A stretch of DNA of 64,000 nt from Candidatus Hydrogenedentota bacterium (GTDB taxonomy: Bacteria; Hydrogenedentota; Hydrogenedentia; Hydrogenedentales; SLHB01), in the NCBI GenBank assembly GCA_963745075.1, contig CAVUWV010000010.1, positions 1-64,000 of the forward strand. Direction: 5' to 3'. The translations under genes were made by a program, and so were the position numbers. The notes under the pieces were generated by a model. The model did not search any database. It worked only from the letters and a program-made list of their open reading frames with translations, and had not been told where the DNA came from. Position 1 is the stretch's first letter, and every line of letters begins with the position of its first letter. Shown here piece by piece: positions 1 to 64,000 of the stretch.

Positions 1-707
1 CATCCTGAATTCGATTGCCTATATGGTCTATTCGGTGCTATTCATCGTGTTGGGCATGGCGCTCTTCGCCTCTTCAAGATTCATCCCCTTCCGGAAGGCA
101 CCAAGTACGAGCACATGTTTCCCTACTTCATCGGCGCACAAATGCCGGTCGTGTTCAAAGGGTTATATCGTCGCCATCTATGCCGCCGCCCAGTCCAGCG
201 TGAGTTCCGGGATCACCGCCGCGACCTCCGGGATCTTTTCCGATTTCTACGTACGCCTATTTCACGGCCAGGTGTCTCCCGAGCAACACGCGCCGGGCTA
301 TCCCAACATCGCATGGTGTGGTTCTCGCGCATTTGCGCCGTACTACTGGGGTTCTTGTCACCATCTTCGCGCTCGAATTCAAACAACTGGTGGACAGCGG
401 AAATCTTTTCGAAGCCTTTCGTAAAGTGGTCGGCATATTCGAAGGCTTGCTGATACCAATATTCCTGCTGGGCATGTTTTCGCGCCGCACCGGAACCCTG
501 GGCGTCATGATCGGCGCGATCCCGGGTTCGCGGCCGCCTTTTACTGGAGCTTTTGCACGACCCTCGGGTTCGGTTGGAACACGGTCGTCGCGTTTGTCGT
601 CACCATTGGCGTCGCTCACGTCGTCAACGTCTTCACCGGTGCGCCAACTCCCGAAAAACTGCGCTGGACCTGGAAGGCGATCATGGACCGGCCGGATATG
701 CGGTTGA
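1..707 (+). CDS. Sodium:solute symporter (SSS family), C-terminal part, partial and frameshifted
   Basis: Hydrophobic segments spread over ORFs 23-424, 115-453 and 318-707; SSS-like motifs 'AIYAAAQSSVSSGITAATSGIFSDFY' and 'IPIFLLGMFSRR'. Confidence 0.65.
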
Positions 708-732
708 CCGGTATGGAGGAGGTGTTTACGAA

Positions 733-2222
733 ATGAAGGGATTGACGCTCGCCGTATCCTCGCGGCGTTTTGCGTGGTGTCGTTGGCCGAGCCGTACGCG
801 CTCGGCGGCGACAAGTTTCTGTTCCTCGATTCCTTTCTGCTGGATTCGATGGATCACGCCGAACTCCAGGTGAACCCGCCCGGTCAGACGAAACTGGTTG
901 TCATTGCGGACAAACCCTGGGAAGCCGGCGGCATTACGAGCTACGGAAACGCCTTCTACGATCCCATCGCGAAGGAATACCGCCTGTATTACGTGCCGGT
1001 CGCCTGGGACGTGGAACCCGGCTTCGGTTTCGCCCTAGCCACGTCGCAGGACGGCATCCATTGGGAGAAGCCCAATCTTGGCGCGGTCGATTGGAACGGT
1101 TCCACGGACAACAATTTCGTGCTCTACGCGCAACGGGAAGGAACGGTCATCGTCGATCCCAACACGCCAATCGAGAAGCGGTACGCGCTCATTTCGAGCC
1201 ATCCGGATCTCAAGACCCGCTTGTTTACGTCCCCCGACGGCATTCACTTCACCATGGACGAGACGTCCATATCCGCGATCCATTCCGACAGCCAGATATC
1301 CACATTCTGGGACGCGGACCAACGGAAGTATTTCCACTTTCCCCGCGTGACGCCGGACCACTGGCGCGCCGTGGGCGTCGTGACGACGAAGTCCATGGAC
1401 GAACCGTGGCCGGATGAAATCCCGATGGTCATGTCCGGCGATGATCGCGATCCCCCGGAAGTGGACCTCTACACAAACGCGTGTCAGAAATACGCCCTGG
1501 CGCGGAATGCCTACGTCGGATTCCCCACGCCCTATTACCACTGGAACGCACCGGGCCGCGCGTATCTGAACGCGGCGACGCTCGCCATCGGTGGCAAGAC
1601 CAACGACGGCACCATCGACACGCAACTCGCCACCAGCCGCGACGGCATCCATTGGACGCGCCATCGTCAGCGCTACATCCCGCTGGGCGTATACGACGGC
1701 TGCGACATCAAGGTTGCCATGGCGATTCCCGGCATCTTCTACGAAGACGACATGCTCGTGCAGTTTTTCATGGGCTACGCCTTCACGCATGGCGATACCC
1801 AGGTCCGCTACGGCAAGGGCGGTCGCGAGTTGGGCGGCGTGTTCCGCGTCGAGCAACGGATCGACGGATTCATTTCGCTGGACTTCGCGTACGAGGGCGG
1901 GAAAGTCACGACGGCGCCGTTCACATTCACTGGGAATCAACTGGTGGTCAACGTGAATACCACTGCCCCGGGCGAACTGCGCGTCGCGATTCTCGACGCC
2001 GACGGAAAGGCCATTGAAGGGTGCGGACTCGACGACGCACACATCGTCAACGGCAATTACTTGCAGAAGACCGTCGAATGGAAGGACGGCACTACGGATG
2101 TGAGTGCCCTCAGTGGCAAACCGATTCGATTGCAGTTCGACGCTAGGAATACGAAGCTGTATTCGTTCCAGTTTGTGGACTGTTCGTCGTTCTTGGAGGA
2201 CGCAACTTGGCCGTCATCCTGA
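733..2222 (+). CDS. Secreted beta-propeller glycoside hydrolase-like protein (GH32/43/130-like)
   Basis: ORF 774-2222 has repeated S-x-D-G-x-x-W/F motifs; RBS GGAGG plus ATG at 733 with a signal-like N-terminus in another frame (probable indel). Confidence 0.65.
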
Positions 2223-2293
2223 GCGCCAGCGAAGGATCTCTGACCCGTTGAGCGATTGCGTAAAAAGATCCTTCGCTGGCGCTCAGGATGACG
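2212..2293. repeat. REP-like palindromic element with 28-bp perfect inverted arms
   Basis: CGTCATCCTGAGCGCCAGCGAAGGATCT (2212-2239) and its reverse complement (2266-2293). Confidence 0.9.
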
Positions 2294-2327
2294 ACCTTTG
2301 CATTGGTATGCGGTAATGGGAGTCACC

Positions 2328-3895
2328 ATGTCAATTCGCAGCAGAATCGCACTTGCGGCAGCGACTTCGTCCTCGTGTGCGTATGCACCCACGCCGCCGA
2401 GCAACCAAAACAACCATTCGCCACCACGCCCAAGGCCGTACCGAGCTACAACATTCGCACCTTCCCATCCTGCGACCCCGTAGACATCAGCCCCGGACCG
2501 CAGCTCTTCATTGACGATTACCTCATCGCGTCATCACACGGCCTCGCCCGCGTTACGCGATCGCCCGAACGGTACGAAGGCAATCCGATCCTTGGATGGC
2601 AGCAGCACACGACCCAACCCTACGTGACGGTTCTCCATGATTCGGATACCGGCCGGTTCCGCATGTGGTACAACGACCGCGTCGGAAAGGAGTCCGCCAT
2701 CGCCTATGCAGAGTCCGCAGACGGCAAGACGTGGGAAACTCCGAATCTCGGCATTCTCGGCGATACGAACCGTCTCATGGTCATCAGCGCGCCCTTTCAG
2801 AATGGATACGGCGTCAGCGTGATCGATGACGGGCCGGATCACACACCCGCCGACCACCGCTACAAGGTCGCGTGGTGGGGACAGTCCAAACCATGGCCGG
2901 ACGGCGATCCAGGTATGCGCGTAGCGTTCTCGCCCGACGGACTGCATTGGACACCGTACGACGGCAATCCCGTGTTGCCTGACTTCGGTGAAGAATGGTT
3001 TCTGGACGATCCGCGCCGGCCCTATGGTGTGGGCGACATCATCGACGTTTTTCGCGACCCCTATCGCAACCGGTACGGCGCTCTAGTAAAGACGCCGGCC
3101 GTGCCCGCGGACAATCTCGAGACCGGACCCCGGGCCCGCACCTACATCCGCCGTCTCGTCAGCGCGTCCTCGAGCGACGACTTCATGCACTGGGAACGAC
3201 CCTGGCGGGTGATTGTTCCCGAACCACGAGACAAAGACCTGCTCGAATTCTATAGCGCGGGTGGCACCATCGCCCGAGGCGGTCTCCTGATTTCGTTCGT
3301 GCGGATGCTCCACGACGACTATCCCGCCGAACCCGGTGGCGAGGCCGAAGGCATCGGCTACACCACCCTCGCGACCAGCCGCGACGGCAAGCATTGGGAG
3401 CGGCACGACGACATCTTCTTCGATCGCAATCCCGAACCGGGCGCCTGGGATCGCGCCATGACGTGGGTTGGCAGCGTGATTCCGGTGGACGATCGGTACT
3501 ACATTTACTACGGCGGCTACGCGCGCGGACACAAGTCCGATCCGCTCAAGGAGCGCCAACTCGGATTAGCCTTTCTCCCGCTTGACCGCTTCGTCGCGCG
3601 CACCGCGACCGGTGCGGAAGCGGGAGAGTTGGTGACCGTACCCCTCACGAACCCCGCGCACGGGCGGCACCTCTACCTCAACGCCGACGCATCGGCAGGC
3701 GAGATTCGCGTCCAACTGCTCGATGAAGACGGCATCGCCCTGGAAGGTGCGACCTACGACGACGTGCCCGCCGTGACGGACGATGGGCTGCACGTCGAAG
3801 TCGCCGGACTCGCGTGGCCGGAAGACTGCGACACGGCCCGTCTCGCTTTTCGCCTCAGAAATGCTAGTATCTACGCCTTTGAATGGGGCGACTAA
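2328..3895 (+). CDS. Secreted beta-propeller glycoside hydrolase-like protein, paralog of the upstream gene
   Basis: ORF 2288-3895 has SxDGxxW repeats, 'QLFIDDYLI' and a C-terminal 'LYLNADA..GEIRVQLLD'; likely ATG at 2328 with a frameshift in the signal peptide. Confidence 0.65.
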
Positions 3896-3926
3896 CCGAA
3901 GTACGTAATCGCAGTTCGAGACCAAC

Positions 3927-5034
<1,108 letters not shown>

Positions 5035-5058
5035 GGCGCTGGGAAGGAGCGTTTTTCC

Positions 5059-6237
5059 GTGAAGATCACTGAAATCAAAAGTTTCCTCTTGTCCAAACCC
5101 CGCGACCTCCACATCATCAAGGTCGAAACCGACGCCGGCATCTATGGGATCGGCGAAGCCGGCTGTTCCACACGCGAACACGCGCAGGACGGCATCGTTA
5201 AGCACTTCCGCGAGTTTCTCATCGGCATGGACCCCATGCAGATCGAGCACATCTGGCAAGTCATGTACCGCAGCGCCTACTACGAAGGCGGCCGCGTCAT
5301 CACCGGCACCATGGCCGCCATCGACATGGCCCTCTACGACATCGTCGGCAAAGCCTTGAAGGTGCCGGTGTATCAACTGCTCGGCGGGGCGTGCCGAGAC
5401 CGCATTTTCGGGTTTTGCACGGTCGGGGGACTCAACGAGCCCGAGTGCATGGATCGGGTCAAGACCGCCGTCGACGAAGGCTGGCCGTGCATTCGGTTCT
5501 CGTCCGCCGACGACATTATCCCGCGAGCTTTGCGTGTAGACATCCAACACGACGACCCGACGAACGTCTTCGATGTGCGCGCGTCGATCCAGAGCACCGC
5601 AGAACGGATCACCGAGGTCTACGAGAAGACGCCGAAGGAGGTCGTGCTCGGGATCGACTATCACCACCGTCTCAGTGTCGTCGAAGCGGCCCAGTTCTGC
5701 CAACGCATTCCGCGCGGCAGCCTCGGGTTCCTCGAAGAGCCCATCCGCAACGAGAACCCCGACGCCTACGCCACGCTGAGGACCATGACGGACGTTCCCT
5801 TCGCCATCGGCGAAGAGTGGCCGAGCAAATGGGCGGCCCTGCCGTATATCGAACGCGGCCTCGCCAACTACGCCCGCGTCGACATTTGCTGCATCGGCGG
5901 CATCACCGAAGCGAAGAAGGTCGCGGGTTGGTGCGAAGCCCATTACATCGACATGATGCCCCACAACCCGATCGGTCCGGTGTGCACGGCGGCGACCATC
6001 CATTTCGGCGCGGCCATCAACAACCTGACCTATCTCGAAGTCGTGCCGTCCTTCAACGAAGGCGCGAACGACGTTTTCCCCGAAATGCATTTGCGCCACG
6101 GCAAACCGTTCTATCCCCTCCCCACGAAACCGGGTCTGGGCGTGGAATTCGACGAAGATGCCGCCGCCAAATATCCCTTCGTGATGCACGAGCACCCCCA
6201 TCTCCAGCGGCCGGACGGCAGCTACACAAATTGGTAA
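5059..6237 (+). CDS. Mandelate racemase/enolase-superfamily sugar-acid dehydratase (galactonate dehydratase-like)
   Basis: 'IKVETDAGIYGIGEA', 'AIDMALYDIVGKALKVPVYQLLGG', DYHHR, EEP, GEE and MPHNP motifs. Confidence 0.85.
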   Translation: MKITEIKSFLLSKPRDLHIIKVETDAGIYGIGEAGCSTREHAQDGIVKHFREFLIGMDPMQIEHIWQVMYRSAYYEGGRVITGTMAAIDMALYDIVGKALKVPVYQLLGGACRDRIFGFCTVGGLNEPECMDRVKTAVDEGWPCIRFSSADDIIPRALRVDIQHDDPTNVFDVRASIQSTAERITEVYEKTPKEVVLGIDYHHRLSVVEAAQFCQRIPRGSLGFLEEPIRNENPDAYATLRTMTDVPFAIGEEWPSKWAALPYIERGLANYARVDICCIGGITEAKKVAGWCEAHYIDMMPHNPIGPVCTAATIHFGAAINNLTYLEVVPSFNEGANDVFPEMHLRHGKPFYPLPTKPGLGVEFDEDAAAKYPFVMHEHPHLQRPDGSYTNW

Positions 6238-6337
6238 TACCTGAACGGCGCCTTGAACGCGAGGAATCTGGGCCTTTACACTTCCGATTAAGCAGCTTGT
6301 GGCGATTGACGGGTAAACCTTTACGAGGAGAAAACCG

Positions 6338-7027
6338 ATGCGAAAAGTCGTCCGTTGCGCAGTACCTTTCGCCGCGTTGCTTATTTTCACAGGTGCGGCA
6401 TCCGACGAAGAGTACAAGTCGATCTTTGACGGCAAATCCCTCGACGGATGGGATGCCTTGAACATGAACTACTGGTCGGTTGAAGACGGCGCTATCACGG
6501 CCGAGTCCAGCGAAGACAATCCCTGCACTATGAACCAGTACCTCGTTTGGCAGGGCGGAGACGTTGCCGACTTTGAACTGAAGGCGAAGTTTCGCCTGGC
6601 CAACAACAGCGGCAACTCCGGTATCCAATTTCGCAGTGTGATTTCACCGGAAGGACAGGGCGTCGGTTATCAGGCGGATATCCTCCCTGGCGGCGAATGG
6701 CTGGGGGCGCTCTGCGATGAATACACCTCCCGAAAAGCACTCGTGGCGCCGAACGGACACAAGACCGTGATCGATGCGGACGGAAAGTGGACGACGACCA
6801 GCCTCGGCGATCCGGTCAAACTCAAGGAACCCGGCGAGTGGAACGATTACCACGTCGTCGCGCGTGGCAACCACATCATCCTCGAAGTCAACGGCCAGAA
6901 ATCCGCGGAAGTCATCGACAACGAAGTCGGCCGTTTCCATGCGAAGGGAATTCTTGGACTCCAGCTCCGCTCCGGTCCCCCCATGAAAGTCCAATTCAAA
7001 GACATCTTCCTGAAGCAACTGGACTGA
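6338..7027 (+). CDS. DUF1080 / 3-keto-disaccharide hydrolase domain secreted protein
   Basis: Signal peptide, 'IFDGKSLDGW', 'NSGIQFRS', 'GEWNDYHV', 'GILGLQL'. Confidence 0.85.
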   Translation: MRKVVRCAVPFAALLIFTGAASDEEYKSIFDGKSLDGWDALNMNYWSVEDGAITAESSEDNPCTMNQYLVWQGGDVADFELKAKFRLANNSGNSGIQFRSVISPEGQGVGYQADILPGGEWLGALCDEYTSRKALVAPNGHKTVIDADGKWTTTSLGDPVKLKEPGEWNDYHVVARGNHIILEVNGQKSAEVIDNEVGRFHAKGILGLQLRSGPPMKVQFKDIFLKQLD

Positions 7028-7063
7028 CCGCGCGCCTACTGCCCGGCGAGCACCCGTCTACAC

Positions 7064-7090
7064 CGTCATTCCCGCGAAAGCGGAAATCCA
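7064..7090. repeat. Single REP-like unit (GTCATTCCCGCGAAAGCGG type)
   Basis: CGTCATTCCCGCGAAAGCGGAAATCCA hairpin between convergent genes. Confidence 0.55.
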
Positions 7091-9888
7091 TCTTCATTTC
7101 TTGGTCTCGCCGAATTGGTTGAACGGCCAGACTGCCGCTTTTCCTCTAACCTGTGCATGATCGCTGCAACGCACGCATCGCGTCCCTCCAGCCACGCCGA
7201 ATACGGCAGCGGAAACAACGGGAGACCCGCGCGCTGAAACATACGGTACCGTTCCAAACTGAACGCCGTCGCGTACGCCCCCGGATAGCCGATGAGATCG
7301 ATCCCGATCGATCCGCCTTCATGCTCTGCCATAATATCGATGTTCATTCCGGCCACAGGGTACGACGCAAATGTGTGAATTCCCCGTTGTATGAGCGCGC
7401 CGCAGACTTCAGTGAGAAATGCGTCACGACTTTGCATGGAAGGCTGCGCGCCCGCCGTTGGCGTTGCATCGGCGTAACTCAAGTACCGGCGCAACAGCGT
7501 GTCCGAATCGAGTGACGATGCATCCACGGAGCAGTATACGTGTTGAAAGTTCCGCGCGCGCGTGATGGCAACGTTGAATACGTTTGGGTTGTTCAGAAAA
7601 CGATACGTCGCAGGGTGAGACGTTGGGTCCACCACCAGCGAAAGGTACATGATGTCGCGTTCTTCGCCTTGGAACGTGTGCGCGGTCCCGACGAGGAAGT
7701 CGTGTTCTTTCAGGACATCGAGCGAAAATCGCGATTCCACCAACGACACGAGGTGGTCCACCTGGTCGCGGAAGGGGCTCAATATCCCGATGGACGACGC
7801 GGTGGACCGGGGGAGTGGCTCCTCCATTGCGACGCGATGTGCGACGTCGCGGATTAGTTCCTGTGCTTCTTCCCGGTTTACGCCTTGCGCATTTCGCGCC
7901 CCGTTGACGCGATGCAGGCTCAGTGCCTTGAACGTTGCTGTCTCGGGCCGGCGGGTCATAATTCGCAACGCGCCGGCATAGAACTCCCGGTTGCTGAATT
8001 CGATGATCTGCGGCAGACTCCGGAAGTGTTCGTCGAGAAACATGACCTGTTCCTGAGAACCAATCGATTCGTTAACGAGGTCCAGGATACTTTTGTCTCG
8101 GTATTGAAAGGCCTGCTGCTGGGTTTCATCCAACCCGAATTCCTCGGCGGCGCTTCGTTGCCGGGCCTTCGATAGAAACGATACGTGTCGCAACTGATTC
8201 GGATCTCCGACGATTGCAACACGTCTTGCACGCTGGAGCACGGGTAAACAACTCGCCATGTCGCACTGCGTTGCTTCGTCGATAATGGCGACGTCAAAGA
8301 GCTCGTCTTGGAGCGGCAACACCTCCGACACTTCCGACAGGGTGACTAGCCAGATCGGAAAGGTCTGAAACAACACCTTGAGATCGATCTCGCCGAACAT
8401 CTTCTCCTTCTTGCGATCCGTCCGGCTTCGGATTGCGTGAAGAAGCTTGGTGAGGTCAGCGCGGTGTTTCGCGATCATCAGATCGAGACGTTCTGCGACA
8501 AGAGACCGGAGAAGTTGCGTGGTCAATGTCATTCTTTGATCGAGCAGGCGTTCGTAGTTTTCCGTCGATTCCCAAAGCGGATCACGGCTGGATTTGCGCC
8601 AGTTCAAGTATCCCAGACGAATGCGGCCCCACCAGTCGCCGCTCGAGTGGGTCTTGACGAGTCCCCACCGTTGTTCCAAGTCACTGAGCTTCTCCAGTCG
8701 GCGTTCCAGCTTATGTACAGATCGAGCCGTGGACGTCAGCTTGCGACGAGCATTCGCTGATTGCTGCGTTTCCTGGCCGCCTCCGGGTGCAATGCCCTGT
8801 AACAACAATTCCAGGTACTTTTTGAGTTCGCGAACCGATTCTTCTCGTCCCGCGCGGATGACGCAATGCGACGGACCCAACATGGTTTCGATCTTGTCGC
8901 GGATCACGTTAATGGCGTGGTACATTCGCGACGCGATGAGAACCGACTGTCCCCGGCTCAGTTGATCCAGTGCCAGCGCGGCTATCGTGTATGACTTGCC
9001 CGTTCCCGGTGGTCCGATGACCAAGGTCAGCGGGTTCGTGTATACGGAGTGCATCACGTCCTGTTGTGCCTGGCTCAACACCGCGGGCACGCACGATTTC
9101 GATGATCCGCGCGTAACGGTGCTTCCAGTCGCATTCTCCCTCCCAAGGAGTACCTGTAGCGGCGTGGATAGACGCGCGTTGTCCGCCATTTCGGATAATT
9201 CGTAAAGGACCCCTCGCGTGTCCGGTGAGTTGGGAAGGAGTGCCATCGCCGCCGCACTCAGGCAAGCGAGAGGAGGGGCGCTTTTGGGGCGCTCCTGTTT
9301 CATGGCGCCGCGTACGGCGCGCTCGTTTGCAATCGCCGGGTATTCCGCTAATCCCCAGAAGTCGATTCCCGACGCGAAATCGGACAACAGCGCCATCAGG
9401 CGTTGCACGTCGTCTTTCTCAAAGGGCGGCTCCGGCAGATCGGCCAGGAGCTGTTCGACGAATGAGTCCGAAATCTCGCCGCCGCCTGCCAATGCCGACA
9501 GCACTGGAAGGTTCACGCGCTGTTGTTCCAGGTTGGCCCGGAGCATCCAGCCCCGGTCCGTCTCGGCAATCTCGGCGGGGTAGAAAAACAGGGGCGCACA
9601 CAGATTCACCGGCAAGGGGCTCGGCTGTGGAACCTGTCCCACAATAGGAAAGGCGCAATAGACAAGCGTCTTTTCCTTGCGGTGAAGATTGGCTTCCTTC
9701 GACGCGGCCTCCGCGATGACTGGTTCGAGGGGGATATCATTGAGCAACCCCCGCAGCAGATCTTCCGACTCACGGACAAAGGTCAGGTGACGAACCTTGT
9801 CGTGGAACAGGTTCGTAATCAACGTCTCACGATTGTCTGCCTCGTAACACCGGCGGAGATGTCGAATGATCTGTGAAGAGTTTGCCAT
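7066..9888 (-). CDS. Superfamily 1 (UPF1/DNA2-like, AAA_11/AAA_12) helicase with a C-terminal restriction-endonuclease-like domain
   Basis: GPPGTGKS, IIDEATQ, VGDPNQL, EHFRS, FQGEERD and FNVAITRAR motifs; C-terminal 'YPVAGMNIDI...IGIDL'. Confidence 0.8.
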   Translation of the reverse strand: MANSSQIIRHLRRCYEADNRETLITNLFHDKVRHLTFVRESEDLLRGLLNDIPLEPVIAEAASKEANLHRKEKTLVYCAFPIVGQVPQPSPLPVNLCAPLFFYPAEIAETDRGWMLRANLEQQRVNLPVLSALAGGGEISDSFVEQLLADLPEPPFEKDDVQRLMALLSDFASGIDFWGLAEYPAIANERAVRGAMKQERPKSAPPLACLSAAAMALLPNSPDTRGVLYELSEMADNARLSTPLQVLLGRENATGSTVTRGSSKSCVPAVLSQAQQDVMHSVYTNPLTLVIGPPGTGKSYTIAALALDQLSRGQSVLIASRMYHAINVIRDKIETMLGPSHCVIRAGREESVRELKKYLELLLQGIAPGGGQETQQSANARRKLTSTARSVHKLERRLEKLSDLEQRWGLVKTHSSGDWWGRIRLGYLNWRKSSRDPLWESTENYERLLDQRMTLTTQLLRSLVAERLDLMIAKHRADLTKLLHAIRSRTDRKKEKMFGEIDLKVLFQTFPIWLVTLSEVSEVLPLQDELFDVAIIDEATQCDMASCLPVLQRARRVAIVGDPNQLRHVSFLSKARQRSAAEEFGLDETQQQAFQYRDKSILDLVNESIGSQEQVMFLDEHFRSLPQIIEFSNREFYAGALRIMTRRPETATFKALSLHRVNGARNAQGVNREEAQELIRDVAHRVAMEEPLPRSTASSIGILSPFRDQVDHLVSLVESRFSLDVLKEHDFLVGTAHTFQGEERDIMYLSLVVDPTSHPATYRFLNNPNVFNVAITRARNFQHVYCSVDASSLDSDTLLRRYLSYADATPTAGAQPSMQSRDAFLTEVCGALIQRGIHTFASYPVAGMNIDIMAEHEGGSIGIDLIGYPGAYATAFSLERYRMFQRAGLPLFPLPYSAWLEGRDACVAAIMHRLEEKRQSGRSTNSARPRNEDGFPLSRE

Positions 9889-10288
9889 GCTTTCCAGTTT
9901 CTATCCGGGTCATCTGTTCATGCCAGTTTTGTTGGCGGGCACATTGTGCACGAGCGGGCTTCGAGGGGCAATCCGTAGAGGATCAGGCGAAGGTCGGGCC
10001 GAAACCTGAACTCGGCGGTAATTGGTCGGGGTCTCCGCCACGTTCGATTCCGAAGAGTGGCGAAGTATCGTTGCTTTTCGGCGGTTGCCCGTATAAACTT
10101 CGTCACCACGTGTCCGGAGGTCAAATCGAGGATATGGGTCTGCGATTTGCCGTGGTGACCATATCGCAGCGGTACCGATTGCCGACGATTGGGGTGCAGT
10201 GGTGTCGGAAGGCGATCGCGCATTACGCGTTCCCTCGGCATTGGGTCGTAGTCTATACCAACTCATCTGTCGATTAGGAGACCTTGAT

Positions 10289-10774
10289 ATGGGTATGGTT
10301 AAAGAGTTCAAAGAATTCGCGATGCACGGCAACGTCGTGGACATGGCGGTCGGCATTATCATCGGCGGTGCGTTTGGAACGATTGTAAAAAGTCTCGTGG
10401 ATGACGTCCTGATGCCGCCTATTGGTGTGCTTCTCGGCGGAATCGATTTTTCGGATTTCTTCCTTGTGCTCAAGGAAGGCCCCGAGACGGCCGGGCCGTA
10501 TGTGTCACTGGCCGGCGCGCAAGCAGCACATGCGGTGACGATAAACTACGGTGTCTTTGTGAACGCGGTAATCAGTTTCCTTATCGTCGCATTCGCCGTA
10601 TTCGTGCTGGTCCGCGGTATCAACCGGCTACGCCGCCAGGAAGACGAGGCGGTCGCTGAACCGGACACCAAGGAGTGTCCGTTCTGTGTATCAACCATCC
10701 CAATGAAGGCGAGCCGCTGTCCGAATTGTACTTCGCAACTCGGCTCGACCGATCCCATAGCCAATACTGAATGA
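10289..10774 (+). CDS. mscL: Large-conductance mechanosensitive channel with a C-terminal CxxC...CxxC tail
   Basis: 'KEFKEFAMHGNVVDMAVGIIIGGAFGTIVKSLV', 'INYGVFVNAVISF'; RBS AGGAG. Confidence 0.95.
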   Translation: MGMVKEFKEFAMHGNVVDMAVGIIIGGAFGTIVKSLVDDVLMPPIGVLLGGIDFSDFFLVLKEGPETAGPYVSLAGAQAAHAVTINYGVFVNAVISFLIVAFAVFVLVRGINRLRRQEDEAVAEPDTKECPFCVSTIPMKASRCPNCTSQLGSTDPIANTE

Positions 10775-10802
10775 GTTTGACGCGACCTGGTAAGGAGGAT
10801 TC

Positions 10803-11672
10803 ATGAGCGGTTCGCCAGCAATCAGTGCGAAGACACAACTTTGCGCCGTTATCGGCAATCCCATCGGCCATAGCATGTCCCCGGCCATCCACAACGCGGG
10901 CTATGACGCAGCCGGGTTGGACTTCGTGTATGTCGCGTTTGAAGTCGAGGACGTAAGGGGGGCGCTGGCCGGGATGCATGCGTTCAATGGGTTCCGGGGA
11001 ATGAGCGTCACGATCCCGCACAAGGTCGAAGTCATGAAGTATTGCGATGAGGTCGCTGACGTCGACCGGTCCATCGGCGCGATCAACACGATTGTCCACG
11101 AAGACGGCAAACTGATCGGCTTCGGCACGGACGGACCCGGCGCGCTGAAATCGTTGACGGATAACGGCGTTGAGGTGGACGGTAAGAATGTATTGGTCAT
11201 TGGCGCAGGTGGTGCGGCGCGCGCGATCACCTTTACGCTGGCGTGGACGACAAAGTTGAACGAACTGGCATTACTCGACATCAACGAGGACCTGCTGAAC
11301 GGTCTTTCCTCCGACCTTCGATCCGGTACGAAAGCCCGTATCAAAGCCGAGCTTTCGACCGAGAAGTCATTGGCGGCCGCCGTAGAGAGCGCCGACATCA
11401 TCATCCATTGCACCTCCATCGGCATGCACCCCAAAGAAGGCGCTTCGTTGATTCCGCCTGACCTGTTCCATTCCGGGCAAGTTGTCTTCGATATCGTGTA
11501 CAACCCGCTGGAAACGAAACTGTTGAAGGATGCCAAAGCCAAGGGCCTGAAAACCATCCCTGGTGTCGAAATGTTTGTCAATCAGGCCGTGCTACAATTC
11601 GAGCGCTTCACCGGTGTCGAGGCCCCCGTCGAAGTCATGCGCAATGTCGTAGTGGAGAACTTGAAGTCATGA
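10803..11672 (+). CDS. aroE: Shikimate dehydrogenase
   Basis: GNPIGHSMSPAIHN, SVTIPHK, GAINT, GAGGAAR, DIVYNPLET. Confidence 0.95.
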   Translation: MSGSPAISAKTQLCAVIGNPIGHSMSPAIHNAGYDAAGLDFVYVAFEVEDVRGALAGMHAFNGFRGMSVTIPHKVEVMKYCDEVADVDRSIGAINTIVHEDGKLIGFGTDGPGALKSLTDNGVEVDGKNVLVIGAGGAARAITFTLAWTTKLNELALLDINEDLLNGLSSDLRSGTKARIKAELSTEKSLAAAVESADIIIHCTSIGMHPKEGASLIPPDLFHSGQVVFDIVYNPLETKLLKDAKAKGLKTIPGVEMFVNQAVLQFERFTGVEAPVEVMRNVVVENLKS

Positions 11673-12171
11673 ACATCGTCTTGATTGGCTACCGCGGTAC
11701 CGGCAAAAGCGAAGTGGGGAAGCTGCTGGCCGAACGGCTCGGGATGGAATACGTCGGCATGGATGCCCGGATCATCGAGAAGGCCGGCATGTCCGTGCCC
11801 GAAATCGTCGAGAAACACGGCTGGCCGGGGTTTCGCGACATCGAGACCGAAGTCGCCCGAGAATACGCGGCGCGTGACAACCTCGTCGTCGACACCGGCG
11901 GCGGCGTCATCGAACGCCCCGAAAACATCGAAGCGCTTGGTGCCAACGGTCGAATCTTCTGGCTGAAGGCGTCCGTCCCCACCATCGTTTCCCGCATTCA
12001 AGGTGACACCGAACGCCCATCCCTCACCGGCCAGAAGAGTTTACGGACGAAGTCGCCGAAGTCCTCGAACGCCGGACCCCCATCTACGCGGCCTCCGCGC
12101 ACCACGAAATCGACACGGATCCCCTGACGCCCGGGGAAGTCGCGGAACGAATCCAGTCGGTTATAGATTAG
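11669..12171 (+). CDS. aroK: Shikimate kinase, frameshift near 12040
   Basis: 'LIGYRGTGKS', 'GWPGFRDIE', 'DTGGG', RPSL; the C-terminal 'ERRTPIYAA..IDT' continues in a shifted frame to TAG at 12169-12171. Confidence 0.9.
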
Positions 12172-12207
12172 CGATACTCGGTTGGCCGCGGCGCGGCAGG
12201 ATACGGC

Positions 12208-12621
12208 TTACACCTGTCCCGTTCCCACAACGCCCGTCACCGACACGATCAGTTCGTTGCTGCTGTTGATTCCGTGGGCTTGCAGAATGAAATCCACGGT
12301 GTACAGGTTGAAAACGGCCGTATCGCGCGAAATGATCTCGTATGTTCCGGAAACATTGCCACCGCCGCCTTGCGAGATCACCAGGACGTAATCGACGGTA
12401 CCGTCGTTGTTAAACGTCAGGCTCTCCGTCGAGTTCGATGGCTGACTCCCAAAAAGCAATTCTGTAGCGCGAACATCGTTTACTTGCAAGACGATGGTCG
12501 TTCCCGGCAACTGCTGGAACAGGTTGACCTCTTTGGCCGAGTATTGGCCTTGCATCGGGCATCCTGTAAAACCGGCCACAATCACCAGCCCAAGCACAAC
12601 GGTAGCATACGTCGTTTTCAT
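12208..12621 (-). CDS. Hypothetical lipoprotein
   Basis: Signal peptide with lipobox FTGC; RBS AGGAG. Confidence 0.65.
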   Translation of the reverse strand: MKTTYATVVLGLVIVAGFTGCPMQGQYSAKEVNLFQQLPGTTIVLQVNDVRATELLFGSQPSNSTESLTFNNDGTVDYVLVISQGGGGNVSGTYEIISRDTAVFNLYTVDFILQAHGINSSNELIVSVTGVVGTGQV

Positions 12622-13120
12622 ATGGATTCTCCTGGTTTTCCCACAAACAACCTTGCGCCGTCATTGTAACAGGCGGGAGATTCGTCTGTCAGGCACTGGT
12701 ATAGACTTCGTCTTCGACAGCGGGGCGAATCGAAGAATACGTCAGCAATGCCGGGACCGGTCCGGATAAGAGGGCGGAAAGAATGGCGGCCGTGGCGAGA
12801 TTCGAGCCCGCGGCATGATCCGGAGCCTTGTTGTAAGCTGTTGCTTTTCTGTTGTTTGCGCGATTCATGCCTCGCGCTACGACTTCGCTCAAGGAAGAGC
12901 ACGCAGGCAATCGGTTGCGCGTGGCGCGCGGATAGTTGCAATTCCGGGTGTTCGTTCGTCGTAAGCGAATCCGCACTATCCGACGTTTCAGTTGAACGCG
13001 TACGGCAGTAACGCTACGCTTGTTGGAATTTGCGCACTGACGTAACGGCGCGCTTCGGGTGCACAAACCCTGCGCAGCGACATGCGGTACTTCAATAGAC
13101 TGAATGAAGGAGAGAACTCA

Positions 13121-13771
13121 ATGAGATCGATTCAGTATTATGCATTGGCCGCACTGATCGGCCTGACGCTAGCCTCCTGCCAGACGACGGACATGGCATC
13201 TTCGGACAGCGCTTCGGCGGCGTCGAGCGATAGCCCCTGGATACCCCTCTTGCATGGAGACAGTCTGGACGGTTGGACCGCGCACGGTAGCGCGACGTGG
13301 AAAGTCGAGAACGGCGTACTCATCGGACAGTCTGCCGGAGGGCAGGGACACATCTACGCGGATCCCGTATGCACCGACCTTGAAGTGAAAGGTGTCTTCC
13401 GTATCACCAGCCAGGGTGAAAACGCGAACAGCGGCTTGTATTTCCGCGCCAACCCGCCGGAAGACAATCCCGACGATTTCCCCCGTGGCTACGAAGCGCA
13501 AATCTGCAACACGCAAAAGGCCTTCACGGGGTGGTTATGGAAACCCGGAACCCCAACCGGCAAAGCATCCGAACTGTTGACCAAGGACGGCGAGTGGTTT
13601 TCCATGCGGGTCAAGGCCGTCGGTGACCAAATCAAGATATGGGTGAACGACAAACTGGTTATGACCTATCAGGACAGCGAGTACACGAAAGGGCACTTCG
13701 CCCTGCAATGCCACAATTCGGGCATGATGATCGAAGCGAAGGACCTCTACTACCGCGACCTGAGCAAATAA
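13121..13771 (+). CDS. DUF1080 domain lipoprotein
   Basis: Lipobox LASC, 'GDSLDGW', 'NSGLYFR', 'GYEAQI', 'GHFALQCH'. Confidence 0.85.
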   Translation: MRSIQYYALAALIGLTLASCQTTDMASSDSASAASSDSPWIPLLHGDSLDGWTAHGSATWKVENGVLIGQSAGGQGHIYADPVCTDLEVKGVFRITSQGENANSGLYFRANPPEDNPDDFPRGYEAQICNTQKAFTGWLWKPGTPTGKASELLTKDGEWFSMRVKAVGDQIKIWVNDKLVMTYQDSEYTKGHFALQCHNSGMMIEAKDLYYRDLSK

Positions 13772-13814
13772 TGATCGGTGGCACGGTCGCGGCGATGTTC
13801 AGGGGGGAGCGGAC

Positions 13815-15947
13815 ATGATTGCTGTCGCGAATATCTCGTTCCTATGCGTTCTTGTGGGCGTTGCATGCGGGGCGGTGGGCGAGGAGGCTGCGCCCGCACT
13901 GGGCGAAGACCTGAATTTCTTCCCAGTTGCCACGCAGTTCTCGCCCGTGCCTTCGGGCAAGGGATGGAAAGGCGAAGAAGGTCCGCTGAGCGAGGAGGTC
14001 CTGCGCGACACGGTCGACAACATTATCGCCCATGGATTCACTGGATTGGAATCTGACACGCACCGTCCGGAAGTCGAGCAGACTTACATTCTCGATTATG
14101 CCCGGTCCCGCGGCATGTTCATTACCGCGCACACCGGCGGCTTGGAAGGATTCGGCCGTGATGCGCCGCCGGACCCGTCCGTGTATTCGCCCGAGTACGG
14201 CGAAGCGATCCGGAAACGGGTAGAGGAGCGCTTCGCCGGACTCAAAGACGTCCCGCGCCTGTACAACGTATTCACCTATCAAGATGAACCGTTCCATTGG
14301 GGTCCGAAATCGTTCGGATATGGCGACGCGGTGAAAGCTGCTTTCAAGGAAAAGTACGGCTATGACCTGCCACCTGATCTGGAGTCTATCCGCAAAAATC
14401 CGAAGCAATGGTTGGATGTGATTAACTTCCGGTCGGACAACTTTCCGGTGGGCTGGCGGCAGGTCTACGCGGCTATCAAGGAGTTCGCGCCCGGTTTCAA
14501 GGTCGTAATGACTCACGACAGCCACAATACTTTCGGTGCCGGGTATAGCTCCCATTCCGAGATCGCGATTGACGACGTGTTCCATTGGGGCGGCGATTTC
14601 GCTGACATGTTCGTCTTCGACATTTACCCGTACATGATGTTCGACTTCCGGTTCGGCGAATGCGCCCAACTTCCAAAACCCCGCGTCAGCCAAACCCACT
14701 ACGCATTCGCGCAGATGCGCAATCTCACGCGAACCTATGATAAAGACCTGGGGTTCTGGGTGGGTACGTACAACCCCGCGTGGTTCGAGCCGTATCTGTG
14801 CCCGGAACTCGCCGCGATGCACTGGACCGAACGCGAGATGAGCGCCACCGCGGTTGCTGAGGGCGCCGATTACCTCCTCACGGGGTACAAGATTCCCGTC
14901 GATGAAGGACATTGGGAATCCCTCGGTCAGGGCTTGCAACTGATTCAGAAGACGGGGGGACGACTGCTTGATGCGCCGAAGGTAAAGGCAAAAGCCTGCA
15001 TGCTGTTTCCGCGTACCGATTACATCCAGATGCAAGAGGAGTATTTCAATGTCGGCCTGTCGTACGAACTGTTCCTGCGCGCTTTCGGAGAACTGGACGT
15101 ACTGCACGAGGAACAAGTCGTTGACGACCGTCTGGACGGTTATCAGATTCTCGTGCTGTTCGACGTAAAGCTGCTGCCCAAGGAGGTTGCGGAACGCATC
15201 GCCTCGTTCGTTAACAAGGGCGGCGTTGTGATTGCTGATTGCGTGCCCGGTCTCGACACTAACAAAGAGCCGCTGACCGTCATGGACGACCTGTTTGGCG
15301 TGTCAGACGCAACCATGGACCGCATTGTCCGCTCCGGCCATTGGGTGCCCCGTAAGAACGCCGATCCCATGTGGGCGAACCGTCCGGAGAATCCTCCGGA
15401 CGAGTCCGTCTTCACCACCGACACGCTGCGGGGCGAAGTGCAGGGGCAAACGCTCGACGTGCCGTTGATCAGCCCCCGTCCCTGCAACGTCACGAACGGA
15501 GAGATTTTGCTCGATACGGTGTCAGGGCAACCTGGTGTGATCCACCGGACCGTGGGCAAGGGGCAGGTGTTCCTCCTCGGTTTCTGCCTGCAGGACACCT
15601 ACTTCAAAACTTGGCAGGATGAGAACGTAACGGCGCGCGACCAACTACGCGACCTGTTACATGCGATGACGGAAACAGCGGGCATTCGCCCACACGTACG
15701 TTCATCGAACCCGGATATCGAGGCCGCCATTCGTGCCAACGCCGGGGAAGGATTCCTCTTCGTCATCAATCACGAGGCCACGGTGCCGGATACGACGGTC
15801 CAACTCGCGGACCTCGGTTTCGATATTGGGCGCATTACGGATATGGGGACGGGAGAGGATCTGGCTTTTGAACAGGGCGGCAAGAATGTGCGTCTGGACA
15901 CAGCCGTGCCGCTGGGCGAGTTTCGGCTACTGAGCGTGCGGCCTTGA
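13815..15947 (+). CDS. Secreted glycoside hydrolase-like protein with a GH42-type trimerisation/GATase-like domain
   Basis: Signal peptide, 'QDEP' candidate catalytic motif, 'SFVNKGGVVIAD', 'HRTVGKGQVFLLG', 'FLFVINH'. Confidence 0.6.
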   Translation: MIAVANISFLCVLVGVACGAVGEEAAPALGEDLNFFPVATQFSPVPSGKGWKGEEGPLSEEVLRDTVDNIIAHGFTGLESDTHRPEVEQTYILDYARSRGMFITAHTGGLEGFGRDAPPDPSVYSPEYGEAIRKRVEERFAGLKDVPRLYNVFTYQDEPFHWGPKSFGYGDAVKAAFKEKYGYDLPPDLESIRKNPKQWLDVINFRSDNFPVGWRQVYAAIKEFAPGFKVVMTHDSHNTFGAGYSSHSEIAIDDVFHWGGDFADMFVFDIYPYMMFDFRFGECAQLPKPRVSQTHYAFAQMRNLTRTYDKDLGFWVGTYNPAWFEPYLCPELAAMHWTEREMSATAVAEGADYLLTGYKIPVDEGHWESLGQGLQLIQKTGGRLLDAPKVKAKACMLFPRTDYIQMQEEYFNVGLSYELFLRAFGELDVLHEEQVVDDRLDGYQILVLFDVKLLPKEVAERIASFVNKGGVVIADCVPGLDTNKEPLTVMDDLFGVSDATMDRIVRSGHWVPRKNADPMWANRPENPPDESVFTTDTLRGEVQGQTLDVPLISPRPCNVTNGEILLDTVSGQPGVIHRTVGKGQVFLLGFCLQDTYFKTWQDENVTARDQLRDLLHAMTETAGIRPHVRSSNPDIEAAIRANAGEGFLFVINHEATVPDTTVQLADLGFDIGRITDMGTGEDLAFEQGGKNVRLDTAVPLGEFRLLSVRP

Positions 15948-16120
15948 ATAGGACACGCGACTAACCGGGGCGGGCACTCCAAAGTTACGACGCTTGAGAG
16001 CCCGATTTCTTCGACTGGAAGTGGCCCAATCGCCGATTGTCCAGTGTTGGACGTTGCGGATTGCAGGCCCGATCCGTAGGCTAGTGTCGTCAATACGGTG
16101 ATCCGAAGGAGGTAGTAACG

Positions 16121-16270
16121 GTGCGTCACATTTCTCCAATTACGGGCCCGCGTCCGCTGCCGGCACTCGTGCGGCAAGGCGCATTCCTTTCCATTCTCCA
16201 AGTGCTGCTCAATCTGCTCGTGGGACAGTTGCAGGACAAGAAATCCGAAAAAGACGCGAATCCCACGTAG
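16121..16270 (+). CDS. Small 49-aa peptide, below the ORF-track length cutoff
   Basis: Strong RBS AAGGAGGT, then GTG; translation MRHISPITGPRPLPALVRQGAFLSILQVLLNLLVGQLQDKKSEKDANPT. Confidence 0.55.
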   Translation: MRHISPITGPRPLPALVRQGAFLSILQVLLNLLVGQLQDKKSEKDANPT

Positions 16271-16318
16271 GTTTTTTGTGCGCACACCGGACGAAATGCA
16301 GGTTCGCGCGATTCGAGA

Positions 16319-17785
16319 CTACTGTTCCGGAGTCTTCGCGCGCCAGACTTCCAATCCATCGAGCGGGTTCGCCGACCCAAGGTACAGGTACCCATCGGGA
16401 GTCGACTCCATGGTGCGCCATCCGTAGTTTCCGGAGTTGCCCATGCCGTCGATGGTAACCGGGTACCAATGGTCGCCGTCGTTGGTGCGAAAGATATCCG
16501 CGCCGGCCCGGGTCCCGAAATAGAGCAAATCGAGCCGGAGGGATTCCTCCAAGCTGACGTCGGCGCTTCCCGTTTCGATGAAGTCCCGCAACGCCGGAAT
16601 GTTGTCGAGCAACCACGACAGCAAGGTACCCTGGTCCCACGTGCCGGCATACAACCAGCCGTCGTGCTCTTCCATCCACCAGCAATAGGCGTTGGTGAAA
16701 AAGTTGAACCCGGAATCGTAGCCGGACGTTGAGTTGGGGCCGACGACGGTCTCCCACTCGTCGTTTTCGTCGATGCGAATGATGTCGCACCCCTTGAATC
16801 CCTGCAATTGCTGCGGGTTGAAGCCGAAGAAGATGATGCTTCCGACATACAGTTTGCCGTTGAACACCGCCGGCGTCCCGGCGATTTCATTCCGCGAATC
16901 CGGGCCGCCGTGTTCCACGACCTTTGTCGGCGCAACGAGTTTCGCCGGGCCGTCCAGTTTCCAGACCTCGTATCCCTCGACGTCATTCTTCGTGCCCGCA
17001 TACAGCCAGTCGTTGTAGGAAATGACAAACTCGACGCCCCGATTGTTGGGATTGCCGAAGCCGTCTTGCATGACCGGCACGAAATTCAGACCGTCTTCGG
17101 AAACCCACAACTCGCCGGGCGGTGGGTCGGCCTCGAAGGTGTCGAAGGCCATGGCGAGATACATTTTCCCTTTGTGGGTGCAGAAGTATCGTATCGATGG
17201 GCCGAATTCACCCGTGCTGAACACGGCCTCCCAGGTTCCCGCCTCCCCCGTACGTGACCGCCACAGCACGGACTCGAGACCTTGCGTCGCGGCATAGAGG
17301 TAATTCGCCCGTACGACGTTATTCTTCGTATCGTCGACAGCCGCTTCATACGTGCCCATGAAACGGAATCCGGTGGTTTGAAATTCTCCTTCGTTTTCAA
17401 TTGAGCGGTAGTCGAGCACCGTTTCCCACGATTTCGGACCGAGATCGGGGCGGTACCGCCGTATCTCCGGCGGCAGCACCGGCGCGTCCAGGATTTCTCC
17501 GCCGTTGGCGAGTGTCGTGAAGTAGTAGCCGATAAGATTGGCAATATTGTTTCCCGTGCCCACGTAGACGTAGCCCGTGTCGGCGCCGTCCTCCTGAAAA
17601 TACCGCATGCCCCAGGCGTAGTCGTTGTGATCCGTTGCGTTGTCCACGGGGTCAAACCCGTTTTCGCTGACCTTCTTAAAATCTTTGGCGATGAATCCGC
17701 CATTCGAGCATTGCGGTACCATGGCCACACAAAAGACCGCCATGCAACCTGCGACAAGCGTGCGAACCCAGATTGGACGTTTCAT
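16319..17785 (-). CDS. Hypothetical secreted or lipoprotein beta-propeller
   Basis: Signal-like N-terminus MKRPIW...PQC; repeats 'WLYAGT', 'GFGNPNN', 'GMGNSGNYG'. Confidence 0.65.
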   Translation of the reverse strand: MKRPIWVRTLVAGCMAVFCVAMVPQCSNGGFIAKDFKKVSENGFDPVDNATDHNDYAWGMRYFQEDGADTGYVYVGTGNNIANLIGYYFTTLANGGEILDAPVLPPEIRRYRPDLGPKSWETVLDYRSIENEGEFQTTGFRFMGTYEAAVDDTKNNVVRANYLYAATQGLESVLWRSRTGEAGTWEAVFSTGEFGPSIRYFCTHKGKMYLAMAFDTFEADPPPGELWVSEDGLNFVPVMQDGFGNPNNRGVEFVISYNDWLYAGTKNDVEGYEVWKLDGPAKLVAPTKVVEHGGPDSRNEIAGTPAVFNGKLYVGSIIFFGFNPQQLQGFKGCDIIRIDENDEWETVVGPNSTSGYDSGFNFFTNAYCWWMEEHDGWLYAGTWDQGTLLSWLLDNIPALRDFIETGSADVSLEESLRLDLLYFGTRAGADIFRTNDGDHWYPVTIDGMGNSGNYGWRTMESTPDGYLYLGSANPLDGLEVWRAKTPEQ

Positions 17786-18192
17786 GTTTCTTCCCCCTGC
17801 TACTCGTCCCCGTTCTCCTACACCTAAGATATTATAGCGAGGGCGCGTGACCGCATCACCTTCGGAGTATTCGCTGAGGTTCTGCGTATGGACTGCCCGC
17901 TGGTGTGCCGGATACGGTGGCACGAACGGCGCCTCATGTATAGCGTCTCCAGTTTCTACTCGTCTTACCGGACTTCGCCGTTGTTGAGCTATATCTGATT
18001 GACGGGTAACGCGAGAGACACAGGGCGCACGACGGGGCATGAGGAACGCCGCCGGCGTGACGCCCCTGGTATTGACGTATATCCCCAAAGTCAAGCCCTG
18101 AACGGGCGCAGGAACCGGTACCTCGCCGCGCCAAGTTGACAGACTGGGTGTCGTGGTGCATACTCTGACTGTGTAGTTTTGGAGGTGATACC

Positions 18193-18439
18193 ATGAAGGC
18201 CACGGTACTGGATATGCGACGCAATCCCAAGAAGATCACTTGATGCCATCGCTCGAAATGAGACGGAGACACTCTCGCATCGTGGAAAGCCCGTGGCGCG
18301 GATCGAGCCCATTGAGAGTTCGGAGCGGGGGTGCGCGGCAGATCATCCCGCTTTTGGAATGTGGGCCGACCGTGCCGACATGGCCGACCCCTCCGCGTAC
18401 GTGCGTGGGATGCGACAAGGCCGTTTTGATGCTCTTTGA
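18193..18439 (+). CDS. Phd/YefM-family antitoxin, frameshift near 18238
   Basis: RBS GGAGGTG, MKATVLDMRRNPKKI, then in a shifted frame 'LDAIARNET..HRGKPVARIEP..FGMWAD'; overlaps the toxin start. Confidence 0.7.
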
Positions 18440-18806
18440 TACGGACGTGATCATTTGGGCGCTTTGCGGCAACCCGCGCGCCGCGTCCGCCATCGACAAA
18501 GCCGATACGCTTGGCCTTTCTGTGATTAGTTACATGGAACTCATTCAAGGCGCCCATGACAAAAAGGACTTGCGTTTGACGCGTGCGTATCTGGCAGATC
18601 TGGGCTTCTCGATTTTTCCCCTTTCGGAGAACATTGGGCATCGCGCCAGCATCTACCTCGAAGAGTATGCCCTGAAGTCGAGCCTGGGTATTCCGGACGC
18701 GCTTATCGCCGCAACGGCGGTCGAGAATGAAGTAGCCTTGTGCACCGGGAACGCGAAAGACTACAAGGCTGTCGCGGAACTCGACTTGAAGGTCTTTCGA
18801 CCATGA
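18429..18806 (+). CDS. vapC: VapC PIN-domain toxin
   Basis: 'MLFDTDVIIW', 'SYMELIQG', 'DALIAATA', 'TGNAKDY'. Confidence 0.9.
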   Translation: MLFDTDVIIWALCGNPRAASAIDKADTLGLSVISYMELIQGAHDKKDLRLTRAYLADLGFSIFPLSENIGHRASIYLEEYALKSSLGIPDALIAATAVENEVALCTGNAKDYKAVAELDLKVFRP

Positions 18807-18886
18807 TTCGCGGTACACCGCGCATTGCGGTCACCGGACCGTGCCTCACCAAGATCAACCCTGGGACATCGCGGGCGGCCAGAATC

Positions 18887-20230
18887 TCAGAAGCCATGAA
18901 CCATGTAGGCTTGCAGGACGCCTGATTCGTCAGAATTGAAGAACCCTCTGGAGCCGTCCGGTGACAGGAACGGATGTATATGTGCTGTCTTCGCCCAGGA
19001 ACAGTTAGGGTGAGCCACGGTACGGAGGTCCTTCAAAGGCTCGTCGCCGGGGGTGCCCAACTCCGCGACGACCACACGCCCCTCTCGGTTCGTGGGACCC
19101 GTGTCAGAAATGAGTCGTGTCCCGGCGATGTCCGTGGCGAAATGATAGAAGCTCGGCTCGGGCAACTCCCGCGTGAGATCGTTGCGCAGTCCGCCAGGCG
19201 TCTTCAAACCCAGGTGCCCTTGATCGGGTAACGCCTTCCCCTCAATCAACCGGGCGCTGCGAGGCTCCGTCGTGCCCGTGCTGGTGGTGGCCCAGTCGCT
19301 CCGGCCGCGCCAGCATTGGTGTCCCTGGCAATGTTCGTTCCCGTCCCGTCCCCACGGCATGGTGCGGAAATTGGTGCCGTCGTCGCGGATCACGTGAATG
19401 TCCGCGCCCGCCCCGCTGACCAGGGTCGTGATTTCGCCTTGGGGATTGGCTTTGTTCCCGTGGTTCTCCTGGACGAGCAGGTCGTGGCTGGCGTCGGCAT
19501 CCTTGGACCGCGAGTACTGGGGGTGAAGATTGCACCACGTTTGTCCCTGAAGGATCAGTTCCACCGAAGCTTGGCGAAGATCGAACACCATGAGGCCGAA
19601 GGGAGCATCTTCCGTCTTCCCGTCCCCGAAAAATGCCGAAAGCGCCAGCCGATTCCCATCGGAAGAAATGGTGGAGAGGGGATAGATGTGACTCGGCCGG
19701 AGTCCGGTTCCGGGCACGCCGGCGTCCAAGACCAGGATCGTTTGCCGATCGGTAGCATCCAGGCGAACGCGCTTGAGTGTAAGACGTCCCCCGTTGACCA
19801 CCGTCTCATTCACGAAGTAGTAGAGATACGCGCCGTCCGGTGTCAGTGACGGCGCAGTGGCGCCCGTTTCTTCCGTTAGCGGGAACAGCGAACACCCATC
19901 CTCAATATCGCAGAGAAGGTATTGGTGCCCGGGGTCGTTTTGGTCGCTTCCGTGCGCATGCGCGGAACGGTGGAGCACAAAACGTTTCGAATCCGGGGCA
20001 AAGATTTGTGCTTCCATATACACATGGCAACTGGGGACGGAATCCGCCGTCAGTTGGATGACCTCCATCCCCTCGGGCGCTAGGTCCGGCCGCGGTTTTG
20101 CCTGCCGGTACGTCGTGTCCATCTTTGCGGACGGAGCGGCCCCGGCACGTCGCGTCATGGTGGACAGGAGACCCAGGCTCCCATAAACTGCGCCGCGTTG
20201 GAGAAGTGTTCTGCGAGTGTATGTTTTCAT
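18887..20230 (-). CDS. Tat-exported oligogalacturonate lyase-like beta-propeller
   Basis: 'TRRTLL' Tat motif; C-terminal 'HIHPFLSPDGSRGFFNSDESG'. Confidence 0.65.
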   Translation of the reverse strand: MKTYTRRTLLQRGAVYGSLGLLSTMTRRAGAAPSAKMDTTYRQAKPRPDLAPEGMEVIQLTADSVPSCHVYMEAQIFAPDSKRFVLHRSAHAHGSDQNDPGHQYLLCDIEDGCSLFPLTEETGATAPSLTPDGAYLYYFVNETVVNGGRLTLKRVRLDATDRQTILVLDAGVPGTGLRPSHIYPLSTISSDGNRLALSAFFGDGKTEDAPFGLMVFDLRQASVELILQGQTWCNLHPQYSRSKDADASHDLLVQENHGNKANPQGEITTLVSGAGADIHVIRDDGTNFRTMPWGRDGNEHCQGHQCWRGRSDWATTSTGTTEPRSARLIEGKALPDQGHLGLKTPGGLRNDLTRELPEPSFYHFATDIAGTRLISDTGPTNREGRVVVAELGTPGDEPLKDLRTVAHPNCSWAKTAHIHPFLSPDGSRGFFNSDESGVLQAYMVHGF

Positions 20231-20546
20231 GTCTGCTTCCATCGTGTCGGCTGGGATTTGTCTCGTGATAAACCCAGCGGCCTCTTGTCTTGCTAAGTGC
20301 TACTGTACCGGTTTCGGCCAAAATGGCACAACGCGCCAATCCCGGGGCAATCGCAGATCCACTATCAGCGTGCGGGGCGCTCCCAGTGGCGCCACAACAT
20401 AACGCCCCCGCTGGAAAAGGACGTGTCGTTCGAACCCGTCTGTTGCACAATGATGTTTTTGTGAGGTTGTTTGGCTCGATTACCATGCACCGGCGCGCCG
20501 TTTTTGTCGAAGTCGGGGCCAATTCGCAGAATGCGGTATTTCGGGC

Positions 20547-20573
20547 TCAAGTTTTTCCCTCGTCTGCCGATAA
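20547..20573 (+). promoter_or_regulatory. Sigma28 (FliA)-type promoter
   Basis: TCAAGTTT-N11-GCCGATAA, 53 nt upstream of ATG 20627. Confidence 0.7.
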
Positions 20574-20626
20574 TACGAGTCGGAAGAGTCTTGCGTGTGG
20601 ACAAGTAAAGCCGGAGGAAGAAGATC

Positions 20627-21478
20627 ATGCAGGTTCACGGAGTCGGCCAAAATCAACCCCATACCCCGCCGGGACTTAGCCACGGCAAGGGTCCCAACGC
20701 CGCGAACTCAATCAACGCGGGAGCGGAATCCGCGCCCGCGCCGGCTCCAACCGGAGATCCGGCGAAGGCGAAGGGCGTCATACGCCTGCTTCAGGCGGGC
20801 CATTTCAAAGGCGTGGCGGACGTACGGCTGCGCATCAATTTCTTCGACGAACTCCAAGGGCTTGAACATGCGAGCCTTGCCGCGGCTGCGGGTACAAACG
20901 TGCCCGGTCTATTGGACGCCGTGAGCGGCAAAGTGGATGAACTTCTCGGGGCGGGCGAATTGTCCGACCAGCAGGCGGCGAGCGTGGGGGAGGCCTTTGA
21001 TACCTTTTCCACCGCGGTTCAGCAACTGGTCGCGGACTTTCAAAATGGAGGCGGTACCAATACGCAAGCGCCTCTTGACGGCATCCAATCGGCCTTCGAT
21101 GATTTCGTAAAGTCGCTGGAATCCATCCTCGCACCGCCCGACACCAGTTCGAGCGGCGACACGCAGCCATCGTCGTCGGCCGTCATCGGCGACGAAGTCG
21201 AAACCACACCACAAACAGCCACCGACGAATCGGAATCGACGCCCCCACCACCATCCATACTCGAAACGTTCATTACCGACCTGCGCAAGGTCTTTACCGA
21301 CGCGCTCGGCGATCCGAATACCGGTCTGAGCGGCGCCACGACACTGTCGCCCCTGTCCGAACCCTCCGGCAACGGCGCCGCCTACGCAAAATTCCTCGCC
21401 ATCTACAACAACTTACTCGCGGGCACCCCCAACGAACCCCAAGCCTCGACCGAAACGACCATAGACGCGCAGGTGTAG
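20627..21478 (+). CDS. Hypothetical helical, low-complexity protein
   Basis: RBS GGAGG, 283-aa ORF ending 'TIDAQV'. Confidence 0.7.
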   Translation: MQVHGVGQNQPHTPPGLSHGKGPNAANSINAGAESAPAPAPTGDPAKAKGVIRLLQAGHFKGVADVRLRINFFDELQGLEHASLAAAAGTNVPGLLDAVSGKVDELLGAGELSDQQAASVGEAFDTFSTAVQQLVADFQNGGGTNTQAPLDGIQSAFDDFVKSLESILAPPDTSSSGDTQPSSSAVIGDEVETTPQTATDESESTPPPPSILETFITDLRKVFTDALGDPNTGLSGATTLSPLSEPSGNGAAYAKFLAIYNNLLAGTPNEPQASTETTIDAQV

Positions 21479-21789
21479 TCTGCGACCTCGTCCGTCGATG
21501 TCGCCATCCTATCGAGTCGCGTGTTGGTCCCTGAATACTCGTTCAGCGTCTTGGCTGGGCAAAACGACGGCATATGGGGTTTCGTCCACAATCCCATCGT
21601 GAAGCGAAAACGGTGTCGAAGCCACGGTGGGGTCCTCTCCTTCGGTAAAGGTCGCGGAACGCACAACGAAGACACCAGTCGCATTCGGGGCCAAGCGGCG
21701 CCTTGGTGACGGCATGCACAACCGTTCCCCTCACAACGGCATGCTTATGGATGTCGATCATATAAGTAGGTTGAAAAGTACTTAACTGC

Positions 21790-22200
21790 CAGCGTTTAAG
21801 CTGTGGCGCCGTTCGCTCACCTTCCCCGCGGACCATCGCGTCAATCTGCCGCTCGTCTCGGAGAAGCTCCTTCCAGTGATAGGTTGGAAACACGCCTCCG
21901 TAGACAATTCAGGCTTCGGGACAGACCGCGCGGAGCGCTCGGCCGACCTACGCGATGATCGGGTGAGCTGAGGTCGAGCCCGAGTGCCCGAATAGAACGG
22001 CCTCAGGGGCAAAAGACATTGTTTCGTCAACAATCTGCTGCGTCGATAGTGGGGCGAGTTCCCCGTCCAGAAGGCGCGTTTCGTGTCCCGCAGCGACCAA
22101 CGCGCCCCCCACATAAAGAAGCCCCAACGGGGGAAGATGATCCCTTGGAATACGGCTGCCGATGGACGGGTGCGGGACATTCACGAGCAGGATACGGCAT
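21790..22200 (-). pseudogene. Decayed N-terminus of a B12-binding radical SAM protein (BchE-like)
   Basis: 'ILLVNVPHP..PPLGLLY..GHSGSTSAHP', 'GGVFPTYH..VRGEGE'; in-frame stops at 21948-21950 and 21909-21911; start out of frame; truncated before any CxxxCxxC motif. Confidence 0.75.
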
Positions 22201-22385
22201 GGCGTCTTCCTCCTTCTCACGGACTGTGGGCTACAGCCTTGGCTCCTCTGAACGCGATGCCAAAATCTTCTTCGACGAGCCTCTCCCCGCGACGGGAAAT
22301 TCCACAAAGACCGGATTCAATCTCCCCACACCAATCGCTGCCGGCTTCATGTGTTGCTCCTCTCAAGGACGCCAAATAAATATTT

Positions 22386-22418
22386 CAATAAGTACTTTAT
22401 AAAATGAAGTACTTATTG
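22386..22418. promoter_or_regulatory. AT-rich palindromic operator-like site
   Basis: CAATAAGTACTT-N9-AAGTACTTATTG, a perfect 12-bp inverted repeat. Confidence 0.55.
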
Positions 22419-22643
22419 TCAATGAAGCCTCGCCCCCCCCAATCCTTCTTCTCCTCATCCGAGAGTGTCGCCGACCCGAAGTTCACGGCCCGATACACCC
22501 TAAAATATCAATCGATTTGATAAATTCCTGACAGTCTGACCGGCAGAATTTGCGCGATTCCAGTATTTTCCCACCGGACAATTCCTATACGGATTTAAGT
22601 TATTGTTGTAGAATTACTTACGAATAAGAAAATGATCTCTCTT

Positions 22644-22659
22644 TGGCACCCAACTTGCT
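22644..22659 (+). promoter_or_regulatory. Sigma54 -24/-12 promoter
   Basis: TGGCAC-CCAAC-TTGCT upstream of ATG 22724, with an AT-rich IHF-like TAAGTTATTG near 22596. Confidence 0.7.
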
Positions 22660-22723
22660 CCCTTCGGTTGAACCAATCTATACTTAAACTCACGTACGTG
22701 AAGTGCAACTGAGGGAGGTTACC

Positions 22724-24433
22724 ATGCGAAATCGCGGAAGAAGTTGGTCTGGAGCACTGATGCTCGCCGGTGCATTGGTTTTGGCCGTGGCGGTGTCCGG
22801 GTGTCCGCTCGTCACCAATGGCTCCAATAGCGGCGGCACCGGAAAGAGCAACCCCCAATTGACGACCATCATCTCCATGGATGAGCCGTCGCTGGCCGGC
22901 GCCTTGGCGGCGCATCTGGCTACAAAAGCCAATGGCGGCAGTCCGGTCCCCGTCGAGGACATTGAGAGCCTCGAGCTTTCTATTACCGAGGTGGCCGTCC
23001 ACTACGCCGGCGATGACGGAGGCGGCGATCGGTGGATCACCCTCTTCCCGAGCGATTCGGAAGACCCGATTCGGATCAACATCATGGACGTCGGCGAACT
23101 GGGCCGCGTGCTGACCGTGGATGAACTCCCGGCAGGCAAGTACACCAAGATCGCCATATCGATCGCGGACCCGCACCTGGTGCTCAAAAGCGGTGAAGAA
23201 ACGGATAACGTTCAGTTGACCGCGAATGGCCGCATGTTCGTGTCGGAGCAGTTCACCCTGGAAGACGGATTCCAGGGGACACTCGAGATCGCCTTCACCA
23301 GCCTCCATCTCGTGGAAGCCGGCAATAGCGGCAAGTTCGTGCTCACGCCCCAACTGCGCGCGGACGTTACCCCCATCGCGGCCGTGGAAACGTCCGCTAC
23401 CGGCATCATCCAGAACTTGGATGGCGACAGCTTCGAACTCGCGCTGGACGGCGACGGCGCGAAAAGCGAGGATATCATTGAGGTCGAATACAGCGATCCG
23501 GGGACGATGGTCTACCTGCTCGACGGCACGGAAGGTACCGCCGCCGATCTCGAGAACGGCCAGGAAGTTGAAGTTACTGGACTCTATTACCCCGAAGGTC
23601 CGGACCTGCCGCCGCTCATCACCGCGACTTCAATCAGCATCATTACGGTTGACGCAACGATTGCGGGTATTGTGACGAACAACGCGTACGACCCCGGGGT
23701 CTCGGCATCCTTTGCAGTCGATGTCAGCGGCACCGACATTCTGGTCAACTACCTTGACGCGGCGGAAATCTATCTGCCGGGTGAAGTGCCCGGCGTCGAT
23801 ACCCCGACGGGTACGCCGGCCGATCTCGCGGACGGCCAATCGGTTGAAGTGTCCGGACGCCTGCATGCGGATGACACCATGGATGCGGTCGTGATCGCCA
23901 TCCTGGCCGTGCCGGCAGACGAAACGGGCACCATCGCAAGTCTGGACAACCCGAACGCCGGCTTCTTCAACCTCCTGAACGGAACCACCTACCAGGTCGA
24001 TTATTCCAGCGTTCAGGAAATCTATCTGCCGGGTGAAGTGCCTGGCGTCGATACCCCGACCGGCACTCCGGGCGATCTCGCGGACGGCCAATCGGTCGAA
24101 GTGTCAGGCCGCCTGTTTGCGGACGACACCATCGAAGCGGACGTGATCGTCATCCTGGCCGTGCCGGCGGATCAAACGGGTACCGTTGCGAACCTCGACA
24201 GCCCGAACGCGGGCTACTTCGACCTCGAGAACGGAACCACCTATCAGGTCGATTACTCCAGCGTTGTGGAGATTTACCTGCCGGGCGAAGTTCCTGGCGT
24301 CGACACGCCGACCGGCACCTCGGCCGATCTCGTCGACGCTGCGGAGGTCCAGGTCTTGGGGCTTGAGTATCCCAACACGCCGCCGCTCATTGTGGCGGAC
24401 ACGATCGTGATTGTGAGCTTACCGGCACCCTGA
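22724..24433 (+). CDS. Lipoprotein with a DUF4382-like N-terminal domain and repeated DUF5666-like OB domains
   Basis: Lipobox VSGC, 'LPAGKYTKI', 'GNSGKFVLTP'; repeats 'DLxxGQxVEVxG'. Confidence 0.7.
   Translation: MRNRGRSWSGALMLAGALVLAVAVSGCPLVTNGSNSGGTGKSNPQLTTIISMDEPSLAGALAAHLATKANGGSPVPVEDIESLELSITEVAVHYAGDDGGGDRWITLFPSDSEDPIRINIMDVGELGRVLTVDELPAGKYTKIAISIADPHLVLKSGEETDNVQLTANGRMFVSEQFTLEDGFQGTLEIAFTSLHLVEAGNSGKFVLTPQLRADVTPIAAVETSATGIIQNLDGDSFELALDGDGAKSEDIIEVEYSDPGTMVYLLDGTEGTAADLENGQEVEVTGLYYPEGPDLPPLITATSISIITVDATIAGIVTNNAYDPGVSASFAVDVSGTDILVNYLDAAEIYLPGEVPGVDTPTGTPADLADGQSVEVSGRLHADDTMDAVVIAILAVPADETGTIASLDNPNAGFFNLLNGTTYQVDYSSVQEIYLPGEVPGVDTPTGTPGDLADGQSVEVSGRLFADDTIEADVIVILAVPADQTGTVANLDSPNAGYFDLENGTTYQVDYSSVVEIYLPGEVPGVDTPTGTSADLVDAAEVQVLGLEYPNTPPLIVADTIVIVSLPAP
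23765..24360 (+). repeat. Intragenic tandem repeat, 252-bp (84-aa) period
   Basis: 'EIYLPGEVPGVDTPTGT' encoded at 23765, 24017 and 24269. Confidence 0.9.
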
Positions 24434-24457
24434 CCGCATCCCATAGCCAAACGATCC

Positions 24458-24499
24458 AGGGCGGGATCCCATCCGGGGATCCCGCCCTTGCTTTGTTTT
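24458..24499 (+). terminator. Rho-independent terminator
   Basis: AGGGCGGGATCCC-N5-GGGATCCCGCCCT followed by a T-rich tract. Confidence 0.8.
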
Positions 24500-24625
24500 C
24501 CACCTAAGTTTCAACGCCAGACAGACCAACCGGAGACCCGCTCGGAATTGCGTCCGATCGGGTCCCCGGCCAAGTTGCGCTCTGCGCGTAATATTGGCCC
24601 GCTGCGTCTGGCGGATTTGCTGGGA

Positions 24626-26869
<2,244 letters not shown>

Positions 26870-26995
26870 TCAATTGGATGTAACGTTCGCGAGTGCCACC
26901 GCTTTATCGCGCCTTGAATGCAAAGCTACGGATGCGCCGCCATCAGTTGCCTGAATACTCAGCCTTCCGATCTCGCAGCACCGCTCTATCGATGT

Positions 26996-27433
26996 TCAGC
27001 CCCGTTCCGCCGATTCCGGAGTCGCCGCGAGGCACTCCGGACAGATGCCCCAGAAGATCACTTCCGCCTCGTCGATTTCGTAGCCCGAATCGTCGGCGGC
27101 TTGCAGGCACGGCGTTTCGCCGACGGCACAATCGACATCTTCCATCCTGCCGCAGGCGCGGCAAATCAGGTGATGATGGTTGTCGCCAACCCGGCCCTCG
27201 TAACGGGCCGGCGACCCGGCCGGCTGGATGCGACGGATCAGACCCTTCTCCGCCAGGATTCCCAAGGCATCGTACACCCCCTGACGCGAGATAGCCCCGA
27301 GTTCAGCGCGAACATCTTCGGCAATCGCATCCGCTGTGCTGTGGGGTCGGCCCGACACCATGCGGAGCACGGCCAACCGCTGGGCCGTGACTTGGACGCC
27401 GTGCGCACGAAGAAGCTCAGTTGGATTGGACAT
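26996..27433 (-). CDS. fur: Fur-family regulator (FurA-like) upstream of katG
   Basis: 'VTAQRLAVL', 'SRQGVYDAL', '[11 protein letters not shown]', C-terminal CPEC. Confidence 0.93.
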
Positions 27434-27439
27434 GAGCAG

Positions 27440-27485
27440 AGTATACGATAAACATTGGACTTTGTCAAGTATTAGATTTTATCAA
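27440..27485 (-). promoter_or_regulatory. Sigma70 promoter of fur (probably leaderless) overlapped by an imperfect direct repeat
   Basis: TTGACA (27468-27463)-N17-TATACT (27445-27440), 6 nt before ATG; TTGATAAAATCTAAT / TTGACAAAGTCCAAT repeat. Confidence 0.7.
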
Positions 27486-27668
27486 TTATGACATTGGCCG
27501 AGCGTTTGGTGGATTCGGGACTTACTATCCACTGGTTGGCACCCGAGAAGACGCACGGATTCCTTGCTGTGGAATTCTCGCGCGTTCTCTGCCTCCAAGA
27601 AGGATAAATGGTTCGAACGGGAAATTCACAAACATCTGGGATGAATGGAGTTGTGGCATAGCAACATG

Positions 27669-27690
27669 GGTGGAGGCGGCGGGAATCGAA
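27669..27690 (-). repeat. att-like copy of the tmRNA 3' end
   Basis: GGTGGAGGCGGCGGGAATCGAA, 22/22 identical to 47122-47143. Confidence 0.9.
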
Positions 27691-28333
27691 ACGCAAGGAA
27701 TTGAAAAAAAGGACTTACAACCGACGGACAAAACCCGTCAAATACCGGTCAGGAACCGGTTAACATCGGACAGAATCTTGCCTTACTTCCCAGCGCCGAT
27801 TGCAATCACCCGTCGATCATCGGACACGCCGAGGTCATCGGCGGACAAAGTTTCGCCCCCAAATCGCCCCCAAGAATTCCCCCCGATTTGCAGCTTCTCG
27901 TCGACCGTTGGGAAGCGCTCCCGCAAGGCATCCGCGCGGTCATAAAAGCGATTCTGAACACCGATGCGGAGTTAGAGGCAAGTAATAGTATTCCGTGATT
28001 GAACACGCAGGACCCACGATGTTGACGTTTGTCTGGAAGTGAATCCTTGCCCGTTTCAGGGGGGCAGGTCAGGTACAAATCTGAAAAAGGGGAGCTTCTG
28101 AATGGGATATCTCCGATACGCTTGTGGGCGCCAAAGTTTTGATTGGACCATGGCGCAAGGAGTACAAGGGAATCCGGCCTCACCGCGCCTTCGCATTTTA
28201 GTCTAGAATGACCGCCAGTGCATCGGCGTCTCGTGGTTGAACCGAGGGGCGTCGGACGAATGGCGGATAGGGGAACTGGGGACGCGCCCGTTCTTGCGGG
28301 CGCTCAAGAAGTCACACATACAGGAGCGGCAAG

Positions 28334-29266
28334 ATGATGAGACGACTTTGTCTTCTAGTGATGATTCTACTTATAGGCCTAAGCGGGACGTTCCTCACTG
28401 GGTCCAGGCAAGCGCTTGCGGAAGACACACCCGCAGACGGGAAGACCTTGCACATCATCGTGTTCGGGGCGCACCCCGATGATTGCGAACTGAAGGCCGG
28501 AGGCGTGGCGGCTCAATGGGCCGCCCTTGGACACAAGGTCAAGTTCGTGTCCGTCACCAATGGCGACATAGGGCACTTCGAGACGGCGGGGGGACCGCTG
28601 GCGCAGCGGCGAGCAAAAGAAGTTGCCGAAGCGGCCAGGATACTCGGCATCGAGACGGAAGTCCTGGACCATCACGACGGGGAATTGATGCCGACCCTGG
28701 ATATACGTAAGGAACTCATCCGGCTGGTCCGGGAATGGAAGGCCGACCTCGTAATCAGCCCCCGGCCTAACGACTACCATCCGGACCATCGGTACACGGC
28801 GATCCTTGTCCAAGATGGGGCTTACATGGTCACGGTGCCTTTCATGTGCCCGGACGTGGAGCCACTGCGGAAGAACCCGGTGTATATGTACATGTGGGAC
28901 CACTTTCAAAAGCCGAACCCGTTTCAGCCGGACGTGGTGGTGGCCATTGACGACGTGATCGAGCGCAAACTTGAAGCGTTGAGTGTGATTACTTCCCAGT
29001 TCGCGGAGTGGGGTCCCTGGCACGGCCACTACCTGGACGATGTCCCGAAAGACCCTGCGGCAGCGAAGGAATGGATAGCCGATGGCTTTCGCAAGCGGAT
29101 GAAGGAACCGGCACAGCGGTATCCGGAAGAATTAACGAAATGGTACGGTGCCGAGAAGGCCGATACGGTGGAGTTCGCCGAGGCCTTCGAGGTCTGCGAA
29201 TACGGACGTCAACCTGACGAGGAAGAGTTGCGCACACTCTTTCCGTTCTTCCCTGCCAAGAAGTAG
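28334..29266 (+). CDS. PIG-L family deacetylase, secreted
   Basis: 'FGAHPDDCE', 'VTNGDIG', 'YHPDHR', 'AEAF'. Confidence 0.88.
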   Translation: MMRRLCLLVMILLIGLSGTFLTGSRQALAEDTPADGKTLHIIVFGAHPDDCELKAGGVAAQWAALGHKVKFVSVTNGDIGHFETAGGPLAQRRAKEVAEAARILGIETEVLDHHDGELMPTLDIRKELIRLVREWKADLVISPRPNDYHPDHRYTAILVQDGAYMVTVPFMCPDVEPLRKNPVYMYMWDHFQKPNPFQPDVVVAIDDVIERKLEALSVITSQFAEWGPWHGHYLDDVPKDPAAAKEWIADGFRKRMKEPAQRYPEELTKWYGAEKADTVEFAEAFEVCEYGRQPDEEELRTLFPFFPAKK

Positions 29267-29337
29267 GAACGCTGCCCGATCGCCGCCTGTGGGTTCGCTC
29301 CCTGGCGTCGCAACGAAACGAAGGACAAGGAGAAAGA

Positions 29338-30682
29338 TTGATGAGCCAGTGTATTTCACACCGATCGTTCACTGCCATTTGGAGCAGGGCAGTGCCGTTT
29401 CTGATTGTGCTGACCGGGTCACTACTAGCGTTCCAGACGCCCGCTTCAGGAGAGGTGCGCGCAGGCGCCGCCCAAATCGACATCACACCGCCGGCGGGCA
29501 CGCCTTCGGCGGGCTACGGCGACCGGATGGGACAGGGGATGGAAGGCGTCCATGATCCGCTATTGGCTACGGCCCTTGTGCTCGACAACGGCGAGAAGAT
29601 GATTGCCTTTGTCGGCGTCGACCACCTTGGTTTCGGAGAAGCCATGGTGGGCGCCGTTGAACAGGGGGTCCACGCCAACCCCGCCACGGCCGCATGCGAG
29701 GTCTATCTCGGTTCGTCGCACACCCATTCAGGCGGTGGCGCCTATTTTGACATTCCGGGTCTCGGTGCGCGCCTCGCCGGCGAGTTCGACAGCGCGATTT
29801 ACCAGTCGTACATCGACGGGGCCGTGCGCTCCGTGGTCGAGGCAGCGGAAAAACTGGAACCGGCAAAGGCGGGCGTCGGCTATGGCCACGCGCCCAATAT
29901 GAATTCGTATCGAGGCGACTGGCCGCCAAATGTTGAAACGCCGCGACGAAGTGGCGGTGCTCAAAGTAACCCGGGCGGACGGCGCGCCCCTAGCCGTGCT
30001 ATTCAATTTCGCGGCCCATCCCACCGTCCTGAGCGGACAAAACATGCTTTTCTCCGCTGACTATCCCGGTGCGGCACGCAGCCAACTTGTCGATGCTATT
30101 GGGGGAGGGGTGCAGCCCATCTTCTTCAACGGCGCCCAGGGGGACGTTTCGCCGCGGCCGCCAAGCGGGGAGGACGGCTTCGAGCGGTGCGACCGTATGG
30201 GCAATGTCCTGGCCGAGGAAGTCAAGCGGGTCTGGGACGCCACGGAAACGTCGGACTCCCTTACGATCGAAACCGAGCGCCATCCTTATGACGTTCGTCC
30301 CCAGCCCACAACGTCCGGTTTCTCCAAGCCGGGCGGCGACTCGCAGATGAGCGAAGTAAGCGCAATCGTCCTCAACGACCGCGACGCGTTCATCACGATC
30401 CCCGGCGAGCTGAGCTGCATCTACGATGCCGACATCAAGCGCTTCGGCCGTTGGCTCGGCTTCAACCAAGTCTCGATTCTCGGCCTGACCAACAGCGCCC
30501 ACGGCTACATCATCACGCCGGAATCCTGGCGCCATCGCATCTACGAGTCGACCTTGTCCTTTGGCGGCGAGCAGTATGGCGAGCGAATCGAGAACATGGC
30601 GTACGCGCTGCTCCACAACGTCGAACCGGAAGGCGCCTATCACGCCGACCAATTGGCCGAATCTACGGTACTTTCGCCATAG
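29338..30682 (+). CDS. Neutral/alkaline ceramidase-like amidohydrolase, frameshift near 29940
   Basis: 'DITPP', 'HDPLLATALVL', 'SHTHSG', then in ORF 29930-30682 'NFAAHPT', 'SADYPG', 'NGAQGDV', 'IPGE'. Confidence 0.8.
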
Positions 30683-30765
30683 AGAGATAGATGAATTTCG
30701 CGCAATGGATGGGCAGGCCCGTGGTCTGCTTGAATACCAGGCGCTTTTACATAGGAGGAAGGCCC

Positions 30766-32253
30766 ATGGTGAAACTTGCGGCAGGAATTCCGATGGTCGG
30801 TACGTGTGTGTTATTGAGTGCAATTGCGGCTTACCCGGTTGTGGCTTGGGCCTCCGAAATGAAGGCGGGGGTTGCGAAGACCGTCATCACACCCGACGAG
30901 CCATTGGTTATCACGAACGGTCCAGTGGCAACCGGCAAGCTCGCAGACCTTTATGCCCGTGCGTTGGTATTGAATGACGGAAACGGGCGCCTTGTCATCA
31001 TTACCTACGACTTGAATTGCCTGGACCGGGCGACGGCTCCGCTGCGACAGCGGGTTCGCGACGAACTTGGCATCGAACCCGCTCGCTTAATCTTGCTTGC
31101 CACCCATAACCACAACGGGCCAATTCAAATCAATCCGGACAATTTCGAGTACGGTGACCGGCTGGCAGACCGATTATTTGACTTGGTCCAAGAGGCAATT
31201 GCGAACGAACAGGGCCCGGTGCACCTTCAATTTGGTTCGGGGTATGCCTATAACCTCATGAGCCGCGGCAATGCACCGGTCGATTACGAAATCCAAGTGC
31301 TGAAAGTCGTGGCCGGTGACCGGCCTGTGGCCTTGCTGTTCAATCAGGCCACGCATCCGCTTCAGGCGTCCAGGTCGAAGTATGAAGCCGGGCATCCTGG
31401 TTTTGCCATGGATGCGATCGAAGCAAAGATGCCCGGCGTCCAGGCGATGTATGCGGACGCGTGTGGCGGCAATCAATTCCCGTTGCGGCCGAAAGCAGCC
31501 GAGGGAGTGCCGGATATGCCGCGGGGCGCGAACGTATCCGACGAAGTCGCTGAGAAAGTGGCAAGAGCGTACGCAGATGAATTGGTAGAAACCGTACTCC
31601 GAATCGCCAATGGCCCAATGGAGGATGTTACTGGACCAATTACGAGCAAGCGCGAGGTCATTTCACTTCCGCTGGCGCCCCCCATCCCCAAGGAAGAGGC
31701 GCTGGCGTTGGCCAAGCAGTTCCCGCCGGACGTGGGCTTCGTCCATTATCCCAACGACGATGGCTACCGGGAAACAAACTGGGTACGGATGCTGCTCTAT
31801 TGGTACGACAAGGGGTTACCCTTTCCGACCTCGACCACCGACTTGGTATGCACCGATGACACATTCCTAATTCACAAATCAGACAAGGAAATGTTGGAGA
31901 AATACCACGACAGTCTCCCCGACGAATTCCAATGTGTTTACGAGGAGGTTATCGTTTCCAAAATCGGTCCGATGGCGTTCGTCGCCATGCAAGGCGAAGT
32001 GTGCGCGCCAATCGGGGCCCGAATCAAAGACGCATTCCGCCGGGACATGCCAATCATGGTGTTCGGCTATATGGGGGAACACAATCTATACATTCCAACG
32101 CGCGAGTTGGTTCGCCAAAAGGCCTACCAAGGGATCGTGATCCAGATTCAGTACGCATCGCCAGTGGGCTGGGCGCCGGAAGTCGAGGATGAGATGGTCG
32201 ACAACGTGTGCAGCGTCGTGAAGTCCGTCATGGCAAAGCCGGTGACCAACTGA
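30766..32253 (+). CDS. Neutral/alkaline ceramidase-like protein
   Basis: 'ITPDEP', 'LYARALVL', 'ATHNHNGP', 'ATHP', 'GCGGNQ'-like 'ACGGNQ', 'QGEV'; RBS AGGAGG. Confidence 0.75.
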   Translation: MVKLAAGIPMVGTCVLLSAIAAYPVVAWASEMKAGVAKTVITPDEPLVITNGPVATGKLADLYARALVLNDGNGRLVIITYDLNCLDRATAPLRQRVRDELGIEPARLILLATHNHNGPIQINPDNFEYGDRLADRLFDLVQEAIANEQGPVHLQFGSGYAYNLMSRGNAPVDYEIQVLKVVAGDRPVALLFNQATHPLQASRSKYEAGHPGFAMDAIEAKMPGVQAMYADACGGNQFPLRPKAAEGVPDMPRGANVSDEVAEKVARAYADELVETVLRIANGPMEDVTGPITSKREVISLPLAPPIPKEEALALAKQFPPDVGFVHYPNDDGYRETNWVRMLLYWYDKGLPFPTSTTDLVCTDDTFLIHKSDKEMLEKYHDSLPDEFQCVYEEVIVSKIGPMAFVAMQGEVCAPIGARIKDAFRRDMPIMVFGYMGEHNLYIPTRELVRQKAYQGIVIQIQYASPVGWAPEVEDEMVDNVCSVVKSVMAKPVTN

Positions 32254-32642
32254 CCGGGGCGAGATGAAGTCGCGGGCCTTTACGGTTGTTAAGTGGACCA
32301 AATCCGTCCCAGTTCGCATTTCTCACCGCCCGAGAGTCCTCGAGTTGAGGATCACGCCGTGGCGTGATGAGAAATGCTTTCGAGAAAAACTGCCACGCCC
32401 CGGGCGTGGTTGAGGGAATCTCACACGCGCGCGGTAAACCCAACATGCTCGGACCGACGTGTGAAGGCTCGGGCCGGATTGGGGTTACAGGCCCGATACT
32501 TGGAGCGTGTGAGATTTCCGGGCTTGCGGAAATCCATCTTCGGGGCACATCCTAGATACTTCTCCGCCCCCAAACTGGAAGAACGGCTCAGATAGGAAGC
32601 GCTTAAACCTCTGGGATGAATTGAGTTGTGGCGGAGAAATAA

Positions 32643-32665
32643 TGGTGGAGGCGGCGGGAATCGAA
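32643..32665 (-). repeat. att-like copy of the tmRNA 3' end
   Basis: TGGTGGAGGCGGCGGGAATCGAA, 23/23 identical to 47121-47143; the preceding TAA is also shared. Confidence 0.92.
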
Positions 32666-32858
32666 GCCGAAGAAGGGGTGTTTTGGCAACTTATTGAAAA
32701 GCAAGAAGATACGACTTAAGACTATGCTGCAGAAGAACTTCGGTGAGTCTCAGGTTTTATCAGAACTTGTCATCCCTGCGCAGGTTTTTGTTTGAAAATG
32801 CTCCCGTGGAGATGTGCCCTTCAAGAGGTCTCGTCATCACATTGCCATTCGCGGCGCA

Positions 32859-33644
32859 TCACAGCAAACGGCCCTTGAGGCTCCTCAGCAGTTCAAACCC
32901 TGCGATGAGGCTTTCACCACCGGTGCATCGGGCCAGGCGTGAATAAGACATGGCCACATTCTTGACTCGTGCGTTTGGGAAGTCGGTGCTCTGACACACA
33001 TCCTTGTGAAGGCCCGTATCCTTGTCCAACCAGACAACGATCAACTCTGGGGCCTGCTGTCCATGCCGGAAAAGCTTCTTGTATGCGCTGTTCTCCGACA
33101 GCGTTGCTTCCAGCCAGCTTCCGTCTTCAAGGACAAAGTCGGGATTGTAGAGCCGGTGCGTTCTCAGCTTGAGCCCATTTTTCCCGGCGAAGTCTACATA
33201 CCAAGGATCGGGGTCCCGATGCTCGAATACAGGTTCACGCCGACAGGGTATTTCGAGCAGCATCAGAGCCTCGGCGATAAGGTGCGAGAAGATCCTCCCG
33301 CGCGCGCCGGTGCGCTGAAATGAATTCAAGTCTTGCATGCGACGCTCTTGAAATGCCGCGATGATCGGTTCCCACTTGCGGCGCGCCCTTCGTGACAGAG
33401 GTGAAGCATATCCATCCGGAGTGCGCAATACACCACACCTTTCGTGTTCACTACAAAACAAAACGTAAGCACGGTTCGAGACGCCAATGATGTCGTGATC
33501 GAACAATGCAAACCCGTGCAGGCACGTCTTAATATACCATTCCCCATGCCGTTGGTCATTTCCCCTTGATGTCGTGTGCGGACCGGCCTGGAAACCCGCT
33601 ATGATCCTGGCAAAGCTGACTGAGGCGGCGGCATGTTCGGACAT
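32859..33644 (-). CDS. Hypothetical protein, possible PD-(D/E)xK nuclease
   Basis: 'YNPDFVLEDGSWLEAT' resembles a PD...E motif. Confidence 0.45.
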   Translation of the reverse strand: MSEHAAASVSFARIIAGFQAGPHTTSRGNDQRHGEWYIKTCLHGFALFDHDIIGVSNRAYVLFCSEHERCGVLRTPDGYASPLSRRARRKWEPIIAAFQERRMQDLNSFQRTGARGRIFSHLIAEALMLLEIPCRREPVFEHRDPDPWYVDFAGKNGLKLRTHRLYNPDFVLEDGSWLEATLSENSAYKKLFRHGQQAPELIVVWLDKDTGLHKDVCQSTDFPNARVKNVAMSYSRLARCTGGESLIAGFELLRSLKGRLL

Positions 33645-33667
33645 GCGGGAAGGATGAATCAGACGAC

Positions 33668-35017
33668 ATGAGCAAACAGCGCAAGAAGGATCCGATAATG
33701 GCGAGCATCGAACGAGCGCTCGACTTCGGCCAGTTCGTATCCTACAAACAAACGTGGGATTTCGTCAGCAACCTGGACCGGATCAAGGATCAGATTGACG
33801 CGCTCGTTGACGAGGGTGACGCGGAACGAACGGTCAGACTCTACGAACTATTCCTTGCGGGTGTATACGAGAAGGCCGAGGAAACCGACGATTCGGGCGG
33901 CGAACTCGGAGCGTTCTTCGAGAGGCTGTTTGTATCTTGGATCATCGCCCGGCAAAAGACCGGATGCGCGGCTGAAGAGACTGTGCTCGAGATCCTCGGC
34001 TGGATAGAGAACGATAACTATGGCTTTTGCCATGGAATCGAAGGGGAGGTGGCGCGAACGCTCAACAGAGAGGGGTTTGCCCTATTCAGAAGCCACTTCC
34101 GGAATCTGTTCGAGAAGGCCTTCGCACCTTTCAAGTGCGAGGCGCCAAGGCGTATCTACGATTATCCCGCTGAGGTGTGCCTGTCCGCCCGTGTGCTCAA
34201 GTCCATCTACATTGCGAAGAGGGATGTGCCCTCCTATGTCGCCCTTTGCGAAATGATGACCGTTTCTCCGAAAGATTGTGAAGAGGTGGGCAACATGCAC
34301 AAGACCAGGCGGCGCTTTGCCGAGGCGCTCGAGTGGGTCGAGCGCGGGCTGTCACTTGAGCATGAACGTCACTGGGGGAATGAGTCTAGCAATTCTCTTG
34401 CCTTCATACGGCGGGAGCTCCTCGAAAAGGTCGGGCGCAAAGAAGAGGCGTTTCAAGTTGCCTGGGAACAGTTCGAAAAACACCCTTGCGAATACGCCTA
34501 CGCGGATCTGATGAAGCACGTGGCCGGGGAAGATCGGGAGCATTGGCACGACAAGGCCATGGAAGCCGCCAAGCGAACTTCGTTGTCTGGGTACATCGAA
34601 ATCTGCGCGAAAACCAAGGAGTGGGATGCCTTGGTGCGCCACGTCGATTCCGTCACACGGGAGGAACTCGAAAGCGTGAGCCACTATGTGACAGAAAAGG
34701 CGGCCAAGGGGCTTGAAAGGCGCCACGCGTTGGCGGCCGCCAAGGTGTATGCCGCCCTCGGCATGCGGATTGTCAAGGAGGGCAAGAGCAAGTATTATCA
34801 ATATGCCCTCGGCCACCTCCGGAACGCGAAGAAGTTCGCGGAAAGGGCCGGCCATACCGAAATGTGGTCATCGTTGATAGAAGAAGTGCGCAAGAATCAC
34901 TCGCGAAAACAAGGTTTCATTCCGGGTTTCGAGGAAATCGCGGCGGGACGGCGGCCGGCTTCCGACTCCTTCGAGAAGAGAGCGAGGAAACGGTGGAAGA
35001 AACAGGTGTCGCAATAG
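33668..35017 (+). CDS. Helical/TPR-like conserved hypothetical protein (DUF6880-like)
   Basis: 'DDSGGELG', 'SKYYQYALGHL', 'HSRKQGF'. Confidence 0.65.
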   Translation: MSKQRKKDPIMASIERALDFGQFVSYKQTWDFVSNLDRIKDQIDALVDEGDAERTVRLYELFLAGVYEKAEETDDSGGELGAFFERLFVSWIIARQKTGCAAEETVLEILGWIENDNYGFCHGIEGEVARTLNREGFALFRSHFRNLFEKAFAPFKCEAPRRIYDYPAEVCLSARVLKSIYIAKRDVPSYVALCEMMTVSPKDCEEVGNMHKTRRRFAEALEWVERGLSLEHERHWGNESSNSLAFIRRELLEKVGRKEEAFQVAWEQFEKHPCEYAYADLMKHVAGEDREHWHDKAMEAAKRTSLSGYIEICAKTKEWDALVRHVDSVTREELESVSHYVTEKAAKGLERRHALAAAKVYAALGMRIVKEGKSKYYQYALGHLRNAKKFAERAGHTEMWSSLIEEVRKNHSRKQGFIPGFEEIAAGRRPASDSFEKRARKRWKKQVSQ

Positions 35018-35080
35018 CGCCGGGCTCGACGCGGGAAAGGCGGAAATGAACGTGCCTCCTAACGTTCAGAAGGAAGAGGG

Positions 35081-36298
35081 ATGAAGCGACCACATCAATG
35101 GCAGTTTCGGGCACGCTTCAGAACAAACGCCTATACCTGGCGTGGCACGGCCCTTGCCTCGAAACGCTTGAAGGAAGCCGTCGTGGAGATCACGAATGCG
35201 TCCAAGTCCGACCCTGTGGCCGCCGGGGACGGTTGCGTTGCGCTCATGGAGCGCCTATGGCCCGCGCTTCAAAGCATCGATAGTTCCTCCGGCGCGCTCG
35301 GGAACGCTGTCAACCGGACCCTCCACGACCTGATCCCCATTCTGATCGCCGCCCCCTGCGGCCGGGAGCTTCGCGCAGAATGGATCGAGCGCTTGTATCA
35401 GGCCGTCTGCGACGACGGCGTGCAGTACTTGACACCGGTGGAAGAACGCTGGGGGGAGGTGTGCGTCTTCCCCGAACTCGCCAATGAATGGGCCGAGAGG
35501 ATTCTCCCGCTGCTTCGCGAAGTATGGTCCGCCCGCCGTCCGGGCGCTCACGTGCGCGGCGACACGCTGTGCCTCTCGTGTCTTCTGGAGACCGGGCGCT
35601 ACGTGGAATTGGGCGAAGTGCTCTCGCTGCGCGGCGTTCGTTTCTGGCCGAACGATCAGTTCTTGGCGGAAGCAATGGCACGTGAAGGAAGAATCGACGA
35701 GGCTGTCGCGTACGCCGAAGCCCATCACGACGAACACTACGAGCGTCCCGGGATTATCGCGTTCTGCGAGCGGATTCTTCTGGAATCCGGCCGAGAGGAG
35801 GAGGCCTACCGGAAATTCGGCCTGTTCGCCGTCAACGCAACAACGCATCTGAGCGCGTTCCGGAAGACCGCCGCACAGTATCCCGAAAAGGACCGCCGCC
35901 AAGTCTTGCTGGACCTGATTGAGGCGCGCGGGAACAAGGGGAAGTGGTTCGCCGCCGCGAAAGACGCCGGATTCCTGGACATTGCCCTCGAATGCGCCCA
36001 AACAGGCGACACGGAACCGAAAACGCTGATCCGGGCCGCGCGGGATTTCGAGGAAACGGAGCCTGAATTCGCAGTGAACGTCGCACTCTGTGCGGTTCAA
36101 ATCCTGCTGCGCGGCGGGGGCTATGAACCATCGGCGGTGGACATACAAGAGGCATACGACTACCTGATAGCCGCGGCAAGGCGGTTGGGGCGCGCGGAGT
36201 GGGCGAGAACCGGGTTGGAACACCTGTTGTCCGACACGGAGCAGAACATCGAGCCGCAAATGAAGAAGGTGCTGGAGATGCGCCTTTGCCTGGGCTAG
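35081..36298 (+). CDS. Conserved hypothetical helical protein
   Basis: 'WQFRARFR', 'IDSSSGALGNAV', 'GKWFAAAKDAG'. Confidence 0.7.
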   Translation: MKRPHQWQFRARFRTNAYTWRGTALASKRLKEAVVEITNASKSDPVAAGDGCVALMERLWPALQSIDSSSGALGNAVNRTLHDLIPILIAAPCGRELRAEWIERLYQAVCDDGVQYLTPVEERWGEVCVFPELANEWAERILPLLREVWSARRPGAHVRGDTLCLSCLLETGRYVELGEVLSLRGVRFWPNDQFLAEAMAREGRIDEAVAYAEAHHDEHYERPGIIAFCERILLESGREEEAYRKFGLFAVNATTHLSAFRKTAAQYPEKDRRQVLLDLIEARGNKGKWFAAAKDAGFLDIALECAQTGDTEPKTLIRAARDFEETEPEFAVNVALCAVQILLRGGGYEPSAVDIQEAYDYLIAAARRLGRAEWARTGLEHLLSDTEQNIEPQMKKVLEMRLCLG

Positions 36299-36702
36299 CT
36301 GTTCGCTTCCCAGACTGTGTACTCTCTCACGGGCCAGTAGTTCTTGTCCTCCTTGGGCGTCACTTCCAGATCGGCCAGCGGGACAACGCCTCTTGCCCTC
36401 CTTTCTCGAACGCTTACGAGAATGCCGAATCGCGATAGGTCGTCATCCATGAGATCGACGACATCCATCGCATGACCAAGTCTGAATGGATCTCTGTCTG
36501 CAACGTCAGTGAAGTAGGCATCATCATCGTCTTCCACGCGCGTGGCCTTGAAAGGAAAGGAGAGATTCTCCCGAAGCCATGCCTTCCAATCGCGGCAGGC
36601 CCATTCTTCGCATTTCAAGTCAAAGGCGTCTTCGCTCCGCGGATGGCACCCGGTATCATCCTCCATCAGATCCCAGGAGTCATCGTAGGGGTTCTCTATC
36701 AT
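36295..36702 (-). CDS. CcbP-like ('calcium-binding') SH3-fold protein
   Basis: 'LSFPFKA', 'VPLADLE', 'REYTVW'; RBS GGAGG. Confidence 0.6.
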   Translation of the reverse strand: MIENPYDDSWDLMEDDTGCHPRSEDAFDLKCEEWACRDWKAWLRENLSFPFKATRVEDDDDAYFTDVADRDPFRLGHAMDVVDLMDDDLSRFGILVSVRERRARGVVPLADLEVTPKEDKNYWPVREYTVWEANS

Positions 36703-36753
36703 AACTATTTCCTCCGAATTTTCGCAGTGCCCAGCCCGAAGCACTGCGCCGCG

Positions 36754-37686
36754 CTATGTGATTTGCCCACAGCATTTCTTGTACTTCTTGCCGCTTCCGC
36801 AGGGGCAGGGCGCATTCGGTTTGACTCTGGCGGGGCGCTGGGGTGGGAAGGGGGCGGCCTGTTCTATCCGGGGCGTAGGACGCGTTGCGGGCATCGTCCC
36901 CCGTTTGGACTGTTTGGGTTGCTTGAAACAGGCCCACCACTCCATCTCATCGGCCACGTTCTCGATATAGGTATGTCGCCCCTTGCGGAGGTCATCGAGT
37001 ACGGATTCCTTATTCCTTTTCGACGCTCTCTCGACATTCCGAAGCGAGATGAACCATCCGTCGACGAGGCCCTCCTTGAATGCCGCGGTGATATGCTCGG
37101 AAACCTCCTCCGGATGGAGAGCCGTGGCGCAGGCGACCAGTGAATCCCAGGCGTGGGAGTAAGAACGTTCAAGCCTCCCCTCGAAAAGACCCTTGAAGTA
37201 GGCCATGACCTCGCCGCGGCTCTTGTCGCCCTCGGCCACAAGCACCAGCAACGAGTTCAGCGCGGCACTGCGCGCGTATTCGCCAACTTCCCCGTCCTCA
37301 ATCAGTTCCTCGATCGGCCCCGTGTCGCCATCGCACACCGAGGCTAGAACGCGGCAGAGTCCCTCAGTGACAAAATCTCCGGCGAGCGCGTCGAGCAGGT
37401 CCTCTTCTAAGCGCGCGAAACGCACCACCAACGGATAGGCGTGCGCTTCCCTAAACTGGGCCAAGAGGTACATGGCATAGAGGTGCGCGAAATAGGCGCC
37501 ATCCGCGTCTTCGGCCACAATCTCCTTGGCCCTGGCAACCGTATCTTCGAGAATCCGCAGCAGCTCGGGGGTGATCTCCTCACGCGCCTCCACAGCCGCC
37601 TCGACGGCCTTCCTCGGAAACGTGCCAGTGTTCCGTTCAAGCTCTTTCAGGATTTGGGTGATTCCCACCGCTTCACAAGTCCTCAC
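36754..37686 (-). CDS. DUF1186 domain protein with a C-terminal SEC-C motif
   Basis: 'YAMYLLAQFRE..AYP', 'GDFVTE', C-terminal 'NAPCPCGSGKKYKKCC'. Confidence 0.8.
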   Translation of the reverse strand: MRTCEAVGITQILKELERNTGTFPRKAVEAAVEAREEITPELLRILEDTVARAKEIVAEDADGAYFAHLYAMYLLAQFREAHAYPLVVRFARLEEDLLDALAGDFVTEGLCRVLASVCDGDTGPIEELIEDGEVGEYARSAALNSLLVLVAEGDKSRGEVMAYFKGLFEGRLERSYSHAWDSLVACATALHPEEVSEHITAAFKEGLVDGWFISLRNVERASKRNKESVLDDLRKGRHTYIENVADEMEWWACFKQPKQSKRGTMPATRPTPRIEQAAPFPPQRPARVKPNAPCPCGSGKKYKKCCGQIT

Positions 37687-37689
37687 GTT

Positions 37690-38370
37690 CTATCGGTTGG
37701 CAAACCATACAGCATAGTCCCGCAACGGCAAGAATGCCGGAGACTCGCGCGGGAACGCCTCGAGTTCGCACAACGGGACGGCCCTCTTTCGCCAACCATG
37801 TTTGACGCGTACGATAACACCCATGAGCTCGTCCACATCATCGACGGCCAACACGCACACTGTGTCGCCATCAGCCAAGGGACCGCACTCCTGGGATTCG
37901 CAAACCTTGGCGTCAAAAGGAAAGGTCAACGTTTTCCCAAGATATTCACTCCATGCCGTAATCACCTCCCACGGATCGTCTGGGTCCAATCCCTCCATAA
38001 CATCGAGAATGCGCCTGCCCTGGGCTCCCATGTCCAGCCAAAGGCTGTTGAAATCCAGAGTTCGCGCGTTTCGTTCGGTATCCGCTTCGCTATCGCGCGG
38101 TTGAGCGCGCTCCACTTCTTCCATCCCAAGATACATCGCCCTACAGTCGAGGCCTTGTGCTACGCCGCCGGCCAAGAAATCCTTCGGCATGGCGGCCACG
38201 GTAACGCTGTCCCACTTGGCGCCGACCATTGGCTCATCGTCCCATAGTTCGACGCAGAATAACCTTCCCTTCCACCCCGCAAGCGACAGACCCTCGAAGT
38301 CGGGGCACATGACGCCCTGCTTGACACGGACACAATCACCCTCGTGAAAACACTCGCTCTCTGCGGCCAT
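37690..38370 (-). CDS. CcbP-like protein with an N-terminal SH3-like domain
   Basis: 'GDCVRVK', 'LTFPFDA', 'VPLCELE', 'DYAVWFANR'. Confidence 0.65.
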   Translation of the reverse strand: MAAESECFHEGDCVRVKQGVMCPDFEGLSLAGWKGRLFCVELWDDEPMVGAKWDSVTVAAMPKDFLAGGVAQGLDCRAMYLGMEEVERAQPRDSEADTERNARTLDFNSLWLDMGAQGRRILDVMEGLDPDDPWEVITAWSEYLGKTLTFPFDAKVCESQECGPLADGDTVCVLAVDDVDELMGVIVRVKHGWRKRAVPLCELEAFPRESPAFLPLRDYAVWFANR

Positions 38371-38381
38371 GTTCCCCTCCA

Positions 38382-38630
38382 CTATTTCAAGTCTGCAAAT
38401 TCCTCGCGTGCAAGCAAGACCCGGATGCTGCGCGGCTGTCCGGGAATCCGCCCAATGAATCCGTTCTTCTCCAGCGTCACCACCATCTGATGCACACTCG
38501 GCGCGCTAACGTTGAAATACCGTTGCATGTCGGCTTCTGCCGGCGGCCGGCCAGTCACTTTGGTATAGTAGTGGATAAAGGCCAGATACTGGCCCTGTTT
38601 CTCGGTGGGTTTGGATTCCATTCCCTTCAC
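38382..38630 (-). CDS. LexA/MarR-like winged-helix DNA-binding protein
   Basis: 'TEKQGQYLAFI..RPPAEADMQRYF..PSVHQMVVTLE..PGQPRSI'. Confidence 0.8.
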   Translation of the reverse strand: MKGMESKPTEKQGQYLAFIHYYTKVTGRPPAEADMQRYFNVSAPSVHQMVVTLEKNGFIGRIPGQPRSIRVLLAREEFADLK

Positions 38631-38692
38631 ACTCCCTTATTCATCTCTCGGGCGCATCGTAGATCGACAGGAATCTCATGGAACTACTCGGA

Positions 38693-39997
38693 CTACTCCG
38701 GCATGTTGAGCAGGAACCGCCATGCCGGCACGACCTCGATGGTTCCGCCCTCAACGTCGAACTGTTCCTCCTTATTGCGGGTCACGATTGTCCCTGACCC
38801 GACGCCCAATTCCGCCATCGCTTCGCTCAAAGCAACGGTCTCTCTGTTTCGTGTCTGCGGCTCGGCGAGCGACTCGCACACCTGTACCAGGAGCGGGGAA
38901 CGGCCACGCGATGGGACGATGAAATCGACCTCCTTGCCGGTCTTCGTCCCATAGTAGTAGATGTCTGGTTGGCTGCGCCGAAGCGCCGTGAATACAAGGT
39001 TCTTCAGAAGATGCCCGGAGTTGATGAGCACGCCCGACGATACCGAAGTGACCATGGCGTGATCGATGCAATATACCTTCTTCGGGTTCGTGTTGCGGCG
39101 GGCGAGCGAGGCGTCGAATATCTGCACGGTGAACAGGAAGTAGGCGTCCTCGAACCACTCCAGGAAATCCGATACGGCCGTCCTTGGCGCATGATGCCCC
39201 AGTGATTGTAGATATCCGGTTAAGCGGTTGATGGAATAGACTGATGCCGTGTTGTCCACCAGCCAATGAGCCAGATCGCTCACCGCTTTCGGGTGCGCAA
39301 TGTCGTGACGCTCCACAAGGTCACGAAACAGAACTGCCTGGAAGTATTCTTGGTGCGTTTTAATCCTCAAGTTCTCACTGAGGCCGATGACCTCGGGAAA
39401 ACCACCGGTTGCCCAATATTCCTCAAAGGCCTTCTGGATGAGAAGCCGCTTCTTCGTTGACAGACCTCCCTCGCTGTCCATTCCTCGGCTGTCAAGAAAC
39501 TCACGGAAGGAGAACGGAAACAACTCCCAAGACAACGCTCGCCCGCGCATCTGCGTAGCGATCTCTTTCGACAGCATTCTGGTCGAGGATCCCGTGAGAT
39601 AGACCTCGCATTTCTCCGTGCGAATCATGCGATCGACAAAAGGTTCCCAACCCGGAACGGCTTGTATCTCGTCGAAAAAACAGTAAACCGTTTCTTCACC
39701 CTTCTTTTCCGGGTAGATGGAGTAATAGGATTCGGCGATCAGAGCTAGATTCTCATGCTGCAGATTGTGGAGGCGGTCGTCGAAGAAGTTCAGATACAGA
39801 ATATTCTGTCGCGAAACCTCGCTGTCCATCAGCCCCTGAATAAGCTGGAACAGGAAGGTGGACTTCCCGCTCCGGCGCACGCCGATACAAACGGTGGCTT
39901 TCCCATGAACCGGCTCTACATGCAAACGGCGGGGCACCCCCGTTTCCAATTGGGCCTCCTGAAAGTCCAGGATGATGCTCTTTATCGTCTCCATCAT
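38693..39997 (-). CDS. AAA_14 ATPase with a DUF4143 (nuclease-like) C-terminus
   Basis: GVRRSGKS, FDEIQ, TGSS, GGFPE, 'KVYCID', 'EVDFI..QVC'. Confidence 0.88.
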   Translation of the reverse strand: MMETIKSIILDFQEAQLETGVPRRLHVEPVHGKATVCIGVRRSGKSTFLFQLIQGLMDSEVSRQNILYLNFFDDRLHNLQHENLALIAESYYSIYPEKKGEETVYCFFDEIQAVPGWEPFVDRMIRTEKCEVYLTGSSTRMLSKEIATQMRGRALSWELFPFSFREFLDSRGMDSEGGLSTKKRLLIQKAFEEYWATGGFPEVIGLSENLRIKTHQEYFQAVLFRDLVERHDIAHPKAVSDLAHWLVDNTASVYSINRLTGYLQSLGHHAPRTAVSDFLEWFEDAYFLFTVQIFDASLARRNTNPKKVYCIDHAMVTSVSSGVLINSGHLLKNLVFTALRRSQPDIYYYGTKTGKEVDFIVPSRGRSPLLVQVCESLAEPQTRNRETVALSEAMAELGVGSGTIVTRNKEEQFDVEGGTIEVVPAWRFLLNMPE

Positions 39998-40575
39998 TTG
40001 ACTAATCCTGTCTCAGAAGTTTCCGATATGGTACCTAACTGCGAGTGAATATGCGCAGTTTACCCTGGCGTTGTCAAGACAGGATGCCGGATTCGACCTC
40101 GCCACGTTCCCCCCGCTACTTGTCGTCTTGCAGTCCTTGTCGCAGGCTTGATCCGAGGCGCAAACAAAGGGACGCGGGAATCAGTACGGATCGCGGTATG
40201 ATCTTGTAGCGAGTGTGAATTCCAGTTCGGCACTCTGCAACGCTTCCGCTTCACTGCCCAAGTGGCGCTCTTTGGCTCCGGCGACGAGACCACGTTGAAA
40301 GACAGAGCGTAAGACTCAGAACGGCAATTGGTTAGAGCGTGCAGGCGCAGAAGTGATAACTGAAAACGGCATCTGGATCATCGGATTCCTCAAGGATAAG
40401 GATAGTGATCGACGGCATGCTTACGCATGCTCACCTCGCACATGCGCGGCAGTCAACACCTAGAAATGCTCCCATTTTGGTCCCGCCACGGAAATGGCGT
40501 ATCAATGGGATGTGCAACGACCGCATTTTCAGCCAAGGCTGCTTGGGCTTTGTAGACGAATAATAATAGTTAACT

Positions 40576-40863
40576 ATGGTGAAGGCGGCGGGAATCGAAC
40601 CCTCTCTGGAAATCGATACATTTGCTGCACTTTTCCTACAGAACCCATACACAAACCACCCATCGCAAACAGCTTGCGAGGCGCTGATCGACACTTTCCG
40701 TACACTTCCCGAACAGAACCGCGACACTTTCTTGCGGCTCGTTTGTGCAATATATGTGCAATGGAATGCGCTACCGCCCTCAATCCAAAACATGATCAAT
40801 GACTGGACCTTATTGCCAGAGGAGGTCAAGGAACGCGTTGAAAGAATGGTGGAGCGGCAGTAG
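40576..40863 (+). CDS. Small att-initiated ORF with a WxxLP motif
   Basis: 95-aa ORF; its C-terminus resembles the peptide encoded at about 27879-27960. Confidence 0.45.
   Translation: MVKAAGIEPSLEIDTFAALFLQNPYTNHPSQTACEALIDTFRTLPEQNRDTFLRLVCAIYVQWNALPPSIQNMINDWTLLPEEVKERVERMVERQ
40577..40602 (-). repeat. att-like copy of the tmRNA 3' end
   Basis: TGGTGAAGGCGGCGGGAATCGAACCC, 25/26 identical to 47121-47146. Confidence 0.92.
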
Positions 40864-41003
40864 GTGGGGTATTGAATGAGCGAATCCTACCTGCTGAGAA
40901 TGAAGTAAGATGACGAGTTGGTGCATCATTGCCTTGAAAAGAAGCCGGGGATCTGTGTGAGTGCCTCCGCGATGAACTGGGATAGACTGATGGAACGGAA
41001 GAA

Positions 41004-42470
41004 TTGAACACGCGCGAACTCAAGAACCTGGTCGCAGACGGAGAGTCGGAGCGCCTTGAACTGAAGCGCTCCACGGGCCAGAGAACCGAAGCCGCAAAAA
41101 GTGTTTGTGCCATGCTCAATGGCATGGGTGGCTTCGTCGTGTTCGGCGTGACCGACCGGCGAGAAATCGCTGGCCAACAGGTCACAGCGAAAACCCTTGA
41201 AGATATTGCGGCTGAACTGCGTCGGATTGAACCTCCTGCATTTCCCGACATCGAGACGATTACGGTCAAGAAGGATCACGATGTGATTATCTTGAAGGTC
41301 CCAGGCAGCGCGGGACTGTATCACTACGACGGACGTCCCTATGTCCGCCAAGGTCCGACCACGATCGTCATGCCGCGCGAAGAATATGAAAGAAGGCTCG
41401 TGGAACGTCTGCACGCCACACGTCGATGGGAAAATGAACCTGTTGCCGAGGGCGTATCCGTGAAGGACCTCGATAAGCAGGAGATTCAGAACACTCTGGA
41501 CACCGCAATCAGTCTGGGGAGATTGGAGCCCACGGGGCGTCGAGACGTGGAGTCAATTCTTCGTGGATTGGATCTCATCCGCGAAGGCAGACTCCTAAAC
41601 GCGGCCGTTGCCCTCTATGGAAAGAGCAATAGACTCAAAACGCTTTATCCGCAGTTCAGCATAAGGCTTGCCCGTTTTCGTGGCGTGAATCGCCTTGCAG
41701 AATTTTCGGATAACCGGCAGTATTGGGGTCATGCATTCTCGCTCTTGAGCCGGGCTCAGTCTTTTCTCATGGATCACGTACCAATCGCCGGGAGGGTCGT
41801 TTCGGGCAAGATGGTCCGCGAGGATCAGCCGCTCTATCCGCTTCGGGCAACGCGCGAGGCGCTTGCGAACGCTTTCTGCCACCGTGATTACACGGTACCT
41901 GGCGGTGCGGTCGCTGTGGCCATGTACGATGACCACCTCGAGATTACCAACCCTGGCGCGCTTCACTTTGGAATTACCCCTGAGAAGCTGAAAGTGCCCC
42001 ACGAGTCCAAACCGTGGAATCCAATCATCGCGAACGTCTTCTACCGGGCCGGAATTATCGAGCGATGGGGTAGCGGCACGCTCAATATCATCGACTGGTG
42101 CACGGAGAACGGCAATCCCGCGCCGGAATGGCAGGAGCTGGCGGACTCCGTTTTCGTGACATTCCTTCCGGCGGCGCTGCTGGCGAGCCCAGGAAAGGAT
42201 GAGAATAGGGACCAAGTTGGCACCAAGTTGGCACCAAGTAGGCACCAAGTGGCCGTCTTGTATAAGTGCCTCAATAACACTGGTTTATACGAACTGATGA
42301 AGGCTGCTGGACGCACAGACCGCACCAAGTTCAGGAACCAAGTCCTTAAGCCACTCCTTGAAGCCGGACTTGTTGAAATGACGATTCCAGACAAGCCGCG
42401 GAGCAGCAAGCAACAATATCGCTTAACGGACGCCGGGAGGCAATATCTTGCCGACTTGGACAAGGCCTGA
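41004..42470 (+). CDS. AlbA_2 (Schlafen-like) domain + HATPase-like domain + C-terminal HTH protein
   Basis: 'GESERLELK', 'CAMLNGMGG..FGV', 'REALANAFCHRDY', 'ERWGSG', 'PDKPRSSKQQY'. Confidence 0.85.
   Translation: MNTRELKNLVADGESERLELKRSTGQRTEAAKSVCAMLNGMGGFVVFGVTDRREIAGQQVTAKTLEDIAAELRRIEPPAFPDIETITVKKDHDVIILKVPGSAGLYHYDGRPYVRQGPTTIVMPREEYERRLVERLHATRRWENEPVAEGVSVKDLDKQEIQNTLDTAISLGRLEPTGRRDVESILRGLDLIREGRLLNAAVALYGKSNRLKTLYPQFSIRLARFRGVNRLAEFSDNRQYWGHAFSLLSRAQSFLMDHVPIAGRVVSGKMVREDQPLYPLRATREALANAFCHRDYTVPGGAVAVAMYDDHLEITNPGALHFGITPEKLKVPHESKPWNPIIANVFYRAGIIERWGSGTLNIIDWCTENGNPAPEWQELADSVFVTFLPAALLASPGKDENRDQVGTKLAPSRHQVAVLYKCLNNTGLYELMKAAGRTDRTKFRNQVLKPLLEAGLVEMTIPDKPRSSKQQYRLTDAGRQYLADLDKA
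42210..42250 (+). repeat. 11-bp intragenic tandem repeat
   Basis: ACCAAGT at 42211, 42222, 42233 and 42244 (unit GGCACCAAGTT/A). Confidence 0.85.
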
Positions 42471-42565
42471 ATGTGCTTCTCGACCGGCAATTGGTCCAGT
42501 GCGTCGGGAGTAAAATATGGCTTTCCAACATGGCCCCAATGTATTGCAGGCGAACTCGGACTAAC

Positions 42566-45061
42566 ATGTCGCACGATGACGAACGGCTCCGCGAGGACCT
42601 CGCGAAAGCAAAAGAGGAAATCTGCCGACTCCAAGAGGAAAACGGTCGGCTCAAGGCTATCCTGGGCGCATTCTCCGTTAAGTCCGGCAATGCCATAAAG
42701 CTACCAAAGGCCAACGTTCAGCCTGAGCCGAGACCACCGTCAACAAAGCCGCCTACGCCACCGCGCGATTCCCAGATGATGGCTGATCAGCGAATTCAAC
42801 TCTTTCGTGCACTGTTTCGTGGCAGGGATGATGTGTACGCCGTGCGCTGGGAGAATAGGAAGGGGAAATCCGGCTATTCGCCCGCCTGTGCCCACGAGTG
42901 GGACCCGATGATCTGCAAGAAACCCGGAGGCAGGTGCACGGACTGCAGTTATCTTCCGCTCACGGACGATGTCGCTCGCGCCCATCTTCTCGGGCAGAAA
43001 ACCATCGGCATTTATCCCATGCTGAGCGATGAAACGTGCTGGTTCCTTGCCGCCGACTTTGATAAGGAGGGTTGGCAGGAAGACGCTCGAACATACCTGG
43101 CGACGGGCCGGACAATGCATGTGCCGGTGTACCTGGAAAGTTCGCGCTCGGGAAATGGCGCCCATGCATGGATATTCTTCGAGCAAGCCGTGCCCGCGGC
43201 AGCGGCTCGGAAGCTGGGCAGTGCAATTTTGACGGCCTCGATGGAGAAACGTCACCAAGTCGGACTGAATTCTTACGATCGGCTATTTCCAAACCAAGAT
43301 ACGATGCCCAAAGGCGGGTTTGGAAACCTAATTGCAGCCCCACTGCAACGAACACCGAGAGACGACGGCAACTCCGTATTCCTTAACGATGAATTCGAGC
43401 CTCACTCCGACCAATGGAGCTTTCTCGCCGCGGTTAAACGTCTCTCCATCGGTGCACTCAAACGGATTGTCCGAGATGCCGAACAGCGAAACATCATCGT
43501 GGGTGTTCGCCTGCCGATTGTCGATGAAGCACTCGGGGAAGATCCTTGGACACTGCCCCCGTCGCGGAAACGTGCTGAACCTCCAATTCTTGGCCCCTTG
43601 CCGAAGGATTTGACTGTCGTCCGGAGCAATCTACTCTATTTGGAGATGCGTTCACTGAATCCTTCGTTGACCAACCGGGTCATTCGGCTGGCGGCGTTTC
43701 AGAATCCCGAATTCTATGCCGCCCAGGCGATGCGCCTTTCGACGTTTGGAAAGCCACGGGTAATTGGTTGTGCGGAAGAGTTTCCCGACCACATCGGGAT
43801 TCCGCGTGGGTGCCTCGAAGATCTGAAAGACCTTTTTGAGTCGCACGCGGTTGAGTTCAAAATCAAAGACGAGCGCCTGACGGGAACACCTGTGGCGTTC
43901 TCATTCCACGGCCAACTCAGTAGCGAGCAACAGTCTGCGGCCGAGGAGTTGGTTAAACACGATGATGGTGTCCTCGTAGCGCCTCCCGGCTTCGGCAAGA
44001 CCGTGCTGGCGGCATGGATCATCGCGCAAAGAAAGGTGAATACACTCGTTCTTGTACATCGTACGGCGCTCTTGGAGCAATGGCGTGAACAACTCGCCCT
44101 CTTTCTAAACGTTAATAGACAGTCGATCGGAACGATAGGGAGTGGACGGCGCAAAGCTACGGCTCTTCTGGACGTCGCAATGATGCAGACTCTCCAGAGG
44201 AAGGGACAGGTAGCTGATCTCGTGGCTGACTATGGCCTCGTCATTGCAGACGAATGTCACCACCTTTCGGCCTTCACATTCGAGCGCATCATGAGGGAGG
44301 TCAAGGCGAAGTACGTGCTCGGCCTGACGGCAACGCCAATTCGAAAAGACGGGCACCACCCCATCATATTCATGCAATGTGGTCCGATCAGGCATCGCAT
44401 CAGCCCTAAACTTGCCGCGGCGCGTCGGCCATTTCAACATGTGGTCATTCCCCGAGTGACAAGACTGGTCGTAAACAAACCAGAACCCTCGATTCATGAC
44501 GTTTACCACGCTCTCACCCACGACGAGACACGAAATCGCCAAATCATCGACGACATCGCGCGGGCGGTCAATTCGGGGCGCTCGCCGATTGTGCTTACCG
44601 AGCGTGTCGACCATCTCACAACGTTGGGAGCCATGTTACGAACGCGAGCAGTGACGCAGAAGATCCTCATCTTAAGAGGTGGAATGAAGTCCAGTGAACG
44701 GACCGATGCTCAAGAAGCTCTCTCAACAGATAGCGCCAATGAAACTATCGTGATCCTTGCGACGGGGAAATTCATCGGCGAGGGGTTCGATTATTCCCGA
44801 CTCGACACACTTTTTCTCGCCATGCCCATATCATGGCGGGGCACACTGGAACAATACGTTGGCCGTCTACACCGATTGCACGAAAGCAAGCGCGAGGTGC
44901 GGGTGTACGATTACGTGGACAGCAACGTATCGATTCTCACGAGGATGTACGCAAGGCGACTTCGTGGGTATCGGGCGATGGGGTATACCATTCAAACTCA
45001 TGAAGAACAGTTGACGCTTCTGCCCGCGCCCCAAGACTTTCCAGACTTGGAACAGAATTGA
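42566..45061 (+). CDS. AEP-like primase domain (TOTE-type) fused to an SF2 DEAD/ResIII helicase
   Basis: 'LFRGRDDVYA', 'FLAADFD', 'SRSGNGAHAW', 'GFGNLIA'; PGFGKT, DECHH, TATP and QYVGRLHR motifs. Confidence 0.85.
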   Translation: MSHDDERLREDLAKAKEEICRLQEENGRLKAILGAFSVKSGNAIKLPKANVQPEPRPPSTKPPTPPRDSQMMADQRIQLFRALFRGRDDVYAVRWENRKGKSGYSPACAHEWDPMICKKPGGRCTDCSYLPLTDDVARAHLLGQKTIGIYPMLSDETCWFLAADFDKEGWQEDARTYLATGRTMHVPVYLESSRSGNGAHAWIFFEQAVPAAAARKLGSAILTASMEKRHQVGLNSYDRLFPNQDTMPKGGFGNLIAAPLQRTPRDDGNSVFLNDEFEPHSDQWSFLAAVKRLSIGALKRIVRDAEQRNIIVGVRLPIVDEALGEDPWTLPPSRKRAEPPILGPLPKDLTVVRSNLLYLEMRSLNPSLTNRVIRLAAFQNPEFYAAQAMRLSTFGKPRVIGCAEEFPDHIGIPRGCLEDLKDLFESHAVEFKIKDERLTGTPVAFSFHGQLSSEQQSAAEELVKHDDGVLVAPPGFGKTVLAAWIIAQRKVNTLVLVHRTALLEQWREQLALFLNVNRQSIGTIGSGRRKATALLDVAMMQTLQRKGQVADLVADYGLVIADECHHLSAFTFERIMREVKAKYVLGLTATPIRKDGHHPIIFMQCGPIRHRISPKLAAARRPFQHVVIPRVTRLVVNKPEPSIHDVYHALTHDETRNRQIIDDIARAVNSGRSPIVLTERVDHLTTLGAMLRTRAVTQKILILRGGMKSSERTDAQEALSTDSANETIVILATGKFIGEGFDYSRLDTLFLAMPISWRGTLEQYVGRLHRLHESKREVRVYDYVDSNVSILTRMYARRLRGYRAMGYTIQTHEEQLTLLPAPQDFPDLEQN

Positions 45062-45072
45062 GAAAGGGTCGT

Positions 45073-45489
45073 ATGTCCATGAAACACAGAGCCTGGGCTT
45101 GGGGCCCAACAAAACCCTCGAAAGTCCCGGAATCGGTGCGGGTAGATTTGAGTGCGCGGGCGCAGGCGCTAGTGGAGGCGGAACTCAAGCCGCGGCATGT
45201 GAAACCACCATCGATCGATTCCGACCTCAACTACATCGTGGATATTTCGACAAAATGGCGCGGGCGGTTCTTCTACTTTGTTTCAGAATATGCGTGCCCG
45301 GGGCCGAACGCGCTCTCGCCCTATTTTGAGACAGGCTTTGCCCGGCTCGAGTACCAAAGAGATGGCCGTTTCAGCCTGGCATTCATGCGGCACACGGGCC
45401 AATGGTGGCAGGTCTACACGGACTTAACGGTGGACGACGCATTAAACCAGATTCGCGAGGATGCATTTTTTCAACCGTGGGGTGATTGA
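45073..45489 (+). CDS. Hypothetical protein (possibly DUF3024-like)
   Basis: 'FARLEY..FSLAFMRHTGQW'; directly follows the helicase. Confidence 0.6.
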   Translation: MSMKHRAWAWGPTKPSKVPESVRVDLSARAQALVEAELKPRHVKPPSIDSDLNYIVDISTKWRGRFFYFVSEYACPGPNALSPYFETGFARLEYQRDGRFSLAFMRHTGQWWQVYTDLTVDDALNQIREDAFFQPWGD

Positions 45490-45592
45490 ACCGTTAACCA
45501 ATGAAGGCAGAAGAAGCGAAAGGTCCGGGTCCGGCCGGTCCGCCATCGCATCGGAATTCTGATCCCCAGCAAACGCCCGTTAGGCTGGTGTC

Positions 45593-46750
45593 TCAGCCAA
45601 TGAGATTCGCTTTTCGGATTCTGTCCAGAAGGGTAGGCTTTCGTGCCTGCTCGCGATATAGGGCTTCGATGCGTGACGAGAACGTTTTTCGTTGGCCTGT
45701 CATTGCGGCTACTTCATGAAGATCGTGAAGAAGCGAGACCGCCTCGTCGTACCGCTTTGGCTGTTTTGTGGCGACCAGCGCGTCCACCTTGGACCAAAGG
45801 GTATTCTCTTTGCCAATGAGCGATTCGAGGTGCTTCTTGCGTTTTTCGGCCTGCTCTCGTTCGCGCTTGGCGTTCTCTTGCGCCCGCTTTTTAGCCTCCC
45901 TCCGCTGTCTATCGTTGGCAATCGATTCGGCCCGCTCGACAAGCTGCATGACACGACGCCGTTCGTTCTCCTTCACGTTGCGGTCGGACTGTGTGCCGCC
46001 ACGTAACTCGTGTAAAGCGCGCTGCCTTAGCTCATCGCCAACCTGCGAATTCCTATCTTGAAGCAGTGTCACGATCACGTTGTCTTTTTCTTCTGACGGC
46101 AGTTTGGCCACCCATCCGGAAATCTCTGCTCGCGACGAAGTCGAGGTTGACTGCTCTTTACTATGCTCAGCGGCCACTGAGATCAAATCGTCGTCAATAC
46201 GAAGAAAATCCACGAGGCCCCGAAGTGGCGCGCTCAATTCTCCCAACCCGGAAGGCACGGGCGGCTCAGTGGTATCGCCATCCAACTCGCCCGCTTGAAG
46301 GGCCAGCAGCCATCCGAGGTAGAGGCAGCGGTAATCGCCGTGCATGAGGTCTGACCGAAGCGCCGTGAGCGAAGCCAACCACCCCTCCCCGTCTTCCCAC
46401 TCGCCAACTTCATCTTCCGAGTCGAAGAAAAGGATGACGTGTTCGCCCTTCATATGGAACGAAAAACTTTCGCTAGCACAGTATTGTGACACCAATTTGG
46501 GGTCGAGCAGCCGCTTCGGAACACGCAGCATAAACCAGCGGCTTCCCCAATTGGTCACGTAAAGAAAGGCGTCGAAATACTTCTCCATCCATTTGACTGG
46601 GTCGCCCTTGAAGTTGCCCCAGTCGTATTCGTTAACAAAGCTGGTAGGCGTGATCCGCGCACGGGAGGAATATGATCGCAACTCATCCATCTGCGCACGA
46701 GTCAGGGGGCGGTCTAATGCCTGGAACTCATAGTACTGGTACTCGCTCAT
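45593..46750 (-). CDS. Conserved hypothetical protein ('MSEYQYYEF' family)
   Basis: 'MSEYQYYEFQALDRPL', 'YFDAFLYVTNWG', 'GDYRCLYLGWL', C-terminal coiled coil. Confidence 0.75.
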   Translation of the reverse strand: MSEYQYYEFQALDRPLTRAQMDELRSYSSRARITPTSFVNEYDWGNFKGDPVKWMEKYFDAFLYVTNWGSRWFMLRVPKRLLDPKLVSQYCASESFSFHMKGEHVILFFDSEDEVGEWEDGEGWLASLTALRSDLMHGDYRCLYLGWLLALQAGELDGDTTEPPVPSGLGELSAPLRGLVDFLRIDDDLISVAAEHSKEQSTSTSSRAEISGWVAKLPSEEKDNVIVTLLQDRNSQVGDELRQRALHELRGGTQSDRNVKENERRRVMQLVERAESIANDRQRREAKKRAQENAKREREQAEKRKKHLESLIGKENTLWSKVDALVATKQPKRYDEAVSLLHDLHEVAAMTGQRKTFSSRIEALYREQARKPTLLDRIRKANLIG

Positions 46751-47120
46751 TGTTGTGATGACTCCGGCGAATTGCACGTTACCGACTTAGTGCTGGGGCG
46801 TCAACGTCCGGTCTGCCGTTTGCTCTTTCCAATGTTGAGGGGCGCATCCTTAGTCCGGCGATGATTCAGTTTATATCAACGGTTCCGTGAGCACGTATCG
46901 GATTTCGCAAAGACACCCATTTCCCCTCGTGGCGGCGGGATTACACACCAACTTAGAAAATGAAGTGTGCAATATGTGTGCAATGGGGTTCGGTGGCACA
47001 ATCCGCTGTCTGTGTAAGTTGTTGGCCAACAACTGCTTCGGGAGTGTGCAAGCCGTTACTGGCGGCGGGGTTAGTCCTGACGCCAAAATCATCGTAAGCA
47101 ATTGCTACTAAATAACTTAA

Positions 47121-47478
47121 TGGTGGAGGCGGCGGGAATCGAACCCGCGTCCGAAAGTGCATCCCTGTGAGTATCTACGTGTGTAGCCCGTCCTTTAGGA
47201 TTCGCCGCCGTAGAGCGCGTCGGGCTCGCTTTCCACGGTCGCTAGGCGGGGTCGATACTCTCCGCCGAAGTCCCCGCCGGACTCCGGCATCGAGGCCCGC
47301 TGTCGTCGCCTTAGCCCCCTAGCAGGCGGTCGGAGGTAAGACGCGCTACCCTAAATTAGGCAGCGAGTGCCAATGGTTCGTTGGCATTTGTTTGGTAATC
47401 GGCTTTTTACGAGGCCGGCCGATTAACCTCGACACGCAACTCACGCTTCTTCACTCCCGTCGAAACCATGTCGCCCCC
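47121..47478 (-). ncRNA. ssrA: tmRNA, tag peptide (A)ANEPLALAA
   Basis: 5' GGGGGCG pairs with 3' CGCCTCC-ACCA including G3-U70; T-loop GGTTCGATTCC; tag ORF 47385-47356; smpB nearby. Confidence 0.97.
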
Positions 47479-47670
47479 ACGGGCGAACCATTTAGTGACG
47501 GTGATATGCGCACTTGAATGCGCTGTTTCCAACACCCTCATTATGCCATAAGATCGGGTATCCGCGCGAACACCGCTCGGTTCCGAAAACGTCGCCCCCT
47601 TCGCAAGTCTAGATCGTCCATTCCGATCGACGCTTCCCATACCCGGCGCCGAGTGGTAGAATCGGGCTCC

Positions 47671-48639
47671 ATGTTCCGCAATTTCACCATATCGTACGCC
47701 CGCAAGAACATCCGCATGCGCGACGTTCGTCCCCTGAGCTTTCAGCGCCAGAGCGTGGCCTATGTGCTGTCCCTCGCGACACGCCAGATTCCCCTTGCCG
47801 CGGGCAACGTCGAGTTCGACATGACCCCCGTCATCGAGTATGGCGAGCGGGTAATCGCGGAAACGAAGGCGAAGGAGGGCGAGCGCTCGAACGACGACCT
47901 GGTACGAATGGCGGTCCACCGCAATCTCTCGGCGTTTTACCTGAAGACTATCGCCCACGTGGTGTACCACGTTCCCATAATGAACTCGATTCTGGATTGG
48001 ACACCGATTCGCGACGGCGGGACCTTGTATGAATTTGAGGACATTTGCCCGTCCTTTACCGTGCACACGAAGCAGGGCGTGCTGGCGCCGGTGGTTCAGA
48101 ATCCCCACCAGCGGCCCTTGATCGACGTGGCCAATGAGATGCGCCGGCTTACCCGAAAGGCGCGCCGCACGGACATGAACGAACTGTACCGCCGCTGTGC
48201 CTTGGAGTACTTGGGCTACGCGTTGCGCGAGTTGAATCTCTCGGGGTTCACGGGCGCTTGGCTCTGGGCGAAGTCCTGCCTGTGGCCGGAACCCAATAAC
48301 GACGACGTACGCAATGTGCCGGAAGACGAGAAACTTCGGCCGCGAGACGTCATCGGCGCGACGACCACCATCGCCAACATCGGCATGTCCGTTGACGGCT
48401 GGCAAACCATATCCGCCATGCCGCCCTCTTTTACCTTCGGCTGGGGGATCGGCCACGTGCGTCAAGTGCCGCGCATCGTCGACGGTAAGATCGTGCCGCG
48501 CCACATCGTGACCATGGCTGTCGTCTTCGATCACCGCGCCATGGACGGCGGCGACATCTTCCCCTTCGTGGACGTCATGAACGGCTACATCAATAACCCC
48601 GAACGCATCTTCGAATGGAAACTCGGCGATCCCATCTAA
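47671..48639 (+). CDS. Stand-alone 2-oxoacid dehydrogenase acyltransferase catalytic-domain protein
   Basis: 'GVLAPVVQN', 'TTIANIG', 'FDHRAMDG'. Confidence 0.75.
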   Translation: MFRNFTISYARKNIRMRDVRPLSFQRQSVAYVLSLATRQIPLAAGNVEFDMTPVIEYGERVIAETKAKEGERSNDDLVRMAVHRNLSAFYLKTIAHVVYHVPIMNSILDWTPIRDGGTLYEFEDICPSFTVHTKQGVLAPVVQNPHQRPLIDVANEMRRLTRKARRTDMNELYRRCALEYLGYALRELNLSGFTGAWLWAKSCLWPEPNNDDVRNVPEDEKLRPRDVIGATTTIANIGMSVDGWQTISAMPPSFTFGWGIGHVRQVPRIVDGKIVPRHIVTMAVVFDHRAMDGGDIFPFVDVMNGYINNPERIFEWKLGDPI

Positions 48640-48657
48640 CGCCGCGGCGGACACTAC

Positions 48658-48937
48658 GAACATCCCCCTTGATCCCCCTTCCAAGGGGGAGCCGACAAAA
48701 GTCGCCAAAGGCCCGGTTTGTGCAAAAGCGGTCCGGGAACGGCAAGGACTTGCGCGGTACCCAAGGACTATACATCGACTTTTGTCGGTCCTGTCTTCAA
48801 AGGGGGGAATGTCTCGCAACGCTTTGCGTTTCGTTCAGACGTGTCAGAGCCTCGCATCGAAGCTCACCGCGGCACACACGTCCAAAAACGTTACGACGCG
48901 CAATTCCCCCTTTGAAGGGGGATCAAGGGGGATGTTC
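48658..48937. repeat. MITE/REPIN-like element with 33-bp inverted ends
   Basis: GAACATCCCCCTTGATCCCCCTTC(C/A)AAGGGGGA at 48658-48690, inverted at 48905-48937 (32/33). Confidence 0.85.
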
Positions 48938-48962
48938 TTTCCATTTACTACATCTGCGCGCG

Positions 48963-49769
48963 TCATAATTGCTTGTGATTGACGAGCCGCTTTGTCACGT
49001 GACTCACGATTGCGATGGCCCAGCGCCGGGGCAGCAGTCGCGCCAGGAACGCGGATAGACGCGTCATGAGCGGGGCTGCCACCGGTTTCTTTCCCAATTT
49101 GTGCAATGCAAGCGCGGCCACGGCTGCGGGTGACGACGACACACGCCACATGCGTTCACAATCGGCCTCGGAAAACCCTTCAGCTTTGAAGAAGTCCGTC
49201 TTCATCCCCGCCGGGCAAACCGTCAAGCAATCGATGGGCGTGTCGCGAAGTTCCCCCCACAACGATTCGCCGAAATGCAGGAGAAAGGCTTTTGATGCGC
49301 AGTAGGCCGCTTCAAAGGGACACGAGATGAAGGCCTGAAGCGAGGACACGATGATGATCGCCCCGGCGCCGCGATCCAACATCTGCGGAAGGTAGGCCCG
49401 TGTGAGCAGCAGGGGGGTTAGGCAATTCAGATTGACCAGCCGCGACAGTTTTTCCGGATCGCGCGTCTGGAAATCGCCGCCATGAGCTACCCCGGCGCAA
49501 TTAACCAACATCCCCACCGGCACGTCTTCCGTCGCCCCCCGCAACCGCCGGATGCCTTCCTCCGTGGAAAGGTCGATTTCGAGTGGTCGGCAGGTGACTC
49601 CATGATCGTTCCGAAGTTCGCCGGCCAACGTATTCAACGCTTCCGCGCCCAATCCGACGAGGATACAGTTGACGCCTCCGGCGGCAATCGAGCGAGCGAA
49701 TTCAACCCCGAGTCCCGAAGACGCGCCCGTTATGAGAGCCCAGCCCTGGTAGCGCGTGAGATCCGTCAT
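48963..49769 (-). CDS. Short-chain dehydrogenase/reductase
   Basis: TGASSGLG, NCAG, YCASK. Confidence 0.92.
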   Translation of the reverse strand: MTDLTRYQGWALITGASSGLGVEFARSIAAGGVNCILVGLGAEALNTLAGELRNDHGVTCRPLEIDLSTEEGIRRLRGATEDVPVGMLVNCAGVAHGGDFQTRDPEKLSRLVNLNCLTPLLLTRAYLPQMLDRGAGAIIIVSSLQAFISCPFEAAYCASKAFLLHFGESLWGELRDTPIDCLTVCPAGMKTDFFKAEGFSEADCERMWRVSSSPAAVAALALHKLGKKPVAAPLMTRLSAFLARLLPRRWAIAIVSHVTKRLVNHKQL

Positions 49770-51040
49770 CGATTGCGGTTCGCCCACTTCTGGATGGTCG
49801 CGGGACCGCAGGGCTCGCCGTTCCGTGCAATATCCTCGAGTATCTTGGCGGCCGTGGCCGCACCGTTCGCATTGGCCACGACTTCCGAAAAGCTGCGCGA
49901 CGTCTCCCGGTACTTCGGGTTCGTCATGACTTCATCGAGGGCATTTACCAGCCAGGCCGAAGTCGTTTTCCGGGCTTGATTGCAGAGCCCGAACCCGCGC
50001 TTCGCCAGCATGGCGCCCGTGAGTTTCTGCTCCAACTGGTTCCACAGGGCGATCATGGGAACGCCCGCTTCGAGCGCCTGATACATGGTGCTGTTGCCGC
50101 CATGGAATATGATAGCCTCGCAGCGTTTTAAGATGGCCCGGCCCGGCGCGTAGTCCGTGACGCGGAAATTCTCCGGCGCCATGGCGATGGTTTCGTCCGT
50201 GGCTTGACCGCCGGTAGTCACCACAAATCGGTACGGGAGTTTTGCGAAATCGTCGTACACGCGCCGCAACAGGGGATCGAGCATGCCCGTCGTGCCGAGT
50301 GAGAAATAGATATTGGTCTTTCCGTCGTCCAATTCGTCGAACCAGTCGGGCATATCGGTGGGCGGTTCGGAGAGGATCGGTCCCACCATCTGCCAGTTCC
50401 AGTCGTCGGGATAGTCGTACAAGCCCTCCAGATCGGGAGAGATCATCGGGATCGCTTTCAGGAGCTTTACGGAATCGAGCGGTTTGACGTTGTGTTTGCG
50501 ATAGACCTTGCGCCGGAAGAAGGGTTCGAGGTGCAGCTTGTCCCAGAGGTATATCGCCGGATACGTGATGGACGGCCACGAGACGAACTGCCCGGCGTAC
50601 GAGTTCTGGATCCCCGCCGCCGGAATGCCCGTCACATACGCCGCGTTGCTCGCCGCGATGGAGGCATCGCCCACGATAATATCGGGTTTTTCGGTCTCGA
50701 TGGCTTCGATATACCCCTCGAAGATCTTGTCGAGTGGCGACCAGGAACCGAGGCGTAACAGTGCCAAGCCGACGGCAAGAAATCCGCCCTTCTCAAAGGT
50801 GTCGAAAATGTAGCCGTAGTTCTGCTCCATCGTGTAGTGGCAGCGGAACCCGTTCTTGACCGCGACGCTGCTGCGCCAGCCCGGCCGCTCGGGGTTCTCC
50901 ACCGCGAACACGACGTCATGCCCCTGGTCTCGCAGCACTTTGCCGATTTCGACGCACCGGCACACATGCGAAAGCATGTACGACATCGGTGCGAACATGA
51001 ATTTCAATGGACGGTCCTGTTTTGAAGTTTCCACCGCCAT
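49766..51040 (-). CDS. GT-B glycosyltransferase (GT1/GT28-like)
   Basis: 'SHVCRC..GHDVVF', 'YFSLGT', 'HGGNSTMYQALEAGVP', 'EQ'. Confidence 0.85.
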   Translation of the reverse strand: MAVETSKQDRPLKFMFAPMSYMLSHVCRCVEIGKVLRDQGHDVVFAVENPERPGWRSSVAVKNGFRCHYTMEQNYGYIFDTFEKGGFLAVGLALLRLGSWSPLDKIFEGYIEAIETEKPDIIVGDASIAASNAAYVTGIPAAGIQNSYAGQFVSWPSITYPAIYLWDKLHLEPFFRRKVYRKHNVKPLDSVKLLKAIPMISPDLEGLYDYPDDWNWQMVGPILSEPPTDMPDWFDELDDGKTNIYFSLGTTGMLDPLLRRVYDDFAKLPYRFVVTTGGQATDETIAMAPENFRVTDYAPGRAILKRCEAIIFHGGNSTMYQALEAGVPMIALWNQLEQKLTGAMLAKRGFGLCNQARKTTSAWLVNALDEVMTNPKYRETSRSFSEVVANANGAATAAKILEDIARNGEPCGPATIQKWANRNR

Positions 51041-51081
51041 ACCTACGAAACATCCCCTGGCAAAAGCGATGGGGCCATCCC

Positions 51082-51251
51082 GAAGAACATCCCCCTTGAT
51101 CCCCCTTCAAAGGGGGAGGTTTGCTCACTCGGGTTAGAGGCGTCCTGTGGCGTAACGGGTCCCCCGACAAGGCCTTTTCCCCACCAGATACGCGACGCGT
51201 GGCGTCGGGCCCCGCTCCCCCTTTGAAGGGGGAGCAAGGGGGATGTTCTTC
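51082..51251. repeat. Second MITE/REPIN-like element of the same family, 37-bp inverted ends
   Basis: GAAGAACATCCCCCTTGATCCCCCTTCAAAGGGGGAG at 51082-51118, inverted at 51215-51251 (36/37). Confidence 0.88.
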
Positions 51252-51475
51252 CGCGTTTCAAACTCATTGCAGTTTTTCCCTCGACATAAACGACCGTACT
51301 TCGTGCCCCGCTCCGAATTGACGGATATCGAGCCGAATACAACCCCGCACCCACGACCAAACCCTCGCCCCCGTGCAGCGCGATACTGGTTTGTGGAAGA
51401 ATACCCCTCTAGAATCCTTCCGTGCAAGGACCGGGAGGAGCAGTGTCATTTGTGGCGGGAAAGGAACTTGCAAGC

Positions 51476-52475
<1,000 letters not shown>

Positions 52476-52480
52476 GAAGT

Positions 52481-52828
52481 CTACCGCTTCCGAACGTAGA
52501 TGAGCGTTTGCACGATTGGGATCGACGTAAAGATGATAATGGGTCCGACGAGTACGATCCATCCGATGACTTCACCGAGGATCTCGTCCACAGGGAAGAC
52601 CAACTTTGCGACACCGGAGGCGATCAAGGCGAAGGACCACCAGAAGAGCGCGCGGCCACCGTACGCGTTGATCGCATACCAGTCTTCATCGGAGCGGAAC
52701 GCTTTCGGAATGCGAAACCCGTAGACGTGATTCATGGGGATGGTACGTCGCATCAACGGGATACAAAGCAGCATGAACAGGAGCCCGCACCCGATGTCGC
52801 TCAGACCCAGTACTATCCGGATTATCAT
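52481..52828 (-). CDS. SdpI/YhfL-family membrane protein
   Basis: 'NHVYGFRI..SDEDWYAIN..GG' with transmembrane segments. Confidence 0.8.
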   Translation of the reverse strand: MIIRIVLGLSDIGCGLLFMLLCIPLMRRTIPMNHVYGFRIPKAFRSDEDWYAINAYGGRALFWWSFALIASGVAKLVFPVDEILGEVIGWIVLVGPIIIFTSIPIVQTLIYVRKR

Positions 52829-52843
52829 TGGAAGAAGTACCGC

Positions 52844-53647
52844 TCAGGTAGATTTCTTGAGAACGTAATACTTGGGGGGTAGCCCCCGGTAAACAACGTC
52901 GCCGCTAAGCCAGGGGAGGAACAGATAGTCTTCGCCATGAAGGTTCTTGATGAAGTACGGTGCGCGGACCCCGCTGTTCAGTTCTGTGGCAATACCGTTG
53001 GAAAAACCGTACCCCACCATGGTTGAGTGGCCATTGGGGTCGCAATGAACCGATTTCAAATGGAATGCTCCCGGCCAGGACTTCACGCCGGGTTGGAAGT
53101 CTTCGATCGCATTCACGAAATCGACGCTGATCCACGTGCCGACCATTGCGGGATCGGAGTTTTTGAATGGGGCAGAAGGATTCGTCGCGGCGGTCCGTCG
53201 GCCGGTAACTGGTCGAGACGATTCGGCCTGGACGTTTCCTTCTCGGAACATTACGAGAATCACGATTGGTAAGACAAAGAAGACGAGGAAGGCAATGCCC
53301 GATATGGCCCAAATGACGCTTGGCGGGAATCGCGGTTCACGAAGTCCATCGTCGCGGTGAAGCCAAGCGGCAGGCTGGATATCGTCCAGTTCGGCCAGAC
53401 GCTTGGAGCGGTCGATCCCCGGCGGTAAATCGAGTTTTTCCAACTCATCCCGGACGTTGCTCCATTGAACGAGGCGATCGGGTCCGGCGTTGAGCGCCGC
53501 CGTGACCTGGGCGCGCATCGAGTCAACGGTTTCCTTGGGATTGTACCCTCGGAGTCTCAAGACCTCGTCCACATGTTCGAGATAACGCTCAAGATACTCG
53601 CGAGCGTCGTCACTCCAGTTTGTGGCGGTGCATTCCGTCTGCTTCAT
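52844..53647 (-). CDS. Hypothetical membrane protein with a HAAS/DUF1700-like N-terminus
   Basis: 'YLERYLEHV..L', one transmembrane segment, extracytoplasmic C-terminal domain. Confidence 0.55.
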   Translation of the reverse strand: MKQTECTATNWSDDAREYLERYLEHVDEVLRLRGYNPKETVDSMRAQVTAALNAGPDRLVQWSNVRDELEKLDLPPGIDRSKRLAELDDIQPAAWLHRDDGLREPRFPPSVIWAISGIAFLVFFVLPIVILVMFREGNVQAESSRPVTGRRTAATNPSAPFKNSDPAMVGTWISVDFVNAIEDFQPGVKSWPGAFHLKSVHCDPNGHSTMVGYGFSNGIATELNSGVRAPYFIKNLHGEDYLFLPWLSGDVVYRGLPPKYYVLKKST

Positions 53648-53857
53648 CTAACCACCCCCCCGAGTTTCCCAAGTGTGTGCGGACATTGCGTCGACGAAGC
53701 GATCGTGTCGGATAGCTTTCTTTTCAGGAATCTCGATGCCGAATTCTCCCCCGAAGAAATCCACAAATTCCTAATACATATATTGCCACTACACTGCAAA
53801 AGTTGCAAGCGCTGACTTCGCGGTAAGTCCCGTTTAGCAGGGCTGGTTAACCGTCAC

Positions 53858-54316
53858 TCACCCCTTCCGGACGTCCTTCACCGCCCGGTCCATCTCCCGT
53901 TTGACCTCGCGCTCTTGAATGGTGCGGCGCTTGTCGATGGTCTGTTTGCCGCGGCACAGGCCGATTTCGACCTTGGCTTTGCCCTCTTTGAAGTAGACAC
54001 TCAGGGGGACGAGGGTCAACCCCTTCTCCGCGACCTGTGCGCCAAGCCGATTGATTTCCCGCTTGTGCATGAGCAGTTTTCGCGGCCGTTCCGGTTCGTG
54101 GTTCCAGGCGCTGCCCTGTTCATAGGGATTGATATGGGCGCCGACAAGGAACAGTTCACTCTTAATGATATCGGCGTAGCTGTCCTTGAGGACCATGTGC
54201 CCCGCGCGCAGGGATTTTACTTCGGTTCCGCGCAGCACGATCCCCGCCTCGTACTTTTCGAGCACGTGGTAATCATGGCGCGCGCGCCGGTTCGATACGA
54301 TGGTTTTGATACCCAT
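53858..54316 (-). CDS. smpB: SsrA-binding protein
   Basis: 'NRRARHDY', 'EAGIVLRGTEVKSLR', 'RKLLMHKREI', 'DKR'. Confidence 0.97.
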   Translation of the reverse strand: MGIKTIVSNRRARHDYHVLEKYEAGIVLRGTEVKSLRAGHMVLKDSYADIIKSELFLVGAHINPYEQGSAWNHEPERPRKLLMHKREINRLGAQVAEKGLTLVPLSVYFKEGKAKVEIGLCRGKQTIDKRRTIQEREVKREMDRAVKDVRKG

Positions 54317-54458
54317 GGGTTGCAAACCTTTGCTATGGATCTTGTCCACAGTTCCGGGCGATTCGGTTGAAAATAAATTCAAAATTCGAAGCACGAAATC
54401 CGAAACAAATTCGAATGATCTAAATTCGAAAGAAGCCGCTAGAGAATTGCGGATTCCG

Positions 54459-54521
54459 AATGTAGCGCAGGCGTCCTCGCCTGCTTCTTTGGGATCGCAG
54501 GCGGGACGCCTGCGCTACATT
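54459..54521. repeat. GTAG-family REP doublet
   Basis: TGTAGCGCAGGCGTCCTCGCCTGC ... GCAGGCGGGACGCCTGCGCTACA, next to a TTCGAA-rich tract (54371-54430). Confidence 0.8.
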
Positions 54522-54562
54522 TCAGCGTGATTCGAATTTCTTTGGTTCAAACGTCCAGTTTT

Positions 54563-55756
54563 TTACGGGATGATCGACTCCAAGGCCGCCATCATCGCTG
54601 GTCCGGCTTCGGGACCCGGCGACATGCTCACCAGATACTCGGCATAGGGCATGGTGTCGCCCTCAAAATATTCCGGTTTCAAAATGTAACCCAGTTCATC
54701 CAGTCCCAACCCGACGACGAGTTTGGGGCCGCTATCCATTAACTCTTTCGTCTTCCAACCATGGATCGGCGATGTCTCGCCCGGATGTGTGGCAATCTGC
54801 ACCGGGCCAATCGCGATCCACGCCACCTCGGTTTCCACCGTATCGCCCATGGGCCGGTCGACGATGCCCAGTGCGCTCAACTGTTTGAACCCTTCATTCG
54901 CGACGGGAATCGTGAAGACCTTATTCGCAAAGCGCATCGTAGTATCTTCGACCGGGTTCATATGCTCCATGGCGGCGAGCACGTCGGCGGCAAACCGTTT
55001 GCCATAATCCTCCGCCAGGGCGAAGGTCCGTTCCGGCGTGACGGGTTGAATCCAGCCGCCGATGGCGCCCTGCAAAAACAGATGCTCGCCGGGGTACAAA
55101 CCACTCATTTCGTCATAGAACGCGCCTACATAGTCCGCACTTACCTCGCTGACCGTCCCATCGGTGCACGTGGGATGGCAGGCGAAATTGGTCAGCGTGG
55201 CGATATTCGCACCGTCCGCATCGAGGCATTGTAGTACCACAACGCTCCTATCGACAACGCCCGCTTCGCAATCGTTCACCACCCAGCCCTCGCCAGACTC
55301 GGTTTCCGCGAAACGCAACGTCGCCGGCTGCCGCGACACCGTAGCCGCCGCAACCTGCGTAGACGCGGTCTCGACCAATCGATCCACGTACTTCGGATCC
55401 ACGCCGGAGGTCGTATCGTCAGGTCCCCAAATTCCAATCACGTCGGGACCGGCATGGGTGTGGGAAGACACGACGATAACCCGGTCTTTCGGCAGCGCAA
55501 TGTTCTGAACCTTCTTTGCTACCGCTTGGCGAATTTGCTGAACGACGGGGTAGGGGAGCCCGATGCAATCCACCGCGACAAGAGCGATCGGCGTTGCTCC
55601 GTCGTCAAACACGACGGACTTGAGGTACAGATCATCGTGAACGCCGGTGAATTGCCGGTTCTTCCGATCGCCCGCGATAAAGGCGCCTGCGTCCGGATCG
55701 ATCGTCGTGGAAGCCGCTCCGACGAGGAACGGATGGGTTGCCCTATTCGCACTCAC
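54563..55756 (-). CDS. Neutral/alkaline ceramidase-like protein (start uncertain)
   Basis: 'GVHDDLY', 'SHTHAGPD', 'NFACHP', 'SADY', 'HPGE'. Confidence 0.75.
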   Translation of the reverse strand: MSANRATHPFLVGAASTTIDPDAGAFIAGDRKNRQFTGVHDDLYLKSVVFDDGATPIALVAVDCIGLPYPVVQQIRQAVAKKVQNIALPKDRVIVVSSHTHAGPDVIGIWGPDDTTSGVDPKYVDRLVETASTQVAAATVSRQPATLRFAETESGEGWVVNDCEAGVVDRSVVVLQCLDADGANIATLTNFACHPTCTDGTVSEVSADYVGAFYDEMSGLYPGEHLFLQGAIGGWIQPVTPERTFALAEDYGKRFAADVLAAMEHMNPVEDTTMRFANKVFTIPVANEGFKQLSALGIVDRPMGDTVETEVAWIAIGPVQIATHPGETSPIHGWKTKELMDSGPKLVVGLGLDELGYILKPEYFEGDTMPYAEYLVSMSPGPEAGPAMMAALESIIP

Positions 55757-55799
55757 GTTCAATCCACGCACCCCTATGCATACCGGAGGAAACGTATAC

Positions 55800-57157
55800 C
55801 TAGCGCCGCGGACCCCAGTTCGGACCCTGACTGCGCACATTGATTCGAGGGATTTTGCGGTTTTCTCCGTTCGCCAACGTCACGGTCCACAGTTCTGCCG
55901 AGCCGGTACGCGTAGAACTGAACACGATGTGCCGCGAATCCGGCGACCAGCTTGGAGATTCGTTCGATCCGCCCGAACTCGTCAGTTGCTGCGGATCGCT
56001 GCCGTCGGCGCCCATGGCGAAAATCTCGAATCCCTGACCGCTCTTTTCAACGACATAAGCGATGTGCTCCCCATCTGGGGACCAAGCCGGATCGTACGAC
56101 TTGCCGCCCTGAAACGATACGCGCCGAACGTTGCCGCCGTTCACGTCCATGGCGTAAATCTGCGGCGTTCCGCCGCGTTCGCTGACAAAAGCGATTTGCC
56201 GGCCGTCCGGACTGAAGCAGGGGGAAGAGTCCACCGCGGGATCGTTCGTCAGCCGCTGCTTGTTCGATCCGTCCGCGTTCATGATATAGATTTCCGAATT
56301 GGCGTCCTTGCTGAGCACCAAGGCGATGCGCTTGCCGTCCGGCGACCATGCGGGGCCGCTGTTCATGCCGACTTCCTTGGACACGGCTGTCGAAACGCCG
56401 GATGCCAAGTCGAACACGTACAAAAATTGGTACCGGTCTTTGTACGACACATAGGCAATTTTCGTTCCATCCGGGTTGAACACGGGGAGGATGGAAATGG
56501 ACCCGTGTTTCGTCAGTTGCGTCTCGTTGGCTCCGTCGTAATCCGAGACGTAGATTTCCTTCTTGCCGGTCTCGCCGCCGCTGAAACAAATGCGCGTCGT
56601 TGCGATCCCGGCGGTACCGTCCAGGTATCGGACAATCTCATCGGCGAACTGGTGCGACACCAGCCGCGACCACGATTCCTCTGCCGCCAGGCGCTTACCG
56701 ACGACTTGTTGCCCGGAAGCGACGTCAAACAACCGGCATTCCGCCGCGAGCTGGCCACCCGACGTAGTCACGTAGACATGAACGAGGAAGTCCGCCGTGG
56801 TCCCACGCCATTGGTCGAAACTGATCTGCGTGGCGTCGCTGGTAAAACCGGCAAACCCGGGGGGAACTCCGGCCGTGGCATCACGCGGATCAGTCCCGTG
56901 AAATCCAGGTCGTCGGATAACACCTGCGCCATATCGGCCCCCAGCGATTCCGAACCGGGCGCCGTAACAAACGATGGAACTGCAACGGGAATGCGTTTGT
57001 CGGAAGGTCCACGGCTGATCGTACCGGTTACCTTTTCTCCGTCGGCCGGTGCTTGCGCATACGAATTCTGGGCCACCATGACGACGCAGACCATAACAAC
57101 AGGCACGAGTGCTCGCAGGATTCTCACGATGTTCTTCCTCCCAAATATCTCTACCAT
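55800..57157 (-). CDS. tolB: TolB beta-propeller protein, frameshift near 56865
   Basis: N-terminal 'IPVAVP..DDLDFTG', 'HQFADEI..GTAGIATTRI', PD40 repeats 'PAWSPDG'. Confidence 0.88.
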
Positions 57158-57975
57158 TGCGGAATGAAATTATAGACCACTTGCACTTCCGGTTGGCTAT
57201 AGCCATCCGGCAGCGGCGGAAACGGAGCCGCCGCTTTGACCGCTTCAACGGCCGACTTTCCGATGGCCGGGTCGAGTGCATCCTTCATGACTTCGGGCTC
57301 GCCAAGCAAACGTCCGTCGCGGCTGACCCAAAATGATACTACGGCTTCATTGTTCTTCGGATCGATCCGGACGCCCACGGGGACCTGCCAGGCCCGCTCG
57401 ACCTTGCGCTGAACCAAACCGCCCCACGTTCCCAGCACCGTCGGCAGCGCCTGCTTGATGCTCACACCCGGCTTGGCGGTCGGTTGTGGCGGTTGCGGCT
57501 TCTCGACCGGCTTGGGCGGTTCCTTGGGTGGTTCCGGCTTGGGTTTTTCTTCCTTCGGCGGTTTGGGCTTTTCCTTGGGCGGCTCCGGTTTGGGTTCCTC
57601 CTTCGGTGGTTCCGGCGGCTTTGGCTTCACCTCGGGCGGCTTTGGCTTCGGTTCCTCCTTGGGTTTCTCCGGTGGTTTTGGCTTCGGAGACTCCTTCGGC
57701 GGAGGAGGTGGTGGCGGAGGTGGTTCCGGTTTCGGCTCGGGTTCCGGCGGCGGAGCCGGGGGCTCCGGTTCCACGGCCGGGGCCTCCGATTGGGCAGCCG
57801 GTGGGGCCATCAACTGCACTTCGTAAATGCTCGGATGTATCTTTGGCTCTTTGTGCAGAAAGAACCACGCGAACGCGGCAATGGCGCCCATGTGGAGGAG
57901 TACCGATACCACAATGGCCCGCCGAAGCCCTGGCGACGTATGATGGAGCCAATAGTAATCGTAGCGATCTTGCAT
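57151..57975 (-). CDS. TolA/TonB-like proline-rich protein
   Basis: Transmembrane segment with 'SVLLH', EPKP repeats, C-terminal 'DPAIGKSAVEAVKAAAPFPPLP'. Confidence 0.82.
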   Translation of the reverse strand: MQDRYDYYWLHHTSPGLRRAIVVSVLLHMGAIAAFAWFFLHKEPKIHPSIYEVQLMAPPAAQSEAPAVEPEPPAPPPEPEPKPEPPPPPPPPPKESPKPKPPEKPKEEPKPKPPEVKPKPPEPPKEEPKPEPPKEKPKPPKEEKPKPEPPKEPPKPVEKPQPPQPTAKPGVSIKQALPTVLGTWGGLVQRKVERAWQVPVGVRIDPKNNEAVVSFWVSRDGRLLGEPEVMKDALDPAIGKSAVEAVKAAAPFPPLPDGYSQPEVQVVYNFIPQW

Positions 57976-58525
57976 AAGATGGAGAGACGTTTCTACTCCG
58001 GAATTCTCCCACGCACCAAACGTCGAATCGGTGACCTTTACCCGCTCTGGGCCTTCACTTGCTGGTCCGAGGGTTTTGGGTTCACAGTGTGCGTGTGAGA
58101 ATTCCTGACTACGTGACTGCGATTTACGATAGCGTCCCGTCCGTGCTCGAAAATGACCGTGGAGCCCTGGCCCCCATCGGGGGCTAATCGGTCGCTCATG
58201 GACCTCGCCAATCGCGCCCGAGTATCGCACAAGCGGTGCGCCCGTTGCAACGAACTGGCCCACGTGAAATACCACATCTACTGTATTTCCTGGCCAAAAC
58301 CACTATAATTTGTAGTGCAATCCCCTTGCGCTATACAATCCCCGTAACCTGCCCAAAGTTGCCGCGTCTCGGGTGGATTTGCACAAAACCGTTGACTAAA
58401 ATACGCGCTATGTCATGGCTGAGCGGCAATCAGAACCGTATTCACACCCGGAAACCGCCAAAAGCGGACCTTGCGGTTCCACGCATTCGCCGCAGGACCG
58501 AATCCCAAACGAATCAGCTTCTGGC

Positions 58526-60160
58526 ATGAGCGATACGTCCATCATGAAGTCGCCGTCCCGGATTTCGGTGTCGTATCTGCTCAGCCTGTACACGCGCACG
58601 ACGCTCTGGTACCTGCTGTTTGTGGCACTCTTTGCCGCCGTCGGCATCGAGTCCATCTACATGAGTCCAACGCCGTTCCACGCACTGCTGTTCCCCGCTT
58701 CCGAAACCTGGGGAGGACCGGTTCTGGTCATCGGCCTGATGGGCGTGGCCGGCGTCGCGCTCACGCGGTATGCGTCGCCGGGACGCGCGCTCGCTCCCCA
58801 TCGCAAAGCGCTAATCGCGGGCTGTGCCTTTTTGTGGGTTGCTCTCTTGACCGGCATTCTTGCGAAGAACCCGAACCTGCAAAACGGGACACAAACCATG
58901 TGGGCTGCGCTATGGGACGGCGCCCGTTGGCATTTTCCCTTTCTGGTCGTTTCGGTTGGGGGTGCTGCCTTCGGAATCTATTGGTTGAAAGGCCATCCTG
59001 CCTTTTGTGATGAGACCCACGTATCGTCCACTCGCCGTGCCGTGATCGCGATCGCGGCGTTTTCCATCCTGTTCTCGATCTCCGTGGCCATGATTCGCGG
59101 CGGTACGGACGGCATCACCGACGCGTACCATCGGCAGACCTACGAATACATCGGCGACATCGGGAGCCGAAGCAGCATTCGGGCCTTTCTGCACGACTAC
59201 AACGATCTCCATGACTACTTGTCCATGCACGCCAAAGTGCACCCGCCGGGGCCCGTGGTCATGCTCTGGCTGATGTCGACGGTGTTGCTGACGACGAGCC
59301 CGCTCGTTCTGTCGGTCGCCACGATCGTGGTCGGCAGCACGGCCGTCATTCCACTGTTCCTTTGGGTTCGCGATATGGTCCACGCGCGCGCGGCGTTCGT
59401 CTGTTCGCTTCTCTATGTGCTGGTTCCGGCCATCGTGCTATTCACGGCAACCAGCGCTGACATTCTGTTCATGCCGCTCACGTTGTGGTGCCTGTTTTTC
59501 TTCTGGCGGGCGATTCATCGGAATTCGTGGAAGTGCGCGTTGGCTGCGGGCGTCCTGTACGCGTTGATGTCGCTATGCTCGTTTTCCCTGTTGGCGATTG
59601 GGGCCTTTTTCGGATTTGTGGGACTCTGGCGCCTGTCCGACCGGGCCCTGTGGATTCCCGTGGTCCGCACCGCCGCGCTGATGATCGCGGGCTTTCTCGC
59701 GATCCATCTCGCCATTCGCTACTGGTCCGGTTTCGATATCATCGAGTGTTTTCGACTGTCCAAGGCGCAGTTCGCCGAAGATCAGGCCAACCTCGACATC
59801 TATGCCCCACGCTATCCCGGCTGGACGTTCCGTTTTCTGAATCCCATGGCGTTGTTCTTCTTCGCGGGGATTCCCGTTTCCGTGCTCTTTTGTTGGCGGT
59901 TATGGCGGCCCGAGCCCGGCACGCGGCGATTGTTTCACCTCTTCGCACTTACCCTGATTGCCCTTAACCTTCTGTACCTTGGCCGGGGAGAAGGCGAGCG
60001 CTCGGCCATGTACATCTTCCCGTTCGTCGTAATTCCAGCGGCCCACCTCCTCGATGAATTCAGTCGGCGAACCCGATCGAACGGGCCGCTAATCGCAACG
60101 CTTGTATTTCTCGCGATCCAATGTTGGGCGACCGAAACCTGTCTGTACACGTATTGGTAG
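58526..60160 (+). CDS. GT-C fold polytopic membrane glycosyltransferase
   Basis: Many transmembrane segments, 'HAKVHPPG', 'GEGERSA'; co-transcribed with a GT2. Confidence 0.65.
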   Translation: MSDTSIMKSPSRISVSYLLSLYTRTTLWYLLFVALFAAVGIESIYMSPTPFHALLFPASETWGGPVLVIGLMGVAGVALTRYASPGRALAPHRKALIAGCAFLWVALLTGILAKNPNLQNGTQTMWAALWDGARWHFPFLVVSVGGAAFGIYWLKGHPAFCDETHVSSTRRAVIAIAAFSILFSISVAMIRGGTDGITDAYHRQTYEYIGDIGSRSSIRAFLHDYNDLHDYLSMHAKVHPPGPVVMLWLMSTVLLTTSPLVLSVATIVVGSTAVIPLFLWVRDMVHARAAFVCSLLYVLVPAIVLFTATSADILFMPLTLWCLFFFWRAIHRNSWKCALAAGVLYALMSLCSFSLLAIGAFFGFVGLWRLSDRALWIPVVRTAALMIAGFLAIHLAIRYWSGFDIIECFRLSKAQFAEDQANLDIYAPRYPGWTFRFLNPMALFFFAGIPVSVLFCWRLWRPEPGTRRLFHLFALTLIALNLLYLGRGEGERSAMYIFPFVVIPAAHLLDEFSRRTRSNGPLIATLVFLAIQCWATETCLYTYW

Positions 60161-60177
60161 GGGAGGACTGATTTTCG

Positions 60178-60939
60178 ATGTGGCGTGACAAGAAAGTCTC
60201 CCTGGTCTTTCCAACCTACAACGAAAAGGACTCCATCCGCCGCGCGGTCGAAGATTTCTTCGACTCCGGCTACATTGATGAAATCATCGTCGTCAACAAC
60301 AATGCCGCAGAGGGCACCGACGACGAAGTACGTCAGACGCAAGCGAAGCTGGTTTACGAAGCGCGTCAAGGTTACGGCCATGCGATCTGGAAAGGGTTGG
60401 CTGAATCCTCGGGCGATATTCTGATGATCGCAGAGCCCGACGGCACCTTTTCCGGTCACGACGTTATCAAGCTGCTCGCATACTCTGACGATGCCCCCGT
60501 CGTGTTCGGCACGCGCACGCAACGGGAGTTCGTGTGGGACGGAGCCAATATGGGGTTGTTCTTGAAGTACGGAAACTGGGCCGTCGGGAAAATGGTCGAG
60601 TTCCTTTTCAATACCACGCTGCTGACCGACGTCGGCTGCTCGATGCGTCTCTTCCATCGCGAAGCCTATGAACGCATCGCGCCACAGTTCTCGGTGGGCG
60701 GTTCCGCTTTCGGGCCGCAGATGTTGCTGCTGACCATCCTGAACGACATTCGGTTTATTGAAATCCCCGTGAACTACCGAAAACGGGTGGGGGAGTCGTC
60801 CGTCACCGGCGATAAACTCAAGGCATTCCGGCTCGGCATGTCCATGATCGTCATGATCCTGCGCTACCGGGTACGCTCCTGGTTCGGGCGGAAGCCGCGT
60901 CCGGGTACCAACCCCTACGCAGGCCCCCGAAGCGAGTAA
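60178..60939 (+). CDS. GT2 glycosyltransferase (polyprenyl-phosphate sugar synthase-like)
   Basis: 'VFPTYNE', 'QGYGHA', 'EPDG', 'EIPVNYRKRVGES'. Confidence 0.88.
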   Translation: MWRDKKVSLVFPTYNEKDSIRRAVEDFFDSGYIDEIIVVNNNAAEGTDDEVRQTQAKLVYEARQGYGHAIWKGLAESSGDILMIAEPDGTFSGHDVIKLLAYSDDAPVVFGTRTQREFVWDGANMGLFLKYGNWAVGKMVEFLFNTTLLTDVGCSMRLFHREAYERIAPQFSVGGSAFGPQMLLLTILNDIRFIEIPVNYRKRVGESSVTGDKLKAFRLGMSMIVMILRYRVRSWFGRKPRPGTNPYAGPRSE

Positions 60940-60944
60940 TGAGA

Positions 60945-60975
60945 AAGGGGCGCCCTCGAACGAAGGACGCCCCTA
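60945..60975. terminator. Hairpin between convergent genes
   Basis: AGGGGCGCCCTCG-AA-CGAAGGACGCCCCT, imperfect stem. Confidence 0.5.
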
Positions 60976-61002
60976 AAGGACTGAAAACGGCGATCGGATT
61001 TC

Positions 61003-61698
61003 TTACGCCGCCGGCTTGTCCGTCTTGTTCGCGATGATATCCAGGATCAGTTTGCACATGTCCTGAATCACGTAGTCTCCGATGGTGCTGTGATAGGTGA
61101 TACCGAAATCCTGGCGGTTCATCGAGAGCGTCGCCTGCGCCGTCAGCTTGTCGCCCTCGATGGTGACAGTCGCCGGGAACGTGACCTCTTTCGTGACGCC
61201 GCGGATCGTGAAATCGCCGGTCACTTCGTATCCTTCCGCCGTTTTCTTCACACTCTTCGACTTGAAGGTCGACGTGGGGTAGGTGCCCGGCTTGAAGAAG
61301 TTCTCGTCGCCTTGAAGCTTCTCCGTCAACTCCGGAGCGTCCGAAAACGCGGAGGTCATGTCGACCGTGACGTCGATCTTCATCGTTTCGGGCTTACCCT
61401 CTTCCATGGTGATCGTTCCGTCGAACATCGTCCAACCGCCTTCCCGGGTCCCGATCGGCACCGTCGCATTCCACATGATCGACGAGTAGTCCGGATCGAT
61501 CGTGTAGGTGACTACTTCGCCGCTCGGGGTCGCATTCGGGGTCGCCTCGGGCGCCTCGGTTGACTCGGCCGGCTCCGCGGTCTTCGACGTTTCGGAAGAA
61601 CCAGGTTTTGACGTATCCGCTGGCTTGCTGCACCCCGTGGCCGCGAGGAAAGCCATTAGTATACAAAGTGTTAAGACGAACTGGGTTACGCGTTCCAT
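61003..61698 (-). CDS. YceI-family lipoprotein
   Basis: Lipobox ATGC, 'YTIDP..SSI', 'GDFTIRGVTKEV', 'RQDFGI'. Confidence 0.88.
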   Translation of the reverse strand: MERVTQFVLTLCILMAFLAATGCSKPADTSKPGSSETSKTAEPAESTEAPEATPNATPSGEVVTYTIDPDYSSIMWNATVPIGTREGGWTMFDGTITMEEGKPETMKIDVTVDMTSAFSDAPELTEKLQGDENFFKPGTYPTSTFKSKSVKKTAEGYEVTGDFTIRGVTKEVTFPATVTIEGDKLTAQATLSMNRQDFGITYHSTIGDYVIQDMCKLILDIIANKTDKPAA

Positions 61699-62430
61699 AG
61701 TCTAGCTTCTCCTTCCCGTTCCGTAACGGGTGCTAAAAGTTGGTCGATTGGCGCTTTTCCCCATCGGAGAAACTCGCGCCACGAAGTCGTAAGGAACCGG
61801 TGCCGGAAGTGGAATACCGCTACCCCCTCGGTTCCGAATCATGTTTGTCCGGAGGCTTTAGACCCCGGAATCGCCTCCGGGTTCGAACTTCCTCACGGAT
61901 GCTAGCATTTCGCTCCTTCCTTTGTCTAACCCGGAATTCTCGCACGCGTAACGCGCCGGTTCTGTAAGACCAATCCGCCCTGTGGTTTCAATTTCGTCAA
62001 CCGTGAGCCTACAGTTCTCCTCGAAAGCATTTCTTGCCGCCACCACAGACCATGGGGTGGCAACAGAACGTCTTTGGGGCGGGGAGAAATGCTCGGTCTT
62101 CGACGCGAACCACCGTATCTCGTCCTGGACTCGCCAGGCTCGAAGAAGTCGACCGCGATTACCGCGTGACTCGTCCGCGACAAACTGGCAATATCCTTGT
62201 CGTTTTGGTAATGATTCGAGTCCACTTGAAGCGATCCCGCGACACCACGAAAGGTGTCGTGGAAATCGAACCGAAAGGTGCGCCGATGGGGCGAAACCTC
62301 AAATCGGGCACCACGGAGTGAAAACCCCATTTAGGGTTGATTCCGTGGGGGTAGAAAAATCTTAAGGTCTTATTTTGTAATGAGTTATGAGTTTGAAAAA
62401 TCTCGGCATGGTTCGTGCACTTATACGGTC

Positions 62431-63285
62431 ATGCAGCTGGTCACAGCGCGAATAAAGTTGAATCGCTATTCGGTGTTTATGGCGGCCGTGATAGCCGTGG
62501 TGGTGGATGTGGTTGCCGCCGCGCAGCCGGAGCTAAAGGTCATGCCGGACCCGCAGCCCGTGAATGTCGGCAAGGAGTTTCGGGTGACCTGCGTGGTTTC
62601 GTGGAGCGGGGCTCCCGACGCTTTTACAATCCTGCCCGCGGAAGTTGCCCCAATAGACTGGGGCAAGGTCACGGTGCTGCCCTCGAAAGCTTATGTGCGA
62701 GACGGTCAGAATGTCGTTGAAGAGACCGTCGCGTTCGAGGCCGATAATCCTGGCGAGTATAAAACGCCCGCCATTGAGATTCCGTACCTGCGCCCCGAGG
62801 ACGTACAAAAGCCGGAGAAGCCAGATACCCCAATGCACCTAAATGCTTCTGACGCTCCCCCCAAGCTCAGAGCAGACCCTTTCCCTCTCCTGGTGCAACC
62901 CCACACAACCCCTGCCTGGCTCTTCGGTGTTCTCGGGGCGCTTTCCTTTTGTGTCGCGGCGTTCGTGGCCTGGAGGATCCGCAAGGCGCGCCGTGTCGTG
63001 TCCCCTGTAGAATCCGAACCCGGTCAAGCGCTTGATACGACCGCTGTGTGTAACCGGCTTGACGCCGCCAAACGGAAGCGCGTCGAAGGGGACTTCTACG
63101 GGATGTACCGCGAGCTTGCTGCCGCAGCCAAGCTCGTTCAAACAAAGGAACCCGAATTGGCGCAACGGCTTACAACCCGCACCGAGGAAGTCGGCTATCG
63201 CGGCGCTCGCCCCACGGACGACGAGATGGACGGGGACCTGCGAAGCATCGAGCGACTCTTGGTTGCAGACGAGCCGGATTCATGA
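62431..63285 (+). CDS. BatD-like membrane-anchored hypothetical protein (start uncertain)
   Basis: Signal-like segment, Ig-like domain 'VNVGKEF..PGEYKTPAIEIPY', one transmembrane segment; upstream of moxR. Confidence 0.55.
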   Translation: MQLVTARIKLNRYSVFMAAVIAVVVDVVAAAQPELKVMPDPQPVNVGKEFRVTCVVSWSGAPDAFTILPAEVAPIDWGKVTVLPSKAYVRDGQNVVEETVAFEADNPGEYKTPAIEIPYLRPEDVQKPEKPDTPMHLNASDAPPKLRADPFPLLVQPHTTPAWLFGVLGALSFCVAAFVAWRIRKARRVVSPVESEPGQALDTTAVCNRLDAAKRKRVEGDFYGMYRELAAAAKLVQTKEPELAQRLTTRTEEVGYRGARPTDDEMDGDLRSIERLLVADEPDS

Positions 63286-63546
63286 TGACCGGATTACTTA
63301 TGGTACCATCGCTCGGACGATGTGAAGGGATTGTCAGGCCCGCCAAGCCATCGGTCGACATAGTTTGCGTTGTCGCGTGTAACGTGAAGGATACGGGGCA
63401 AGTCAGGTTGCAACCGGGACGCGCGGTGTATACACCGATAGAATCAGGATTTCGAGCTTTTCGGGACCGCACCAATGGACGCGGTTCGTGATGGAGTAGG
63501 AAGGGCGGGTGAGTCTGCCCCGTTTCGGAGGAGAGGACAAGGTGGT

Positions 63547-64000
63547 ATGAGCGTATCGGTTGATTCAATCCGGCGGAATGTGGAGGCGCAATCGCCGTTT
63601 CTGAACCGGCTGCGCGCGGAAATAGCGCGCGTGGTCGTGGGCCAACAGTACATGATCGACCGGTTGCTGATCGGCATCCTCGCCAACGGCCACGTTCTGA
63701 TTGAAGGCGTACCCGGTCTCGCGAAGACGACCGCCGTGAAGACCCTGGCGCGCGCCATGCAGTGCAAATTCAGCCGAATCCAGTTCACGCCCGATTTGTT
63801 GCCGGCGGACCTCATCGGGACACTCGTCTACAGCCCCAAAGAAGGTGAATTCACGACGAAGAAGGGACCTATCTTCGGCAACATTATCCTGGCCGACGAG
63901 ATCAACCGCGCACCGGCGAAGGTCCAAAGCGCGTTGCTCGAAGCGATGCAGGAACGGCAAGTCACCATCGGCGAGGAAACTTTCCCCCTCGATGAGCCCT
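63547..64000 (+). CDS. moxR: MoxR-family AAA+ ATPase, partial
   Basis: '[14 protein letters not shown]', '[13 protein letters not shown]', '[20 protein letters not shown]'. Confidence 0.93.

Follow-up and report, generated by a model that had tools for sequence, protein, structure and literature searches.

A probable CIME-like tandem array of integrase-less islands at the tmRNA gene's 3' end in a Candidatus Hydrogenedentota genome

Layout and cargo of the ssrA locus

The window analysed here, a stretch of 64,000 nucleotides of a Candidatus Hydrogenedentota assembly (6.8 Mb, 89.7% complete), carries a tmRNA gene (ssrA) on the minus strand at 47121-47478, whose 3' end recurs three times as direct repeats downstream of the gene. 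A preliminary description of this DNA had proposed that these repeats divide about 19.5 kb into modules of about 6.5, 7.9 and 5 kb, and we confirmed them at the same positions and identities, with spacings of 6544, 7934 and 4975 bp between successive cores (modules 1, 2 and 3, of 6.5, 7.9 and 5.0 kb). The features of the locus, apart from the arms, are as follows (G-numbers denote the genomes compared, this genome being G000):

47121-47478, minus strand: tmRNA gene (ssrA) with the tag ANEPLALAA; attL core at 47121-47146, the final 26 nt
45593-46777, minus strand: module 1, beside attL, uncharacterised protein of ~385-394 aa with homologs in modules of G069 and G019
45058-45489, plus strand: module 1, DUF3024 protein
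42473-45061, plus strand: module 1, AEP-TOTE primase domain fused to an SF2 (ResIII/Helicase_C) helicase
41004-42470, plus strand: module 1, Schlafen/AlbA_2 + HATPase_c_4 + Fic-like C-terminal protein
40577-40602, minus strand: ssrA 3' copy 1 (25/26), where modules 1 and 2 meet
38693-39997, minus strand: module 2, AAA_14 + DUF4143 ATPase; top PADLOC match is the candidate system PDC-S01 (E 4.6e-103)
38382-38630, minus strand: module 2, LexA-type HTH, in the gene run 36295-38630
37690-38382, minus strand: same run, CcbP-like
36754-37686, minus strand: same run, DUF1186 + SEC-C
36295-36744, minus strand: same run, second CcbP-like
35081-36298, plus strand: module 2, uncharacterised 405-aa protein
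33668-35017, plus strand: module 2, DUF6880 protein
32859-33644, minus strand: module 2, uncharacterised 261-aa protein (PD-(D/E)XK nuclease a weak lead only, at a score of 0.85 and rank 27)
32643-32665, minus strand: ssrA 3' copy 2 (23/23), where modules 2 and 3 meet
32311-32530, no strand assigned: module 3, host dispersed palindromic (REP-like) repeat; 23 genome BLAST matches, 20 of at least 100 bp
30691-32253, plus strand: module 3, ceramidase-like protein
29338-30060 and 29930-30682, plus strand: module 3, ceramidase-like gene split over two overlapping frames
28334-29266, plus strand: module 3, PIG-L deacetylase
27669-27690, minus strand: ssrA 3' copy 3 (22/22)
24626-27433, minus strand: chromosomal flank (fur, katG) with synteny in G003 and G005

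A 22-mer with at most one mismatch is expected about 2e-7 times by chance in 20 kb, and with up to 3 mismatches the assembly holds no further copy of the ssrA 3' end beyond the array; its remaining four matches have 4 mismatches each, and three of them lie at tRNA genes. An Rfam scan of 22000-60000 returned nothing besides the tmRNA. Each module holds 4-8 ORFs, among which Pfam and NCBIfam identified no relaxase, coupling protein or T4SS family, and the 261-, 385- and 405-aa cargo proteins matched no family. The 394-aa ORF beside attL has the size and placement of an integrase, yet was rejected as a hidden one: neither Pfam and NCBIfam nor the custom profiles matched it, and its neighbours in the Atlas belong to clusters without a name.

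Arm-type repeats, decay and the search for recombinases

Besides the cores, every module has a pair of arm-type repeats of its own on its two sides (class A, B or C for modules 1, 2 and 3), set at fixed distances from the core:

46966-47120, minus strand: module 1 left arm, class-A direct-repeat site 46966-46983, 138 nt from the core
40603-40765, minus strand: module 1 right arm, class-A site 40744-40761, 144 nt from the core
40467-40576, minus strand: module 2 left arm, class-B site 40467-40485, 92 nt from the core
32666-32807, minus strand: module 2 right arm, half a class-B repeat left (32799-32807)
32540-32642, minus strand: module 3 left arm, which matches the G004 integrase gene at its 3' tail; class-C unit 1 kept (32565-32573), unit 2 lost
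27691-27972, minus strand: module 3 right arm, 91% identity to the G004 right arm; intact class-C repeat 27854-27873, 163 nt from the core
27585-27668, minus strand: class-C left arm in degenerate form, left over from a fourth element and replacing the native flank

The class-A left site lies 141 nt from the core in G003 and 136 nt in G049, the right site at 144 nt likewise in G003, G012 and G049, and the class-B left site at 92 nt likewise in G018, G019 and both G069 modules. The half repeat of module 2 is what a deletion from one B repeat to another would leave, and two such repeats lie 3.9 kb apart in G018. Where the fourth remnant stands, the native flank common to G003, G004 and G005 leads into a long gene (DUF4838 in G003). 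Decay increases with distance from ssrA: all cores are present, but the arms of module 1 carry the exact class-A motif, modules 2 (right) and 3 (left) keep a half repeat on one side, module 3 also holds a split gene and the host repeat, and the outermost unit is a bare arm remnant. This ordered gradient, the matching class of the left and right arms of each module, and arrays of two and three units on single contigs in G018, G019 and G069 speak against an assembly artefact that chained islands of co-occurring strains through the short common core, to which the incompleteness of the assembly could lend some weight and which we consider the least probable of all readings.

Every module thus retains an att core and arm-type repeats of its family, without an integrase. 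The preliminary description had reported neither tyrosine or serine recombinases nor transposases in the modules or elsewhere in the window, and this was upheld by all searches. PF00589 has four matches genome-wide and none in the window; a serine recombinase was rejected, with no PF00239 match in the genome and a single PF07508 match on another contig. In Pfam searches, neither the 34, 20 and 15 ORFs taken from the window nor 63 short pieces, translated in six frames from intergenic gaps, gave a recombinase, relaxase or transposase, the sole mobile-type row being rve_3 (E=0.048), under its cut-off. Custom profiles of 46 and of 20 related integrases, searched with --max against six-frame pieces no shorter than 20 aa, had zero matches in the three modules, while the same profiles did pick up integrase fragments in two relatives. 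The segments 32540-32642 and 27592-27668 resemble the extreme 3' tail of the integrase frame of the congener G004 (62-67% at the amino acid level), a tail that doubles as att arm; apart from this arm-overlapping C-tail, the gap regions hold no integrase remnant. The case for ordinary decayed islands, named in the preliminary description as its refutation, stands in part: the arms can be traced to elements that carry an integrase, and fragments of integrases occur at ssrA in relatives, but no remnant of an integrase catalytic domain was found in the modules.

An integron is an ordered array of separately acquired units without recombinases of their own, served by an adjacent IntI acting on one site type. 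The preliminary description saw the locus as integron-like, with an integrase acting in trans. In this reading one recombinase, host- or element-encoded, would add interchangeable cassettes at ssrA, and the ordered tandem array with its common core, its defence-like and metabolic cargo and no integrase in any unit does have this appearance. On the other hand, no IntI adjoins the array, three unrelated arm systems take the place of one site type, and the units are multi-gene stretches of 5-8 kb rather than small, mostly single-gene cassettes; in modules 2 and 3 alike, one arm repeat is down to a half, and neighbours of such modules in relatives have their own integrases or fragments. In addition, no ssrA-type integrase was found in the genome. 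Its two non-Xer integrases (C14 and C4) reside in their own tRNA-Pro and tRNA-Met islands, whose arm repeats differ, and were rejected as helpers; the A, B and C motifs, with up to 2 mismatches, are confined to the array. The integron-like reading is thereby largely refuted, and we hold it to be very improbable.

Parent elements and movement among relatives

The B and C arms flank, in relatives, tyrosine integrases of two distinct families, neither of which was found in this 90%-complete genome. With an own arm pair in each module, this is why we regard the array as three element families at one site, not a single cassette system. In G021, an intact tyrosine integrase lies at ssrA with a class-B repeat 4 nt upstream of its start codon, and in metagenome contigs the repeat flanks related integrases at tRNA-Met; for class C, the arms have their match in the G004 element, with an integrase that converges on ssrA. 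The exact class-B left geometry of 92 nt was not found in any element that carries an integrase (it is 69 nt in G021), nor, across GTDB, metagenome and phylum searches, was class-A geometry (~138/144 nt), A-like repeats otherwise occurring only at ~71 nt, beside the other integrase family. GTDB pattern scans for a class-A parent gave two loci each, both in genomes already compared, and the metagenome scan none; phylum BLAST retrieved the class-A right arm in 5 of 135 genomes and the left arm in 1 of 135, the present genome. Viral contigs gave no class-B motif. Descent by deletion is therefore directly indicated for class C only.

Occupancy differs among congeners, as the preliminary description had proposed to examine: the site is empty in G005, carries only a module-1 variant in G003, and an integrase-bearing C element in G004. 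Across ten genomes, 14 core-delimited ssrA modules include one with an intact integrase (G019), two with fragments (G020, G035) and eleven with none; G052 and G067, which have two full tmRNA genes each, and a second ssrA 3' match in G005 (2 mismatches, another contig) were not taken as arrays. Further integrase fragments adjoin ssrA cores in G046 and G008, and the ssrA elements of relatives carry PF00589 integrases.

Cargo is mosaic between modules. Its supposed unrelatedness holds within this genome; across relatives the modules draw on one common cargo pool, an example being single modules of G069 and G019 that combine genes of modules 1 and 2. Four-fold-site divergence of cargo is 0.13-0.23 in five comparisons and 0.34-0.36 in two of DUF1186, against 0.44-0.65 for chromosomal katG/xerC/xerD (12 comparisons), which argues that cargo moved across genera. 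Of the earlier view, it is upheld that the modules are non-autonomous, were acquired separately, vary in presence among relatives and moved laterally.

Module 1, again lacking an integrase, is also present in G003 and, on single contigs, in the metagenomes X4 and X5. In four metagenome contig sets of other strains, out of 14 listed, none of which spans the array, the circle joints 47120-40577, 40576-32643 and 32642-27669 are not among the joints displayed, which were all but two, making these sets uninformative on excision; the X5 joint 28058-40572 has just 35 nt on one side and was given no weight.

Mobility and relation to known systems

Taken together, these observations make it probable that the locus arose by tandem accretion of three integrase-less islands and a fourth remnant at the ssrA 3' end, an arrangement that is CIME-like. 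Elements whose tyrosine integrases belong to different families and share a crossover site, the T-loop/acceptor end of tmRNA, would have integrated successively, each regenerating ssrA and moving older elements outward, and recombination between array neighbours may have shuffled the cargo. The modules would be mobile only if an autonomous element with the cognate integrase reached ssrA and excised them, most simply together with itself. Judged from its intact arms, module 1 is the likeliest to be still mobilisable, whereas for modules 2 and 3 fixation in this genome is probable.

A doubtful alternative is that classes A and B are standing families of non-autonomous mini-islands, with arms under selection, which rare helpers with the cognate integrase would routinely cut out and reinsert singly in trans, much as MITEs rely on transposases. 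Four genera have B modules that lack an integrase (G000, G018, G019 and two in G069); these keep a gapless 92/133-nt spacing, their repeats appear selectively conserved at 64-88% left-arm identity, and they share DNA past the left repeat without integrase similarity; module 1 recurs without integrase, its cargo being younger than the host divergence, and the B-linked integrase was found in just 1 of 54 family genomes. In integrase-less copies, the class-B repeat is more conserved than the rest of the arm on the left (4/95 against 90/455, p=4e-5) and on the right (1/76 against 42/532, p=0.02), p-values that are overstated since the motif limits were drawn from the same alignments and the genomes are related. 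This conservation fits continued use better than simple decay and to that extent counts against accretion and decay. However, cis-mobilisation accounts for the same spread, the right-arm test gives p=0.41 once three motif-found metagenome arms are added (one with an indel that breaks the gapless comparison), and decay shows in the half repeats of modules 2 and 3 and in an IS21 within a class-B right arm (L222/L236). That A and B modules form long-lived, trans-moved families, a cross-genus pool of defence-like and carbohydrate-use genes in Hydrogenedentota, seems to us unlikely; if true, this exchange pool would be invisible to island finders that require an integrase.

The accretion that we favour has close counterparts. 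In streptococci, CIMEs and microCIMEs, reported at 1.2-13 kb, accrete in tandem where a target gene has its 3' end (PMC5704250, PMC7563491), with the most decayed elements farthest from it (PMC7563491). The present array agrees in this order, in size, in tandem placement and in having neither functional integration genes nor conjugation or mobilisation genes (Pfam, NCBIfam), and its short att-only remnant resembles a microCIME; of the att sites it keeps all cores, with both arms intact in module 1 and a half repeat on one side in modules 2 and 3; it differs in containing no ICE or IME, in stacking three arm families and in its host, an uncultured Hydrogenedentota. The underlying principle is already published: Dehalococcoides ssrA has the same kind of array, with tandem islands bounded by ~20-bp ssrA 3' repeats, 15 of which have no integration module and were proposed to be cis-mobilizable (PMC3146451). 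The recombinase there is the CcrB-like serine recombinase DsiB (PMC3146451), whereas relatives here have tyrosine integrases with arm-type repeats. The locus is nonetheless a clear example of a tmRNA hotspot accumulating cargo once integrases are gone, in a phylum for which we found almost no mobile-element work, and with two candidate helper integrases and their arm sites named, cis versus trans mobilisation of integrase-less islands becomes directly testable.

Islander/TIGER counts 3919 tyrosine-integrase tRNA/tmRNA islands, with 125 tandems of at least two and 4 of at least three (PMC4383910, PMC12424338). Its islands share with ours a tDNA and a displaced 3' fragment starting at the T loop, but both tools demand an integrase gene inside or overlapping each; our modules have none of their own and would be filtered out. 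As 11 of the 14 delimited ssrA modules examined in the family are without integrase, catalogues built on this requirement would miss them.

The ssrA array and its modules

The ssrA array is a real, well delimited feature. ARAGORN and Rfam identify the tmRNA gene on the minus strand, and its 3' end (the core) is repeated in the same orientation at three further positions, delimiting three modules that we number outward from ssrA. The preliminary description of ssrA 3'-end direct repeats dividing these modules is confirmed: no additional copy with up to three mismatches was found across the 6.8-Mb assembly, and the chance expectation for the core repeats is ∼2e-7. The copies begin at the T loop or slightly before it, the T loop being one crossover subsite listed for tyrosine integrases (Islander, PMC4383910).

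Array features, with cargo
47121-47478, minus strand: tmRNA gene (ssrA)
40577: core copy, spacing 6544 bp; module 1, AlbA_2/HATPase, AEP-TOTE primase-helicase, DUF3024, protein without family
32643: core copy, spacing 7934 bp; module 2, AAA_14-DUF4143 (PADLOC candidate PDC-S01), LexA-type HTH, two CcbP-like, DUF1186, DUF6880, two proteins without family
27669: core copy, spacing 4975 bp; module 3, PIG-L and ceramidase-like hydrolases

Domain and PADLOC matches offer a lead towards a possible defence role for the cargo. The smpB gene (53858-54394) lies on the same strand as ssrA, ∼6.4 kb upstream. In Dehalococcoides, too, tandem ssrA arrays with integrase-less members occur, where 15 islands without integration module have been proposed to be cis-mobilizable (PMC3146451); cis-mobilizable elements (CIMEs) and accretion are defined in PMC5704250 and PMC7563491, and Islander (PMC4383910) and TIGER (PMC12424338) require an integrase. 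A search of titles and abstract starts gave, among the matches listed, no publication on ssrA islands in the phylum Hydrogenedentota. The array is of a kind already known, and offers a testable question of cis versus trans mobilisation.

Arm repeats and integrases

Short direct repeats specific to each module flank it on both sides, at constant spacing from the cores. In module 1 (class A) the repeats are 138 nt from the left, ssrA-proximal core and 144 nt from the right one, counted inward, and the 144-nt spacing recurs in G003, G012 and G049. In module 2 (class B) the distances are 92 and ∼133 nt, identically in G018, G019 and both modules of G069, and in module 3 (class C) they are 70 and 163 nt, likewise in the congener G004 and a planctomycete element. 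At up to two mismatches, all three motifs are confined to the array in this genome. Given their position and general knowledge of tyrosine integrases, we interpret them as putative integrase arm-binding sites. This is supported by both the B repeat and the C arms. At ssrA in G021, an intact PF00589 integrase has a B repeat directly before its start codon, and related integrases at tRNA-Met on metagenome contigs are likewise flanked by B repeats. The left C arm coincides with the 3' tail of the reading frame encoding the G004 integrase, and the right C arm is 91% identical to its G004 counterpart. No parent element was found for class A in pattern scans of GTDB genomes and metagenomes or in a phylum-wide BLAST of 135 genomes. 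In G051, the ssrA core preceding a class-B left arm is highly degenerate.

The reported absence of recombinases and transposases from the window also holds. Six-frame searches found four PF00589 genes genome-wide, none of them in the window, no PF00239 match genome-wide, and one PF07508 match, on another contig; in Pfam searches of the window's long ORFs and 63 short gap frames, no match to a recombinase, relaxase or transposase passed the cut-off. A 394-aa ORF adjoining attL was ruled out as an integrase by Pfam and profile searches. The G004-type integrase family has no match at E 1e-5 or better in the genome, and the G021-type has a close match in one of 54 family genomes, a second match (G009) being only 35% identical. 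Broader integrase profiles match, in the present genome, only XerC/D-like genes and the integrases of two islands, whose arm repeats differ from those of the array:

C14:62362-70952: conventional integrase-bearing island at tRNA-Pro, own arm repeat, 8.5 kb
C4 near 14245-15795: conventional integrase-bearing island at tRNA-Met, own arm repeat

A resident helper integrase was not found, but the assembly is 89.7% complete, so that one may have been missed. The further proposal of integron-like capture of integrase-less cassettes by an integrase in trans is not supported: each module has its own arm-repeat pair and no cognate integrase was found in the genome, making a single integron-like system at ssrA very unlikely.

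Occupancy in relatives and origin of the array

Of 54 family genomes, 44 have the core pattern; 19 show at least two matches (in some, the second is a second tmRNA gene or a distant match), the highest number being the four of the present genome. Congeners differ in occupancy: the site is empty in G005, where ssrA is followed by a long gene, fur and katG; G003 contains a module-1 variant alone (87% over 40572-44986), whose first gene differs; and in G004 ssrA faces a convergent tyrosine integrase gene. All three share native sequence directly after the last core. Our genome has a degenerate class-C left arm in that place, and no close ortholog of the G003 DUF4838 gene was found in it (best match 38% identity). 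We conclude that a fourth element decayed at the outer end of the array and that the native flank was lost.

Among 14 modules delimited by two cores in ten genomes (the left core of G018 being degenerate, and G035 belonging to another family), one has an intact integrase, two have fragments and 11 have none. On the module contigs of ten relatives, PF00589 matched the G019 gene only; among 70 ORFs from relatives' loci, Pfam found no serine recombinase, and transposase-type genes in some modules. Broken integrases also adjoin ssrA cores in G046 and G008. The G019 integrase (L039:11623-12877), of the G004-type family, runs towards and across the distal core, the usual layout being convergence on ssrA; locus L117 shares its orientation. 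Class-B modules of two relatives carry a recurring unit of IS630-like HTH, ParB-DNA methylase and radical SAM/spore-photoproduct-lyase-like genes:

L046:7260-11000 (G018): recurring unit flanked by two B repeats
L039:1830-6770 (G019): recurring unit within a class-B module

The best supported reading, which we consider probable, is that different tyrosine-integrase elements integrated one after another at ssrA; their integrases would then have been lost, cargo exchanged within arrays, and a module would now and then co-excise with a visiting cognate element. Standing families of non-autonomous islands, moved one at a time in trans, would be consistent with the over-conservation shown by the B repeats of copies that lack an integrase (left 4/95 versus 90/455, right 1/76 versus 42/532) and by class-A right-arm repeats (4/72 versus 92/576), although these tests are weakened by the relatedness of the sequences and by motif limits drawn from the same alignments, and one version was not significant; we regard this alternative as rather unlikely.

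Decay and movement of cargo

Decay increases outward. In module 1 the class-A repeats are exact at either end. In module 2 the right-side B repeat is halved, the expected outcome of a deletion between paired B repeats such as those of G018, which are 3.9 kb apart. The second C repeat is lost from the left side of module 3, whose ceramidase-like gene is split over two frames and which includes a palindromic repeat of the host with 23 BLAST hits genome-wide; beyond this module lies a bare arm remnant. A matching decay order is reported for streptococcal tandems (PMC7563491). The dispersed palindromic repeat (∼210 bp; 32311-32530 and 57998-58106; folding z -4.2) may be a REP/RAYT-type family, as the genome holds 16 Y1_Tnp matches, none in the window.

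Module 2 is of mosaic composition: the left end and the ATPase resemble a G069 module, the right-hand genes a G018 module. In G069 and G019 genes of modules 1 and 2 stand together in single units. Divergence at four-fold sites is 0.13-0.23 for cargo (five comparisons) and 0.34-0.36 for DUF1186 (two), against 0.44-0.65 for chromosomal genes (12), so that cargo moved across species and genera later than the hosts diverged. A G003-like module 1 of similar length is also present on contigs of two further metagenomes. The cargo of module 3 is without close counterpart in five congeners, with patches of 71-83% only, and its 520-aa protein was found in none of the five.

A second DUF1186 gene of the genome (C11:172082-172860), split between two frames just downstream of tRNA-Lys, is possibly another decayed islet. 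Elsewhere in the window, four copies of a REP-like 33-37-nt repeat (48658-48939 and 51082-51251) are arranged as inverted pairs that surround an SDR gene and a glycosyltransferase gene, and a DUF4382/DUF5666 protein (22703-24433) has internal tandem repeats of 252 nt (84 aa).
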